Source of the DNA: a virus
Lineage: Duplodnaviria; Caudoviricetes
DNA: 50,103 nt
Reading direction: 5' to 3' (one strand)
Virus record (IMG/VR): IMGVR_UViG_3300000956_000071
Coordinates: 1 to 50,103 of that record
Under the pieces are notes generated by a model. It had not been told where the DNA came from and searched no databases. It was given only the letters and a program-made list of their open reading frames with translations. This document shows positions 1 to 50,103 of this stretch, in pieces (the first letter of the stretch is position 1; each line of letters begins with the position of its first letter). The position numbers were made by a program, and so were the translations under genes.

Positions 1-235
1 AGCGTCAACGTGTTCGTTGACTGGTCCAAAGTCTATGTAGTTCAAATTTGTACAACTTCTCCCGAAGGGAGGCACCTCGGTGACCTGGGAGAACGTAGTA
101 ACTCATGTGAGGTGGGTCACACAGACATGGTTGATCGCCGCCTACCATGTCTAGATCAGGTTGAGAGCAGTTAGAACCTAGGAAACCATTAAAGGAAGGT
201 GAGGAGTCTATGCTTCTACCTTCTGTTAGTGGATA

Positions 236-449
236 GAGAGGCCCATAAAGGCCTCTCAATGAAAATTTGATAGATACATGTAAGTATTACTACATACAGT
301 TACTGATAACTACTGTATGTAAGGGCCAGTAAGGCCCTTATGAATAAATACATGTATCAGAGGCCCCTTAAGGGCCTCAATGAAGGTAATACTGGTATTA
401 ATCGCTACTAACGTAGCTCTTAATACTGCAACTGCCTAACGGCAGTTGC
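236..449. repeat. Cluster of inverted repeats in the non-coding left-end region
   Basis: GAGAGGCC-cataaa-GGCCTCTC (236-257); GATACATGTA/TACATGTATC (273-282/349-358); TACATACAGT/ACTGTATGTA (291-321); AAGGGCC-agtaa-GGCCCTT (321-339); GAGGCCC-cttaa-GGGCCTC (360-378); GCAACTGCC-taac-GGCAGTTGC (428-449). Confidence 0.85.
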
Positions 450-456
450 TATAGGG

Positions 457-777
457 GTGAAAGTTTTGAGAACTTCAGGTCACTGGAAGAAGTCTGACCG
501 CAAGGGAAGACTGCCAAAGAATTGGTTTAGTCTCCGCAAGAGAGTTCTCGTCAGAGACTCTCATCAGTGTCAGTCATCGAACTGTGGCCGAAGGGCCACA
601 GAAGTAGATCACATCGTCCGAGGGGACGATCATAGTCTCAGCAATCTTCAAAGTTTGTGCAGGGACTGTCACAGGGCTAAAAGCTCCCAAGAGGGAGTCA
701 TGGAACGTCAACGCAAGAGGGCGCTTGGAAAGCGAACTCCAGAGAAGCATCCTGGTCTCAGGAAGACCAGAAACTAA
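457..777 (+). CDS. HNH endonuclease (packaging-associated)
   Basis: C..CG..ATEVDHI...NLQSLCRDCH motif; directly upstream of small terminase. Confidence 0.9.
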   Translation: MKVLRTSGHWKKSDRKGRLPKNWFSLRKRVLVRDSHQCQSSNCGRRATEVDHIVRGDDHSLSNLQSLCRDCHRAKSSQEGVMERQRKRALGKRTPEKHPGLRKTRN

Positions 778-794
778 ACCACCCAGGAGGTGAC

Positions 795-1256
795 ATGGCA
801 GCATCAGTTAACAAGGCAAACGGACCTGTACCCAAGCGTTCGTCTGAGCGTGTTCGTACTCATGATGATGCTAGTATCGAGAAGGTCCAAGCTTTTGGTG
901 TTGTCAAGAAGCCTGACTTGGGTCTAGGGGATAATCCACACCCCATTATCACAGACTTCTGGAACTCTATCGGAGAATCAGCCCAGTCACGGTATTACGA
1001 ACCTTCCGACTGGCAATACCTTCGTGTGAGTCTCCACTTTTTGAACAAGCTTCTGAGTGTGGGTAACCCTTCTGCTCAGATGCTGACTGTTGTGAATCAG
1101 ATGCTGACTGATCTTCTGGTGTCAGAGGGATCAAGGCGCAGGGTTCGCATGGAGATTGAACGTGAACAGACCAAGGACAACGTTGTGAACATCTCAGATT
1201 ACTTCCGGGATCTCGCGTCCAAGAACGACCTTGGTGATATGTTCAACTATAGCTAA
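795..1256 (+). CDS. Terminase small subunit (L5 gp5-like)
   Basis: GPVPKRSSERVR N-terminus and YYEPSDWQ..LLVSEGSRRRVRMEIER motifs; CCAGGAGG RBS; position. Confidence 0.75.
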   Translation: MAASVNKANGPVPKRSSERVRTHDDASIEKVQAFGVVKKPDLGLGDNPHPIITDFWNSIGESAQSRYYEPSDWQYLRVSLHFLNKLLSVGNPSAQMLTVVNQMLTDLLVSEGSRRRVRMEIEREQTKDNVVNISDYFRDLASKNDLGDMFNYS

Positions 1257-1267
1257 CAACAAAGTTT

Positions 1268-1311
1268 CCTGGGTTGAGTCGGTGTTACTCTCCTTCCGCT
1301 GACTCCCCAGG
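1268..1311 (+). promoter_or_regulatory. Imperfect hairpin upstream of the endolysin (attenuator or terminator)
   Basis: CCTGGG..GAGTCGG ... CTGACTC.CCCAGG followed by ATTT. Confidence 0.4.
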
Positions 1312-1338
1312 ATTTAATCCAAGTGAGGAAACAGCCCC

Positions 1339-2082
1339 ATGGCACTCTGCCCATTCGCAGTACATGAGCTGTTGCCTGAAAACAACAGCCAGAACAGAAT
1401 CACCCCAACCACGGTTATTTGTCATCGTGCGGTTTCAAGCGCCAAGGACCTGTACGGTTACTGGAATTCTCCAGGAATTGTTCTAGAGTCCCACTTCTAC
1501 ATCAGCGAAGATGGAACCATCTATCAGTACATGGACACCAATGTTCGCGCTGATGCGAATGTGGATGCCAACGCGTTTGCAGTGTCTATTGAGACTTGGG
1601 ATGGCGGCAACACTCCCGACTCATGGGGGTGGAACCCAGCTCAGCTCAAGTCACTCAAGAGGCTGATCCTATGGGTCTGCAATGTCCACGGTATCAAGAA
1701 GGCTCCGGCCCAGACTTGGAACGGTGGAGGTATCGGCGGACACAACTGGTTCCCGGAACCTTGGGCAGACGGCCCTAGGGGATGTCCAGGCACCGCACGA
1801 AACGCACAACTACGCAATGAAATTATTCCTGCCGTCGCGGCGGGTGTTACGGAGGATGACGTGACTTGGGACGATGAGGCTCTAACGCTCAAGAACGGGG
1901 TGGTGATCACCTTCCGAGAGCTGTTTAAGTCCATGGACAACAACGGCAGTGAGGTACGGGATCGTCTACGCATCGTTGAGCAGAAGATTGACAACATCGT
2001 GGTAGGTGGAATCGACATTGACCTACTCGTAGCCAAGATTCTGGAAAAGCTTGATGTAGACCTAGTATCTCGTGGGTCCTAA
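1339..2082 (+). CDS. Endolysin, N-acetylmuramoyl-L-alanine amidase (Amidase_2)
   Basis: ICH..., SHFYI..DGTIYQY, SIET, GGH...CPG Zn-amidase motifs. Confidence 0.85.
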   Translation: MALCPFAVHELLPENNSQNRITPTTVICHRAVSSAKDLYGYWNSPGIVLESHFYISEDGTIYQYMDTNVRADANVDANAFAVSIETWDGGNTPDSWGWNPAQLKSLKRLILWVCNVHGIKKAPAQTWNGGGIGGHNWFPEPWADGPRGCPGTARNAQLRNEIIPAVAAGVTEDDVTWDDEALTLKNGVVITFRELFKSMDNNGSEVRDRLRIVEQKIDNIVVGGIDIDLLVAKILEKLDVDLVSRGS

Positions 2083-2144
2083 TGGACAAGTGCTTTTGCA
2101 ATATCTGCGAAAGGTACCACTCTCCTAAGTGTCCAGGAGGCTAA
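2082..2144 (+). CDS. 20-aa Cys/His microprotein MDKCFCNICERYHSPKCPGG
   Basis: TAATG overlap with lysin stop; CxxC-x3-H-x3-C. Confidence 0.5.
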   Translation: MDKCFCNICERYHSPKCPGG

Positions 2145-2219
2145 TTAAATACTTGTGCAGTAAAAAGATGTCTGCACGGGCCCTTGGAGTAGAGGGCTTC
2201 ATAATATTCTACTCCTCCG

Positions 2220-2294
2220 GTGGACAACGCCAGTAGGTAATAGGCACGGGGCTCATAACCCTGTATATGGCAGGTTCGAATCCTGCTGTCCGCA
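2220..2294 (+). tRNA. tRNA-Met (CAT)
   Basis: Cloverleaf; anticodon arm CGGGG-CTCATAA-CCCTG; T-arm GCAGG-TTCGAAT-CCTGC. Confidence 0.85.
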
Positions 2295-2296
2295 CT

Positions 2297-2371
2297 CTGT
2301 AGTTAGTTTAACGGCAAAACCCTAGGTTGTGACCCTAGAGTTACTCGGTTCAACTCCGGTACTACAGTCCA
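2297..2371 (+). tRNA. tRNA-His (GTG), atypical acceptor end
   Basis: CTAGG-TTGTGAC-CCTAG; acceptor CTGTAGT/ACTACAG; CCA encoded. Confidence 0.8.
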
Positions 2372-2443
2372 CGGAACTTAGCTCAGTGGGAAGAGCAACC
2401 GGTTGAAGCCCGGTGCGCGGCGGTTCGAATCCGTCAGTTTCGG
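2372..2443 (+). tRNA. tRNA-Phe (GAA)
   Basis: ACCGG-TTGAAGC-CCGGT; TAGCTCAG D-arm; GGTTCGAATCC. Confidence 0.9.
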
Positions 2444-2447
2444 CAAT

Positions 2448-2518
2448 GTGGCATTAGTGTATAGACTGCACGGCTGGCTTCCACCCAGCAAGAGGGAGTT
2501 TGATTCTCCCATGCTGCT
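2448..2518 (+). tRNA. tRNA-Gly (TCC)
   Basis: GCTGG-CTTCCAC-CCAGC; T discriminator. Confidence 0.85.
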
Positions 2519-2520
2519 CC

Positions 2521-2591
2521 GCCATATTAGCTCAACGGTAGAGCTCCTGTTTAGTAATCAGGTGATGAGGGTTCAATTCCTTCATGTGGCT
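2521..2591 (+). tRNA. tRNA-Thr (AGT)
   Basis: CCTGT-TTAGTAA-TCAGG; acceptor GCCATAT/ATGTGGC. Confidence 0.8.
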
Positions 2592-2595
2592 CTTT

Positions 2596-2667
2596 TGCTT
2601 GTTCGTCCAACTGGCAGGACATCTGGCTCTGAACCAGAAGACTGAGGTTCGAATCCTTGACAGGCAG
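2596..2667 (+). tRNA. tRNA-Gln (CTG)
   Basis: TCTGG-CTCTGAA-CCAGA; U1-A72, G73. Confidence 0.9.
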
Positions 2668-2750
2668 CAGGTAGGATTGTGGGTACGCTTCGAATAGTAA
2701 GAAACCCTCTGGCGGTTGGCTGGGTCCGGCATTAATCAAAAGCCAGCTTT

Positions 2751-2822
2751 GTTTACGTATCTCAATGGTAGAGGACCAGGTTGTCAACTTGGGAGATGTG
2801 GGTTCAAGTCCCATCGTAAGCG
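2751..2822 (+). tRNA. tRNA-Asp (GTC)
   Basis: CCAGG-TTGTCAA-CTTGG; G73. Confidence 0.9.
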
Positions 2823-2823
2823 C

Positions 2824-2896
2824 GCTTGTGTAGGCCATCTGGAGAGCCGCTAGATTTAGGTTCTAGTGCATGCAGGTTCGACTCCTGTCACAAGTA
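2824..2896 (+). tRNA. tRNA-Leu (TAG) with short variable loop
   Basis: CTAGA-TTTAGGT-TCTAG; 5-nt variable region; A73. Confidence 0.8.
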
Positions 2897-2991
2897 CTTA
2901 GTTGGCAGCTTAACTGCCTCAGTCCAGCGATGGCTACATACTCCTGCCCTTCAGTGTGGCTGGTGGTGATGCTGTATCGAGTGGCTGATAA

Positions 2992-3063
2992 GGGTCTTTG
3001 ATCCAAAGGAAACGATTCTTCCCTACGAAGGAAGCCATGGGGGTTCGAGTCCCTCAAGACCCA
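2992..3063 (+). tRNA. tRNA-Arg (ACG)
   Basis: CTTCC-CTACGAA-GGAAG; acceptor GGGTCTT/AAGACCC. Confidence 0.9.
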
Positions 3064-3162
3064 CGAGTTGGTAGTGCATACGTTAAACTACCCGTAGGTG
3101 GCTCGACGCGTCAGGTTGGCGGTTCATGTGCGCAGTGATCCGGATAACCAGAGGGCTAACAA

Positions 3163-3233
3163 TCCTGTATAGCATAAGGGCAATGCGGCGGACTGTTAAT
3201 CCGCTAATCTAGGTTCGAGTCCTGGTATGGGAG
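3163..3233 (+). tRNA. tRNA-Asn (GTT)
   Basis: GCGGA-CTGTTAA-TCCGC; G73. Confidence 0.9.
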
Positions 3234-3307
3234 CTGGCAGGCGTGCGCACAGCATCCGTTCGAATCGGACGTTTCTTTGTACCGTAAACGATATCCACGG
3301 AACACAG

Positions 3308-3381
3308 GCCTATCTAGCTCAATTGGTCAGAGCGTCTCCCTGATGAGGAGAAGGTACTAGGTTCAAAACCTAGGGTAGGTA
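3308..3381 (+). tRNA. tRNA-Ile (GAT)
   Basis: TCTCC-CTGATGA-GGAGA. Confidence 0.88.
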
Positions 3382-3460
3382 CAAGCTGCGTACTTCCCAG
3401 AACGTACGTAGAGACGGGTGGTACTGGACTATGGTGAGGCCAGTTTCGCGACCCTAACAA

Positions 3461-3531
3461 GCTTCCGTAGCTGAGGGGATTAGCTCGGGACTCTTAATCC
3501 TGAGACGTTGGTTCGATTCCAACCGGGAGTA
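3461..3531 (+). tRNA. tRNA-Lys (CTT)
   Basis: CGGGA-CTCTTAA-TCCTG. Confidence 0.9.
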
Positions 3532-3534
3532 CTT

Positions 3535-3617
3535 GGAAGCTAGCACGCGATGGTGCGTAAGCGGTCTTGAAAACCGTGCCGGGTGCAAGCCTGAGGGTTC
3601 GACTCCTTTAGTTTCCG
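3535..3617 (+). tRNA. tRNA-Ser (TGA)
   Basis: GCGGT-CTTGAAA-ACCGT; long variable arm; G73. Confidence 0.88.
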
Positions 3618-3620
3618 CTT

Positions 3621-3704
3621 GGAAGATGGATCAGCCGGTGCTGAAGTCGGATTGCTAATCCGATCCGGCGTTTCTCGCCGTGGGTTCAACTCCTACTTCT
3701 TCCG
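3621..3704 (+). tRNA. tRNA-Ser (GCT)
   Basis: TCGGA-TTGCTAA-TCCGA; long variable arm; G73. Confidence 0.88.
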
Positions 3705-3750
3705 CAGGTGGCCTTAAACGCGGCCTGTCTTAGGGCAGGTGGTCACACAT

Positions 3751-3819
3751 ATCAGTTGGGCTATGGTAGCCAAGCGGTCTCCAAAACCGTAGGACAGGGT
3801 TCAATTCCTTGAGCTGGTG
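3751..3819 (+). tRNA. tRNA-Trp (CCA)
   Basis: GCGGT-CTCCAAA-ACCGT; compact D-arm. Confidence 0.85.
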
Positions 3820-3820
3820 T

Positions 3821-3907
3821 ATGTCTAATTATGAAGGCACTGTCATCTGTCCGCGATGTGGTCGGGTAATCCCCACTGAATGTGATGGGAGTTGCTACAA
3901 GAAGTGA
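3821..3907 (+). CDS. 28-aa Zn-finger-like microprotein MSNYEGTVICPRCGRVIPTECDGSCYKK
   Basis: CPRCG knuckle plus CxxxC; GTGA overlap with next ORF. Confidence 0.55.
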   Translation: MSNYEGTVICPRCGRVIPTECDGSCYKK

Positions 3908-4020
3908 CTAGGGAAGTATGCGACCACAGTATGGGAAGCAGATTAGTCCTCGAAGATAAATGGTTGGTAGAACGCTGTAAGGGTTGCGGTGCAGAGATGG
4001 GGAGAGAATGGCAGGGGTAA
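3904..4020 (+). CDS. 38-aa Zn-finger-like microprotein (CDH...CKGCG)
   Basis: GTG start overlapping upstream TGA; CxH-x16-CxxC. Confidence 0.55.
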   Translation: MTREVCDHSMGSRLVLEDKWLVERCKGCGAEMGREWQG

Positions 4021-4079
4021 GTTACGTTGTGTATTGTGGTAAGTGTGGCAAGGTGCATGCTTACGATGTAGAGTGTTAG
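4008..4079 (+). CDS. 23-aa microprotein MAGVSYVVYCGKCGKVHAYDVEC
   Basis: GGGGAG RBS; CxxC-x3-H-x5-C. Confidence 0.5.
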   Translation: MAGVSYVVYCGKCGKVHAYDVEC

Positions 4080-4086
4080 AAATGAT

Positions 4087-4160
4087 CTGGCTGTAGCTCA
4101 GCTTGGTAGAGCCGCGCGTTTGGGGCGCGATGGTCGGGGGTTCAAATCCTCCCAGTCAGA
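4087..4160 (+). tRNA. tRNA-Pro (TGG)
   Basis: GCGCG-TTTGGGG-CGCGA; C1-G72, A73. Confidence 0.9.
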
Positions 4161-4190
4161 CGAGAGGGCCACTGCAACACTAGCCCTCAA

Positions 4191-4261
4191 GCCCTGTTAG
4201 TTCAATGGGAGAACGGCTGTCTTACACACAGCTCATGGCAGTTCGATTCTGTCACGGGGTA
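4191..4261 (+). tRNA. tRNA-Val (TAC)
   Basis: GCTGT-CTTACAC-ACAGC; A73. Confidence 0.9.
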
Positions 4262-4287
4262 CTTTATTGGTTTGAAAGGATGTATCA

Positions 4288-5541
4288 ATGCCACTACCAG
4301 CATCGGTACCAACCGGAACGGTATCCGGCACTTGGTACACGCCATCTGGCACTCTAGCCGTTGGTAAGATCGTCTTCCTTCTCAAGAACGAGATCGAAAT
4401 TCCTGATGATCCAGACGGGGTTGTAATCCCTGTCAGGCATGAAGTCACTGTCTCAGCCGGACAGCTCAATGCCACCCTTCCAGCCGGTTTTTATAACACA
4501 CTTGTGCGACTGTCTGAGCTCTACTACAAGCCCAAGGTGGTTGAGATCGTTGCTGGACAGAACCTTAACCTCCCGGACGCCATCGGAGTGGTTCCACCCG
4601 AAGAACTACTGACTCCGGTTCGTACGGTGAATGGCATCGGCCCTGATTCTTCGGGAAACATCGAGGTATCAGGCGGTGGCGGAGGATCTGTATCTTCTGT
4701 GTTCGGACGTACTGGTGCGGTAACGGCCCAGTCTGGTGACTACACCAAGGCGCAGGTAGGTCTATCCAACGTAGACAACACGTCCGATGCGGCCAAGCCG
4801 ATCTCTACTGCCACTCAGAATGCCCTAGACGACCTCCAGGACGATGTAGACGGCAAGGAGGCACTAGGTACCGCAGCGGCGGCTGTAGCGGCTCACGTAG
4901 CCCTCTCAGACCCCCATACGCAGTACGCTCTGGACTCCTCCTTAGCTCCAGTGGCTACCTCAGGTGCCTATAACGACCTTACCGGCAAGCCAACTATTAC
5001 ACCCTGGTTTGACAGCCTGGCTCGAAGGTTCGGGTGTAAGGCACTGACCATGAATCCACTGCTTCTCAGCCCGTCAGACCCCAAGTATATTGCTATGGCC
5101 AACCAGAGGCTGTACCAGTATTTCGTTGGAGTCCCGGCCGGAGAGACCATCACGGGTATCAAGATTCCTATTCAGGATCTCGGTGCTGGTGCTGGATCAC
5201 TGTGGTTTGGTGTGTACAACGCAGATCTGACCAAGCTGGGCGAAACCGCCAACGTGGCATCCTCGTTTACCGCAGGAGCTACGCAGGATTGGCGCACGGT
5301 ACCGCTTATCACTCCAGGTGTATCAACCGGAAACGGCGTGTGGGTTACCGCGCTGTCGACTCTGGACACCGGGCCACAGGTTGCGTTCTGTAATACCGCA
5401 CTTGCTTCCGATCTTCCATGGATTCTCAATGGCACCGGAAATCTGACTGCGGTTCGAACCGAAAGCGTTACTACTCTTCCATCTACTCTTAACCCATCTG
5501 GCGGACTCGAATACATCGATTTCGTCATCGGGATTTACTAA
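4288..5541 (+). CDS. Minor virion or fibre protein upstream of terminase
   Basis: VRTVNG, VSSVFGRTGAVT and VGLSNVDNTSD..KPIS fibre-type repeats; beta-rich C-terminus; cluster A-like position. Confidence 0.65.
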   Translation: MPLPASVPTGTVSGTWYTPSGTLAVGKIVFLLKNEIEIPDDPDGVVIPVRHEVTVSAGQLNATLPAGFYNTLVRLSELYYKPKVVEIVAGQNLNLPDAIGVVPPEELLTPVRTVNGIGPDSSGNIEVSGGGGGSVSSVFGRTGAVTAQSGDYTKAQVGLSNVDNTSDAAKPISTATQNALDDLQDDVDGKEALGTAAAAVAAHVALSDPHTQYALDSSLAPVATSGAYNDLTGKPTITPWFDSLARRFGCKALTMNPLLLSPSDPKYIAMANQRLYQYFVGVPAGETITGIKIPIQDLGAGAGSLWFGVYNADLTKLGETANVASSFTAGATQDWRTVPLITPGVSTGNGVWVTALSTLDTGPQVAFCNTALASDLPWILNGTGNLTAVRTESVTTLPSTLNPSGGLEYIDFVIGIY

Positions 5542-5560
5542 ACTATAAAGGGAGCACCTT

Positions 5561-7240
5561 ATGGGTTCGCCAGACCTGCTCCCTGCACCAAGTTTCATTG
5601 TCGGCCCAACCTGGCAGAGACTTGCGTCAGGGGGCTTTTACCTCCCAGAAAAGACTTTGGGGGACGGCATTGTCAACTGGATGTACGAATATCTGATTCA
5701 GCCTACTGGGCCTCGTGCAGGAGAGCCCTTCCTTGTCACACCTGAGCAGTACAGGTTCCTGTTGTGGTGGTATGCGGTTGACCCACATTCTGGAAGGTTC
5801 CGATACCGAAATGGTCTTCTGCGCAGGCTTAAGGGATGGGGTAAAGACCCCTTGGCAGCTGCAATGTCCCTGGCTGAGCTATGTGGGCCTGTCGCTTTCT
5901 CTCATTGGGATAGGGATGGAAATCCAGTAGGAAAGCCTAAGCCTGCCGCATGGGTACAGGTTGCCGCTGTGTCGCAGGATCAGACCCGAAACACTTTCAC
6001 TCTGTTTCCTGCCATGGCATCCAAGAAGATGCGTGAGGAATTCAAGCTAGAGCTGCACAAGACTCGTGTAGACGCTTTCGAGGGTTCCTGCTTTATCGAA
6101 GCTGTAACATCCTCTCCACTGTCTCTTGAAGGTAAGCGCCCGACATTTGTTATCAAGAACGAGACTCAGTGGTGGGTTGAAGCCAACTCAGGCCATGAAA
6201 TGGCCAATGTCATTGCAGGTAACGTCACCAAGGGTGCATATGGTGTATGTAGGTCATTGTCCATCTGTAACGCCCATCGTCCTGGCGAAGAGTCAGACGC
6301 TGAACGAGATTGGGACGCCTTTCAGGCTGTACAAGCGGGAGAGGCCCCGGACAACGGATTTCTTTACGATGCCCTAGAGGCTCCTCCTGACACGCCTGTA
6401 GGCGAGATTGCCGACCTGATCGAGGATGAAGAGGCTTACCAGGAGGCACTGAGCCGACTTCGTCGGGGTCTGATCATTGCACGTGGCGACGCCGAATGGC
6501 TGGATGTAGATATCATCCTGGAATCCATTCTCGATATCCGTAATGATGTGACCGAGTCTCGCCGCAAGTTTCTCAACCAGATCAACGCCGCTGAAGATGC
6601 GTGGATTTCGCCAAGGGAATGGGATCGTGCCTATGTGGCAGGTCTTCGTCCTCTTCAGGCCGGAGATCGAGTCACGCTCGGGTTCGATGGGTCTAAGTCT
6701 CAGGACTGGACTGCACTGGTTGCCTGCCGTGTGGATGACGCGGCCATTTTCCCGGTCAAGGTATGGGATCCTGAGAAGTACGGCGGCGAGGTGCCGCGCG
6801 AAGACGTGAACAACACTGTCGACTGGGCTTTCAGTAACTACGACGTGGTTGCCTTCCGGTCAGACGTTCGAGAATTTGAAGCATATGTGGACCAGTGGGG
6901 CGCTAAGTATGGCAAAAAGCTAAAGATTAAGGCCACTCATAAGCACCCTGTTGCGTTTGACATGCGATCCAATATCAAGAACTTCACACTGGATTGTGAG
7001 AGGTTCCAGGACGCTGTTCTTGAACAGGAAATCTGCCATGCAGGCTCTCCGGTTCTCAAGCGTCATATCAACAACGCAGTAATGCGTCCAAACAACTTTG
7101 GCATCTCAATTAGCAAGGCCACCAAGGACTCTGGTCGGAAGATCGACGCGGCTGTCTGTGCTGTGCTGGCTTTCGGTGCCCGACAGGAGTTCCTGATGAG
7201 CAAGAACAATAAGGGTAGGGGGGTGACGATTCTAAGGTAA
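5561..7240 (+). CDS. Terminase large subunit
   Basis: RLKGWGKD Walker A; VAAVSQDQT; LGFDGS and KIDAAV nuclease motifs. Confidence 0.95.
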   Translation: MGSPDLLPAPSFIVGPTWQRLASGGFYLPEKTLGDGIVNWMYEYLIQPTGPRAGEPFLVTPEQYRFLLWWYAVDPHSGRFRYRNGLLRRLKGWGKDPLAAAMSLAELCGPVAFSHWDRDGNPVGKPKPAAWVQVAAVSQDQTRNTFTLFPAMASKKMREEFKLELHKTRVDAFEGSCFIEAVTSSPLSLEGKRPTFVIKNETQWWVEANSGHEMANVIAGNVTKGAYGVCRSLSICNAHRPGEESDAERDWDAFQAVQAGEAPDNGFLYDALEAPPDTPVGEIADLIEDEEAYQEALSRLRRGLIIARGDAEWLDVDIILESILDIRNDVTESRRKFLNQINAAEDAWISPREWDRAYVAGLRPLQAGDRVTLGFDGSKSQDWTALVACRVDDAAIFPVKVWDPEKYGGEVPREDVNNTVDWAFSNYDVVAFRSDVREFEAYVDQWGAKYGKKLKIKATHKHPVAFDMRSNIKNFTLDCERFQDAVLEQEICHAGSPVLKRHINNAVMRPNNFGISISKATKDSGRKIDAAVCAVLAFGARQEFLMSKNNKGRGVTILR

Positions 7241-8652
7241 TGGCTACTCAATATGACTCACTAGTAGATGATCTACTGACCGAGCTGAATGGTAAGCAGG
7301 GTGAACTAGAAGAGAACCAGGCTTATTTTGACGCTACATGGCGTCTGAGGGCCCTTGGGTTGTCAACCCCGCCTGAAATGCGCTTCCTGACGGCCGCCGT
7401 AGGCTGGCCTGCCATGTACATTCAGTCGCTTGAAGAGCGGTTGGACGTGGAAGATTTCCGGATGGGTGACGAATCCCAGGGTGACGACCGACTACGTGAC
7501 TGGTGGCAGGCAAATCTGCTGGATGTGGAATCAGGCCCAGGACATACAGAGGCCCTGGTCCATGGTATCGCGTACGTTACCGTGTCAGCACCCAACGAGG
7601 ACATCGGCGAAGACCCATCTATCCCGATCATAAGGCTGGAAAGCCCGTTCAATTTCATTGCCAAGCAGAACTACCGAACTCGTAAGGTCAAGAATGCTCT
7701 GAGGGTATACGAAGACCCAGAGATCCCCAACGAGAAGTATGTAGCGCTGTATCTCCCCAATGAGACCGTGTACCTAGGACAGTCCAAGAACCAGTCTTCA
7801 CAGTGGTTCATTGACTACCGGGTGCAGCATGATCTAGACCGAGTTCTTGTGTCACCTTTGGCTAACAGGGCTCGGATTCACGAGTGGTGTGGTAGGTCTG
7901 AGATTTCCAGGGAACTCAGGTCCGCAACCGATGCCGCTTCGCGAATCATGATGAATTTGCAGTCTGCTGCTGAGCTTATGGCCATCCCACAGCGAATTCT
8001 ATTCGGTGTATCCGAGGAAGATTTCCCGGTGGATGTCTCTCAGCCAGGTGCCGCAATGGAAGCCTATATGGCTCGAATCATGGCCTTCGGAAATGAGGGC
8101 GGCAAGGCAACTCAGTTCCAGTCAGCCGATCTGCGAAACTATGTAGAGGCTCTTCAGGAGCTGGCCAAGCAAGTAGCTTCTTACACTGGTCTTCCTCCGC
8201 AGTATCTGTCTTTCTCTTCTGAAAACCCGGCGTCTGCTGAGGCCATCAAGTCCTCTGAGTCCAGGCTGGTCAAGAAGGTAGAACGAAAGGCACGGCTGTT
8301 TGGGCAGGCATGGGAAGAGGCTATGCGTCTAGGCATGCTGGTAATCGATGGATCTATTCCACAGGATGCCTTCAAGCTAGAAACCGTATGGCGTGATCCA
8401 TCTACTCCTACTTTTGCTGCTAAGTCTGACGGAATCACCAAGCTACACCAGCAGGGAATCATCCCGACCGAACAGGCCCGGATTGATCTCGGTTACTCCG
8501 ACATTCAGCGTAAGGAAATGGACAAGATGGATAAGTCCGATCCTGTGTCTCAGTTGAACCAGCTCCTGTTCACCCAGGAAGCCACTCAGCAGGGACTAGA
8601 TAACCAGAAGAACAGCAATGCAGCTAAGTCAGTACAGCCGCGCTCAGCGTAG
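7240..8652 (+). CDS. Portal protein
   Basis: GRSEI, NPASAEAI, WRDPSTPT motifs of L5 gp14/SPP1-type portals; follows terminase. Confidence 0.92.
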   Translation: MATQYDSLVDDLLTELNGKQGELEENQAYFDATWRLRALGLSTPPEMRFLTAAVGWPAMYIQSLEERLDVEDFRMGDESQGDDRLRDWWQANLLDVESGPGHTEALVHGIAYVTVSAPNEDIGEDPSIPIIRLESPFNFIAKQNYRTRKVKNALRVYEDPEIPNEKYVALYLPNETVYLGQSKNQSSQWFIDYRVQHDLDRVLVSPLANRARIHEWCGRSEISRELRSATDAASRIMMNLQSAAELMAIPQRILFGVSEEDFPVDVSQPGAAMEAYMARIMAFGNEGGKATQFQSADLRNYVEALQELAKQVASYTGLPPQYLSFSSENPASAEAIKSSESRLVKKVERKARLFGQAWEEAMRLGMLVIDGSIPQDAFKLETVWRDPSTPTFAAKSDGITKLHQQGIIPTEQARIDLGYSDIQRKEMDKMDKSDPVSQLNQLLFTQEATQQGLDNQKNSNAAKSVQPRSA

Positions 8653-9427
8653 CATTACGTCTAGGGCTGTTCAGCTAATTCTGCAACTTCTGTTTCCGTA
8701 CCGAGGCGTCCCCCTTACATCAACATCCTGGCGATTCATTGTGAGGGGGATGTTCCCAATCGTAGATACCGCCCGGCGCGAGTCTGCGATGTTGATGCGC
8801 GAGTATTACGACTCTCAGCGTAGGGAACACTTCGGAAACGATGATTACGACCTTGACCTGCCATCCTATGACATCGCGTGGCTAGAAGAATCCTTGCGCC
8901 CTGTGTTCAAGGAAGCCCGTGTGATTGACCTGGACGATGGGAAGGTTGTTGAGACTGCTCTTCGAGTGGCCAAGGAAGTTGAGAATGGTGGCCGTCGTAT
9001 GGCGCTCAATGCGGTGCGTGGAGAAACCCGCCGTGTTGGGTTTGCAAGGGTGGCTACGGGTCGTGAGACCTGCGCGTTCTGCCTGATGCTGGTGTCCCGT
9101 GGGCCTGTCTATAAGACGGAGCTCAAGGCAGGGGCCAAGCATGAAGGCGCTGCTGAGATTCTAGAGACTCGGAATGATTTTTCCGACGAAGAACTTGATG
9201 ACTTGATGACCAGGTGGCACCCGGGGTGTGACTGCAAGGTGGTTCCTGTCTTTGACCAGAACAACTGGCAGGGATACGACGACTGGAAGCGCATGGAAAA
9301 GATTTGGGCTGACTACACCAAGGGCTTTTCGGGTGCCAGGTTTACCAAGAACGACAAACTAAATGCTTTCCGGCGTGCGATCGAGCGTGGAGAAGTAAAC
9401 CCCGCTGAGTTTGCAGCCGCTGCTTAA
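8618..9427 (+). CDS. Capsid maturation protein (L5 gp15-like)
   Basis: ARVATGRETCAFCLMLVSRGPVY and WHPGCDCKVVPV. Confidence 0.85.
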   Translation: MQLSQYSRAQRSITSRAVQLILQLLFPYRGVPLTSTSWRFIVRGMFPIVDTARRESAMLMREYYDSQRREHFGNDDYDLDLPSYDIAWLEESLRPVFKEARVIDLDDGKVVETALRVAKEVENGGRRMALNAVRGETRRVGFARVATGRETCAFCLMLVSRGPVYKTELKAGAKHEGAAEILETRNDFSDEELDDLMTRWHPGCDCKVVPVFDQNNWQGYDDWKRMEKIWADYTKGFSGARFTKNDKLNAFRRAIERGEVNPAEFAAAA

Positions 9428-9472
9428 CGCTCCCTGGCGGAACGTTACTACTAACATATCCCAGGAGGATAA

Positions 9473-9961
9473 ATGTCCGACGACAACAAGACTGACGACG
9501 TTACTAAGCCAGACCAGAACACCGACGCCATCCCGGATTGGGTTCGTAAGTCCCTTTCCGAGGCGAACAGTGAGGCTGCTAAGTACCGCGTCAAGGCCCA
9601 GACCGCTGCTGAAGAGGCAAAGGCCGAAGTCACTGCGTCATTTACCGACCAGATCAAGAGTCTGTCGGATGAAAAGTCTGCCGTTCTGGCAGAACGTGAT
9701 ACCGCAGCCAGCAACTACACCAAGCTGATTGCGGCTCTCGAAGCCGGTGTTCCAGGTGATACGGCTGTCGAGTTTGCTGCACTTCTCCAGGGAAGCAACG
9801 CCGATGAATACAAGGCGCATGCGGAGAAGCTGAAGGGCATGTTTGGCACCCCTGCCAAGCAGAAGGCTGTAGACCACACTGCCGGATTCAACGGCAAGTC
9901 AGACGTGGCTCCAGAAGACGCCTTTGCAGCACTTTTCCAGTCTAGGCTCACCAACAAGTAA
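9473..9961 (+). CDS. Scaffolding protein
   Basis: PDWVR..LSEAN.EAAKYRV coiled coil; directly before MCP. Confidence 0.85.
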   Translation: MSDDNKTDDVTKPDQNTDAIPDWVRKSLSEANSEAAKYRVKAQTAAEEAKAEVTASFTDQIKSLSDEKSAVLAERDTAASNYTKLIAALEAGVPGDTAVEFAALLQGSNADEYKAHAEKLKGMFGTPAKQKAVDHTAGFNGKSDVAPEDAFAALFQSRLTNK

Positions 9962-9970
9962 GGAACACTA

Positions 9971-10969
9971 ATGGCAATGCTAAACGAACTCGCTCCGAAT
10001 ACGAGCGAGAACCACCAGGGACGTCTTGCGTACGTTCCTGATGACCTCCTACCCAAGACCATTACCAATGAGATGTTTGCCAAGGCCCAGGAGAACTCAC
10101 TTGTTCTTCGTCTGGGTCGCCGCATTCCGGTCTCATTCGGTGAGACTGTTATCCCGGTAAACATCAAGCGTCCTGAGGTTGGCCAGGTTGGTACTGGTAC
10201 GACCAACGCACAGCGTGAAGGTGGCACTAAGCCGCTGACTGGTGTGGCGTGGGACAGCAAGGTAATGCAGCCGATCAAGCTTGCGACTATCGTTACTGTT
10301 TCTGAGGAATTTGCCCGCACTAACCCGCAGGGCTTCTACTCTCAGCTTCAGTCTGACCTGGCGTTTGCGATTGGTCGCGGTATTGACCTGGCGGTATTCC
10401 ACGGAAAGCAGCCTCTGACCGGTGCTGCGCTTCAGGGCATTGACTCGTCTAACGTCCTGAACAACACCACGAAGATTGTCAACACCGACACTTCGACCAC
10501 CAACAACCTGTATGACGAACTGATCGCGGCTTACTCACTGGTAACTGCTGATGACTTCGACTTCGACGGTTGGGCCGTGGACACTCGGTTCCGTCCTCGT
10601 CTGATCCAGGAAGGTGCGGAGCGTGACGTTAACGGTAACCTGGTTAACCCGCTTGGCCTTTCCCTGAACGGCACCGTGGGTAACATCCTCGGCTTCCAGG
10701 CTCAGTACGGCAAGGCTGTACGTGGTGACCTTGGTGCGGCTACTGCGACTACCACTCAGATGATTGGTGGAGAATTCCAGCAGCTTGCGTGGGGCTTTGC
10801 GGATAACATCCGATACAAGATCTCTGACCAGGCTACGCTGACTGATGGTACCAACACCATCTCGATGTGGCAGACCAACCAGGTCGCGCTGCTTGTTGAG
10901 TGCACCTTCGGTTGGGTTGTAAATGACCTGGACGCCTTCGTGAAGGTGATCAACCCATCGGGTAGCTAA
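9971..10969 (+). CDS. Major capsid protein (HK97 fold)
   Basis: P.KLATIVTVSEE, WQTNQVA..E..FGW motifs; position. Confidence 0.92.
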   Translation: MAMLNELAPNTSENHQGRLAYVPDDLLPKTITNEMFAKAQENSLVLRLGRRIPVSFGETVIPVNIKRPEVGQVGTGTTNAQREGGTKPLTGVAWDSKVMQPIKLATIVTVSEEFARTNPQGFYSQLQSDLAFAIGRGIDLAVFHGKQPLTGAALQGIDSSNVLNNTTKIVNTDTSTTNNLYDELIAAYSLVTADDFDFDGWAVDTRFRPRLIQEGAERDVNGNLVNPLGLSLNGTVGNILGFQAQYGKAVRGDLGAATATTTQMIGGEFQQLAWGFADNIRYKISDQATLTDGTNTISMWQTNQVALLVECTFGWVVNDLDAFVKVINPSGS

Positions 10970-10975
10970 TTTGTA

Positions 10976-11043
10976 GGGGGAGGTTCCAACACGGGGCGTT
11001 GGATTAAAGGCACAGCCACAGTCGCCTTCCTCTCTTCATCTTT
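10976..11043 (+). terminator. Probable terminator or attenuator after MCP
   Basis: GGGGGAGG...CCTTCCTCTC enclosing TCCAAC..GTTGGA, pyrimidine-rich tail. Confidence 0.4.
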
Positions 11044-11054
11044 TAGGGACCGCC

Positions 11055-12023
11055 ATGAAGATTGCAGTATTTCCACACTTCTATATTCCGTATCGTAATG
11101 CGGGCTCTGAAACCATGCTGCACGCCATGTGCAAGCGACTTATCGAGGCAGGACATGAGGTTGTTGTGTGGGCAACCGTCCTCCCCGAGGCTCCTCCTTA
11201 CTATGAGTACGAGGGAGTTCCGGTCTATGTGACCAACGTGGTGTATGGGCGTCAGCAGATCAAGGCATGGAAGCCTGATGTGATTGTGTCCCACCACGAC
11301 AACACTCAGAGGGCAGCCAGGATCTCTGCGGATCTGGGTATCCCGTTTGTGTTCATCATGCACAACGACTTTCTGGCCAACCAAGAGCTACTCACCCTGA
11401 AGCCGGACTTGACTGTCTTCAATACCGAGTGGATCCGAGCCAAGTTTGACCATGTGGTGAATCGGTCCATGGTTCTGCACCCTCCTGTGTGGGCACATGA
11501 ACACGCCACTACTCCGGGTGACATGATCACCTTGGTTAACCTGAATGAGCATAAGGGCGCTCGTATTTTCTACGAGATGGCCAAGCGCTTTCCTGACGAG
11601 AAGTTCCTTGGGGTAGTGGGAGGACATGGAGATCAGATCATTGATGACTCCTTGCCCAACGTTACTATTCAACCTCAGACGGCCAACATGAAGGATGATG
11701 TGTGGGCTCGGACGAGGGTTCTTCTCATGCCCAGCATCTATGAGTCTTATGGCATGGCCGGGGTTGAGGCATTGGCTTCTGGTATCCCTGTCGTGGCACA
11801 CCCCACATCGGGGCTGAAAGAGTCACAGGGACCTTTTGGGCTGTTCCTGGATAGAGGAGACCTGAACGCATGGGAAAACACGCTCCTGAGGCTGTCAGAC
11901 CCCAAAGAGTGGCATACAGCATCTGTGCTGGCAAAGAAACGTTCACAAGAGCTTGATCCAGCCCCTGAACTCGATCGCTGGGTCGAGGAAGTAGAGAGGC
12001 TATCAAGTGGCAAGGCTAACTAA
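11055..12023 (+). CDS. Glycosyltransferase family 4 (GT-B)
   Basis: N-terminal AGSE...GHEV; LLMPSIYESYGMAGVEALASGIPVV (EX7E). Confidence 0.9.
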   Translation: MKIAVFPHFYIPYRNAGSETMLHAMCKRLIEAGHEVVVWATVLPEAPPYYEYEGVPVYVTNVVYGRQQIKAWKPDVIVSHHDNTQRAARISADLGIPFVFIMHNDFLANQELLTLKPDLTVFNTEWIRAKFDHVVNRSMVLHPPVWAHEHATTPGDMITLVNLNEHKGARIFYEMAKRFPDEKFLGVVGGHGDQIIDDSLPNVTIQPQTANMKDDVWARTRVLLMPSIYESYGMAGVEALASGIPVVAHPTSGLKESQGPFGLFLDRGDLNAWENTLLRLSDPKEWHTASVLAKKRSQELDPAPELDRWVEEVERLSSGKAN

Positions 12024-12174
12024 TGGCCGTGTGATCATGGAAGTACGTGATGACAAGGCTGAGCACTACGCCCTAATGACGGGCTACAAGATTATCCACG
12101 ATGAACCCCAGGAGCCAGAGCCGGTTATTCCCGAGCCTCGCAAGCCTAGGGGACGACCAAAGAAGGCGAGTTAA
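12007..12174 (+). CDS. 55-aa protein with C-terminal AT-hook (RKPRGRPKK)
   Basis: ORF read manually (GTG start; TAATG overlap with next gene); position of L5 gp18-like genes. Confidence 0.6.
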   Translation: MARLTNGRVIMEVRDDKAEHYALMTGYKIIHDEPQEPEPVIPEPRKPRGRPKKAS

Positions 12175-12392
12175 TGAAGTCTGCTCCGATCAAGGGTTAC
12201 CGTGATCTTTCAGAGGCTGAGGTAAATCTCATCAATGAGCTGAAGGAACTAGCGGTAGTTGTAGGCAACACGGTTGAAGAGGTTTTCGCACGAGACGAGT
12301 CAGATAAGCGCTGGGCGGCTATCGCGCGCACCGACCTTCAGACTGGATTCATGGCGCTGATTCGGGCGATTGCCAAGCCAGAAACGTTCTAA
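12174..12392 (+). CDS. acb2: Anti-CBASS Acb2-family cyclic-nucleotide sponge
   Basis: IKGYRDLSE.E..L.N..K and RW.AIARTDLQTGFMALIRAIAKPETF match the Acb2 N- and C-terminal signatures as I recall them. Confidence 0.85.
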   Translation: MKSAPIKGYRDLSEAEVNLINELKELAVVVGNTVEEVFARDESDKRWAAIARTDLQTGFMALIRAIAKPETF

Positions 12393-12401
12393 GGAGGCCT
12401 A

Positions 12402-12893
12402 ATGGCGTACGCAACTGTAGCAGACGTTGAGGCGCGTCTAGGTCGTACGCTAGATGCCTCAGAGTCTCAGATCGTTAGCACTCGTCTGAACGACATCGAA
12501 CTGATGATCAGGTATCGCATTCCAGACCTGGATACTAAGGTGTCCACCGGTGATATTGATCCGCAGATTGTGGTCATGGTGGAATGTGATGCCATCCTCA
12601 GGTTGATTAGAAACCCAGACGGTTTCACCGCAGAGACTGATGGTAACTACTCGTACCAGATCTCTTCTGAAGTAGCATCAGGCAAGCTGGACATCCTCCC
12701 CAATGAATGGGCAATGCTGGGTATCAAGTCGGGGGCTTTCACTATTAGGCCTTCACTTGAGCCCTACTACAACAACTGCCCCTACCCTTGGGAGAATGTA
12801 CACCGCCCTTTTGCTGATTTCCCGGCGTGGGATAGGACCGCTCACCCTGAATGGTGTGAGTTCGTGACGGGAGATATCAAGTGTCCTTGCTAG
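12402..12893 (+). CDS. Head-to-tail adaptor
   Basis: MAYATVADV..RLGR; RNPDGF..ETDGNYSY (L5 gp19-like). Confidence 0.88.
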   Translation: MAYATVADVEARLGRTLDASESQIVSTRLNDIELMIRYRIPDLDTKVSTGDIDPQIVVMVECDAILRLIRNPDGFTAETDGNYSYQISSEVASGKLDILPNEWAMLGIKSGAFTIRPSLEPYYNNCPYPWENVHRPFADFPAWDRTAHPEWCEFVTGDIKCPC

Positions 12894-13237
12894 ATAAGGG
12901 TCGAGAAAGCATCGTCCTCTACAACGAGGAAGCGTATACCGATCCAGACGGCAACCCATCCAGGCGTGCCAGTGCAACCGGCGTGACCGTTAACAACTGT
13001 GTGGTACAGCTAGCCGCCCAGTCAGGCACTTCACAGCGTCGTGAAGAACAGGACAACGAAGGGTTCGAGTCGGAACAGACTTACCGCTTGAGGCCTCCTA
13101 GGTCATTCACCACGGTTATCGGAATGATGGCCAAGGTGCAGTGGCGTGGGGAAATGTGGTCTGTAGTCGGCAAGGTGAAGAGGTATAACGGCTCTAACCG
13201 AACCGCACATATGGATTACATGATCAGGCGTAACTGA
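12881..13237 (+). CDS. Head-to-tail stopper
   Basis: MSLLD...D.DGN...YRLR..R motifs; position. Confidence 0.8.
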   Translation: MSLLDKGRESIVLYNEEAYTDPDGNPSRRASATGVTVNNCVVQLAAQSGTSQRREEQDNEGFESEQTYRLRPPRSFTTVIGMMAKVQWRGEMWSVVGKVKRYNGSNRTAHMDYMIRRN

Positions 13238-13557
13238 TGGCCAATAAGATTACGCTTATTCCACAGCGTGATATGTCTAAGCATCTTGCTTTGGATGACA
13301 AGGTTCAGGCACACCTGAGGTCTCACGCCCAGAAGATTGCAGCCCGTGCACGTGGACTGCTTGCTATTCACCGAAAGACCGGCGAGCACACTGTCCAGTA
13401 CGAAGGGCACGTCTCCCAGAAGTATGGCCACATTGACCACTTTGTAGTGATGGAAGGCCGCGCGGCTGCAAGTGTTGAGTTCGGGCACTTCACCGAAAAC
13501 GGAAGATGGGTAATGGGCTTGTATATCCTGACCATCGCCTCTGGAATGTTCGAGTAA
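13237..13557 (+). CDS. Neck or tail-completion protein (L5 gp21-like)
   Basis: A.SVEFGH...GLYILT motif; position. Confidence 0.7.
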   Translation: MANKITLIPQRDMSKHLALDDKVQAHLRSHAQKIAARARGLLAIHRKTGEHTVQYEGHVSQKYGHIDHFVVMEGRAAASVEFGHFTENGRWVMGLYILTIASGMFE

Positions 13558-13566
13558 AGGATTCGT

Positions 13567-13977
13567 ATGGTAGTTCGTAATATGCCTCGAATCCAGGAAG
13601 TGCTTCTACCTATCCTAAAGGCCGGGCTGCCTGGAGTTCAGGTAGTTTCCTGGGTTCCAGACATCGAGGATCGACAGTTCCCCATCGTCGGAGTACGGCG
13701 TTTGGGAGGCCTTCCAGAAGACGTGAACCTACTGGACAAGCCGGTAGTAGAGCTCACCGTGTACTCGGCGGATGGCCTGGTTGCGTGTGAAAACCTCATG
13801 CTGGACGTTCGGCAGGTTGTTTACAACGCGTGGAAGAATCAGACAGTTGTCCCTGATAAGGGGCATATCAGTTCATATTTTGAAACCCTAGGTCCTACCC
13901 AGTTTGACTCCCCCTTTGACGACACCTGGCGAGTTCAGATGCTGGTGCAACTAGGGCTACGACCACCAAGGAATTAA
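13567..13977 (+). CDS. Tail terminator
   Basis: MPRIQ.V.LPIL...TWRVQ.L..LG.RPPR; directly before major tail. Confidence 0.8.
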   Translation: MVVRNMPRIQEVLLPILKAGLPGVQVVSWVPDIEDRQFPIVGVRRLGGLPEDVNLLDKPVVELTVYSADGLVACENLMLDVRQVVYNAWKNQTVVPDKGHISSYFETLGPTQFDSPFDDTWRVQMLVQLGLRPPRN

Positions 13978-13991
13978 GGAGTTAGCCCTAA

Positions 13992-14570
13992 ATGGCACTC
14001 AATGACAATGCGGTTTTGACTCCGGCGGTAGGGTACATCTACGTAGCCGCAGTTGACACTGCTTCACCTACCCCGGCGGCTATCGAGGCCTTTGACCCGG
14101 ATGTCGGCATCGTCGGCTGGACTCAGCTTGGACACACCTCGCGTGATGACCTACCCGTGTTCGGCTTTGATGGCGGAGACCAGGAAACTCGTGGGTCTTG
14201 GCAGAACGCATCGCTTAAGCGTGTCGTAACTGAGGTAGCACAGGACTTCGTTACGTTCAACGCCCTACAGCTCGACGAAACTATTCTTTCGTACTACTAC
14301 GGCGTTACTAATCCAGGTTCTACTGTTGGAAAGTTCGACGTAGCAGACGCTTCAACGGCGGGTATTGACACCGCACTTCTGATTGTGATCGTTGATGGAG
14401 ATGCCACTATCGGTTTCCATGCATCCAAGGTGACTATCAGCCGTGAGGATTCAATTGAACTGGCCATTGACGAGTTCGTGTCGGTTCCACTTCGTGCTTC
14501 GATTCTGAAGTCTGGCTCCAACCCACTGTTCTCGTGGCTGTCTTACGACACCGGCGTCAACCTGACGTAA
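13992..14570 (+). CDS. Major tail protein
   Basis: MALND.AVLT..VGY; GHTSR.DLP.FGFDGGD (L5 gp23-like). Confidence 0.92.
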   Translation: MALNDNAVLTPAVGYIYVAAVDTASPTPAAIEAFDPDVGIVGWTQLGHTSRDDLPVFGFDGGDQETRGSWQNASLKRVVTEVAQDFVTFNALQLDETILSYYYGVTNPGSTVGKFDVADASTAGIDTALLIVIVDGDATIGFHASKVTISREDSIELAIDEFVSVPLRASILKSGSNPLFSWLSYDTGVNLT

Positions 14571-14576
14571 TTGCTT

Positions 14577-14622
14577 GAGGGGGTGTAATTCCTGGCGGAC
14601 CCTGTTACACCCCCTCTTTTTC
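14577..14622 (+). terminator. Intrinsic terminator after major tail gene
   Basis: GAGGGGGTGTAA ... TTACACCCCCTC followed by TTTTT. Confidence 0.75.
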
Positions 14623-14662
14623 TTGTTTAAGGGTCCACATAAACTTATTGAAAGGGTTCGCC

Positions 14663-15001
14663 ATGACCAACGAATTTACTCTAGACGACCTGAACACCGC
14701 ACTTGAGAAGAAGTACGGTCCCTTCGTGTTTTCTGTAGGCAAGGAGAAGTTTGTACTTCAGCAGATCCTTCGCCTGCCCAAGGAGACTCGTCAGATTGTC
14801 AAGGCTCAGCTAGAGCTTCTGGACAACAAGAAGAATGAACTCGACGAAGACGAGATGCTTGCCATTCTCAAGGCCGTTGTAGAGAACGTCATTGAGGGCG
14901 ACAAGGCAGAGCGTCTGTTTGAGCTGCTGGACAATGACCTTGTTAAGGTCACCATTCTGTTCGAGAAGTGGGCGGAGCGCACTCAGGCGGGGGAAGCCTA
15001 A
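14663..15001 (+). CDS. Tail assembly chaperone (G)
   Basis: FTLDDL....KKY start; ends ..TQAGEA over slippery GGGGGAA. Confidence 0.85.
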   Translation: MTNEFTLDDLNTALEKKYGPFVFSVGKEKFVLQQILRLPKETRQIVKAQLELLDNKKNELDEDEMLAILKAVVENVIEGDKAERLFELLDNDLVKVTILFEKWAERTQAGEA

Positions 15002-15390
15002 TCCTCGCTGGCCTTATCGACAAGGCTGGTGAGGCAATCTATCAGGATTTTCGGGAGGTGTACAACGTCAACCTAATCGACGAGATCAGGGACGATACAC
15101 CTCCTCTGGAACTGCTCATGCTTATTCGAGGACTCAAGCTGGGTTCTCGCTTCGTTTCTACCCTTCAGGGAAGTGCGGAGTTTGTTGGGTGGGATGCTCC
15201 CGCATACCAGATGGCCACGTTGATTGACGCGGTGAATTACACCACCTTCGCGGTTATCGCTGCGAACTCAAAGCGTAAGCCCAAGGAACCAAAGCCATCA
15301 TACCGTCCTAAGAAGGACGGCCGTAAGGCCAACAACGCATTTGCAACTCAACTCAAGCTCGCAAAAGAACGAAAGGCTAGGGGAGGTTAA
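14968..15390 (+). CDS. Tail assembly chaperone frameshift extension (GT)
   Basis: Overlaps G in the -1 frame; precedes tape measure. Confidence 0.8.
   Translation: MGGAHSGGGSLILAGLIDKAGEAIYQDFREVYNVNLIDEIRDDTPPLELLMLIRGLKLGSRFVSTLQGSAEFVGWDAPAYQMATLIDAVNYTTFAVIAANSKRKPKEPKPSYRPKKDGRKANNAFATQLKLAKERKARGG
14989..14995 (+). other. -1 programmed frameshift site GGGGGAA
   Basis: Downstream ORF (to 15390) lies in the -1 frame; L5-type slippery site. Confidence 0.85.
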
Positions 15391-15393
15391 CCC

Positions 15394-17703
15394 ATGGCAA
15401 AGGGGCCGGGCGGCTTCTCTGTAGGCCGCGTATCAATCCAGGTAGTTCCGGACACCTCCAAGTTCCGAGAGAAGCTACTTGCTGAACTTAAGAAGGAGGT
15501 CCGGGGACTCAAGGTTGAGATTCCCGTTGACCTAGACGCAGCAAAGGCTGTCTCTCAGCTCAAGGCACTTGACACCATCCTCAAGAGGATTGATGGTAGG
15601 AACATCAATATCGGGGCCAATGTCAATGCAAATGGAGACTTGAATAGGCTTTCCAGGGATCTATCCAGGGTTGGTGACGCAGCCAACGACGCGTCTTCCG
15701 GTTTCTCTTCCATCGGTAGGACAGGGGCTATTGTCCTTGCAGTCATCGTACTGCTTGCACCCGCACTAGCACTTGTAGCAACGCTGATTGCAGGGCTACC
15801 ATCTCTGTTGTTTGCATTTGGGGCTGCGGCTGCGGCTGTCGCCCTAGGGTTTGACGGCATCAAGAAGGCGGCTAAGGGGTTTGCTCCGACAGTCGATCGT
15901 CTCAAGGCCAGTCTGTCAAAGACGTTCGAGCAGCAGCTGACTAAGCCGTTCATCGAGCTTAACAAGATCGCTCCAGTTCTCGATAGGGGACTGAATTCTA
16001 TTGCTGTATCCATCAGTGGGATCATTTCAGACCTGATCAGGTTTGTTACCACTGGGCAGGGTATGGCTCAGCTCAATGATATCCTTCAGAACACTGCGAA
16101 GTTCTTCAATCTTCTACGTCCTGCCATCGAAGATGGATTCAGGGCACTGGTGTTCCTGGCTTCTGAGGCTTCTCAGGAATTTGATGGTCTTGCGGCAACT
16201 TTGCGCAGGTTCTCAGCCGGATTCCTGGACGTTGTCAAGAGGGTCAGCGAGGACGGCACTCTAGGGTCAGCCCTGCGGAACCTGAATGTGGTCCTGGACT
16301 CGCTTCTAGATGCATTCAACCAGTTCTTTGAGGCTGGTCTTCGTGCTATGACGGTGCTGGGCGGTCCTATTGCCAACCTGTTTGGTGGGTTTACTCAGGC
16401 CATTGTAGCGTTGATGCCAATCTTGACCGAAGTAAGCAAGCTGGTATTTGACGTGCTGGGAGAGGCGTTTAGGCAGCTAGCCCCGGTATTGGATGAGGTT
16501 AGGCCAGCTATCTCGGCCCTGGGCGATGTCCTAGGCAGGCTTCTAGTAGGAGCCCTTCAGGCCGTTGGTCCATTGCTGAAGGTGGTAGCAGGCATCCTGA
16601 ACGATGTTCTTCTCAGGGCCCTCACTGCGATTGACCCATTCATTCAGCCTTTTATCGATTTTGTCACTCAGCTAGCCACTATCATCGGTGACTTTCTGGT
16701 GTCGGCATTCGAGTCGCTGAGTCCGTTCCTGGACGTGTTCTTCAAGTTCATTCAGGACTTGCTGATTGCAATCACCCCTCTTCTTCCATTGCTGATTCAG
16801 TTCGCCACCGAAGTGTTGAAGGCGATTGCTGATATTCTCAAGGACCTTGGTCCAGATCTAGCCACGCTAGGCGAGTCTCTATTCCCGCAGTTGCTCAGGG
16901 TCATCAACGACATTGTTCCTATTGCAGGTGACTTCCTGAAGGTGTTGGTAGAGATTCTGCCCGCCTTGGTCCTGCTGGCTGATATCATCCTTCAGGTAGC
17001 CATTCCTGTGATGACGGCGTTCTTCGAGACGATTAACTCGGTATGGCCAGCAATTCGTGAGATCATCGAGGCTGCGCTACTTTACATCCAGGGCATTATC
17101 AATGTCATCATGGGCGTGATCTCTGGTGACTTGGATAGGGCTTGGACTGGCATCAAGCAGATCTTCAAGGGCAGTCTTGATCTGATTCTGGCGGCTGTAA
17201 AGCTTGGGCTAAACCTGGTCGTAGATGCGGTTATCGGCCTGCCAGAACGAATCCTGGGTGCACTGTTCGGTCTTCCTGAGTCTATGGCTAAGGCAGGTAG
17301 GGCAGCAATCCAGGGGTTTGTTGATGGTGTAAAGGCGATGGCGCAGCAGGCATACAATGCTGTAGCCGGAGTCGTTGAACGTGTTCGTGGACTGTTCCCC
17401 TTCTCACCTGCCAAGACTGGTCCTTTCTCGGGTACCGGATACACCACGTACTCAGGTAAGGCCTTGATGGAGGACTGGGCAAAGGGAATTGAACAGGGCA
17501 CACCAACCGCATTGAACGCGATTGACGAAGCAATGGCACAGACTCAGAATGGTATGGACATCTCTGCCGCAGTCACCTCGGAAGGCTTTGGTGACCTCCA
17601 CGGTCAGATTATGTCGGCTATGTCAGGCTGGGAAGTGGTTATTGATGCAAACGGCATCACCAAGTTGGTAAATAAGACTAATCAGAGGAATGCGCGGAGG
17701 TAA
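15394..17703 (+). CDS. Tape measure protein
   Basis: VGRVSIQVVPDT.KFR start; amphipathic repeats; FSPAKTGPFSG. Confidence 0.92.
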   Translation: MAKGPGGFSVGRVSIQVVPDTSKFREKLLAELKKEVRGLKVEIPVDLDAAKAVSQLKALDTILKRIDGRNINIGANVNANGDLNRLSRDLSRVGDAANDASSGFSSIGRTGAIVLAVIVLLAPALALVATLIAGLPSLLFAFGAAAAAVALGFDGIKKAAKGFAPTVDRLKASLSKTFEQQLTKPFIELNKIAPVLDRGLNSIAVSISGIISDLIRFVTTGQGMAQLNDILQNTAKFFNLLRPAIEDGFRALVFLASEASQEFDGLAATLRRFSAGFLDVVKRVSEDGTLGSALRNLNVVLDSLLDAFNQFFEAGLRAMTVLGGPIANLFGGFTQAIVALMPILTEVSKLVFDVLGEAFRQLAPVLDEVRPAISALGDVLGRLLVGALQAVGPLLKVVAGILNDVLLRALTAIDPFIQPFIDFVTQLATIIGDFLVSAFESLSPFLDVFFKFIQDLLIAITPLLPLLIQFATEVLKAIADILKDLGPDLATLGESLFPQLLRVINDIVPIAGDFLKVLVEILPALVLLADIILQVAIPVMTAFFETINSVWPAIREIIEAALLYIQGIINVIMGVISGDLDRAWTGIKQIFKGSLDLILAAVKLGLNLVVDAVIGLPERILGALFGLPESMAKAGRAAIQGFVDGVKAMAQQAYNAVAGVVERVRGLFPFSPAKTGPFSGTGYTTYSGKALMEDWAKGIEQGTPTALNAIDEAMAQTQNGMDISAAVTSEGFGDLHGQIMSAMSGWEVVIDANGITKLVNKTNQRNARR

Positions 17704-17707
17704 CTAA

Positions 17708-18538
17708 ATGGCTACGACCTGGTATCTAGGCGTACCTGGGGACCTCCGTGCCCTTTTCTGCCCTGAACGAGATATTGAGGTGACTGAGCTACGGTTTGGT
17801 GGCCTTCACCAGTCTCTGGGCGGGGCAAGGACCATGGATGTCACCGGCATCAAGCAGCAGTACTCATTCAGCTGGAAGTACCTGGACCAGAGTGACTATT
17901 CCTGGCTCCGTGCGCTTCATACACGGCTGATCCCAGGGCCCCATAGGCTCCTGGACCCTATGCGCACCAACAGGCTGTCTATGGGCGCGTCAAAGGGCGA
18001 CCTGATGGCAGTCAAGTACCCCTTCTACACCCAGTCGGCGGGAATGTTGACCAACTACCCCGATTATCCAAGCGGTGTGCTGGGAACCAGGTGCGTGAGG
18101 TGGAATGACAGGACAGCATCAAGCATTCTGTCTCTGGACCTGGCCAAGAAGACGGATGTATTCCCTCTTGAGGAGGTGACTGTTAGTGCGTACCTTAAGG
18201 GCGAATCTGCTGTCACTGTGGCGATGTATATCGGGTGGTACGACAAGGACGGAGTGTTCATCAGCAGCTCCACGTCTACTAGTCATTCAGTCACCACTTC
18301 ATGGGCTAGGTATTCGGCAACCAAGACGGCACCGGCCAACGCGGTTCTAGGGGCAATGTCCATCACTGCCACTGCCACCACGGCTATTCGAATGGCTGCT
18401 CCTCAGTTTGAGACGGGGGCTTCAGCCACTACCTGGCAGGAGGGCGGAGCCAATCCAATCGTACTTCTCGACCAGCTATCTACCACTACCCCGAGGTCAC
18501 CAGTATTGGACTGCAATTTGGTACTACTAGAATCATAG
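17708..18538 (+). CDS. Distal or minor tail protein with inserted carbohydrate-binding-like domain
   Basis: Follows TMP; W.RYS.T.TAPANA...QFETG..AT.W. Confidence 0.7.
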   Translation: MATTWYLGVPGDLRALFCPERDIEVTELRFGGLHQSLGGARTMDVTGIKQQYSFSWKYLDQSDYSWLRALHTRLIPGPHRLLDPMRTNRLSMGASKGDLMAVKYPFYTQSAGMLTNYPDYPSGVLGTRCVRWNDRTASSILSLDLAKKTDVFPLEEVTVSAYLKGESAVTVAMYIGWYDKDGVFISSSTSTSHSVTTSWARYSATKTAPANAVLGAMSITATATTAIRMAAPQFETGASATTWQEGGANPIVLLDQLSTTTPRSPVLDCNLVLLES

Positions 18539-18548
18539 GAGACACAGC

Positions 18549-20975
18549 ATGCAGGATCATGGCGAACCAATCGCCGAAGTAGCAGTAAGCAGCGGTGAGC
18601 GTTCGTTTCATGTCAGGCTGCGTGTTGACTGGAACCGCAATGGTCTTTACACCCATGCACTTTCCGATATGTCGAGGTTTGTCCACACTGCGGTGACCGA
18701 CAGGGCGTTGCAGGGTTCTGCTCCTTCAGAGCTTGGCTTTGTCTCAGGCTCAGCAGCCGCAGAGCTACGAGTTACGTTGGCGGGAGAAGACAGTGATGGT
18801 CGTAGTTTGGCCTCCATCTTCTCCCCCTACCAGATCAATTCACCTTTCTGGGTTCTTGAGCCTGTTGGCTGTGAAGTAACCTACGAGATTGGTATCGATT
18901 GTGGGGGTTTGTTCGGAGTCCTCTGGTATCCGCAGTTTGTTGGGCAGATCCGTACGCTGTCACCTAACCGTGGACTGAACAACGTAGAGATGACTGCGCT
19001 GGATCGGGTTGAGGTGCTCAGGCGTCCTGTCATCTTCCCACCATGGGCAGTGTCAGAACAGCAGGCTTCACAGGGCTTCCTTCTGGCTCAGCTCATGGAG
19101 TCGCATTACATCATTGACCATGCGCTACGTCAGTGTGACTGCTCTACCTCCCCTTACCGTCCTATCACACCTGAAGAGGTAGGCGGAAATCTACAGTACG
19201 CCGGTACTCAGGTATTCATTACTGGTAATGGTGGCAAGCTTCCTGTCGTAGGATGGGAAGACAACCCCACTCGTCAGGAATACCCGGACCAGGAACATGG
19301 CGTGGTGATGTATGACGCTATCGGTGAAACACATCCCCTTGCACCGTTTCCGGCTGTTAAGCCTAAGGTCCTTGCGGCCGTAGGCAATCGTCCAGATCAG
19401 TCTATGCTGATTTACTGGATGAGGGACCAGGACAGGATGAATGGCATTGCCTCTAGTGCCTGTGGATTCACGTTGATCCAGGGTGTGGGGCAGGAACCCT
19501 CGTACTGGTCGACTATGAGCGACACCAAGATTGCTGCATTCCGTACACGTGATGAGCAGGAAATCCAGATCTATATTGATGGCGGAGATATCCGTACTGA
19601 ATGGGATCGTGGAGGCTCTAGCCCCGACCATGTTATCGGACCGGATATCACGCTGCCCAATGATGGTATTGTCCATGTTCATGTGGCGTGGGATGTGTTT
19701 AACGCAGCCGGACCTATTGCGTACATTGAAGCTAACGCAGTCAATTCTGGTGTTGTTGACCTGGGCTCTCCTATCTCCTTTGTCACCAACAATGATGAGC
19801 TTGCAGGGCTCGTTGAGATCCAGCGTGTGGTAGCCATGCAGGACATCTACTTCACGTCCAGCAACTTCGGTGGTATTGGCGCAGGCCTAGGACTAAAGCC
19901 TAAGGCGGCTAAGTACAGCGCATCTGTTGATCCAGGATTGAACCGGCTATCCGACGTTCCTATTCGTAACAAGCCCGAAGCATGGGATGTCATCAAGTCG
20001 GTTGCCGACGCTGAAATGGGATCCGCGTTCTGGGACGAGGAAGGCAGGTTTGTCTTCTGGAACTTCGACACCATTGCTACAAAGCGTAATAGCATTGTAC
20101 GAGAGATCACCCTTGATGACTTGACTTCCCTGGACATCACTCGAAGCTTGGACTCGGTTCGTAACGTATATGCCATGGACAAGAGTAAGGCCAGGAACGT
20201 TATTGCGGTTATCTATGAGTCACAGGACGTAAACGAGTTCTACGTACCGGCTGGCACCCGGAAGAAGTTCAGGCTCTACCTGGACGACGTTGTATCTGCG
20301 GAACCTCGATTCATGGATAGGTACAAGACCACCGGAGTAGACCCTGTGCCTACATGGACTGGAGAACAGTTCCACGGGTATGTATTCCAGTTCTACCTCG
20401 GCGGAGCATGGGTTGAGGCAGACAGTGCTGGTACCAACGGCATTGAGATCAACAGTTATTACGATGAGGATGGCTACATTGTAGTCAATATCTGGAATGG
20501 GTTTTCTGTTCCTGTCAGGTGTGCATCAGGAAGCGGATCAAGTTCGCAGCCCGCATTCCGCCTGGGTGGTTCTCATATCGTGAGGTACGACGATAAGACT
20601 GACGTTACTGAAAACAGTGGAAGCGTTACTAAGTACGGCCACAAGATTTTGTCATTGAGTGGTGACTGGTATCAGGATGAGTCGGATGCCAACGGCCTTA
20701 TTTCCAAGTTCCTGAACCACACTTCTGCCCCCAAGCCTAGCTCTGACACCATTATGATTGCGGGAGATCCCCGTCTTCAGCTGGGTGACACTGTCAGGTT
20801 GAAGGATAAGACAGGATTTGGTGAGTACTTCGATGTTCAGATTTATGGCATCAACCGCACCTTCAGCGTGGACTCAGGACTGACTGACAATCTGTCGGTT
20901 CAGATGGTTCCAGCTGGTGGTAAGTGGGATGACCCAGTGTATGGAATCTGGGAATCAACATTCGTATGGACATAA
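18549..20975 (+). CDS. Minor tail protein (tail tip or hub)
   Basis: FWDEEGRFVF and GDPRLQLGD.V motifs; position. Confidence 0.75.
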   Translation: MQDHGEPIAEVAVSSGERSFHVRLRVDWNRNGLYTHALSDMSRFVHTAVTDRALQGSAPSELGFVSGSAAAELRVTLAGEDSDGRSLASIFSPYQINSPFWVLEPVGCEVTYEIGIDCGGLFGVLWYPQFVGQIRTLSPNRGLNNVEMTALDRVEVLRRPVIFPPWAVSEQQASQGFLLAQLMESHYIIDHALRQCDCSTSPYRPITPEEVGGNLQYAGTQVFITGNGGKLPVVGWEDNPTRQEYPDQEHGVVMYDAIGETHPLAPFPAVKPKVLAAVGNRPDQSMLIYWMRDQDRMNGIASSACGFTLIQGVGQEPSYWSTMSDTKIAAFRTRDEQEIQIYIDGGDIRTEWDRGGSSPDHVIGPDITLPNDGIVHVHVAWDVFNAAGPIAYIEANAVNSGVVDLGSPISFVTNNDELAGLVEIQRVVAMQDIYFTSSNFGGIGAGLGLKPKAAKYSASVDPGLNRLSDVPIRNKPEAWDVIKSVADAEMGSAFWDEEGRFVFWNFDTIATKRNSIVREITLDDLTSLDITRSLDSVRNVYAMDKSKARNVIAVIYESQDVNEFYVPAGTRKKFRLYLDDVVSAEPRFMDRYKTTGVDPVPTWTGEQFHGYVFQFYLGGAWVEADSAGTNGIEINSYYDEDGYIVVNIWNGFSVPVRCASGSGSSSQPAFRLGGSHIVRYDDKTDVTENSGSVTKYGHKILSLSGDWYQDESDANGLISKFLNHTSAPKPSSDTIMIAGDPRLQLGDTVRLKDKTGFGEYFDVQIYGINRTFSVDSGLTDNLSVQMVPAGGKWDDPVYGIWESTFVWT

Positions 20976-20989
20976 GCTAAGGAGTTTTT

Positions 20990-21487
20990 ATGCCGTTTGT
21001 TGCCATGGCGGATGCGGTACCAGGTGCTATCGCTTCGTCATCGGAATACAACAAGGTTGTTGACAACGTCGAGTATTTGAACAGCACCCTGCCTCGTGGC
21101 AGGATTGGTTCTGTATCCTCGGCTACCAGCAACCTCACAACCACCGACTCTGTGGTCGACTCTCAGACTGTTACGTTGGTCTCTGGTCGCAGGTATAGGG
21201 TCACTGCATCATATGTGTACGGTACAACTGCCACGAACTACTTCTTTAACCTGAGGTACAAGGCAGGCACGACTGTAGACACATCAGGCACAAGCTTTTT
21301 CAGGATTGCGCCTAATGGCACGGCAAGTCAGAACACCCCTGTGACGCTAGTCGGCGAGTTTGTAGCCCCTAGTTCAGGATCGTTCGTTATTGCTTGTACC
21401 TGCCGCACTGGAACCAGTACAGGGACTATCCCTAACGATGGTACCAATCATCAGAAGTTCTTTGCTGTAGATGATGTTGGACTCTAA
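20990..21487 (+). CDS. Minor tail protein
   Basis: Ser/Thr-rich beta domain at end of tail module. Confidence 0.6.
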   Translation: MPFVAMADAVPGAIASSSEYNKVVDNVEYLNSTLPRGRIGSVSSATSNLTTTDSVVDSQTVTLVSGRRYRVTASYVYGTTATNYFFNLRYKAGTTVDTSGTSFFRIAPNGTASQNTPVTLVGEFVAPSSGSFVIACTCRTGTSTGTIPNDGTNHQKFFAVDDVGL

Positions 21488-21496
21488 GGGGAAAAG

Positions 21497-21787
21497 GTGA
21501 CTGAACCTGTGCACCAGATTGGCATGACTGAACTGTACAACGAGATTAGACAGTTGAGTGAGAGATTCACCGAATACGCTAGTAGACATGGTGTTGAATC
21601 CACCTCAATGAATCACAAGATCAGTGAGCTTGAGAAGGACCTTGCAGAAGTGCGGGCCGACCTGAAGGCCGAGGGTGTTCGTAGGAGCAACACTGCATGG
21701 CAGATGAAGCTAGCCGTGGCATCCTCTTTGATCTTTCCAATCATCGTTGCCATTGTAACCGCATTGCTTATTTCGAAGGGATCGTAA
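21497..21787 (+). CDS. Coiled-coil protein with C-terminal TM helix (lysis accessory)
   Basis: Hydrophobic C-terminus; adjacent to holin. Confidence 0.55.
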   Translation: MTEPVHQIGMTELYNEIRQLSERFTEYASRHGVESTSMNHKISELEKDLAEVRADLKAEGVRRSNTAWQMKLAVASSLIFPIIVAIVTALLISKGS

Positions 21788-22002
21788 TGCTGAGTAAGGC
21801 ATATTGGGCAAGACTGGCTGAGGACCTCTGGACGGGCCTGATCACTGGCGTGGGTACAATCGTACTCATGGCTGGTTTCGACGTCTTCACGGCCGATTGG
21901 AAGGCTGTTCTGGGGGCCGGACTGACTGGTGCCATTGTGGCGGCCGTGAAGGCTGCTCTGGCTACGCCAGTCGGCGCTGACGACTCACCTCGTGTTAAGT
22001 GA
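21787..22002 (+). CDS. Holin (r1t-like)
   Basis: MLSKAYWARLAE start (TAATG overlap); two TM segments; ADW motif. Confidence 0.7.
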   Translation: MLSKAYWARLAEDLWTGLITGVGTIVLMAGFDVFTADWKAVLGAGLTGAIVAAVKAALATPVGADDSPRVK

Positions 22003-22066
22003 CCATGTACAAGCGGCGCAAGAAGCGGCCAAAGAAGAGATAGTGCAAGTGTGCTAAATAAAGACA

Positions 22067-22107
22067 AAAGAAAAAGGCCCCACCCCCGGAAGGGGGTGGG
22101 GCTATTT
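22067..22107. terminator. Bidirectional intrinsic terminator between the convergent arms
   Basis: A-tract, GCCCCACCCCC-GGAA-GGGGGTGGGGC, then TATTT. Confidence 0.88.
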
Positions 22108-22114
22108 GTCGTTC

Positions 22115-22309
22115 CTAGCGCTTTCCGGTGGCAATCAGGTACAACCACACGAGTCCCCACATACCACCAGTTACGATGGTGAGGACCGCATGCCACGTCC
22201 AGTGGATCCTTGGCTTTCGATGTGCGTTCATGATGTAGACATTCTGTTGCTGAGGGTTGTACTGCTGGTGGGGATGGTACTGGCTCGGTCCATTTTGGTG
22301 GTAATGCAT
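22115..22309 (-). CDS. Small membrane protein
   Basis: Gln/Pro-rich N-terminus plus HAVLTIVTGGMWGLVWL. Confidence 0.6.
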   Translation of the reverse strand: MHYHQNGPSQYHPHQQYNPQQQNVYIMNAHRKPRIHWTWHAVLTIVTGGMWGLVWLYLIATGKR

Positions 22310-22327
22310 GGGGCTCCCTCCCGAGGC

Positions 22328-22762
22328 TTATGTCTCCGTGATTGTACCATCCATTGTCAAGTCCCGCGTGTTTACGATGTTCAAGATCCGCCCTTCGGGG
22401 TAACCCACCCACTCAACACCGCTGGCTTTAATAGCCTTCATACACCCGTAGCAAGGACGGCGAGTGATGTAGAGGGTGGAACCAGGCAGGTCGTTTCTGT
22501 CACAGTACAAAAGGGCATTCAGCTCGGCGTGGATGGCGACGCAATTGGAGTAGCAGGAGCCAGGAGGAACCTCAGAAGTTCGCCTTGGGCATGAGCTACA
22601 TCCCACCATACCTGCCGGGCTTCCATTGTATCCCGTGGATCTGATTCTACGGTCAGAACCCACGACAACCGCACCGACTTTGTCACGTTCGCAGTCACTT
22701 CGCAACGAAACTGCTTCTGCGATTCCGAGGAAGTACTCGTCCCAGTCTGGGCGTTCACTCAA
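22328..22762 (-). CDS. dCMP deaminase
   Basis: RPDWDEYF, TGYNG, HAE.NA, PC..C. Confidence 0.92.
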   Translation of the reverse strand: MSERPDWDEYFLGIAEAVSLRSDCERDKVGAVVVGSDRRIRSTGYNGSPAGMVGCSSCPRRTSEVPPGSCYSNCVAIHAELNALLYCDRNDLPGSTLYITRRPCYGCMKAIKASGVEWVGYPEGRILNIVNTRDLTMDGTITET

Positions 22763-22909
22763 CCCCCTCCTCCTGCACGATATCGGCTAGGTCACGAGCC
22801 TCTCGCCACTCATGTGGAGTCGGGTTGTGAGAGCCATCCATGTACACCGACAGCCCGCACCTAGCCTCGGCCTGAAGGAGTGCGATAGCATATGCAAGGT
22901 CTTCCTTCC

Positions 22910-23140
22910 TCACGGTTCCCCCAAATCAATCTTCATGAATTCGTATGGGTCAACATGTACCGCGCTGCCTGGGTAGCCGTCCTTGGACCTGATAATGGTC
23001 AAACTGGCAATCGACAGCCCCTTGTCGAGGTAGGACCGATTAACGTAGTCGGTGATGACATACTTCCGAGTCGACGCGTTAAGCTGCTGAACCTTTCCAG
23101 ACGCCACGGTCTCCACCAGGGTGTAGATGTATGCGCTCAT
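22910..23140 (-). CDS. Hypothetical protein
   Basis: ORF in the tightly packed reverse operon. Confidence 0.55.
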   Translation of the reverse strand: MSAYIYTLVETVASGKVQQLNASTRKYVITDYVNRSYLDKGLSIASLTIIRSKDGYPGSAVHVDPYEFMKIDLGEP

Positions 23141-23249
23141 TCAACCATCCCCTCAGCGTCACCAATCCATTCGTTGCTGCGACGTTCAACCTCTGCCTTG
23201 ATGTTGTCGGTGATCTTGTCGATAGATTCCTGGTCTTTCGGATCACTCA

Positions 23250-23762
23250 TCAGTACACTCCCACTCGTCGTTCCAAAATCTTTTCGTACAGCTTCCGGTT
23301 CCACTTGGCGTCAACCAATGCGTTGTGCTGATCACCATCGTACTGAACACTATCAGCAACGTTGACCAGTCGGTGAGGATCAGACTCGATCATCTGTTTC
23401 AGGTCGAAGGAGAACCAGGGCATACCCGTAGGCATGTCCACCATCCTACCAAACAACTGAGCCAGAACTACATGATCATACGCTACATAGTAGCCATACA
23501 GAGAATTCTTGGTGAAGTCGTTCTTGTTTCCACAAATGAAGTTCTTTACTTCATGGGCAATCACCTTAGGGTGAGCCTGCTGCCCGATGAGGTGAGGCTT
23601 TACGTTCTCCCAGAGCCAGTGACCTTCAGGTACGAAGTTATCCCACACGAACGTGCTGCTTTCAAGATACAGCTCTCGCCCGTCCTCAGCCTCAATGCCG
23701 ATAGAAATTAGGTGGATCCGTTCCCCATCTTCGTAAAACTCAGTATCATAGAAGAACTTCAT
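23250..23762 (-). CDS. DEDDh 3'-5' exoribonuclease (RNase AS/Rv2179c-like)
   Basis: FYDTEF..LISIG...AYDHV.L.QLFG...HNAL.DA.W. Confidence 0.85.
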   Translation of the reverse strand: MKFFYDTEFYEDGERIHLISIGIEAEDGRELYLESSTFVWDNFVPEGHWLWENVKPHLIGQQAHPKVIAHEVKNFICGNKNDFTKNSLYGYYVAYDHVVLAQLFGRMVDMPTGMPWFSFDLKQMIESDPHRLVNVADSVQYDGDQHNALVDAKWNRKLYEKILERRVGVY

Positions 23763-23872
23763 CAATCCTCCTTATTGGCCGGGTTACTGGCACAGTTGGC
23801 TTCGTGAGAAGCGATGTTCTTCCTGTGAAAGGGGTTACCGCAGTACCGGCATTCCTCCGTGTCCCAGCTCAC
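23762..23872 (-). CDS. 36-aa C2HC Zn-finger microprotein MSWDTEECRYCGNPFHRKNIASHEANCASNPANKED
   Basis: Overlaps both neighbours; CxxC-x11-HxxxC. Confidence 0.65.
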   Translation of the reverse strand: MSWDTEECRYCGNPFHRKNIASHEANCASNPANKED

Positions 23873-24198
23873 CAGACGTTCTCCTCTGCGTAGTCTGCCC
23901 AGTTTTCTGGGGCCTTCTTCTGAAGCTGTTTGTAGATGGCGTGAGCCTGGTGGAGATCTCCGGTGGCAACTACAAGCTTCTTGAATTCCTCAGGGTAGTC
24001 CATGTGCACGTTATACATGGTGTTAGCCCCTAGCTTGATAGCCCTATCGTGGCTGATCTTGATCCGGCTATCTGTGAAGCTAACATCTTCCCACTCGATA
24101 TCGTCCTTGAACTCAACCCACATCGGATTCTTGGGGTCTTCAGGTTTAATAACAATCTCTCGGATGAACTGTAGATCCTTCCACGGCTTGTATGCCAC
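23869..24198 (-). CDS. Hypothetical protein
   Basis: ORF with RBS in operon. Confidence 0.6.
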   Translation of the reverse strand: MAYKPWKDLQFIREIVIKPEDPKNPMWVEFKDDIEWEDVSFTDSRIKISHDRAIKLGANTMYNVHMDYPEEFKKLVVATGDLHQAHAIYKQLQKKAPENWADYAEENVW

Positions 24199-24339
24199 TT
24201 AATCATCCTCTTCCTTCGGAGCGTTAGGGCAGGCCGAACCGTGAGAACCCCATCCTGAGGGGTAGTAGTCGCCACAGTCAATGCACTTGGTCATGCCCTG
24301 TGTATTGAAATCCCCCACTGGGTTGCGTGACCATCCCAT
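24199..24339 (-). CDS. 46-aa C2HC microprotein (CIDC...HGSACPN)
   Basis: TAATG overlap; exactly fills the gap between genes. Confidence 0.6.
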   Translation of the reverse strand: MGWSRNPVGDFNTQGMTKCIDCGDYYPSGWGSHGSACPNAPKEEDD

Positions 24340-24524
24340 TAATCAATCTCCTCCGTAATGTCTTCGATGGCCACCATCAACTCCTCATCACATTCGAGAG
24401 GGTGAATGAAGGCTGTTGGGTCGTTAGTAAAATTTTCAACCAAGATGTCTGCCTGCTCCGAGCCCATCTTGTTCACCAGGTAGTCAAACTCGAATACCAA
24501 AGTCATCCTGACCCTACGACTCAT
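24339..24524 (-). CDS. Hypothetical protein
   Basis: ATGA overlap, RBS. Confidence 0.55.
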   Translation of the reverse strand: MSRRVRMTLVFEFDYLVNKMGSEQADILVENFTNDPTAFIHPLECDEELMVAIEDITEEID

Positions 24525-24739
24525 TCTACAACCTCCGTTGCGCCATGGGGACGCTTCACTAAGCGGAACTGATAATCGCTACGCCTTCCGTACCTGGTCG
24601 CCTTCAACTGAGCCAGGGCGTTCCTGGCGCTGCCCCTGCTGGGATACCACCCATGGAAGTGATTGGTGTGGCACATCTTCCACATGTCATCAAACTTGCA
24701 GAAGTATTGCACTCCGTACTCGTAGCCCTCAATTTCCAT
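24521..24739 (-). CDS. Hypothetical protein (start MEIEGYEY)
   Basis: AAGGAG RBS before ATG at 24739. Confidence 0.55.
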   Translation of the reverse strand: MEIEGYEYGVQYFCKFDDMWKMCHTNHFHGWYPSRGSARNALAQLKATRYGRRSDYQFRLVKRPHGATEVVE

Positions 24740-24741
24740 TT

Positions 24742-24888
24742 CTACTCCTTGTTTGCCGGATTGTTTGCGCAGCCCATTGCGTGGTACGCAGCCTGTGAGT
24801 TTGCATCCTGCTGAGCAGCAGATCCGTTGTCTCCATACCCTGTGAAGGGAGCACCACACCACGGGCATTGGGCTGTTCTACTCGCCAT
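24742..24888 (-). CDS. 48-aa C2HC microprotein (CPWC...HAMGCANNPANKE)
   Basis: TAATG overlap; GGAGG RBS; shares C-terminus with 23762-23872. Confidence 0.65.
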   Translation of the reverse strand: MASRTAQCPWCGAPFTGYGDNGSAAQQDANSQAAYHAMGCANNPANKE

Positions 24889-25421
24889 TAGATATCCTCC
24901 TCTGAATCCCACCAGAACACTCCAAGGGTGGACCCCTTGAAGGCCATAGACTTGCCCATCACCTCATGCATCTCATCAAACGTCCAGTGCTTCAGGTGAG
25001 CCTCGTAAGGGTTACCGTTGACTTCGCCCTGAGGTGCATGGACTATAGGCAGTGATACCAGGATCCACCTGAAGTGGTTCTTGGCTCGAAGAATCAACTG
25101 CCGGGCATCGTCCTCGGGCAGGTGCTCCAGAACGTCACCGAAGATAATCAGCTTGTCGAAGGATCGGTCACGAGGCTGAAACTGAACGTCCCTGATGTCG
25201 GCGTTGATCACGAGGTCATACTTGGAGTTCAGATCGTACTCTTCAATGTATGGCTCCCAGACCTCCACAGCCGTCCAGGTGGTGTAGTCCTGAACGTTGG
25301 TGTATCGCATGAGGTCTCGGTACGTTCCTTGGCCTGCCCCCACATCAACAATACCATCGGGGCAGTAGTGCTCCATCAGGAGTTGTGAGATCAGCTTCCC
25401 CTGCTTATCGCTTGTTGGCAC
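24888..25421 (-). CDS. Class I SAM-dependent methyltransferase
   Basis: IVDVGAGQG motif I; FGDVLEHL. Confidence 0.88.
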   Translation of the reverse strand: MPTSDKQGKLISQLLMEHYCPDGIVDVGAGQGTYRDLMRYTNVQDYTTWTAVEVWEPYIEEYDLNSKYDLVINADIRDVQFQPRDRSFDKLIIFGDVLEHLPEDDARQLILRAKNHFRWILVSLPIVHAPQGEVNGNPYEAHLKHWTFDEMHEVMGKSMAFKGSTLGVFWWDSEEDI

Positions 25422-25494
25422 GGTCTACCTCCTTCACCTTCCAGCAAGGCCATCCTGTCATGCATGCTTCATGGTCTGGGCAGTCATCACACAC
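25405..25494 (-). CDS. 29-aa Cys-rich microprotein MCDDCPDHEACMTGWPCWKVKEVDRANKR
   Basis: TAGTG overlap with upstream ORF. Confidence 0.45.
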   Translation of the reverse strand: MCDDCPDHEACMTGWPCWKVKEVDRANKR

Positions 25495-25550
25495 TAGTGA
25501 CCCCCACACTGATTAATGGGCTTCTGACATAACGGACAGATTGGCATCAC
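25494..25550 (-). CDS. 18-aa microprotein MMPICPLCQKPINQCGGH
   Basis: GTGA overlap with RNA ligase stop; CxxC-x6-CxxH. Confidence 0.45.
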   Translation of the reverse strand: MMPICPLCQKPINQCGGH

Positions 25551-26293
25551 TTCTGCTCCCACTTGTGAAAGGCATCGTCCTTGAGCAGCATCTTGGTACG
25601 AGTCCTGGTCTCATTGTTCCAGATAATGATTCCCTCAGCGTCTGCTGCCTTCTGGTAGACGTATTCCATGCCTTCCAACCCCGGAATCCCGGTGTGAACA
25701 TCCTCGCGCTTAGCACCAACAACCTTGGTTCCGTAAGTCTCCAGGTCGTGCATGATATTGGGGATGGTAAAGACATCACACTGACCATGGTGCAGCAGAG
25801 GAACAGTCTCCAGGCCATCCACGTTTTCCAGCTCATAGCCGTTAGACTCGTTGTACTTGGTGGGGTGGAACAAAGCGAATCGCTTGCCCTCGATGCCCAG
25901 GGGGTTCTTCTGGATACCCTCGCCGTACCATTCACCATAGTGGTAGCCGTAGCCAAGCGTGTCCATCAGTGCGCCTGCATTCTCGTACACCCACTTGGCA
26001 AAGCCGTAGTTGTCGTCATCAGGGGTGATGAGCCGCTTACGAGACTGGGCGGAGACCACACCGTTGTAGATGACAACACATGCGTTAGTGCCGTCGATCT
26101 TCTCCGTGATGGTCTTGTTCTTGTTCTCCCGAGGAGTAGATCCCCACCCCTTGAACTCGCCCATGGTGCTTTCCTTCTTATCCTTTTCCAGCGCAGCACC
26201 AATGCTGGAAATGAACTCCACAAGCTCCTCATCGGTTGGGCCTTCGAACAGTTCGAGCTGAGCAGCCTCAATCATTTCTGCGGTAGCATTCAT
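25547..26293 (-). CDS. RNA ligase, Rnl2-like adenylation domain
   Basis: ITEKIDGTNA (motif I), YGEWYG, FALF, EGII, K.LLK. Confidence 0.8.
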   Translation of the reverse strand: MNATAEMIEAAQLELFEGPTDEELVEFISSIGAALEKDKKESTMGEFKGWGSTPRENKNKTITEKIDGTNACVVIYNGVVSAQSRKRLITPDDDNYGFAKWVYENAGALMDTLGYGYHYGEWYGEGIQKNPLGIEGKRFALFHPTKYNESNGYELENVDGLETVPLLHHGQCDVFTIPNIMHDLETYGTKVVGAKREDVHTGIPGLEGMEYVYQKAADAEGIIIWNNETRTRTKMLLKDDAFHKWEQK

Positions 26294-26304
26294 AGTAACT
26301 CTCC

Positions 26305-26670
26305 TTAAAGTGCATAGTCATCGTGGTAGAAGATACGGAACTTGATGCGAGCCTTAACCACCTTTTCCAGAGTAGTCATGGTTCCGCTGGACATGTCCCT
26401 GACAAAAAACAAGGCCATGTCAGGCTCTGCTTGGACCATTTGCAGGTTACGTATATGGGTAGCAACCTTGCCGTATTCTGTATACTCAGGCCTGTAGTCG
26501 ATAATGTCCCAGTTGTTGTTCAAAGCGAAGGCCCTAGCCATTGTGTCAGCGCCTTTAGCACAGCCCTGAATCAACCTCATGCGACCTGGCACCCACTCAT
26601 CCTGAAGCGCTTTTCTGATGACAGAGTCCCACACCCAGTTACGGGACCCTGATACCATTACTGTCTTCAC
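26305..26670 (-). CDS. SLOG-family protein (YspA/DUF2493-like)
   Basis: VMVSGSR, IQGCAKGAD, IRN.QM, S.GT. Confidence 0.8.
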   Translation of the reverse strand: MKTVMVSGSRNWVWDSVIRKALQDEWVPGRMRLIQGCAKGADTMARAFALNNNWDIIDYRPEYTEYGKVATHIRNLQMVQAEPDMALFFVRDMSSGTMTTLEKVVKARIKFRIFYHDDYAL

Positions 26671-26858
26671 TCAATACCTCTGTTCCAGTTAGCAATGTGG
26701 GTTACTTCTGATGTGTCGTAGAAAAGAGAGATGGTGTGGTATAGAAACTGCCTTACCACACCACCCACCACGACAGTAGAAACAGAGAACTGGTCTTCCA
26801 TACCCCATTGGTTACAATAGTGGCAGAAGACGTATTCTCTGAATGGTTCACTGTCCAT
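26667..26858 (-). CDS. Hypothetical protein with CxxC
   Basis: CHYC; RBS; overlaps next gene. Confidence 0.5.
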   Translation of the reverse strand: MDSEPFREYVFCHYCNQWGMEDQFSVSTVVVGGVVRQFLYHTISLFYDTSEVTHIANWNRGIE

Positions 26859-26860
26859 GA

Positions 26861-27184
26861 CTACTCCTGCCAGATGTCCTTGAACATGAACTCGATTCCA
26901 CCCTTGTACAAGGCCCTGTCCAGATCATCTGAGAGAAGGTCAGGCATCACGAACTTGCCAGTCACCACGATGTCGGAAGACATGTAACCCTGCTTCGCGT
27001 GCCGTTCTAGGTGATCCACTGTGTCCTCATTCTCAATCACATTGAGATTCAGGCTGTAGCTCTCAAGATCGTGGGTGGCCTCGTGGAGACGGACAAGCTC
27101 CTCCTCGTTGCCGTCAAGCTGAAGCCAGAAGGTCCACGTCTCACCTTCCCAGTCGTTGTCCTCGGTGAAAGGAACAAACCGCAT
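26861..27184 (-). CDS. Hypothetical acidic protein
   Basis: E.NDWEGETW.F...LYKGGI; TAATG overlap. Confidence 0.65.
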   Translation of the reverse strand: MRFVPFTEDNDWEGETWTFWLQLDGNEEELVRLHEATHDLESYSLNLNVIENEDTVDHLERHAKQGYMSSDIVVTGKFVMPDLLSDDLDRALYKGGIEFMFKDIWQE

Positions 27185-27276
27185 TACTTACCCCTTCCGG
27201 CCTTGTCGATCTCTCGAAGACAATTGCACGTCTCGGCGTTGCCGCCACAACCTGCACAGTATGTGTAATTAATCAT
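27184..27276 (-). CDS. 30-aa microprotein MINYTYCAGCGGNAETCNCLREIDKAGRGK
   Basis: AGGAG RBS; CxxC-x6-CxC. Confidence 0.55.
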   Translation of the reverse strand: MINYTYCAGCGGNAETCNCLREIDKAGRGK

Positions 27277-27364
27277 CGTCTCCTACTTCGCATTTGCCAC
27301 AGACGACACCACTGCCGCTGGGCTTTCCACAGACAAAGCACTTGCCGTCGTCGGGATCACACAT
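27269..27364 (-). CDS. 31-aa microprotein MCDPDDGKCFVCGKPSGSGVVCGKCEVGDDD
   Basis: CxxC-x9-CxxC; overlaps both neighbours. Confidence 0.55.
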   Translation of the reverse strand: MCDPDDGKCFVCGKPSGSGVVCGKCEVGDDD

Positions 27365-27509
27365 GGCATTCACACTCACAGAACCCATCAAAGGTGCAAA
27401 TCCCGCCGCACTCTTCAAACTCACAAGGTCCATATACTTTCCCTTCTATGCACATCCACAAACCAGTCCAACATTCGTGCTCACTTGTCCCGACAGTCGT
27501 AACAGACAT
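27357..27509 (-). CDS. 50-aa microprotein with 8 Cys (...CEFEECGGICTFDGFCECECHV)
   Basis: GGAAGGAAG RBS; overlaps both neighbours. Confidence 0.55.
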   Translation of the reverse strand: MSVTTVGTSEHECWTGLWMCIEGKVYGPCEFEECGGICTFDGFCECECHV

Positions 27510-27618
27510 CTTCCTTCCGCCCGTCCACAGGATCTACATTCAGATTGTCGATATGAGTCCACTCAAAACAGATGCAACATAGTGCACCATCCTCAGTTGG
27601 CTGAGGCCACGGGCTCAT
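27481..27618 (-). CDS. 45-aa Zn-finger microprotein (CCIC...CYDC)
   Basis: GGAGGTG RBS before ATG at 27618. Confidence 0.6.
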   Translation of the reverse strand: MSPWPQPTEDGALCCICFEWTHIDNLNVDPVDGRKEDVCYDCRDK

Positions 27619-27700
27619 TATCACCTCCAGGTGGTAGCCAGCACCCACAACTGGGAAGTTGTGGGTGCCATTCACACTTAGGCTGCTGCTCCGTATCCAT
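27593..27700 (-). CDS. 35-aa microprotein (CEWH...CGC)
   Basis: Fills the gap after the polymerase; weak RBS. Confidence 0.35.
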   Translation of the reverse strand: MDTEQQPKCEWHPQLPSCGCWLPPGGDNEPVASAN

Positions 27701-29498
27701 GCCCCCAACTCATTCCGTACACATCCGCATCGGTATCAATGAAGACATCACCCATTTGTTCCGACATCAACTTAGCCATCCTCTTAGCCCCGAGATCGGC
27801 CACTCCTTCCGGAAGTGAACCAACAATCTCATCGTGAATAGGCAGCCTCATGTACGGAGTAAACCCAGCGTCATGAAGCCTGAGCAAGCCACGACAGGTC
27901 ACGTCCCGAGAAGAAGACTGGATCATGTAGTTCAGCGCCGAGTAACCTCGGCCCTCATCAACCGGGAGAACCCTTCCGGTAGGCGTCACTACATAGCCCT
28001 GAGTGTCTGCCAGACGGGCCAGAATGTCAGAGTAGGTACGAACACCTGGGTACCGCTTGTCGAACGCCTCTACGACCCTCTTAGCCTGCATGAAGGACAG
28101 CCCAGTCTGCTCTGACACAGTCTTAGCGCCACCGCCATACACACGACCGAAGTTCACAGTCTTGGCGTACTTCCGCTCAACCGAATCCTTGGTGATGTGG
28201 GTGCCCCATGCTGCCTGCGCGGTGAGGAGGTGCAGATCCAAGCCCTGATTGAAAGCGTTGATCATAGTAACGTCACCAGACAACGCAGCCAGCACCCTGA
28301 GTTCCTGTGCCTGGTAGTCAACCGACACAATAGTCTCACCAGGATCGGCGATGAAGCACCTTCTGATCGTCCAGTCACCAGATGGAAGAGTCTGAGCAGG
28401 GATACCTGTGATTGACATGCGTCCTGTACGAGCCTGGAGGGTGTTGATAGATGCGTGACACCTACCGTTCTCGTCCATGTTGTTCAGGAAGCCCTCAACC
28501 CAGGTGGTTCGCCACTTACGGGCCTTCTTGGCATCTGATACCGCAGTAATGAATGCGATCTGCTTGTTGGTACCAGACCCTTGAATCTTCTCGATGACCT
28601 TCTTATCTACCTTCAGTTTGCCTGTCGGTGTCCGGTCTTTGAGTTTGACCCCCATAGATAGAAGAACATCGGCGACTTGGTCAGTACTTCCAACGTTCTC
28701 GCATCCAAATCCTGCGGCCAGTTCTCGGTTGTATTCCTCTGTCTGAAGGAGTCTGGCAGCCAATTCGAGAGAGTAGTCTTCATCCAAGAGGAATCCAGTT
28801 CGCTCGTAGTACGAGCAGACTTCTGCGACTTTGTGCTCAAAAGACACAAGGGGGGCTGCGCTGGTCGGTACCAGCTTCGGAAGCTTTGAAGCCAATCGAG
28901 CTGCGAGGATGCCGTCCATTCCGGCGTACAGATTGTACCACGGATCATTGATATCCACCTTCTCCCAGATCTTGGTCTTGGTTGTCTTATACTTCTTTGC
29001 CAGCACAGACATAGAACCCTTGACCGTGTCCGCAACCTCAGCATCAATATAAAACCTGGTGAGGTCTTCGAGTGAGGTGCCAACACCGCCCTTCTCAGGT
29101 GCCCGAGGGTCAATCAGCATGGCATACAGCTTGGTGTCCAGGACCTTAGGCCACAACTCTTCGAGGGCCACTCCAAGACACTTGTTGAACACCTGTAGGT
29201 CATACATACCATTCTGAAAAATGAGCTTGTCTACAGCTCTCAGAGTTTGGATGACCACCTGGACGAACATCCCGCCATATTCAACCGGGATAACCCAGGC
29301 CTCGTATGGTGTGCCGAACTGTACTAGTCGAAGCCTGAAGTTCTGTGCGTAAATATTCAGACCTGTTGCTTCTGAGTCGCAAGCAAGAACCTTGAGGTTT
29401 CTCCGAACGAATTCACGGAACGATTCTAGGTCTTCTTCCGTTTCGACTCGGTGAATCTTGACGTTCTCCCCGCTAACTCGATAGTTAGCGGTTCTCAT
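27678..29498 (-). CDS. polA: DNA polymerase I (family A) with 3'-5' exonuclease
   Basis: DSE.TGL exo I; ARTGRMS; DY.AQELRVLA; K.VNFG.VYG; IHDE. Confidence 0.95.
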   Translation of the reverse strand: MRTANYRVSGENVKIHRVETEEDLESFREFVRRNLKVLACDSEATGLNIYAQNFRLRLVQFGTPYEAWVIPVEYGGMFVQVVIQTLRAVDKLIFQNGMYDLQVFNKCLGVALEELWPKVLDTKLYAMLIDPRAPEKGGVGTSLEDLTRFYIDAEVADTVKGSMSVLAKKYKTTKTKIWEKVDINDPWYNLYAGMDGILAARLASKLPKLVPTSAAPLVSFEHKVAEVCSYYERTGFLLDEDYSLELAARLLQTEEYNRELAAGFGCENVGSTDQVADVLLSMGVKLKDRTPTGKLKVDKKVIEKIQGSGTNKQIAFITAVSDAKKARKWRTTWVEGFLNNMDENGRCHASINTLQARTGRMSITGIPAQTLPSGDWTIRRCFIADPGETIVSVDYQAQELRVLAALSGDVTMINAFNQGLDLHLLTAQAAWGTHITKDSVERKYAKTVNFGRVYGGGAKTVSEQTGLSFMQAKRVVEAFDKRYPGVRTYSDILARLADTQGYVVTPTGRVLPVDEGRGYSALNYMIQSSSRDVTCRGLLRLHDAGFTPYMRLPIHDEIVGSLPEGVADLGAKRMAKLMSEQMGDVFIDTDADVYGMSWGHGYGAAA

Positions 29499-29726
29499 CT
29501 ACCTACCCCACATGTCCTTGCGTACTCGCTCTACAGACCATCCGTGCTTGGTGATCATGTAGACTGCCTGGAGGAGCCGATCCATTTCAGGTTTGATTTC
29601 CCCAAGACGAATCCCCACCATGGTTGACAACGTGTTGCGGGCCTTCTCAAACTCTTGGTAGTAGTGATCGTCAACGTACGTCTCTGCGATCAGCTTTTTG
29701 TCAAGAAGAATTTCTACCTTCATCAC
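29499..29726 (-). CDS. Hypothetical protein
   Basis: ORF in operon. Confidence 0.55.
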   Translation of the reverse strand: MMKVEILLDKKLIAETYVDDHYYQEFEKARNTLSTMVGIRLGEIKPEMDRLLQAVYMITKHGWSVERVRKDMWGR

Positions 29727-29941
29727 TTGTCTCCGCTCTCCCCTCCTGAAACAATCTCCATCTCATCCTCTGCCAGAATGAAGGGCTCAGGGTACCCAGG
29801 CAGAAGAACATCGTAAGGGTGGTACAAGGTGGCGTCTGCCCCTACAACTTTTCCGACAAAGCCGACCTTACCGGCGAACCCGCCAATGATCTTCACGTAG
29901 TCACCAACGTTGAACTTCAGTTCCTTCATTGCCTCTCCCAT
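29723..29941 (-). CDS. KOW/SH3-like small protein
   Basis: FNVGDYVKIIGG..G.VG.V. Confidence 0.55.
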   Translation of the reverse strand: MGEAMKELKFNVGDYVKIIGGFAGKVGFVGKVVGADATLYHPYDVLLPGYPEPFILAEDEMEIVSGGESGDK

Positions 29942-30029
29942 TCAGACTTGTATGTGTGGGGTTTTGGGCTGGACTTAGATCTACTATCCCCACTTCAACG
30001 CAGCTAAGCCATGCGTCACTTGTGTTTAG

Positions 30030-30608
30030 TTACCGAACGTACTTGTTCTTGCACTTGTCGGTAGAGTTACGAGGTGCCGGGCAGAAATACCCCTGCCAGA
30101 CGGAGCCGTCGTCGCTCGTACCAGACTTGAATGACATCACGCCGTGCTTGCAGGTCTGCTGACCCCAAGGTCCATCGGTAGCAGCAGCAGGCTTGCCCTG
30201 TGTACGGGCCTGAGAGCCATTCTGAGCGGAGTTCTGCCCATTCTGGAGTGAGGATGCCGGGGCCTGTCCCACAAAGTACTGAGAGGCAGCCTGGACCCTC
30301 GTAAGAAGCTCGGCGAACTCCTTGTCATTGATGATCGCAAGAGACTCAGCCACGTTGTCAGCGTGCACCACAACCCACGGAGCATCGTAGTCACGACCTC
30401 CCTTGAACGTGGAAACAACCTTGCCCTCAGAGCCCACAGTCACTACCTTCACCTTCTCAGTATCAGTATTCTTCACGTCGGTTTCGTTGTCTTGCACTTC
30501 CCATGGTGGAGTCTCGGTCTGTGCCTCATCCCCAACAGGCACGTTATCCTGTTCAGGCGCAAACGGGTCAATCTCTACCGGGGTTTCCTTCTTAGCCCTA
30601 GGGGGCAT
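30030..30608 (-). CDS. Conserved L5-like early protein (possibly ssDNA-binding) with C-terminal Zn knuckle
   Basis: IDPF; TFKGGRDYDAPWVV.HA; C.HG.M.FKSG...W..YFCP; GGAGG RBS at ATG 30608. Confidence 0.6.
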   Translation of the reverse strand: MPPRAKKETPVEIDPFAPEQDNVPVGDEAQTETPPWEVQDNETDVKNTDTEKVKVVTVGSEGKVVSTFKGGRDYDAPWVVVHADNVAESLAIINDKEFAELLTRVQAASQYFVGQAPASSLQNGQNSAQNGSQARTQGKPAAATDGPWGQQTCKHGVMSFKSGTSDDGSVWQGYFCPAPRNSTDKCKNKYVR

Positions 30609-30720
30609 TTGTTCCTCCAATTGTTTCTTACTAAATCTGCCTAGTGGTTCCGCGTGTAGTAACGCTGTAAGGTCTTCCGACTTGGTTACATCGAACCACC
30701 GGTTGTATTTGAATAGGTAC

Positions 30721-32751
30721 CTATCGAACTGGACATGCGCCGGTAGCGCATTCATCATCAACCGATGCATCTACACTCTTGGCTACAGACATTTCGTATG
30801 CCTCCTTGGTGATTCGGGTATACGGTGCCTGTTCGAACGACTGCTCAGGGAACACAGTCATTCCCTTCAGCATCGGACCAAAGAAGTTGATATACTTCAT
30901 CAGCTCCTCCACCGTGTAGTCCTTCGGGTCAACATTTGCAGTGAAGCTCACCGAGTTGTCGGCCCAGCACCTCTGGTACATCTCCTGGAACATCAGCATT
31001 TGTTGCAAGGTCAAGTCAGCCGCAGATTCAATCACCTTCTCAGGATCGTATCCCTTGTCGAGGACTTGATCCATAAGAATGTCCTTGGTGGGGATGGTGA
31101 CAATCATTGTGTTCTCTTCCACCAGAGAGGGTTCAACATGGAAGCCACGGTTCACGTAGTCCATGCAGGTTTCCCACTGATCAGGGTCAAGAGTGCTGAA
31201 CCTGATCCGCCTGTCAAAATACTTGGCAAAGATGGGATGGATTCCCTCACTTACACCAGGCATCTTCGCAATGGTTCCGGTAGGAGCCACTGTACGAGTC
31301 TTGACAGGAACAGGAATTCGTAGCTGGTGGCAATATTCCGAAGCAGCTCGGTCTACTTCTTCCGCCCAATCGTATAGCCACGATTCGAGCACCTGCGGGG
31401 CACTGTACTTGATCCCTCGCATAGCCAGAGCAGACGCAACCCCAAGGTGACCCACACCAATACGACGATTCCTAAGCAGAACCTCACGCTGTTTGGCATC
31501 GGTCACATCTCCATAGGTTGCCCTGATGAGGAATCGAGTCATCAGCTTATGGGCTTCAAAGATCTCACTGGACCAGAAGGTATCGAATGCTGCCAGGTTT
31601 ACATGCCCAAGGTTGCAGTTCTCCCACTGTTCAAGTGTGATCTCGCCACATGGGTTGGTGGTGATTACCTCGTTGGGCTCGCCTTCCTGCGACAAGGAGT
31701 AGTTCCAAATCCCAGGCTCACCATTGTGCAACATTCCCTCAGCAATGGCGCGAAGAACGTCGTAACGCTTACAGGACATGCCATCTGAGTCGTGATCCAA
31801 GCACTTCCAGAACTCATCATCCACTACTACTGAGATATTCGTAGTCCAGTGGTCACCGTTAGCCTTGCACTTGATGAACTCCATGATCTGAGGGTCATTC
31901 CAATGCATCATGGCCATTCGTGCAGACCTGCGAACACCACCTGAAACCACACAGTTGGCAATGGCATGATCGATCTTCATTGCGTCCATGCCGGTTACCT
32001 GGCCATGTGGGACTCCGTCACGCCATTCAGTTCGGCTGTATGTACGGTTGAGAATCTCTGCAACCTCAATCAACATCTTGGCTAGTGGGAGAGGGCCTGA
32101 AGCCCTGCCGCCGAAGGTCTTTAGCCTCGCACCTTCTTCACGAACCCTCGATACATCATAGACACGGTTCGTATTCGCTGCTTTACGCCCGTAAGTATCC
32201 ACCAGGTCCACCAGAGCAGAAGACCAGCCCTCACGAGAATCTTCGACGTCAAAGGCTCCTTCCCATTCCGACGTGTAATCAGACGAGAGAACACCAGCCG
32301 CCTCCATCTTCAGATAGTCAGGATGACCAGGATCACAAACGATATGAACCACGTAAGGTCCTCCCGCCAGTGGATCATATCGTTCCAAATACGAATTAGA
32401 GTAGTTAGCACCAACGCCACCTCCCTCCATCAATCGTAGGAACGTAAACTCGAAGTGATCCGACAGCTTCTCTCCCCAACCACTCACGTGGCAGTTGAAA
32501 AGGAACTGCCTACCCTTCACGCCAGAAGCCCAAAGGTGACGGCCGCCAGGGATAAGCTTGAACTCGGTAATAAGATCAATCAAAGCCTGACGTTCACCCT
32601 TGAGGTGGTATTTCTCAGGGACCAACGCCAGGTTTCCATCCACCACCCGTTCTACCGTCTCTGGCCACGTCTCTTTGGTGCCGTCTGGCTTGGGCCTTGA
32701 GTAGGTCCTCTCGTAGACAACCTTACCGGTTTCTGTGAGCTGCAACTTCAC
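30721..32751 (-). CDS. nrdJ: Class II (AdoCbl-dependent) ribonucleotide reductase
   Basis: YERTYSR..ETW, TNPCGEI, VAPTGT, C-terminal CATGACPVR. Confidence 0.92.
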
Positions 32752-33305
32752 TCCGTCCTTGCTTGCGCCTGGGTGCTGGTCAGTGCCTTACGAGACCCAG
32801 GACCCTCGTAGGAGTATCGTGCTGCCCTGTTCACGTGGTTCATCAACTTGGCCAACTTGTCCACCGCCTGGGTAGTCATGTTCGTATGCCCTTCACGACC
32901 ATGAACCCACTTGTCGATAACAGTCTTGAAATACCTTGGTGCATCAGACCTCAACATGAGAAGTCCCTCAATCAGATCAACGTGTTCTGCTACAGACTCC
33001 AGAGTCACATCAATCAAGTACTCAGTAAGCAGGCCCCGCACTTCCTTCGGGGTGTAGGTGTAGTCGCCAGAGTAGTACTCGTAGGCACTGTTCTGCTTGT
33101 ACATCTCCTGCTTGGCAATCTTAGTCAGGTTCTTGTGCGGGTCTTCCATCTCACAATACTGGGCGTACTGGGTAGGGTTCTCCAACATCCAAACCCACAT
33201 GTCCTGTGAAAGGTCTTCCCATTCAATCAGGTTGCTTCTACCAGCAACAGACCTGGCAGCCTTATTCACCTTCTCCCGGAAATCATCCGTGATGGTAATA
33301 GTCAT
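32748..33305 (-). CDS. Sigma-region-2-like or DNA-binding protein
   Basis: AARSVA...EDL.Q.MW.W.LE; Y.Y...EVR.LL; position before RNR as in L5-like phages. Confidence 0.5.
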
Positions 33306-34045
33306 TACACACTCCTAAATTCAGTAAGCTTCTCAGACAGCTTGTACTTGAACCACCCACCGCAGGCATTGCAACTGAATCGCTGATACCTGGCGAATGT
33401 ATTTTCGTACGTTCCACGCTGCTGGAAGTCCATAGATCCACACCTTGTGCATCCTTCCACGCTGTCATCGTCGAACACATTCACGTTGGGATGCGTCCTG
33501 ATCCATGGAAGGATGGTGGTGTATAGTTCTTCGGTGAGCACGACATCCTGTTTGTTGTACTCTCGCATCTTCGACCAGGCCTCGATGTCACCGTTCATGC
33601 AGTCAATCCAGAGCTGGAATCCGGAGTGACTCACCTTCTGCCCGATGTTCAGCGACGTTGACACATCGTTCAGCTTGTTGGAAGCGAACTTGAACCGCCG
33701 CTTCACCACCTGGTACAGATCGGTGTGCTGGTAGGGTGACGGAACCATCTTGGTGTCGAGCATAATCATCTCGGTCTCAAGATGTGGCACGTCGAAAGTC
33801 TTACCATTGTAGGTGACAAGCATATCCGCCTCATTGAACAGCCGGTATGCCTGCCTCACCATCTCGTCATGCCCGTCATGGAAGTCTGAGTAATACATAA
33901 CCTCAGGCTTTCCGAGCCACTTCGCAGCAAAACAACAGACCCTCTTCAACTCCTTGATCTGGATCATGTTGATGTCTTGCTTCCACCTATCCCAGAAGTA
34001 ACCTAGGTGGGGGAGGGTTTCAATGTCGATCGTAAGTACATTCAT
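33305..34045 (-). CDS. DnaQ/RNase H-like 3'-5' exonuclease with C-terminal Zn ribbon
   Basis: IDIET, TYNGKTFD, YNKQDV; CTRC...CNAC. Confidence 0.8.
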   Translation of the reverse strand: MNVLTIDIETLPHLGYFWDRWKQDINMIQIKELKRVCCFAAKWLGKPEVMYYSDFHDGHDEMVRQAYRLFNEADMLVTYNGKTFDVPHLETEMIMLDTKMVPSPYQHTDLYQVVKRRFKFASNKLNDVSTSLNIGQKVSHSGFQLWIDCMNGDIEAWSKMREYNKQDVVLTEELYTTILPWIRTHPNVNVFDDDSVEGCTRCGSMDFQQRGTYENTFARYQRFSCNACGGWFKYKLSEKLTEFRSV

Positions 34046-34407
34046 GCAACCACCTGAAACCACTGGTGCATCTGCTCGTTGGTCAGATACTCCCATGAGT
34101 ACGTGGAGGGGTAGTCAACCTGCCTCCCTCCAATGCGAATCCACTTCCAACCACCTTCCACCTTCATCACAAGATCACCCTCGTTGTCGATAACAACAGT
34201 GCCCAGAGGAAGATTGGGCTCATCGCTACCGCAACCCAGTACGGCCCGAACGGATGGTTCCTCCTTGTCGGCACCAAGGAACTCATTCAGGTCATCCCGC
34301 AAGCCTCGGGCGTTTTCCTGGTCCAGCAAGGCCAGCGTAGAGTCGAGTGACAAGAGAAAGAAAACACCCGACTCCACCTTGTCTACCACAAGAACTTCTT
34401 CACTCAT
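34042..34407 (-). CDS. Hypothetical protein
   Basis: GGAG RBS at ATG 34407. Confidence 0.55.
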   Translation of the reverse strand: MSEEVLVVDKVESGVFFLLSLDSTLALLDQENARGLRDDLNEFLGADKEEPSVRAVLGCGSDEPNLPLGTVVIDNEGDLVMKVEGGWKWIRIGGRQVDYPSTYSWEYLTNEQMHQWFQVVA

Positions 34408-34933
34408 TGGGAAACTCCTCCTCTTCCTCTGGGATGATGTCGACAACCTTCAGTGCTTCCCGAAGACGCCGGATCCGGATAAACAACATGGCGCAGTAGT
34501 TTGGGATGTCCCTGATCTCTTCTTCGATGTACTCGAACAAGCCATCTAGGTCCATTGCCTCAAACTTCTGGTAACCCTCTTCGGAATACTGCTTGTCACC
34601 CACACCCTTGATTCGATTTACACAGTCTGTCATGAACACGTTGACATAGTCTGCGAGGTCATCGGATGACATTCCGAACTGCTTCACCTTGTCGGACAGA
34701 TCAGAACCTGGCTCTTGTTCAGCCACCTTGACATTGACCACCTGGCCCAGCGTGAACAATGGTTCCAGTTCAAACCACTCATGGCCGCTGAGCCAGTTGC
34801 CGTTGCTGACCATATACAGATCGAATGCTGCATCGTATTCCTGAATGAATCCGACACGACCGTTGAACTCTCCGGACTTGACCACTACAGTCCTACCCTG
34901 AACCAGGAGATCCCTGGCCACTTCTTCATTCAC
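34400..34933 (-). CDS. Hypothetical protein; KOW-like N-terminus, possible MazG-like helical C-terminus
   Basis: G.KQY...EEE..D..NY acidic helix pattern. Confidence 0.45.
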   Translation of the reverse strand: MNEEVARDLLVQGRTVVVKSGEFNGRVGFIQEYDAAFDLYMVSNGNWLSGHEWFELEPLFTLGQVVNVKVAEQEPGSDLSDKVKQFGMSSDDLADYVNVFMTDCVNRIKGVGDKQYSEEGYQKFEAMDLDGLFEYIEEEIRDIPNYCAMLFIRIRRLREALKVVDIIPEEEEEFPNE

Positions 34934-35630
34934 GTCCGATTCCCTTCAGTAGAGCCTGCTTGCCATGTTTCAAGACGACAGAGTTCACGTCTTCCTTGTC
35001 CGGCATCTTGATCACAGTCAGCTTGTCGCCCATCTTGCTGGACAATTCCTTTGCCAATCCCTCACCATACGAGTCCCCATCAGCAAAGACCCATACGGTT
35101 TTGTAGCCACGGAACAGGCGGTAGTACTTACTCTTCCAATTCTTGACTCCGGCCACTGCTACGGCTGGAATTCCGCACAAGTGCGCGGTAATGGCATCAA
35201 TCTCGCCTTCACAGATGGCAATAGCATCGTCAGAAGACTGTAGATCCACCGTGTTGAACAGCTTAGTGTCGCCCGGATGAGCCATGTACTTACCCAGCTT
35301 GGGGTGAGCCTCCTCGCAGGTCCCAGGGTGAAGCTCCAGACACCTGAACTTCATCGTGGCTACCGACCACCCCTTGAATGCGCCGTCCTCACTGGGCCCC
35401 TTGCGAAGGTACGGAATGCTGAGCCACCCCCTGTACCACTCATGGCCAGGAAGAGGGTCCTCAACGTATCCAATCTGGAAACGAGAGAGTGCCACCCGGT
35501 TTTCTGGGGTTAGAAGGCCGCGCCTCTCCAAATACGATTCGCCTGGGCTTCCGCTTAGGCTTTTCTTGTACCTTGTCGTAGCTTCTGCCAAGAATTGTTT
35601 CTGCTCTTCGCTTTGAATCGTGAAATCCAC
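34926..35630 (-). CDS. DNA primase TOPRIM part
   Basis: YL..RGL, IPY, ICEGEIDA, ADGD..G, DVN. Confidence 0.88.
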   Translation of the reverse strand: MDFTIQSEEQKQFLAEATTRYKKSLSGSPGESYLERRGLLTPENRVALSRFQIGYVEDPLPGHEWYRGWLSIPYLRKGPSEDGAFKGWSVATMKFRCLELHPGTCEEAHPKLGKYMAHPGDTKLFNTVDLQSSDDAIAICEGEIDAITAHLCGIPAVAVAGVKNWKSKYYRLFRGYKTVWVFADGDSYGEGLAKELSSKMGDKLTVIKMPDKEDVNSVVLKHGKQALLKGIGRE

Positions 35631-35853
35631 AGTCCTCCTTTCGCTGGATCAGGGTGAGTGCATCTCCCGACCAGTCACACGCAAAGCAAGTGAAAGCATC
35701 GTTGTCGTATGAGATGGTGGCCGATGGCCTGGACTCGTTGTGGAACGGACAGATCAGCTTGTTCCACTCGTTCTTGTTGTCTACCGCGTCCCAGTCTTCG
35801 AACCACTCACAGAACAACTTGTAAATCAGAGAGTCTTCAGGTGCAACTCCCAT
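35461..35853 (-). CDS. DNA primase CHC2 Zn-binding part
   Basis: CPFH.E.RPS...F.CFAC..SGD. Confidence 0.85.
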   Translation of the reverse strand: MGVAPEDSLIYKLFCEWFEDWDAVDNKNEWNKLICPFHNESRPSATISYDNDAFTCFACDWSGDALTLIQRKEDCGFHDSKRRAETILGRSYDKVQEKPKRKPRRIVFGEARPSNPRKPGGTLSFPDWIR

Positions 35854-36053
35854 TCAAAATCCTCCTCATTACCGTATACATCACGGAGACTGCACTTGAG
35901 AATTCCGATGCCCTTGTAGACATAGAAGCCCCAATGGGCGTCGTAGTCGGTGCCTTCGGGTCCGTAAGCGGTTCCGTCGAATGGAAACTCATTCTCGATC
36001 TGCTCTTCGAAAAGTCGAATGAGTTCCTCAGGAAGAACTTCACGCTGCTGCAT
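35826..36053 (-). CDS. Hypothetical protein (start MQQREVL)
   Basis: AAGGAGAG RBS. Confidence 0.5.
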   Translation of the reverse strand: MQQREVLPEELIRLFEEQIENEFPFDGTAYGPEGTDYDAHWGFYVYKGIGILKCSLRDVYGNEEDFEWELHLKTL

Positions 36054-36537
36054 TGCGTCTCTCCTTGTACTCGTTGAGGTAATCAATTCCGAACTGGAGA
36101 ATAGTAACGTTGTCCCTGATGAAGCCAAGGAACTTGTTACATGGACCGCAGAGCAGACCACGAACACATTTGCCACAGGACGTCTTGCCTGCACAGCACT
36201 TGTGATCATGGTCTACCTGCCTACCCTTGCGATACCTACAGATCCAGCACAAGCCCTCAAATCGATTCTGAAGGCCTAAGTACTGGTCCCCGGTCAGGTT
36301 GTACTGCTTGGCTACGTACGCCAGTCTACGGGCCAATGAGGCCCTGTTACGTTCAATCCTGTGACAGGTCGCACAGCGTGGCCCTGGACTACTCAGCTTT
36401 CTGGTACCACTCCCACAGTCCTTGCAACACTTCGTCGGGGACGTAGTCGCCTTCCGGCCCTGCGAGCCAGGAGTTTTGGGACTGGATGATGTAGTTCGTT
36501 GCCTTGAGGTACTCCTTGGCGTGCTCCTTGAGACCAT
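36040..36537 (-). CDS. Endonuclease VII-like resolvase (start uncertain)
   Basis: CWIC...VDHDH.CC...VRGLLC..CN..LG. Confidence 0.88.
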   Translation of the reverse strand: MVSRSTPRSTSRQRTTSSSPKTPGSQGRKATTSPTKCCKDCGSGTRKLSSPGPRCATCHRIERNRASLARRLAYVAKQYNLTGDQYLGLQNRFEGLCWICRYRKGRQVDHDHKCCAGKTSCGKCVRGLLCGPCNKFLGFIRDNVTILQFGIDYLNEYKERRNAAA

Positions 36538-36668
36538 GGCTGCACTCAGTCACAGTCGAAGGAGTGCTGATCTCCTGGATAGTCATCGTAGTCCTCATAT
36601 TCAGGGTACCAGTCGTCGTACTCTTCGATCACTTCGCACCATCCCAATCGGGAATTTCATGCTTGCAG

Positions 36669-36776
36669 CTAGACATCGGTCCTACAGCCCCCATTCCTGC
36701 ATACGTAGCAAATCTCGTACTTTTCCCGAACTGTGGTCCCACACCCACAGGCGCAGTCGCACGTATAGTTAATCAA
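36669..36776 (-). CDS. 35-aa microprotein MINYTCDCACGCGTTVREKYEICYVCRNGGCRTDV
   Basis: GGAGGAG RBS with TTG start; 7 Cys. Confidence 0.55.
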   Translation of the reverse strand: MINYTCDCACGCGTTVREKYEICYVCRNGGCRTDV

Positions 36777-37278
36777 GAAGCTCCTCCGCCACAGTCAAAC
36801 GCCACACACGTGCGTACTTCCCAGCAAACACCTTCAACCCCTCCCAGGAATATGCTTTGCTGGACTCGGTACCAGTCCCCGTCAAGTACCACATCCCCCC
36901 TGCCTTCAGGGCAATGAACACGTACTTATTGCCGCCTGCCGTATAGCTCTTTTCAATCTTGAACGCAGAACCGTTGGAGGGCTCTCGCCCCCACCTACCA
37001 TACTCCAGTCGGTCCAACTTCTTCTCAATGGCTGCCTTCTGCTCCCTGAGAAGCTTAACTTCCTCTTCCTTGGTCATTTCCCACTCCTTCTCGAATATGC
37101 CCAACCTGTATGATTTACACAAGGCCTTCAGTTCGTCGTTTGTCCAGCACCTATCCACCATGGCCTGCATCATAGCCTTGGACAGCTGATCTAGATTAGA
37201 ATCCCTGACATTCTGCCTGACTAACTCCCGATTAGCTTCGAGAGTAGCCCTCCGGCGCTGAGCCTCAACCCAACTCAC
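36769..37278 (-). CDS. Hypothetical protein
   Basis: GTGA overlap with helicase; GGAGG RBS. Confidence 0.6.
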   Translation of the reverse strand: MSWVEAQRRRATLEANRELVRQNVRDSNLDQLSKAMMQAMVDRCWTNDELKALCKSYRLGIFEKEWEMTKEEEVKLLREQKAAIEKKLDRLEYGRWGREPSNGSAFKIEKSYTAGGNKYVFIALKAGGMWYLTGTGTESSKAYSWEGLKVFAGKYARVWRLTVAEELLD

Positions 37279-38147
37279 GTAAACACCTCCTCTTGATATC
37301 GCCGTCCGTCCTCGTCATCAGGCTCCCAGGCTATGTTCACATGAGTAGGCTCGTTATAAGTAACGTCGGTAACCTTCATGGTCTCGCCGGTGAACTCCAA
37401 CTCTGCGAACAATTCACCTGATGGATCCGCTTTACCTCCTCGATTCTTGACCACCGACACACCCATGCGACCAGGGCCAGGACGCCACAGTGTCAGTACC
37501 AGTTGAGGTACACGAGTGATCTGCCCCTTCACACCATTCAGTGGGATGGCCTTCTGTCCGTTGTTGTAGTCGCCGGTGACGTGGTGCAGGCCGATGACAC
37601 AAGCACCAGTAACCCTGGCCATGGAGTGAAGGTAGTCCATCAGAGCCTCAAGGCCAGAGAAGGGATCTCCTGACTCCTGAGCCTCGGTCACCACATTGGT
37701 GATGTTGTCCACCACGATCAACGCAGGGAATTCATTGGTCAGCTCGTAGTAGGCCGCAATGTTCTCTTCGATATCGTGTGGAGTTGGTGCGGAGTTGTAG
37801 TCAATGCGCAGAGGGATTTCCCTCAACACATCCTGAACCTCGGCGGGAAGTTCTCCTTCAAGGACCATCTGTGATGCACGTTCAACCGTGATGTCACACA
37901 GAATGGCAATGCTTCTAGTCAACTGAGTAAAGGCATCAGAGTCTGCACTGAAAATGAATCCTGGAAGCATGGCTTGCAGCGCTAGGTTGAGTACCTTGGC
38001 TGATTTGCCGATACCAGGAGGGGCCACTACCAGAACAAGCTGACCCCTCCGCAGCACAATCCCTAGGTCGTCAAACGCTTTCCACGGCGTAGGAATAGGG
38101 CTGCCCGCATGACCTCTGATACCTGAACTCTGGTTAAGAGTCCACAA
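37275..38147 (-). CDS. DnaB-like/RecA-fold helicase
   Basis: APPGIGKS Walker A; IVVDN Walker B; LHH; VKNRGG. Confidence 0.88.
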   Translation of the reverse strand: MWTLNQSSGIRGHAGSPIPTPWKAFDDLGIVLRRGQLVLVVAPPGIGKSAKVLNLALQAMLPGFIFSADSDAFTQLTRSIAILCDITVERASQMVLEGELPAEVQDVLREIPLRIDYNSAPTPHDIEENIAAYYELTNEFPALIVVDNITNVVTEAQESGDPFSGLEALMDYLHSMARVTGACVIGLHHVTGDYNNGQKAIPLNGVKGQITRVPQLVLTLWRPGPGRMGVSVVKNRGGKADPSGELFAELEFTGETMKVTDVTYNEPTHVNIAWEPDDEDGRRYQEEVFT

Positions 38148-38582
38148 TCAGTTCAACTCCCTTAGTTGTAGGTCAATCATATCGATGATGGTTTCCACTG
38201 TGTAATCGCAGTCCGTCTGTACGGCACTTACCCCGTTGCGGATATCCAACAGAATATTCACAACATCTTCCTTGAGCAGTGCTCCTGTAATCACTGTGCT
38301 GCCCCCTGAATGGTGGTGAGAATGAAGGTGGCAAGTTCGATCGTCTGCTGGCCAACAGTAACCACAGTGACCATGATGCCGATGCCTGCCATGACGTTCC
38401 ACAACAGCTTCGCAATCTTCATCTACACTCCTTTTAATAGTAACGGCGATGTGGCTTACAGGTCAGGGACCACAATGGGCGGGACGTCCGGAAGAGGGAA
38501 GTGGCTGTCGGTCTTCTCGTCCTCATCCGGATCCTGCGTAGGCCACATGATTCGGTCTGGTCTCAGTTCGTGCTTGCCCATT

Positions 38583-38738
38583 TTACTTCTCTCCTTCACG
38601 TATGTGTTTGCATGTACGGATCTCGGTACGAACTGCCCTACATCTTCCACAACTCCAGCAAATGAAGTCTGTGGTATGGCATGTAGGGCAGTTGTACTTG
38701 CTTGCTACCATTGAGCTGGCGCAGTTAGGACAGTTCAT
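38583..38738 (-). CDS. 51-aa multi-Zn-ribbon microprotein (CPNC, CPTC, CWSC, CKH)
   Basis: Read manually; three CxxC knuckles. Confidence 0.6.
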   Translation of the reverse strand: MNCPNCASSMVASKYNCPTCHTTDFICWSCGRCRAVRTEIRTCKHIREGEK

Positions 38739-38788
38739 TCTACCATCCTAGCACACCTATTGGAGTAAACAACTACTCCGATCGGGTG

Positions 38789-39673
38789 TTACTTCGTACC
38801 AACAATGACAGGTGACCCCTGCGGGATGGGAATGACCTGGACCTTTCCATCCTTGATGGCCTGGTTGATGGCCTGCTGCTGAAGGTAGGCCTGGTAGGCA
38901 GGGAGACCGCCGGGGAAGTTCCGACCGGCTGCCTCGTCGATCTGAGCCGCCTCGTTCCGAAGGACGGCAGCCTGCTTCTCGGCCAAGCCCTTCTTAAGCT
39001 GATCACCAATCTCCGGCTTCTGGAGAACAACTGCCTTCACCGAGAAGATAGGCACATCCTGAGTCAGCGTCTTGACGATGGCCTCCGCATCCGCCTTGAC
39101 GGTTGACTCCCACTTCGCCTTGACGTCCTGATTCTGGTAGATCTCCTGCCAGTTGAAGTTGAGTGAGGAATTGTCAATAGCACGGTCGACAGCCGCGCCG
39201 AGGTAGGCCGTCAGGAACTTGGACCAGCCTGCGTTCATGGAGCCACCCTCAGAGCCGTAAGCCTGTCGCTGATTGGTGAAGTTCTCGTGCATGTACTGAA
39301 GAACACCACCCCGCCACTTCTTGCCCTTGGGGTCGACATATTCCTTGCACTCGGTGTTCAGCTCGAACTTGACCACACCCTGAATCTTCAGCTCCTGGCC
39401 ATCCTTGGTGGTTGACGTGAATGATGCGGAATCCTTGTCGTCACCATCACCAAAGTCAAAGTCACGCTGGCCAGCGGGGTAGTAGAAGTAGTCATCGGCC
39501 GGGTCGTTGGCGAGATCCTTTTGGTTCTCCGACCAGCAGGTCTTGAACTGCCGGGTATCGAATGGACCTGCCGAATACTGAAGGGCCACATCAGAACCAG
39601 TGGTGGACACAGACGAACAGGCGGTGACTGCAAAGATGCTGGCACCAAGGATGAAAGCAATGCTCTTCTTCAC
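38789..39673 (-). CDS. SPFH/Band-7 domain lipoprotein
   Basis: Lipobox VTAC; TKDGQEL...V.F.L; C-terminal coiled coil. Confidence 0.75.
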   Translation of the reverse strand: MKKSIAFILGASIFAVTACSSVSTTGSDVALQYSAGPFDTRQFKTCWSENQKDLANDPADDYFYYPAGQRDFDFGDGDDKDSASFTSTTKDGQELKIQGVVKFELNTECKEYVDPKGKKWRGGVLQYMHENFTNQRQAYGSEGGSMNAGWSKFLTAYLGAAVDRAIDNSSLNFNWQEIYQNQDVKAKWESTVKADAEAIVKTLTQDVPIFSVKAVVLQKPEIGDQLKKGLAEKQAAVLRNEAAQIDEAAGRNFPGGLPAYQAYLQQQAINQAIKDGKVQVIPIPQGSPVIVGTK

Positions 39674-39903
39674 TTGTTGTTCTCCTTCTTACGAGTTTCA
39701 CGGATCTTACTGACGATGTTGTACGCAAGGGGATCAGTGGGATAGCCGTAGTTGAGGGCTTCCTCTTCGATCTCCAGGATGAGGCTACGCTGAGACTTGA
39801 CCATCTCAACCCAGGCCTTTCCCATAATCAACTTGACGTAAGTAAACCAGCCCAGAAGGGCCACCAGAATGATGACCCCCAGGATGCAAGCGAATACGAT
39901 CAC
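39670..39903 (-). CDS. Small membrane protein
   Basis: N-terminal TM helix; coupled to SPFH gene. Confidence 0.6.
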   Translation of the reverse strand: MIVFACILGVIILVALLGWFTYVKLIMGKAWVEMVKSQRSLILEIEEEALNYGYPTDPLAYNIVSKIRETRKKENNK

Positions 39904-40069
39904 TGATCCAGCTCCCCTACCCTGCGTTCCAGCTCTTCGACAATGCCATCAGCCCTGTCCTCATCGTTCAGCCTGAGGGCACGACCATTTCCATCACGTA
40001 CCCACATCTCGTCATCCTTGCGGATCTTGAAGGTGTTAGGCTTGACTTCCTTCTTCTCAAACCTGGGCA

Positions 40070-41017
40070 CTAAAAATCTCCCCTCTCGACCTGGAAGCAC
40101 AGAAGGCCAAGCGACCTCCACATGTCCACCACGCGGTCTCGATCATCATACACACCGACGATGTTGTACTTGTCTCGGATGTATTGGTTGAACAGCTCAG
40201 CCTTGATGACAGAGTCCTCAGTGCCATGCTCGTAACGCATGTGAAGCCCCTCAATCGGGACCTTGACGTGCTGATACAGCCATTCCTCTGTGACATCCTT
40301 GAAATCCTCGTGCCGACCCGACACGAACAAGATCTTACGACCCACTACGTAGTGCTGAGTCTGAACCTCTCGGATGACATCGTATTTGGGCTTGTCCAGT
40401 GCATATTTGGATGGGTCGTAAGGGCTACGCACACCCCTACAGTCAGCCACAGTCCCATCAATGTCCACGATGATGGCTTCCGGCAGACCAGGAATCCATT
40501 CTACCTTCTCGTAGCTCACAGGAGGCACGAACGCCAGGTGAGGGTAGAGCTTGTAGGGCTTCCACGTGTCAGCCTTCAACGTGCTGCTGAACTTGCGTTC
40601 CAGGCTATAGATCACATCACTGCCCACCCAACGTTGCCCACGCTCCCGCCGGAGGCGGTCCCATAGGATACACTGAGCGGTACTGACCTGAGTGCAGTCA
40701 ATAATCTCGAATTCAGCACCGTAGTTGTTGGCAATCTCAGCCCACTGCTTGCGGTACTTCTCCCGCAAATGGCAGTCGTGGATGACCACGTGCTTGCCTG
40801 CTTTGATACCACCCTTCACCAGATCCTTCTGAACCCTGGTGATGTACTGCTCAAGGTCGTTGTCCAAGATACCTTCACCATTGAACAAAGACTTACGCAG
40901 ATCATCCCTGGAAACCAGAAGAGTGTTAAGAGGATCTGCCGCCTGAATCTCAAGCGCTTTGGTGGTCTTTCCAGATCCAGGCAGCCCCACCGTAATACTG
41001 ACCTTAGGCAGGCTCAT
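40070..41017 (-). CDS. pnk: Polynucleotide 5'-kinase/3'-phosphatase (T4 PseT-like)
   Basis: GLPGSGKT, SRDDLR; HAD DIDGT, SGR, DDR. Confidence 0.92.
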   Translation of the reverse strand: MSLPKVSITVGLPGSGKTTKALEIQAADPLNTLLVSRDDLRKSLFNGEGILDNDLEQYITRVQKDLVKGGIKAGKHVVIHDCHLREKYRKQWAEIANNYGAEFEIIDCTQVSTAQCILWDRLRRERGQRWVGSDVIYSLERKFSSTLKADTWKPYKLYPHLAFVPPVSYEKVEWIPGLPEAIIVDIDGTVADCRGVRSPYDPSKYALDKPKYDVIREVQTQHYVVGRKILFVSGRHEDFKDVTEEWLYQHVKVPIEGLHMRYEHGTEDSVIKAELFNQYIRDKYNIVGVYDDRDRVVDMWRSLGLLCFQVERGDF

Positions 41018-41210
41018 TGATCTCCTCAAACCGGCCGTTAGGCCCAGCAAGAGCCCCCATCAGATCCTCAATCGTCTCTCCTGGTGCAGGGATGTCGAAG
41101 TGGTCGCTGTATTCTCCCGAGGGAAGCTGCATACGAACCACACCATCCTCCCACTTGTAGAGGTCCCCGCCTTCTGAGGAAAGCTCATCGAAAAGTCGAA
41201 AAAACCTCAT
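41004..41210 (-). CDS. Hypothetical protein
   Basis: AAGGAG RBS. Confidence 0.55.
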   Translation of the reverse strand: MRFFRLFDELSSEGGDLYKWEDGVVRMQLPSGEYSDHFDIPAPGETIEDLMGALAGPNGRFEEINEPA

Positions 41211-41263
41211 TGCCTAACCCTCTCCTTCCAAAAGTTTCAACCTATTGTTTGTCCACTTTGGAC

Positions 41264-41737
41264 TTAACCGCAGCATTCGCAGTCGTGGCGGTCTTCATCG
41301 TAAATCGGGTCACTCCAGTCATAGGAGAACTCCTCGCCGTTCTTCCACAGTTCGATGACCTGTTCGATGCGCTTAATAACCATCTCGTCATCATCGCAGT
41401 AGAAGATGTAATCGGCCTCCTCCGGATTCACCCCAAGGGCATCAGCAGCCCACACAGCCACGCCCTGCCCCCCAGAACCCTTCAGTGCCAACTTGCCGTC
41501 CGGATGAAGCCTCCACCCATTGTAGTAGTAATGCTTCAGAGTGGGGACCTCAGCCCCTGCAATCGCAGCTGCATGGCCAGCAGTACACATGGTGGTGTGG
41601 CACATATTGGGCGTCGACTCCACTGCTTCGGCGGTATCAAAGAAACCCCTGAAGCCGATCCACTCACTTTGGTCGTGCATCTCCGGCTGCGACTTCAGCA
41701 AGTCCAGAGTCGCCTGCAACAATTGGATATTGCCCAT
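41264..41737 (-). CDS. Hypothetical protein, HDQ..W / C.TTMC.AGHAA family (paralog 2)
   Basis: Motifs shared with the upstream gene. Confidence 0.7.
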   Translation of the reverse strand: MGNIQLLQATLDLLKSQPEMHDQSEWIGFRGFFDTAEAVESTPNMCHTTMCTAGHAAAIAGAEVPTLKHYYYNGWRLHPDGKLALKGSGGQGVAVWAADALGVNPEEADYIFYCDDDEMVIKRIEQVIELWKNGEEFSYDWSDPIYDEDRHDCECCG

Positions 41738-41738
41738 G

Positions 41739-42167
41739 TCAGTTCTCCTTAGTCTTGGTGAACTCACCGTAGTAGTTGACCGTGTAGCCATCCGCGAACT
41801 TGTACACCGCGTCTTCGAGCTGCTCACGAGTACGGCCATGGTGGAAGAGGTAATCCGCCTCGTGCTGAGTCAAACCAAGCTTGTCCTTGGCAAACTCACT
41901 GACGAACTTGTACCCTTCCTTCCTCTCCCAATCGTCGGTATGCGCTTCTCGCTCAGAAACATGGTTCCCCTGATCATTCAGGATCCACTCTTCCTCAAGT
42001 CGGAAGACCACCGGGTCGAAACTGGCACCCGAGATCGATGCTGCATGACCAGCAAAGCACATCGTCGTGGCGCATGGATTAACCCAAGTACCCTGGTCAT
42101 GCTTCTCTGGAAACATCTTGATCAGTGCCATTGTCGCCAGCAGAAGCGGGACATTCTTCTCAGTCAT
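41739..42167 (-). CDS. Hypothetical protein, HDQ..W / C.TTMC.AGHAA family (paralog 1)
   Basis: Motifs shared with the downstream gene. Confidence 0.7.
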   Translation of the reverse strand: MTEKNVPLLLATMALIKMFPEKHDQGTWVNPCATTMCFAGHAASISGASFDPVVFRLEEEWILNDQGNHVSEREAHTDDWERKEGYKFVSEFAKDKLGLTQHEADYLFHHGRTREQLEDAVYKFADGYTVNYYGEFTKTKEN

Positions 42168-42387
42168 TGTTCTCCCTCTCGATTTGTTTTATTTCTTGGA
42201 TAATGTCTTCCAACCACTGATCGCATTCCGCTTGGGTCTTCCCTGCAAACCTCATTGCGATCATGTGCCTTGCTACACGCTTGGAAAGATCCGCAGGAAT
42301 GGCACGGACGTTAGGTCCAGACTTACCTTTGTTGGAAAAGACCTTCCCCGTGCCACCCTTAGATGGGTTTCCCCGACTAACAAACAC
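42160..42387 (-). CDS. Hypothetical basic protein
   Basis: Overlaps both neighbours. Confidence 0.5.
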   Translation of the reverse strand: MFVSRGNPSKGGTGKVFSNKGKSGPNVRAIPADLSKRVARHMIAMRFAGKTQAECDQWLEDIIQEIKQIERENND

Positions 42388-43439
42388 TAAGGCTTTACCT
42401 GCTTCCAGATCAGCTCCGCCACCCGTGACTCTTGCCCATCAAGCATCATGAACAAACAAGAGCGGTAAACCGCAGTCCACTTCTCAGACCATTTTGCGAA
42501 GGCCTTTCGATCCTTCTTCAGCTCTGGGCTCACGTTGTACCAGAGTGCCTCCAGAGCGTCCCAGTAGTCCTGCACTCGATTGAACAAATCCCGTAGGATT
42601 GGCTCCGCCCAGGAATGCAACTCCTCTGGAATGGATGCCATAATCTCATCGTAGGTCTTACCGTCAGACGCCCATTGCCATAGTTGCTTTTCGTTCAGTC
42701 CAGTCATCACCTTGTGCAGTTCGATGTAGTCTTCCTGCTTCAGCTTCAGGCGGTCGCCTGTTTCCTCGTTGAGGACCACCACACCCTCAGCATTGGGCCT
42801 TTTCAGATCGATCATCTCTCGCACGTGCCCCCAACTACCTGCCATCATGAAGTGGTTCAGCTTGACTCCATAATACATCATGTACTTGTAGTCGAAGAAG
42901 TCTTTTCCCGACCTTATGTCCACAGAGCCCAGGTACCTCAGTGACTCTTCGTCTCCGTAGTCCAGGACGATACGGTTTTCGGGATAGATGATCTCGAACA
43001 GATCTGTGTGGATACCGTCTGTCTCGTATGCCCGGTATTTGGTCCTGAGAAGCTCTGTAGCCTTCAAAGCCTGGTCTGAGGCAAAGGACCCCTTGGTGGC
43101 GATCGCAGGGCCCACAGGAGTGTTGTAAGCGATGCCTAAAGACCCATCCACCTTGTCGTACACAGTAACCCAGTCGTCTTCCTTGAACTCAGGTGCGTTG
43201 GGCTCCCCCAGGTTGAAGAACTTCTTGAACGGACGGGCCAGGATCTCTCCAGTCTCCTGATGGTAGATCAAACCCCGACAGTTCTTAGTAACGTCATTCC
43301 AAGCCCGTTCGAACATGGCCTGTTTGGTGTAACACGCAATGTTGTAAGGGAAAAAGGGGTGACGCTGGACGCGGACGTAACCCCCCTTTGTCATCTCGAC
43401 TAAGTCTTTCGCGTCCATCAGGTCGTAGATGGTGATCAT
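42387..43439 (-). CDS. RNA ligase 1 (T4 Rnl1-like)
   Basis: CRGLI, ARPFKKFFN, K.DGSL, FEII.P.NRIV, EGVV, KLK..Y. Confidence 0.92.
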   Translation of the reverse strand: MITIYDLMDAKDLVEMTKGGYVRVQRHPFFPYNIACYTKQAMFERAWNDVTKNCRGLIYHQETGEILARPFKKFFNLGEPNAPEFKEDDWVTVYDKVDGSLGIAYNTPVGPAIATKGSFASDQALKATELLRTKYRAYETDGIHTDLFEIIYPENRIVLDYGDEESLRYLGSVDIRSGKDFFDYKYMMYYGVKLNHFMMAGSWGHVREMIDLKRPNAEGVVVLNEETGDRLKLKQEDYIELHKVMTGLNEKQLWQWASDGKTYDEIMASIPEELHSWAEPILRDLFNRVQDYWDALEALWYNVSPELKKDRKAFAKWSEKWTAVYRSCLFMMLDGQESRVAELIWKQVKP

Positions 43440-43516
43440 TACTCTCCTCTAGATTTGCACTGACAATAAATTAGTATTCGTTTGCAGTCTGGGCAGTAGA
43501 AGATCTCTACAGGCAC
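43439..43516 (-). CDS. 25-aa microprotein MPVEIFYCPDCKRILIYCQCKSRGE
   Basis: GAGGAAG RBS; TAATG coupling to RNA ligase; CxxC-x6-CxC. Confidence 0.55.
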   Translation of the reverse strand: MPVEIFYCPDCKRILIYCQCKSRGE

Positions 43517-43638
43517 GTTTCTTCCTCACGTGTAGATAAGGTCAATCGCAATCACCAAGGCCAGAACCACCAGGATGATGGGATCGACGAACAGCGCGGC
43601 CACGAGCACTACAATGGCCAACAGGACACCTACAGGGC

Positions 43639-44055
43639 TCATGATCCTGAACTCCCCTTCCCTGCTGATCCAGAGCCAAATCCTCCTCGGGAGATGGCCG
43701 ACTTACTGATGGTGGACCCTGAGGTAGGAACACCACCACGTGAATAGTAACTGGATTTTGGGGCTCCACTGTACCCATGAGACCTAGTGACCTTCTGGCC
43801 TACTGGGGGCGCACTGTGACCAGAATTGGTGCTGTACCAAAACCACACAGAACCATTGTCACTTTCCCATCCCTCAGAGCCATCAGAGCAGTTGTCGTCA
43901 TCAATCCTCTGCTCTGTCTTTGGGTCAATGCAAACCCCGATTTCGTCCGCCTCAGATGGAGCCACAGAGCAGCCAGCCAGCACGATAGCCAGCGCCGACA
44001 CAAGGCCAACTGTGTTCACCATAGTGCCCTGTTTACTCATGTCAGCTCCGTGCAA
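43639..44055 (-). CDS. Lipoprotein with Gly/Ser-rich tail
   Basis: LAGC lipobox; C.D...R.DD..C; SRGGFG. Confidence 0.65.
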   Translation of the reverse strand: MHGADMSKQGTMVNTVGLVSALAIVLAGCSVAPSEADEIGVCIDPKTEQRIDDDNCSDGSEGWESDNGSVWFWYSTNSGHSAPPVGQKVTRSHGYSGAPKSSYYSRGGVPTSGSTISKSAISRGGFGSGSAGKGSSGS

Positions 44056-44160
44056 TCAAGTGGATAAGTTCCCACAATGCCCAGACGGACAATGACGCGA
44101 AAACCACAGCGAACGTGACAATAAAGCAACCAATGCACCCAGTAAGGTTATCGTCGTCCA

Positions 44161-44451
44161 TCACACCTCCTCGTATGTCTTTGCCATGATGTCCGGCTTG
44201 ATAGCCCAGAATTCGTCATTGATTCCCTTGGCGATGTAGTCGCCGATCGAGGCGTACATTGGTCCCTCAAGAGTCGGGATCAGAAGTTTGTGTTCATTCT
44301 GCTTTGTCTCCGGGTTCCACCGCACAACTACATCCAGATCAACGCCATACCTCAATGCCCAATCTTGAATGCTGTCGGTGCTCGCAAAAGTCTCCTCCCA
44401 CTGAACAGCGTCGATCGTAGCCATTTTCTTGTACGTTTTGATTACCGCCAT
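44161..44451 (-). CDS. Conserved phage protein (PTLEG...GDYI.KG...KPDI..KTY family)
   Basis: Motif recognised from a widespread phage family of unknown function. Confidence 0.65.
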   Translation of the reverse strand: MAVIKTYKKMATIDAVQWEETFASTDSIQDWALRYGVDLDVVVRWNPETKQNEHKLLIPTLEGPMYASIGDYIAKGINDEFWAIKPDIMAKTYEEV

Positions 44452-44792
44452 ACCGTGATCACCTTTTCCTCGGGAACCACTTCCCGAAGGTTCCCGTCAA
44501 ACTCGGCTCCACTATAGGACGAGTAACCCCCATCCATTCGGAAATGCCGGATGCCGTCTGAGTTCATCACAGAGAACACAACCCAGTATTCGTCACCCTT
44601 GCCTTCACCGCCATAGTCCTGAACGTGGTTTAGAGTTCCAAGTCCAGGCACCTCACATGGCAGGTTATCGCCGTACTTGATGCTCTGCCAGGATTCGGGG
44701 CCCTCAGCGTCACCATTCTCTACCAGCTCGAAGAAGTTCTCAATCAGATGCTGAACAGTCGACCCTGAGTACTTAGTAACGCTCCCCATCAC
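44442..44792 (-). CDS. Hypothetical protein, GGEG...G.Y.SY family (paralog 2)
   Basis: Motifs shared with 45024-45344. Confidence 0.65.
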   Translation of the reverse strand: MMGSVTKYSGSTVQHLIENFFELVENGDAEGPESWQSIKYGDNLPCEVPGLGTLNHVQDYGGEGKGDEYWVVFSVMNSDGIRHFRMDGGYSSYSGAEFDGNLREVVPEEKVITVWR

Positions 44793-44992
44793 TCGCCACT
44801 CCCCGAAGATCCACTGTCGTACGACGAACCGCCGGAATCGTATGAGCTACTCGACGTGTCGGGCTCCCAGGTCTCAACGTACTCCGTGTAGATCTCCGGC
44901 TCCCAGTAAGTCTCCACAGACCTGGTGCCCGGAATAGGCCTGGTCTTCTGAACGTTCCTGGTCTTGCTAACAGGCTTACGCTTGTATGGCAT
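44789..44992 (-). CDS. Hypothetical protein with Ser/Gly-rich tail
   Basis: AAGGAG RBS; SSYDSGG repeats. Confidence 0.55.
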   Translation of the reverse strand: MPYKRKPVSKTRNVQKTRPIPGTRSVETYWEPEIYTEYVETWEPDTSSSSYDSGGSSYDSGSSGSGE

Positions 44993-45023
44993 TTACATCT
45001 CCTTCTATTGGTTATTAGTAACG

Positions 45024-45344
45024 TCAGACGTACACGGTTACTTGCTTGGTTTCCGGAGTCACGAACTTGTAATCGTTGTTCCACTCCAGGTCAGAGTAAG
45101 AATCGTAGGTGCCGGTAACCTTGACATGTCCCACACGAGTCTTCCAGACGAACTCCATGAGACCTTCACCGCCCAGGTCGTAGGCGTTGTACACAACCTC
45201 TACCTCACCCAAACCTGAGAGGGTCTCCTTGTAGCCCGCGTTCTTGTAAGACCACTTCCACATACCTCCCAACATCTTACCGACCTCGTCAGCAGTCAGT
45301 TCGTTGAGAGGGGTACCGCAGGCAGTGCACACATCGTGATCCAT
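45024..45344 (-). CDS. Hypothetical protein, GGEG...G.Y.SY family (paralog 1)
   Basis: Motifs shared with 44442-44792; N-terminal CTAC. Confidence 0.6.
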   Translation of the reverse strand: MDHDVCTACGTPLNELTADEVGKMLGGMWKWSYKNAGYKETLSGLGEVEVVYNAYDLGGEGLMEFVWKTRVGHVKVTGTYDSYSDLEWNNDYKFVTPETKQVTVYV

Positions 45345-45598
45345 TAAAGCCCCTTTTTCGGAGTTGTCTTCTTCCTGGACTTGTCTTTCGCATCCTGCTC
45401 AAGGTGCTTGTACTCGTCCTCCTTGATTAGATGCGTGCTCTTGTCCTGCCACCCATTAGGGCAGGGCCTGAGCGTCTCCACATCGCCGTCAGGCTCGATG
45501 CCGTAGCACGTGGTCCTCTTGTCGGCACAGCCGCTCAGAAGGGCACACAGAGCCAGCACGGCCATCATGTACTTCATCAGTACCCCCTCGCCCCACAT
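45344..45598 (-). CDS. Small lipoprotein
   Basis: LLSGC lipobox. Confidence 0.55.
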   Translation of the reverse strand: MWGEGVLMKYMMAVLALCALLSGCADKRTTCYGIEPDGDVETLRPCPNGWQDKSTHLIKEDEYKHLEQDAKDKSRKKTTPKKGL

Positions 45599-45659
45599 CG
45601 ATCGTATTCACGGTGCTTCCAGCACCACCATGTCTCGTGCCAAGTTCTCAGTAGAGCTC

Positions 45660-46436
45660 TCACAGTTTGATCAACCTATCTTTCTTGTCCAGGTGCCTTT
45701 TCACGTACCCAGGATCTCCCTGTAGGAATTCCTGAATGTTTTGCAGGATGAACCTTGACGACTTACCCTTGGTCAGTGAAGTGATTGTTCGTCTCAGAGC
45801 CCATAGGTAAGCTGCTTTTGGAGAACACGTGTAGTTGCTGGGAATGACTTTTCGCTCAAGCGCCGTAACGCAAATTTCCTCGATGAAAAGTTGTACCAAA
45901 CGCTGATGCGGCAAGGACCACAGTTTCCTCGGATCAACGTCAACACTCGCTCCATCTCTGAGGATCTCTTCATAGATCGGCGAATCTCCGAAAGCAACAC
46001 TGGCGTGGAGGGAATCGTGATCGTATGTACGCCTAACGGCATCATCGAAGAACTCAGATTTGTCTTGATCAAGGTTCATCACCTTTTTCCCGTACATCTC
46101 TTCCCACACCTTATACAGAATGTGGTACATCTCCAGATCAAGGTGCGCACCCGCATTCTGAAGCTGGATCAGGTCGTAGATGTGCTTGTTCCACGACCCA
46201 TTCGGCAACTCCCAATGCGAGTGCGACAACTTGATGGTGTACATCTGGTGCAAGCTTGCGTACCTGGACTGATTTGTCTCAGGAATGAACTCGGCGAAAC
46301 TAGGATGCCACAGGTGATCAGTCTTACCCACGATCGGTGGGACATCCACATCAGACCACCAATCGATGTCCTTGGGTTCCCGATTGCAGACCCCCAAGGC
46401 TTTTAGGGCATGAGAGCCCACAATCAGGCTACGCAT
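45660..46436 (-). CDS. Putative nucleotidyltransferase-fold protein
   Basis: IVGS.AL-x8-P.DID (GS...DxD); K.SH, Y.HD.LH, EE. Confidence 0.6.
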   Translation of the reverse strand: MRSLIVGSHALKALGVCNREPKDIDWWSDVDVPPIVGKTDHLWHPSFAEFIPETNQSRYASLHQMYTIKLSHSHWELPNGSWNKHIYDLIQLQNAGAHLDLEMYHILYKVWEEMYGKKVMNLDQDKSEFFDDAVRRTYDHDSLHASVAFGDSPIYEEILRDGASVDVDPRKLWSLPHQRLVQLFIEEICVTALERKVIPSNYTCSPKAAYLWALRRTITSLTKGKSSRFILQNIQEFLQGDPGYVKRHLDKKDRLIKL

Positions 46437-47341
46437 CAGACCTCCTTAACGGTCAACGTCTCTCGAATTCGCTTGGCGATGGTGGCGAACGGAACACCCT
46501 TGTCGTTCAGCTGCACCACCGAAATCAACTCTCGTCCATCCCGGAGGTAGGGGTCATACTCTTCCTCGTCCCCTTCCCAGGTGTCCGTGTCCATCTTGTC
46601 AACAAGAATGGTGTCACCAGCAGCGTTTCCGTTGACAAACGTCCGGGGGATACCCAGGAACTCCGTCACGGAAGGCGGCATCAACAGGGTGAACCTGGTC
46701 CCACACGCATCGATGTACGTACGTGAGGAGCGATTCTCCTCCCTATCAACCAGCCTGACACCACACTCAGGACCAAGCACAGCCGTAGCCACCCCAAGGC
46801 AGCACATAGCGTTGGTAGACCTCTCGTGGAGCCGGTGAGTACCCTGCTTGTACTGCCCCGACTCAAGGGCGCTAAGGAACTTGTCCAGGGCTTCCGTGTT
46901 CACACCCTCAACATAAGGCAACCGGAACTCCGCCTCGAATGCATCTGCGATTTCCGCGAAGCTCTTGCCCAGGCTGTCGTTCCACCCAATTGCAGTGTGG
47001 ACACGCTTGTCATCGTCATTGTTGTCGAAACCCTGCTTGAAGAACGGAACATCACACGAAGTCTCACCATGAACCCTGTGAGACTTCGGAAGGCCAATCC
47101 AGTCAGCCACCCTCAGGGACAGGGCACCCGAACTGGTGTCGTAGAAGATGCCACCGTAATCCAGCTCCTTCCTCTCCACCGCGCCCGCCTCACTGGCCAG
47201 GTTGGACACCACGCCGAGACAGCAGAAAGAGCCGTCACGCGATTCCAGCTTGTGATGACCCTGCTTGTAATCCCCACTCCGCAGTGCGGTCAGGAAAGCA
47301 TCGAAGTTCTCTTCGTTGATACCAGCAATGTACTTGGACAT
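46436..47341 (-). CDS. Hypothetical protein with internally duplicated domain
   Basis: Two copies of FL.AL.SG.YKQG...L...CCLGV and ND....F..IA. Confidence 0.75.
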   Translation of the reverse strand: MSKYIAGINEENFDAFLTALRSGDYKQGHHKLESRDGSFCCLGVVSNLASEAGAVERKELDYGGIFYDTSSGALSLRVADWIGLPKSHRVHGETSCDVPFFKQGFDNNDDDKRVHTAIGWNDSLGKSFAEIADAFEAEFRLPYVEGVNTEALDKFLSALESGQYKQGTHRLHERSTNAMCCLGVATAVLGPECGVRLVDREENRSSRTYIDACGTRFTLLMPPSVTEFLGIPRTFVNGNAAGDTILVDKMDTDTWEGDEEEYDPYLRDGRELISVVQLNDKGVPFATIAKRIRETLTVKEV

Positions 47342-47345
47342 GAAA

Positions 47346-47579
47346 TCAGTTCTCCTTCTGATTTTTGATAGCCGTTTGTAGTTGAATTCTGCGGTTGATC
47401 AGTGCGGTGAACCCGCGATGAAAGTAACGCTCATTCCTCCAATAAGAGGAACGCAGGAACCACGAGAAGGGATGATCCCTCTTGATCTGCGCCATGTTCT
47501 CCTTGTAGCACTGGTTGGCAGCGTCCCAGATTAGGATCGCCTTCTGAAGCCTTTCCACATTGATCTGAGCAGCTGTCAA
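47346..47579 (-). CDS. Hypothetical protein
   Basis: GAGGTG RBS; TTGA overlap. Confidence 0.5.
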   Translation of the reverse strand: MTAAQINVERLQKAILIWDAANQCYKENMAQIKRDHPFSWFLRSSYWRNERYFHRGFTALINRRIQLQTAIKNQKEN

Positions 47580-47761
47580 GACACCTCACCCATCAATTCT
47601 TTCAGGTTGTTGATTGTGGTGGAGAGGTCGATCCCACGCTGCATGCCCAGAGTAGTGAGTATGTTGATCACATCCTCCCCATAAACGTAAGGGCCCCCCG
47701 GAAAATTGTCGAACTCCTCAACATTTACCACCCGTACACGCACGTTAATCGTGTTTCCCAC
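47576..47761 (-). CDS. Hypothetical protein
   Basis: AGGAGG RBS; TAGTG overlap. Confidence 0.55.
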   Translation of the reverse strand: MGNTINVRVRVVNVEEFDNFPGGPYVYGEDVINILTTLGMQRGIDLSTTINNLKELMGEVS

Positions 47762-48531
47762 TATGCCTCCTTAAAGACACATGAATCCCTGACAGGACAC
47801 CTAGGGCACACATCAGGGTCAGGAGCGGGATCGAACCTTTCAGCCTTGACGTTCTCGTCAAGCTCACCATATACGTCAGCAAGCCTTTGAACAGACCAGT
47901 CGGAAAGATCGTACGGCCTTGTGGGCTTCCCCAGTTTGGCCATCCAATACCGTCCTGTGGTGAAAGGAATGTCCCACTCTAGGTTGAGGACTCCAGCGTA
48001 CGTGGCGAGCTGTTCTGGGCCGCCAGGCGTAGCGCCAGTCTTGTAGTCATCGGGTTTTCCCTCGATAACAACGTCGATATAGCCAACCACCTCAACCGAT
48101 CCAAACTTAACCCGGAACTCTTTCTCGATCCATTGGTTACCAGAAGGATCTGTCCACGGAATGTGATCAGGGTGCTCCCTGATGTATTTGAAGAATCCGT
48201 CAAGCTGGTCTTGCCCAACCTGCATTCTCCTTGGGATGTCTCGCAGAGCATTGTATGGACCTGATCGTTCCCACACTGCCGGGTTGGGTGACTCCTTCAA
48301 CTCTTCGTTGATCTGGGCCCTATATGCCTCTCTGAAGTGCTCTTTGACTTCCTCAGGTGTCATCACCCTGCCAGACTTCTCGAAGACCTCTACAGCGCTG
48401 TGAAAGGCCGTTCCGTGGGCAAGCCAGGGTGCCGGACGCTTCCACACTCGTTCCCGCCGAGACAGGAAGTAGGCATGCGGACACCTCGTGTATTCGTTGA
48501 GCTGGGATGGGCTTCTGTACTCGTCAGTCAC
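47761..48531 (-). CDS. Cas4/RecB-like PD-(D/E)XK exonuclease
   Basis: SPSQL..Y..CP; GTAFH; E...G.ID...DYKTG; QL.TY; C..CP....C. Confidence 0.9.
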   Translation of the reverse strand: MTDEYRSPSQLNEYTRCPHAYFLSRRERVWKRPAPWLAHGTAFHSAVEVFEKSGRVMTPEEVKEHFREAYRAQINEELKESPNPAVWERSGPYNALRDIPRRMQVGQDQLDGFFKYIREHPDHIPWTDPSGNQWIEKEFRVKFGSVEVVGYIDVVIEGKPDDYKTGATPGGPEQLATYAGVLNLEWDIPFTTGRYWMAKLGKPTRPYDLSDWSVQRLADVYGELDENVKAERFDPAPDPDVCPRCPVRDSCVFKEA

Positions 48532-48664
48532 CGTCCCACCACCTAGTTTTCTTCACCCGGAGCCGTTGACACTTCTCACATCGCCTGTATTGCTCTTTGG
48601 GTGGGTAAGTATCCCATCTCTGAGGGATATCAACCCAGTCTTCCCACTTGTGCCAGCACCACAT
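48524..48664 (-). CDS. 46-aa microprotein (CWHKW...CEKC)
   Basis: TGATG overlap; CxH...CxxC. Confidence 0.6.
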   Translation of the reverse strand: MWCWHKWEDWVDIPQRWDTYPPKEQYRRCEKCQRLRVKKTRWWDGD

Positions 48665-48846
48665 CATCCGTCGTACATCCCCTCTCGTTCGAGTTCTCGG
48701 AAGAGCGCACGAAAGGTTTCACAGTCCCACTCCAGGAAGCCATCGTTGTGGATGACAATGCTACCAGTGCTTGTATTGTACTCGATGTGGCAATCCCCAA
48801 AGTGTGTCTTTGCTACCTTCCACCCTTCGGACTCCTTTCCGTACAC
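48664..48846 (-). CDS. Hypothetical protein
   Basis: AGGAGG RBS. Confidence 0.55.
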   Translation of the reverse strand: MYGKESEGWKVAKTHFGDCHIEYNTSTGSIVIHNDGFLEWDCETFRALFRELEREGMYDG

Positions 48847-49130
48847 TAAAGCCTCCTCGATACTGCTACAGCGCAGTTGTGTTGGTAGGAAGGACAGTGC
48901 ACGTGAAGTTCGAAAGTCCGGACGATCGCACGACCATACATCATGCTGTCGTCAAGCATCTCGAACCTTTCCACCGAATAACACTTGCCCTTCAATTCAT
49001 TCCACACACCCTCCAATTGGGGATGATGGTCTTTGACGATAGGAGAGTTACGGACCCCGATCTCCGTAGCAGTCCTGTACGCATACACAAGACATTCCTC
49101 ATGTGCAATTACTCTTGCGCTATCGTCCAC
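48846..49130 (-). CDS. Hypothetical protein
   Basis: GAGGGG RBS; coupled to next gene. Confidence 0.5.
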   Translation of the reverse strand: MDDSARVIAHEECLVYAYRTATEIGVRNSPIVKDHHPQLEGVWNELKGKCYSVERFEMLDDSMMYGRAIVRTFELHVHCPSYQHNCAVAVSRRL

Positions 49131-49147
49131 GCGGCGGTCCCCTCAGA

Positions 49148-49180
49148 TAAGAGAGAACCCCGGATTTCTCCGGGGTTCCC
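49148..49180 (-). terminator. Terminator downstream of repressor
   Basis: Minus strand GGGAACCCCGGA-GAAA-TCCGGGTTCTC-TCTT. Confidence 0.6.
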
Positions 49181-49194
49181 GTCGAGATTGTGTA

Positions 49195-49701
49195 TCAGGG
49201 AATGTCTGGGGGCATGGCAAACATAACCCAGGACAGATCGGTCATGGACACGTGCCGGTTCACACGAATCACCAGGTCTCCATCCGAGTCACTACGTTCA
49301 ACAAACTTCCATCCTCCCGTGTTGCTGTCAGAGTTCGGCGGGATGGTCGGGTCGTACTCAACAACCACCCCATCCCTTTCCAGTCGGTTGTAGAACCACC
49401 TTAGACGCTGAAGCTTGTACTCAGCCATCCCCTTCCCACCAGTAGCCATGTACTCCAGGTGGTCTCTTAATCGCTTGTACGGGCTGCACTGCACGAACCT
49501 GTAGGGCACTACCATTGGCCATGCATCCTTAGCGACTTCCCGTGGGGTGCGCAAGTGGGTGGCGTGCTTGTTCTTGAATCGTGACACCGTCTGAGGCGTC
49601 AACCTCACCACACCTGCGATCTGGGAGTCGTTCAGGCCCCGTGACCTCAGGCTTTGGTACAGATCGAGCGTCAACGGCGTTTGACCCCTAACCTTTCCCA
49701 T
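49195..49701 (-). CDS. Immunity repressor (L5 gp71-like)
   Basis: N-terminal HTH; TPRE....AWP..VP; PYKRLRDH.EYMATGG.GM...KL.RLR.FY; VVEYDP.IPP. Confidence 0.9.
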   Translation of the reverse strand: MGKVRGQTPLTLDLYQSLRSRGLNDSQIAGVVRLTPQTVSRFKNKHATHLRTPREVAKDAWPMVVPYRFVQCSPYKRLRDHLEYMATGGKGMAEYKLQRLRWFYNRLERDGVVVEYDPTIPPNSDSNTGGWKFVERSDSDGDLVIRVNRHVSMTDLSWVMFAMPPDIP

Positions 49702-49743
49702 TGTCTTTGGTCTCCTTACTTATCGGATGGAAGGGCGTGGGTG

Positions 49744-50085
49744 TTACACCTTGGGAGCGGCAGGCTTCCGCGTACGAGTCGTCTTGACGACCTTGGCCGG
49801 GTCCTCCGGTTCCTTGAACGCCAGAATGGTTGCCATTTCCTGCGTCGCAGGGGTCTTGACCTTCGTGGTGGTCTTGCGTGCCGCAGCCGTCTTCCTGGGG
49901 GCCTTTGCGGGCACCTCCTGAACGGGCTCGGGCTTCTCCTCCTTGACCTCCTCGACCACCTTCACGGACTCCTGTGAACGCTGCTCCCAGATCTTCACCA
50001 GGTTGGCTGGAACACGTCCACGATCCTTGACGTCGTGGCCAGCCGCACGCAACCACTCACGCATTTCCTGCGTCTTGCCGACCAC
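49744..50085 (-). CDS. Lsr2-like DNA-binding domain with Lys/Pro/Thr-rich tail
   Basis: REW....G.DV.DRGRVP. Confidence 0.8.
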   Translation of the reverse strand: MVGKTQEMREWLRAAGHDVKDRGRVPANLVKIWEQRSQESVKVVEEVKEEKPEPVQEVPAKAPRKTAAARKTTTKVKTPATQEMATILAFKEPEDPAKVVKTTRTRKPAAPKV

Positions 50086-50103
50086 CGGAGTGGAGGACTT
50101 CTT

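Follow-up and report, generated by a model that had tools for sequence, protein, structure and literature searches.

Are the very short ORFs wedged between the larger genes of this phage real genes, and do they make up one system? The window (the whole stretch analyzed, a 50,103-bp record) comes from an uncultured tailed soil phage, which probably infects an actinobacterium. Its large terminase (TerL) shares ∼66% identity with the TerL proteins of cluster-A-type mycobacteriophages. About 15–18 tiny genes for Cys-rich, probably zinc-binding proteins are packed between its larger genes. They are separate small families and probably not one new coordinated system. We consider it likely that, taken as a whole, at least 15 of the 18 candidates are real genes for independent, metal-stabilized small binding modules drawn from many unrelated families.

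Short Cys/His-rich ORFs in the gaps of the genome

The original prediction placed 18 short sense-strand ORFs with Cys/His ligand sets in gaps of the ORF track. All 18 are present (Table 1), on the strand of their neighbours and 17–54 aa long, with start, stop and open frame re-checked; the start codon is ambiguous in several. Each holds at least four Cys/His residues, counted by eye on the sequences, and by size and ligands the set falls within the operational class of one-domain zinc-finger micro-proteins applied to Haloferax and haloviruses (<70 aa, Cys/His pairs, ≥4 ligands). The genes form clusters: the DNA polymerase is followed by a run of five, another five lie between RNA ligase and RNase H, and the tRNA array holds three or four.

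Table 1. Short Cys/His-rich ORFs of the window, with the energy of the Shine–Dalgarno (SD) duplex where given
ORF	Coordinates	Strand	Length (aa)	Ligands and context	SD (kcal/mol)
c2082	2082..2144	+	20	4 Cys and 1 His; overlaps endolysin stop by 1 nt (TAATG)	-3.3
c3821	3821..3907	+	28	CxxC...CxxxC; starts at base after tRNA-Trp	-4.7
c3904	3904..4020	+	38	CxH...CxxC; GTGA overlap with c3821	
c4008	4008..4079	+	23	CxxC-x3-H-x5-C	-7.8
c23762	23762..23872	-	36	C2HC finger family; 4-nt overlap on each side	
c24199	24199..24339	-	46	C2HC finger family	-9.5
c24742	24742..24888	-	48	C2HC finger family; AlphaFold2-modelled	
c25405	25405..25494	-	29	4 Cys (CDDCPDxEAC...PC)	
c25494	25494..25547	-	17	CxxC-x6-C-x2-H at C-terminus; 1-nt overlap on each side	
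c27184	27184..27276	-	30	CxxC...CxC	-7.3
c27269	27269..27364	-	31 from ATG 27364 (54 from 27433)	C...CxxC...CxxC	-3.1 (at ATG 27364)
c27357	27357..27509	-	50	8 Cys and His	
c27481	27481..27618	-	45	CCxC...CxxC	-10.6
c27593	27593..27700	-	35	C-x2-H...CxC; 23-nt overlap with DNA polymerase end	
c36669	36669..36776	-	35	7 Cys (CxCxCxC...CxxC...C)	-9.5
c38583	38583..38738	-	51	Four CxxC-type pairs; modelled	
c43439	43439..43516	-	25	CxxC...CxC; 1-nt overlap with RNA ligase start	
c48524	48524..48667	-	47	CxH...CxxC, Trp-rich	

Database searches assigned none of these proteins: none of the 18 reached a Pfam gathering score, the 18 had no significant PHROGs match (best E=0.0078), and the 10 scanned against NCBIfam had none either, the single match reaching 15.9 bits where 137 were required. 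The description of the set as unannotated holds in that the ORFs are missing from the first ORF track, but not throughout, as a public library of protein predictions has the exact c24742 sequence among its representatives (P0147).

Cysteine enrichment and gene signals

Such ORFs could be chance frames in non-coding spacers, or what assembly frameshifts have left of larger genes, especially in the chain at 27184-27700. Cysteine makes up only 1.26% of 14,813 aa in the 75 sense ORFs of ≥60 aa, as rare in the larger ORFs as had been claimed. For an unbiased comparison, we took all ORFs of 15–59 aa lying ≥75% outside large sense ORFs and tRNAs. CxxC occurred in 16 of 53 sense ORFs in gaps compared with 25 of 621 other small ORFs (Fisher p=5.3e-9), the latter comprising antisense ORFs in gaps (0/16), other sense frames inside genes (14/260), and antisense ORFs inside genes (11/345). 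Cys content was 5.96% in gap sense ORFs versus 3.1–3.6% in the other classes. When the 34 gap segments (5,656 nt) were shuffled 500 times with dinucleotides preserved, ORFs with at least three Cys and a close Cys pair numbered 3.07±1.70 (maximum 9), against 17 observed on the sense strand and none on the antisense strand of the gaps. The proposed comparison with shuffled and antisense frames shows a real excess and, like the comparison with other frames inside genes, argues against an origin by chance.

The ORFs also carry gene-like signals. SD strength, expressed as duplex energy with an assumed anti-SD motif, was the same in the 18 ORFs (median -7.75 kcal/mol) as in 43 long genes (-7.7), and the median of 621 null ORFs was -2.8 (Mann–Whitney p=1.5e-9). 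In 15 of 18 cases the start overlaps the upstream stop, by 1–29 nt; one ORF abuts a tRNA, and two follow gaps of 9 and 50 nt. Most members have the ribosome-binding site and/or stop–start overlap attributed to them, with an SD median equal to that of long genes.

Coding-frame scores were mediocre, a point in favour of chance frames. The ORF's own frame was the best of six in nine cases and second in seven, clearly below ordinary short genes (85/96 held-out true short genes); only 8 of 605 wrong-frame ORFs scored best in their own frame. The weak score may be due in part to Cys-rich composition. Three ORFs (c2082, c3821, and c27269) combine a weak SD with no homologue, also as chance frames would, and are supported by form alone; c2082 and c27269 form the least supported group.

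Conservation in related phages

Homologues were found by tblastn in 24 related viral records for 15 of the 18 ORFs at E≤0.01 and for 14 at E≤1e-4, compared with 0.55 of 18 and none, respectively, for shuffled queries (20 rounds). Over all HSPs of these 15 ORFs, Cys was kept at 150/155 positions and other residues at 567/1107, counts biased upward for Cys because tblastn rewards Cys–Cys matches. Same-type columns in ten codon-aligned pairs gave 45/48 for Cys and 146/287 for other residues. The ten pairs had pN of 0.16–0.43 against pS of 0.51–1.0+, and the ORFs are under purifying selection. Both checks proposed in relatives, conservation of Cys positions and dN/dS, came out in favour of the set. 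Most of the tiny ORFs are conserved in related phages and therefore look like real genes; the 14 ORFs with homologues at E≤1e-4 and their Cys kept speak against chance or frameshift.

Near the endolysin and tRNAs, c2082 has no homologue among the 24 records, and its own frame is the best of six. Compared with L039/L038, c3821 is a cleanly inserted stretch of ∼83 nt; it has no homologue and only sub-threshold matches to Pfam zinc fingers. The next two ORFs have counterparts in both L038 and L039: that of c3904 is 92% identical, lies directly after tRNA-Trp and keeps Cys 5/5, and that of c4008 is 50% identical (E=1.2e-5) and retains its His as well as Cys 3/3.

On the leftward strand, c25405 has homologues in six records (Cys 23/23; pN 0.24–0.25 versus pS 0.87–0.99). 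The 17-aa c25494 has a poor coding-frame score (rank 5 of 6), and its homologues in G003–G006 and G010 all share the C-x-G-H ending (Cys 12/12). Homologues of c48524 in G001 (73% identical), G003/G011 (38%), and G007 (35%) lie beside an exonuclease gene, as in the window, and keep Cys 9/9.

The chain after the DNA polymerase

The chain ORFs overlap by 8–29 nt in different frames, as fragments of a frameshifted gene might. For c27593, the homologue in G001/G002 is 78% identical over 23 aa (dN/dS 0.35), and its frame is more conserved than the frame it overlaps. The homologues of c27481 in L089/L090 are 71% identical and share the start MSPWPQPTEDG (Cys 8/10). G004 encodes a 53-aa homologue of c27357 with nine Cys (62% identical, Cys columns 8/9) directly after its own DNA polymerase; it is absent from G003, which is near-identical to G004. 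No homologue of c27269 was found in related records or a viral contig scan. The own frame of c27184 is the best of six, and its homologues in G007/G009 are marginal (E=0.005–0.007, a level at which shuffled queries gave 0.55 per 18).

Two results stand against a frameshift. Units of the chain occur singly elsewhere with their own starts and stops (c27593 in G001, c27357 in G004, and c27481 in L090), and contigs assembled from single runs match 26678-27720 with zero differences or gaps. Chance or frameshift is thus largely refuted for the set and very improbable as its explanation.

A family of predicted C2HC fingers

The only clear paralogues among the 18 are c23762, c24199, and c24742. Homologues of c23762 occur in nine records (Cys 24/24), and the family profile scores it at 60 bits in its own genome; c24199 (54.4 bits) is 81% and 70% identical to its homologues in G010 and G006, and c24742 is 62.5% identical to its homologue in G010. 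In an alignment of 19 sequences (A2, mean identity 27%), only C8, C11, H36, C40, and P44 never vary, and the ligand order C-x2-C...H-x3-C is invariant across family members. AlphaFold2 modelled c24742 from A2 at pLDDT 94.7 as a beta-hairpin and helix (E2-7, E14-19, H22-39), with the metal outside the model; the fold predicted, at high model confidence, is a beta-beta-alpha finger. Structure searches with the model gave no significant match, the best reaching E=2.3 in Foldseek and Z=4.2 in VIA.

The family profile recovered 885 library representatives at E≤1e-3, including multi-repeat proteins, two of which pass Pfam zf-C2HC_2 (P0010, 27.6 bits; P0018, 50.4 bits). A genome has up to four copies, and the finger would also serve as a repeated unit within larger proteins, among them one whose N-terminus looks like GIY-YIG; the cultured phage Naca had no match to the profile. 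Among the window's members, c23762 reached 16.5 bits (E=0.0068) against zf-C2HC_2 (PF13913, cut-off 27 bits), and c24199 and c24742 had no match. The family shares its ligand order and predicted hairpin and helix with zf-C2HC_2 and TRAF/XAF1-type C2HC fingers, but differs in a longer and variable CxxC-to-H spacer (16–34 residues), a conserved Pro (NPxN) after the last Cys, and its stand-alone form of 33–64 aa instead of repeats in large proteins.

Zinc or other uses of cysteine

The homologue of c38583 in G001 is 61% identical (dN/dS 0.11, Cys 7/8). The best of five AlphaFold2 models has three strands (pLDDT 79.4), the other four being poor (60.4–39.8), and the top Foldseek matches were nearly all zinc ribbons, none significant (E 0.54–2). 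Pfam scores stayed below the cut-offs for Zn_ribbon_DUF2089 (PF22747, 23.4 vs 27.6 bits) and DZR (PF12773, 13.3 vs 27.3 bits). The CxxC knuckles at strand turns and three-stranded model resemble zinc ribbons such as the NrdR N-terminus, RNA polymerase Rpb9/C11, and ZifS; unlike these, c38583 stands alone, as a protein of 51 aa that contains eight Cys. In c36669, homologues (G003, G011, and L043) keep Cys 13/14 and are identical at 11/44 other residues.

These proteins and c27357, with 7–8 Cys each, are where cysteines would most plausibly serve Fe-S clusters, redox-active disulfides, or a metallothionein-like metal sink instead of zinc sites. Zinc and Fe-S ligands look the same in sequence, and CxCxCxC in c36669 and the CECECH runs in c27357 are reminiscent of metal-thiolate clusters. 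We nevertheless regard such uses as quite unlikely: in most members the paired CxxC/CxH/HxxxC knuckles supply exactly four ligands, the structural-zinc pattern, non-ligand residues are constrained too, the models suggest finger and ribbon folds, and one 20–50 aa peptide per gene would be a poor sink. Precursors of SCIFF- or ranthipeptide-like ribosomally made natural products are of similar size and Cys richness. We give this origin almost no credence, as the 50,103-bp record had no radical-SAM match (PF04055; 14 of 14 control genomes matched), leader/core organization is absent, and the C2HC models confidently predict folded domains.

Zinc binding by the set is suggested by ligand patterns, their conservation, and predicted folds, and the members are real and lineage-specific and are probably zinc-stabilized binding modules.

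Lineage specificity and mosaic distribution

The enrichment is lineage-specific. It is weaker in relatives than in the window, and was absent from G005 with an automated pipeline, from ten unrelated viral contig stretches (4/86 vs 108/2200), and, in the unbiased test, from the closest cultured relative, Naca (NC_054774.1; 1/42 vs 10/444). Naca resembles the window in its TerL (66% identical), rightward structural and leftward DNA-metabolism genes, and many tightly packed genes of 27–60 aa, but its small genes are almost Cys-free, with CxxC in 1 of 15 translated annotated CDS <60 aa.

Individual members also move. The homologue of c43439 in G007 (61% identical, E=1.4e-6) is in a non-syntenic place, where it adjoins that of c27184 in the other genome arm, and other contigs have chains of such ORFs of their own (L090, and G007 at 49.6–51 kb).

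A single coordinated system, in which zinc microproteins form a diversifying and mobile library that acts as an anti-defence or host-takeover arsenal, would fit the restriction to one lineage, the clustering of the genes (DNA polymerase chain, RNA ligase–RNase H, and tRNA array), the single-gene gain, loss, and relocation among relatives, and the separate chains of G007 and L090. We judge it unlikely, however: most members resemble one another in neither sequence nor ligand pattern, mosaic content is normal for phage accessory genes, and the general analysis brought up no flanking repeat, recombinase, or diversification machinery common to them and no link to a defence system. The original view of a diversified, mobile library stands for the mostly unrelated members and their mosaic presence, but not for one system or a common function.

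Possible mode of action

Under the favoured reading of independent modules, each protein (17–54 aa) would be too small for a hydrophobic core and would owe its fold to bound metal, most likely Zn2+, with four or eight Cys/His ligands holding one or two ions. C2HC beta-beta-alpha fingers would be among the forms, as would zinc ribbons and zinc knuckles, the folds of unmodelled members being putative. Translation would be coupled within early and DNA-metabolism operons, and families would be gained, lost, and moved gene by gene, as with other phage accessory genes. Each protein may act alone, as a small and rigid module that binds some macromolecule of the host or the phage, and the C2HC members would most probably bind nucleic acids.

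A bolder combination, that a soil actinophage lineage expanded zinc-stabilized microproteins into an exchangeable takeover and counter-defence toolkit whose commonest member is a new viral finger, is unlikely as a joint claim. If true, zinc microproteins would make up roughly a sixth of the genes, modules would hop singly between genome arms, and the C-x2-C...H-x3-C-x2-NP family would be a new and widespread viral nucleic-acid-binding finger.

Relation to known small CxxC proteins

The set had been put forward as undescribed. The idea does have precedents: many small CxxC proteins are reported from HF1-group haloviruses (PMC7230728), and one-domain zinc-finger micro-proteins from Haloferax (PMC6562870). 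Serpecor1 and Hardycor2 of the HF1 group are described as having ∼20 CxxC-motif genes per genome, mostly for micro-proteins without an assigned function, unevenly spread and with none in the virion-assembly (structural) module (PMC7230728); likewise, the window has no such ORFs between terminase and tail genes. The likeness is by description only, and the size limits differ (<100 aa there, 17–54 aa here). These viruses are archaeal and their haloarchaeal hosts are themselves rich in such proteins, whereas the closest cultured relative of the window's phage is without the feature. The one-domain zinc-finger micro-proteins of Haloferax volcanii are likewise reported to be single domains of <70 aa organized on pairs of Cys and to be numerous in the genome (PMC6562870), a likeness again by description. 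Unlike the phage set they are cellular and archaeal, and deletion studies gave diverse, mostly regulatory phenotypes.

Enrichment of Cys-rich micro-ORFs in the gaps between genes

All 18 Cys/His-rich micro-ORFs of the original prediction (c2082 to c48524, named by predicted coordinate) were recovered by a script listing every ORF that starts or ends within 6 nt of each predicted coordinate. They lie on the same strand as their neighbors, span 17–54 aa, and carry the Cys/His patterns claimed for them. Selection by eye was avoided by classifying all ORFs of 15–59 aa by position and strand. CxxC occurs in 16/53 sense-strand ORFs in gaps between large sense ORFs and tRNAs, compared with 0/16 antisense ORFs of the same gaps, 14/260 ORFs in other sense-strand frames inside genes, and 11/345 antisense ORFs inside genes (Fisher p = 5.3e-9 for the enrichment in gap sense ORFs). 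Cysteine is indeed rare in the larger ORFs, as had been remarked: its content is 1.26% in 75 large ORFs versus 5.96% in gap sense ORFs and 3.1–3.6% in the null classes.

The proposed comparison with shuffled and antisense sequence agreed. Across 500 dinucleotide-preserving shuffles of 34 gap segments, ORFs with at least three Cys and a close Cys pair numbered 3.07 ± 1.70 (maximum 9); the real gaps hold 17 such ORFs in sense orientation and zero in antisense. The CxxC class comparison, Cys content, and gap shuffles therefore confirm the observation far beyond chance. Because internal starts give a tight, non-overlapping map (see table), c24742, c27593, and c38583 escape pipelines that automatically call the longest ORF.

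Translation and coding signals

The RBS and stop–start overlaps claimed for most of the set also hold, with SD strength like that of long genes. SD duplex energies, computed for the 20 nt upstream against the anti-SD core, had a median of −7.75 kcal/mol in the 18 micro-ORFs and −7.7 in 43 long genes, versus −2.8 in 621 null ORFs (p = 1.5e-9), and reached −6 or lower in 14/18 micro-ORFs versus 13% of null ORFs. Fifteen of the 18 starts overlap the upstream stop by 1–29 nt (TAATG, GTGA, ATGA, and longer); of the other three, one lies at the base after tRNA-Trp and two follow gaps of 9 and 50 nt. Under a three-periodic Markov model trained on the 43 long genes, the proposed frame ranked first of six in nine micro-ORFs and second in seven, while 85/96 held-out short-gene windows and 8/605 wrong-frame ORFs ranked first. 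The coding-frame signal is thus real yet weaker than in ordinary genes, which unusual composition may partly explain.

Contigs assembled from single runs match the post-polymerase region with no difference and no gap (see table), so that frameshifts introduced by assembly are disfavored for the overlapping chain there. These runs may represent the window's own sample. For 23700–27720, the listing of matching runs showed no RNA data set; one run guessed to be RNA, and judged probably DNA, gave only short pieces 90–95% alike and one identical contig, a result that speaks neither for nor against expression.

Conservation in related viruses

Relatives were gathered by DNA polymerase and TerL alignment, yielding eleven related viral records (six complete by CheckV; TerL identity 78–93%) and shorter loci, 24 records being searched in all. 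The suggested tblastn and substitution analyses supported the prediction: 15/18 proteins have homologues at E ≤ 0.01 and 14 at E ≤ 1e-4, whereas 20 rounds of residue-shuffled queries gave a mean of 0.55/18 and zero, respectively. In ten codon-aligned pairs, pN (0.16–0.43) lies below pS, which is high or saturated (0.51 to above 0.75), and Cys columns are kept in 45/48 cases compared with 146/287 for other residues. Across all distinct HSPs the corresponding counts are 150/155 and 567/1107, the former inflated by the bonus that the scoring matrix gives to Cys matches.

Units of the post-polymerase chain also occur singly with their own starts and stops in related records (c27593 in G001 and G002, c27357 in G004, and c27481 in L090, where the homologue begins with the same residues), which shows that the five-ORF chain is no single broken gene. 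The tblastn search of the 24 records found no homologue of c2082, c3821, or c27269, which also have the weakest SD signals of the 18, and only marginal homologues of c27184. That the set as a whole consists of chance ORFs or broken genes is very improbable.

Beyond these relatives, an IMG/VR scan with the 54-aa form of c27269 found no relative, and c48524, c38583, c24199, and c23762 had no tblastn match at E ≤ 0.01 in GenBank phages, a search of little power for such short queries against 2.3 Gb. A word-indexed protein search with c38583 returned no candidate and missed the window's own protein too, so it carries little weight.

Protein families and predicted folds

None of the 18 proteins reached a PHROG match (best E = 0.0078) or a Pfam gathering score, and the ten scanned against NCBIfam reached no model; the sub-threshold Pfam rows are nearly all zinc fingers or ribbons. 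The idea that the proteins are leftover zinc sites of HNH or endonuclease VII enzymes was dropped, as the PHROG and Pfam searches of the 18 revealed no such similarity. The set had been called diversified, which is apt insofar as it comprises many mostly unrelated families; a single paralogous group was found, the C2HC family of c23762, c24199, and c24742.

The C2HC profile, built from 19 members in eight genomes (mean identity 27%), has C, C, H, and C ligands and one Pro as its only invariant columns, and retrieves exactly these three proteins in the window; in relatives the family numbers as many as four copies, commonly arranged in tandem pairs. With this alignment, AlphaFold2 predicted a beta-hairpin bearing the CxxC followed by a long helix bearing H-x3-C (pLDDT 94.7). 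Structure searches with the model were not significant (Foldseek best E = 2.3; VIA best Z = 4.2), the VIA match being to the hairpin–helix part of dsRNA-binding domains, a common arrangement. For c38583, one of five models reached pLDDT 79.4 with three strands, and its top Foldseek rows are zinc ribbons (NrdR, ZifS, and Rpb9-type), none significant (best E = 0.54). ESM Atlas placed c48524 only among unnamed small-protein clusters (0.89–0.90), with recognition below a useful level.

An exhaustive C2HC profile search of 1.84 billion representatives of predicted proteins found 885 at E ≤ 1e-3, a family large enough for a curated model. Among 150 of them, 12 are stand-alone proteins of 37–59 aa, one identical to c24742, and the others are multi-repeat proteins. 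Arrays of the C2HC/NPxN finger are seen among representatives P0001, P0006, and P0010, with 11 repeats in a 575-aa protein; P0006 (332 aa) has an N-terminus that looks GIY-YIG-like by eye, followed by five C2HC repeats. When 20 representatives were scanned against Pfam, two passed zf-C2HC_2 (P0010 and P0018), and P0010 had a sub-threshold GIY-YIG SegE match. These zf-C2HC_2 and GIY-YIG links are the sole lead to nucleic-acid binding by the C2HC family, and a weak one.

In the best-supported reading, the micro-ORFs are real small genes of many independent families, and each product would be a minimal domain held by metal, most likely zinc, serving as a separate binding module, probably during early infection. 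Few routes lead to a stable fold in a chain of 17–50 residues, and a metal site is among them. Other metals or redox chemistry at the cysteines are quite unlikely, and we give almost no credence to RiPP precursors, as the window has no radical-SAM gene.

Lineage distribution and mobility

The closest cultured relative of the window phage by TerL is Naca (NC_054774.1), one of the cluster-A-type mycobacteriophages that provide the best GenBank matches (TerL identity at most 65.9%, with DNA-level similarity in short patches only). Among 31 small Naca CDS picked by eye from 88 features and translated, CxxC occurs in 1/15 under 60 aa, and the unbiased test was flat (1/42 versus 10/444); ten unrelated viral contig stretches pooled gave 4/86 versus 108/2200. 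The C2HC profile had no match in Naca, nor in any of the four actinobacterial genomes that harbor TerL-related prophages. Clade relatives show a milder excess, with 10/69 in G001 and 7/69 in G003 under hand-set strands and, by an automatic pipeline, odds ratios of about 3 in most others and no excess in G005. The automatic figures are a rough guide, as strand inference there is noisy and the rows for G006 include obvious wrong-strand ORFs. An excess of Cys micro-ORFs therefore characterizes this uncultured clade and is strongest in the window.

Individual micro-ORFs are distributed patchily. A c27357 homologue is present in G004 and absent from G003 despite near-identical polymerases, and a c38583 homologue occurs in G001 only. 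Loci L038 and L039 lack c3821 (see table): there the c3904 and c4008 homologues come straight after tRNA-Trp, with the same ATG behind the tRNA serving as start codon of the c3904 homologue. In record G007, c27184 and c43439, which the window carries 16 kb apart in its right arm, have adjacent homologues within a Cys-rich micro-ORF chain, in a region corresponding to the window's left arm; c48524 has kept its place beside the exonuclease gene. Such flux involves single genes, as is common for the accessory genes of phages. The proposed mobile library stands as regards mosaic presence and single-gene gain and relocation; flanking repeats aside, no machinery for a dedicated library was found. 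That the proteins form a coordinated arsenal is unlikely.

Two other viral contigs have chains of their own, with five to seven Cys-rich micro-ORFs (see table). Some of these ORFs are unrelated to those of the window, such as a 29-aa CPDCG...CPNGC ORF and a 46-aa CPGC...CSDCG ORF in L090.

Precedents and significance

HF1-group haloviruses are reported to encode 21–23 CxxC genes per genome, 12–14 of them under 100 aa, with a morphogenesis module described as free of small CxxC proteins (PMC7230728); one-domain zinc-finger micro-proteins are described in Haloferax (PMC6562870). A full-text search, leaving aside supplements and the small-phage-gene survey of Fremin et al. 2022, found no report of bacteriophages with unusually many Cys-rich micro-ORFs, and the phage small-protein review PMC11323111 has no occurrence of "zinc" or "cysteine". 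The micro-ORFs are therefore a known kind of protein in a new host domain and no new kind of system; the notion of an undescribed system falls, small CxxC proteins being already reported as abundant in archaeal viruses (PMC7230728).

Phage annotation routinely misses or distrusts genes of 17–50 codons. Paired Cys/His ligands, coupled translation, and conserved ligands together form a simple, checkable signature that separates about 15 real genes from noise here and could be extended to large-scale surveys of viral metagenomes. The set is a compact panel of candidate metal-stabilized binders, some of 17–25 aa. As well-studied mycobacteriophages related to the window phage do not have such genes, gain-of-function tests are conceivable in Mycobacterium smegmatis phage backgrounds.

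Genome context and additional observations

The window, 50,103 bp long, is an entire IMG/VR virus record, 99% complete by CheckV. Genes run rightward up to ~21.8 kb (endolysin, tRNA array, terminase, head and tail genes) and leftward beyond (RNase H, two RNA ligases, DNA polymerase I, ribonucleotide reductase, endonuclease VII, DnaB-like helicase, polynucleotide kinase, exonuclease, and a repressor-like gene). A scan of 20 larger genes brought no integrase to notice, at 21768–22412 (-) or in the rest of the record. The TerL-related prophages lie in Pseudonocardiaceae-type genomes (Lentzea, Saccharopolyspora, Actinocrispum, and a Pseudonocardiaceae bacterium; L091–L094), with terminases 64–70% identical to that of the window; we take the G+C of such hosts to be far above the window's 52.7%, and a host-range or host-identity argument from these prophages was dropped.

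Coordinates of features in the window and in related records
Feature	Position	Remark
17-tRNA array	2220–4262	
Two RNA ligase genes and polynucleotide kinase	25547–26293; 40070–41050; 42387–43439	
c3821	3821–3907	Clean ~83-nt insertion relative to L038/L039 (L039 326–340)
Longest-start readings	24521–24868; 27481–27708; 38456–38650 (-)	Run over adjoining micro-ORFs
Internal starts	24739; 27618; 38581	
Identical contig (241 nt)	26520–26760	
Single-run contig match	26678–27720	
Endonuclease VII homologue	36040–36537 (-)	13 Cys in 165 aa, top Cys content among larger genes
Non-Cys microgene	36546–36647 (-)	33 aa, extremely acidic, aromatic-rich; before endonuclease VII, adjoins a Cys-rich ORF
Non-Cys microgene	43526–43642 (-)	38 aa, single transmembrane helix; before c43439
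Repressor-like gene	49195–49701	
Micro-ORF chain, G007 (L078)	~49.6–51.0 kb	
Micro-ORF chain, L090	1937–3971	

The tRNA array, RNA ligases, and kinase together resemble a kit for supplying and repairing tRNAs, such as phages use against anticodon nucleases. The Cys richness of the endonuclease VII homologue fits the known zinc site of that family.
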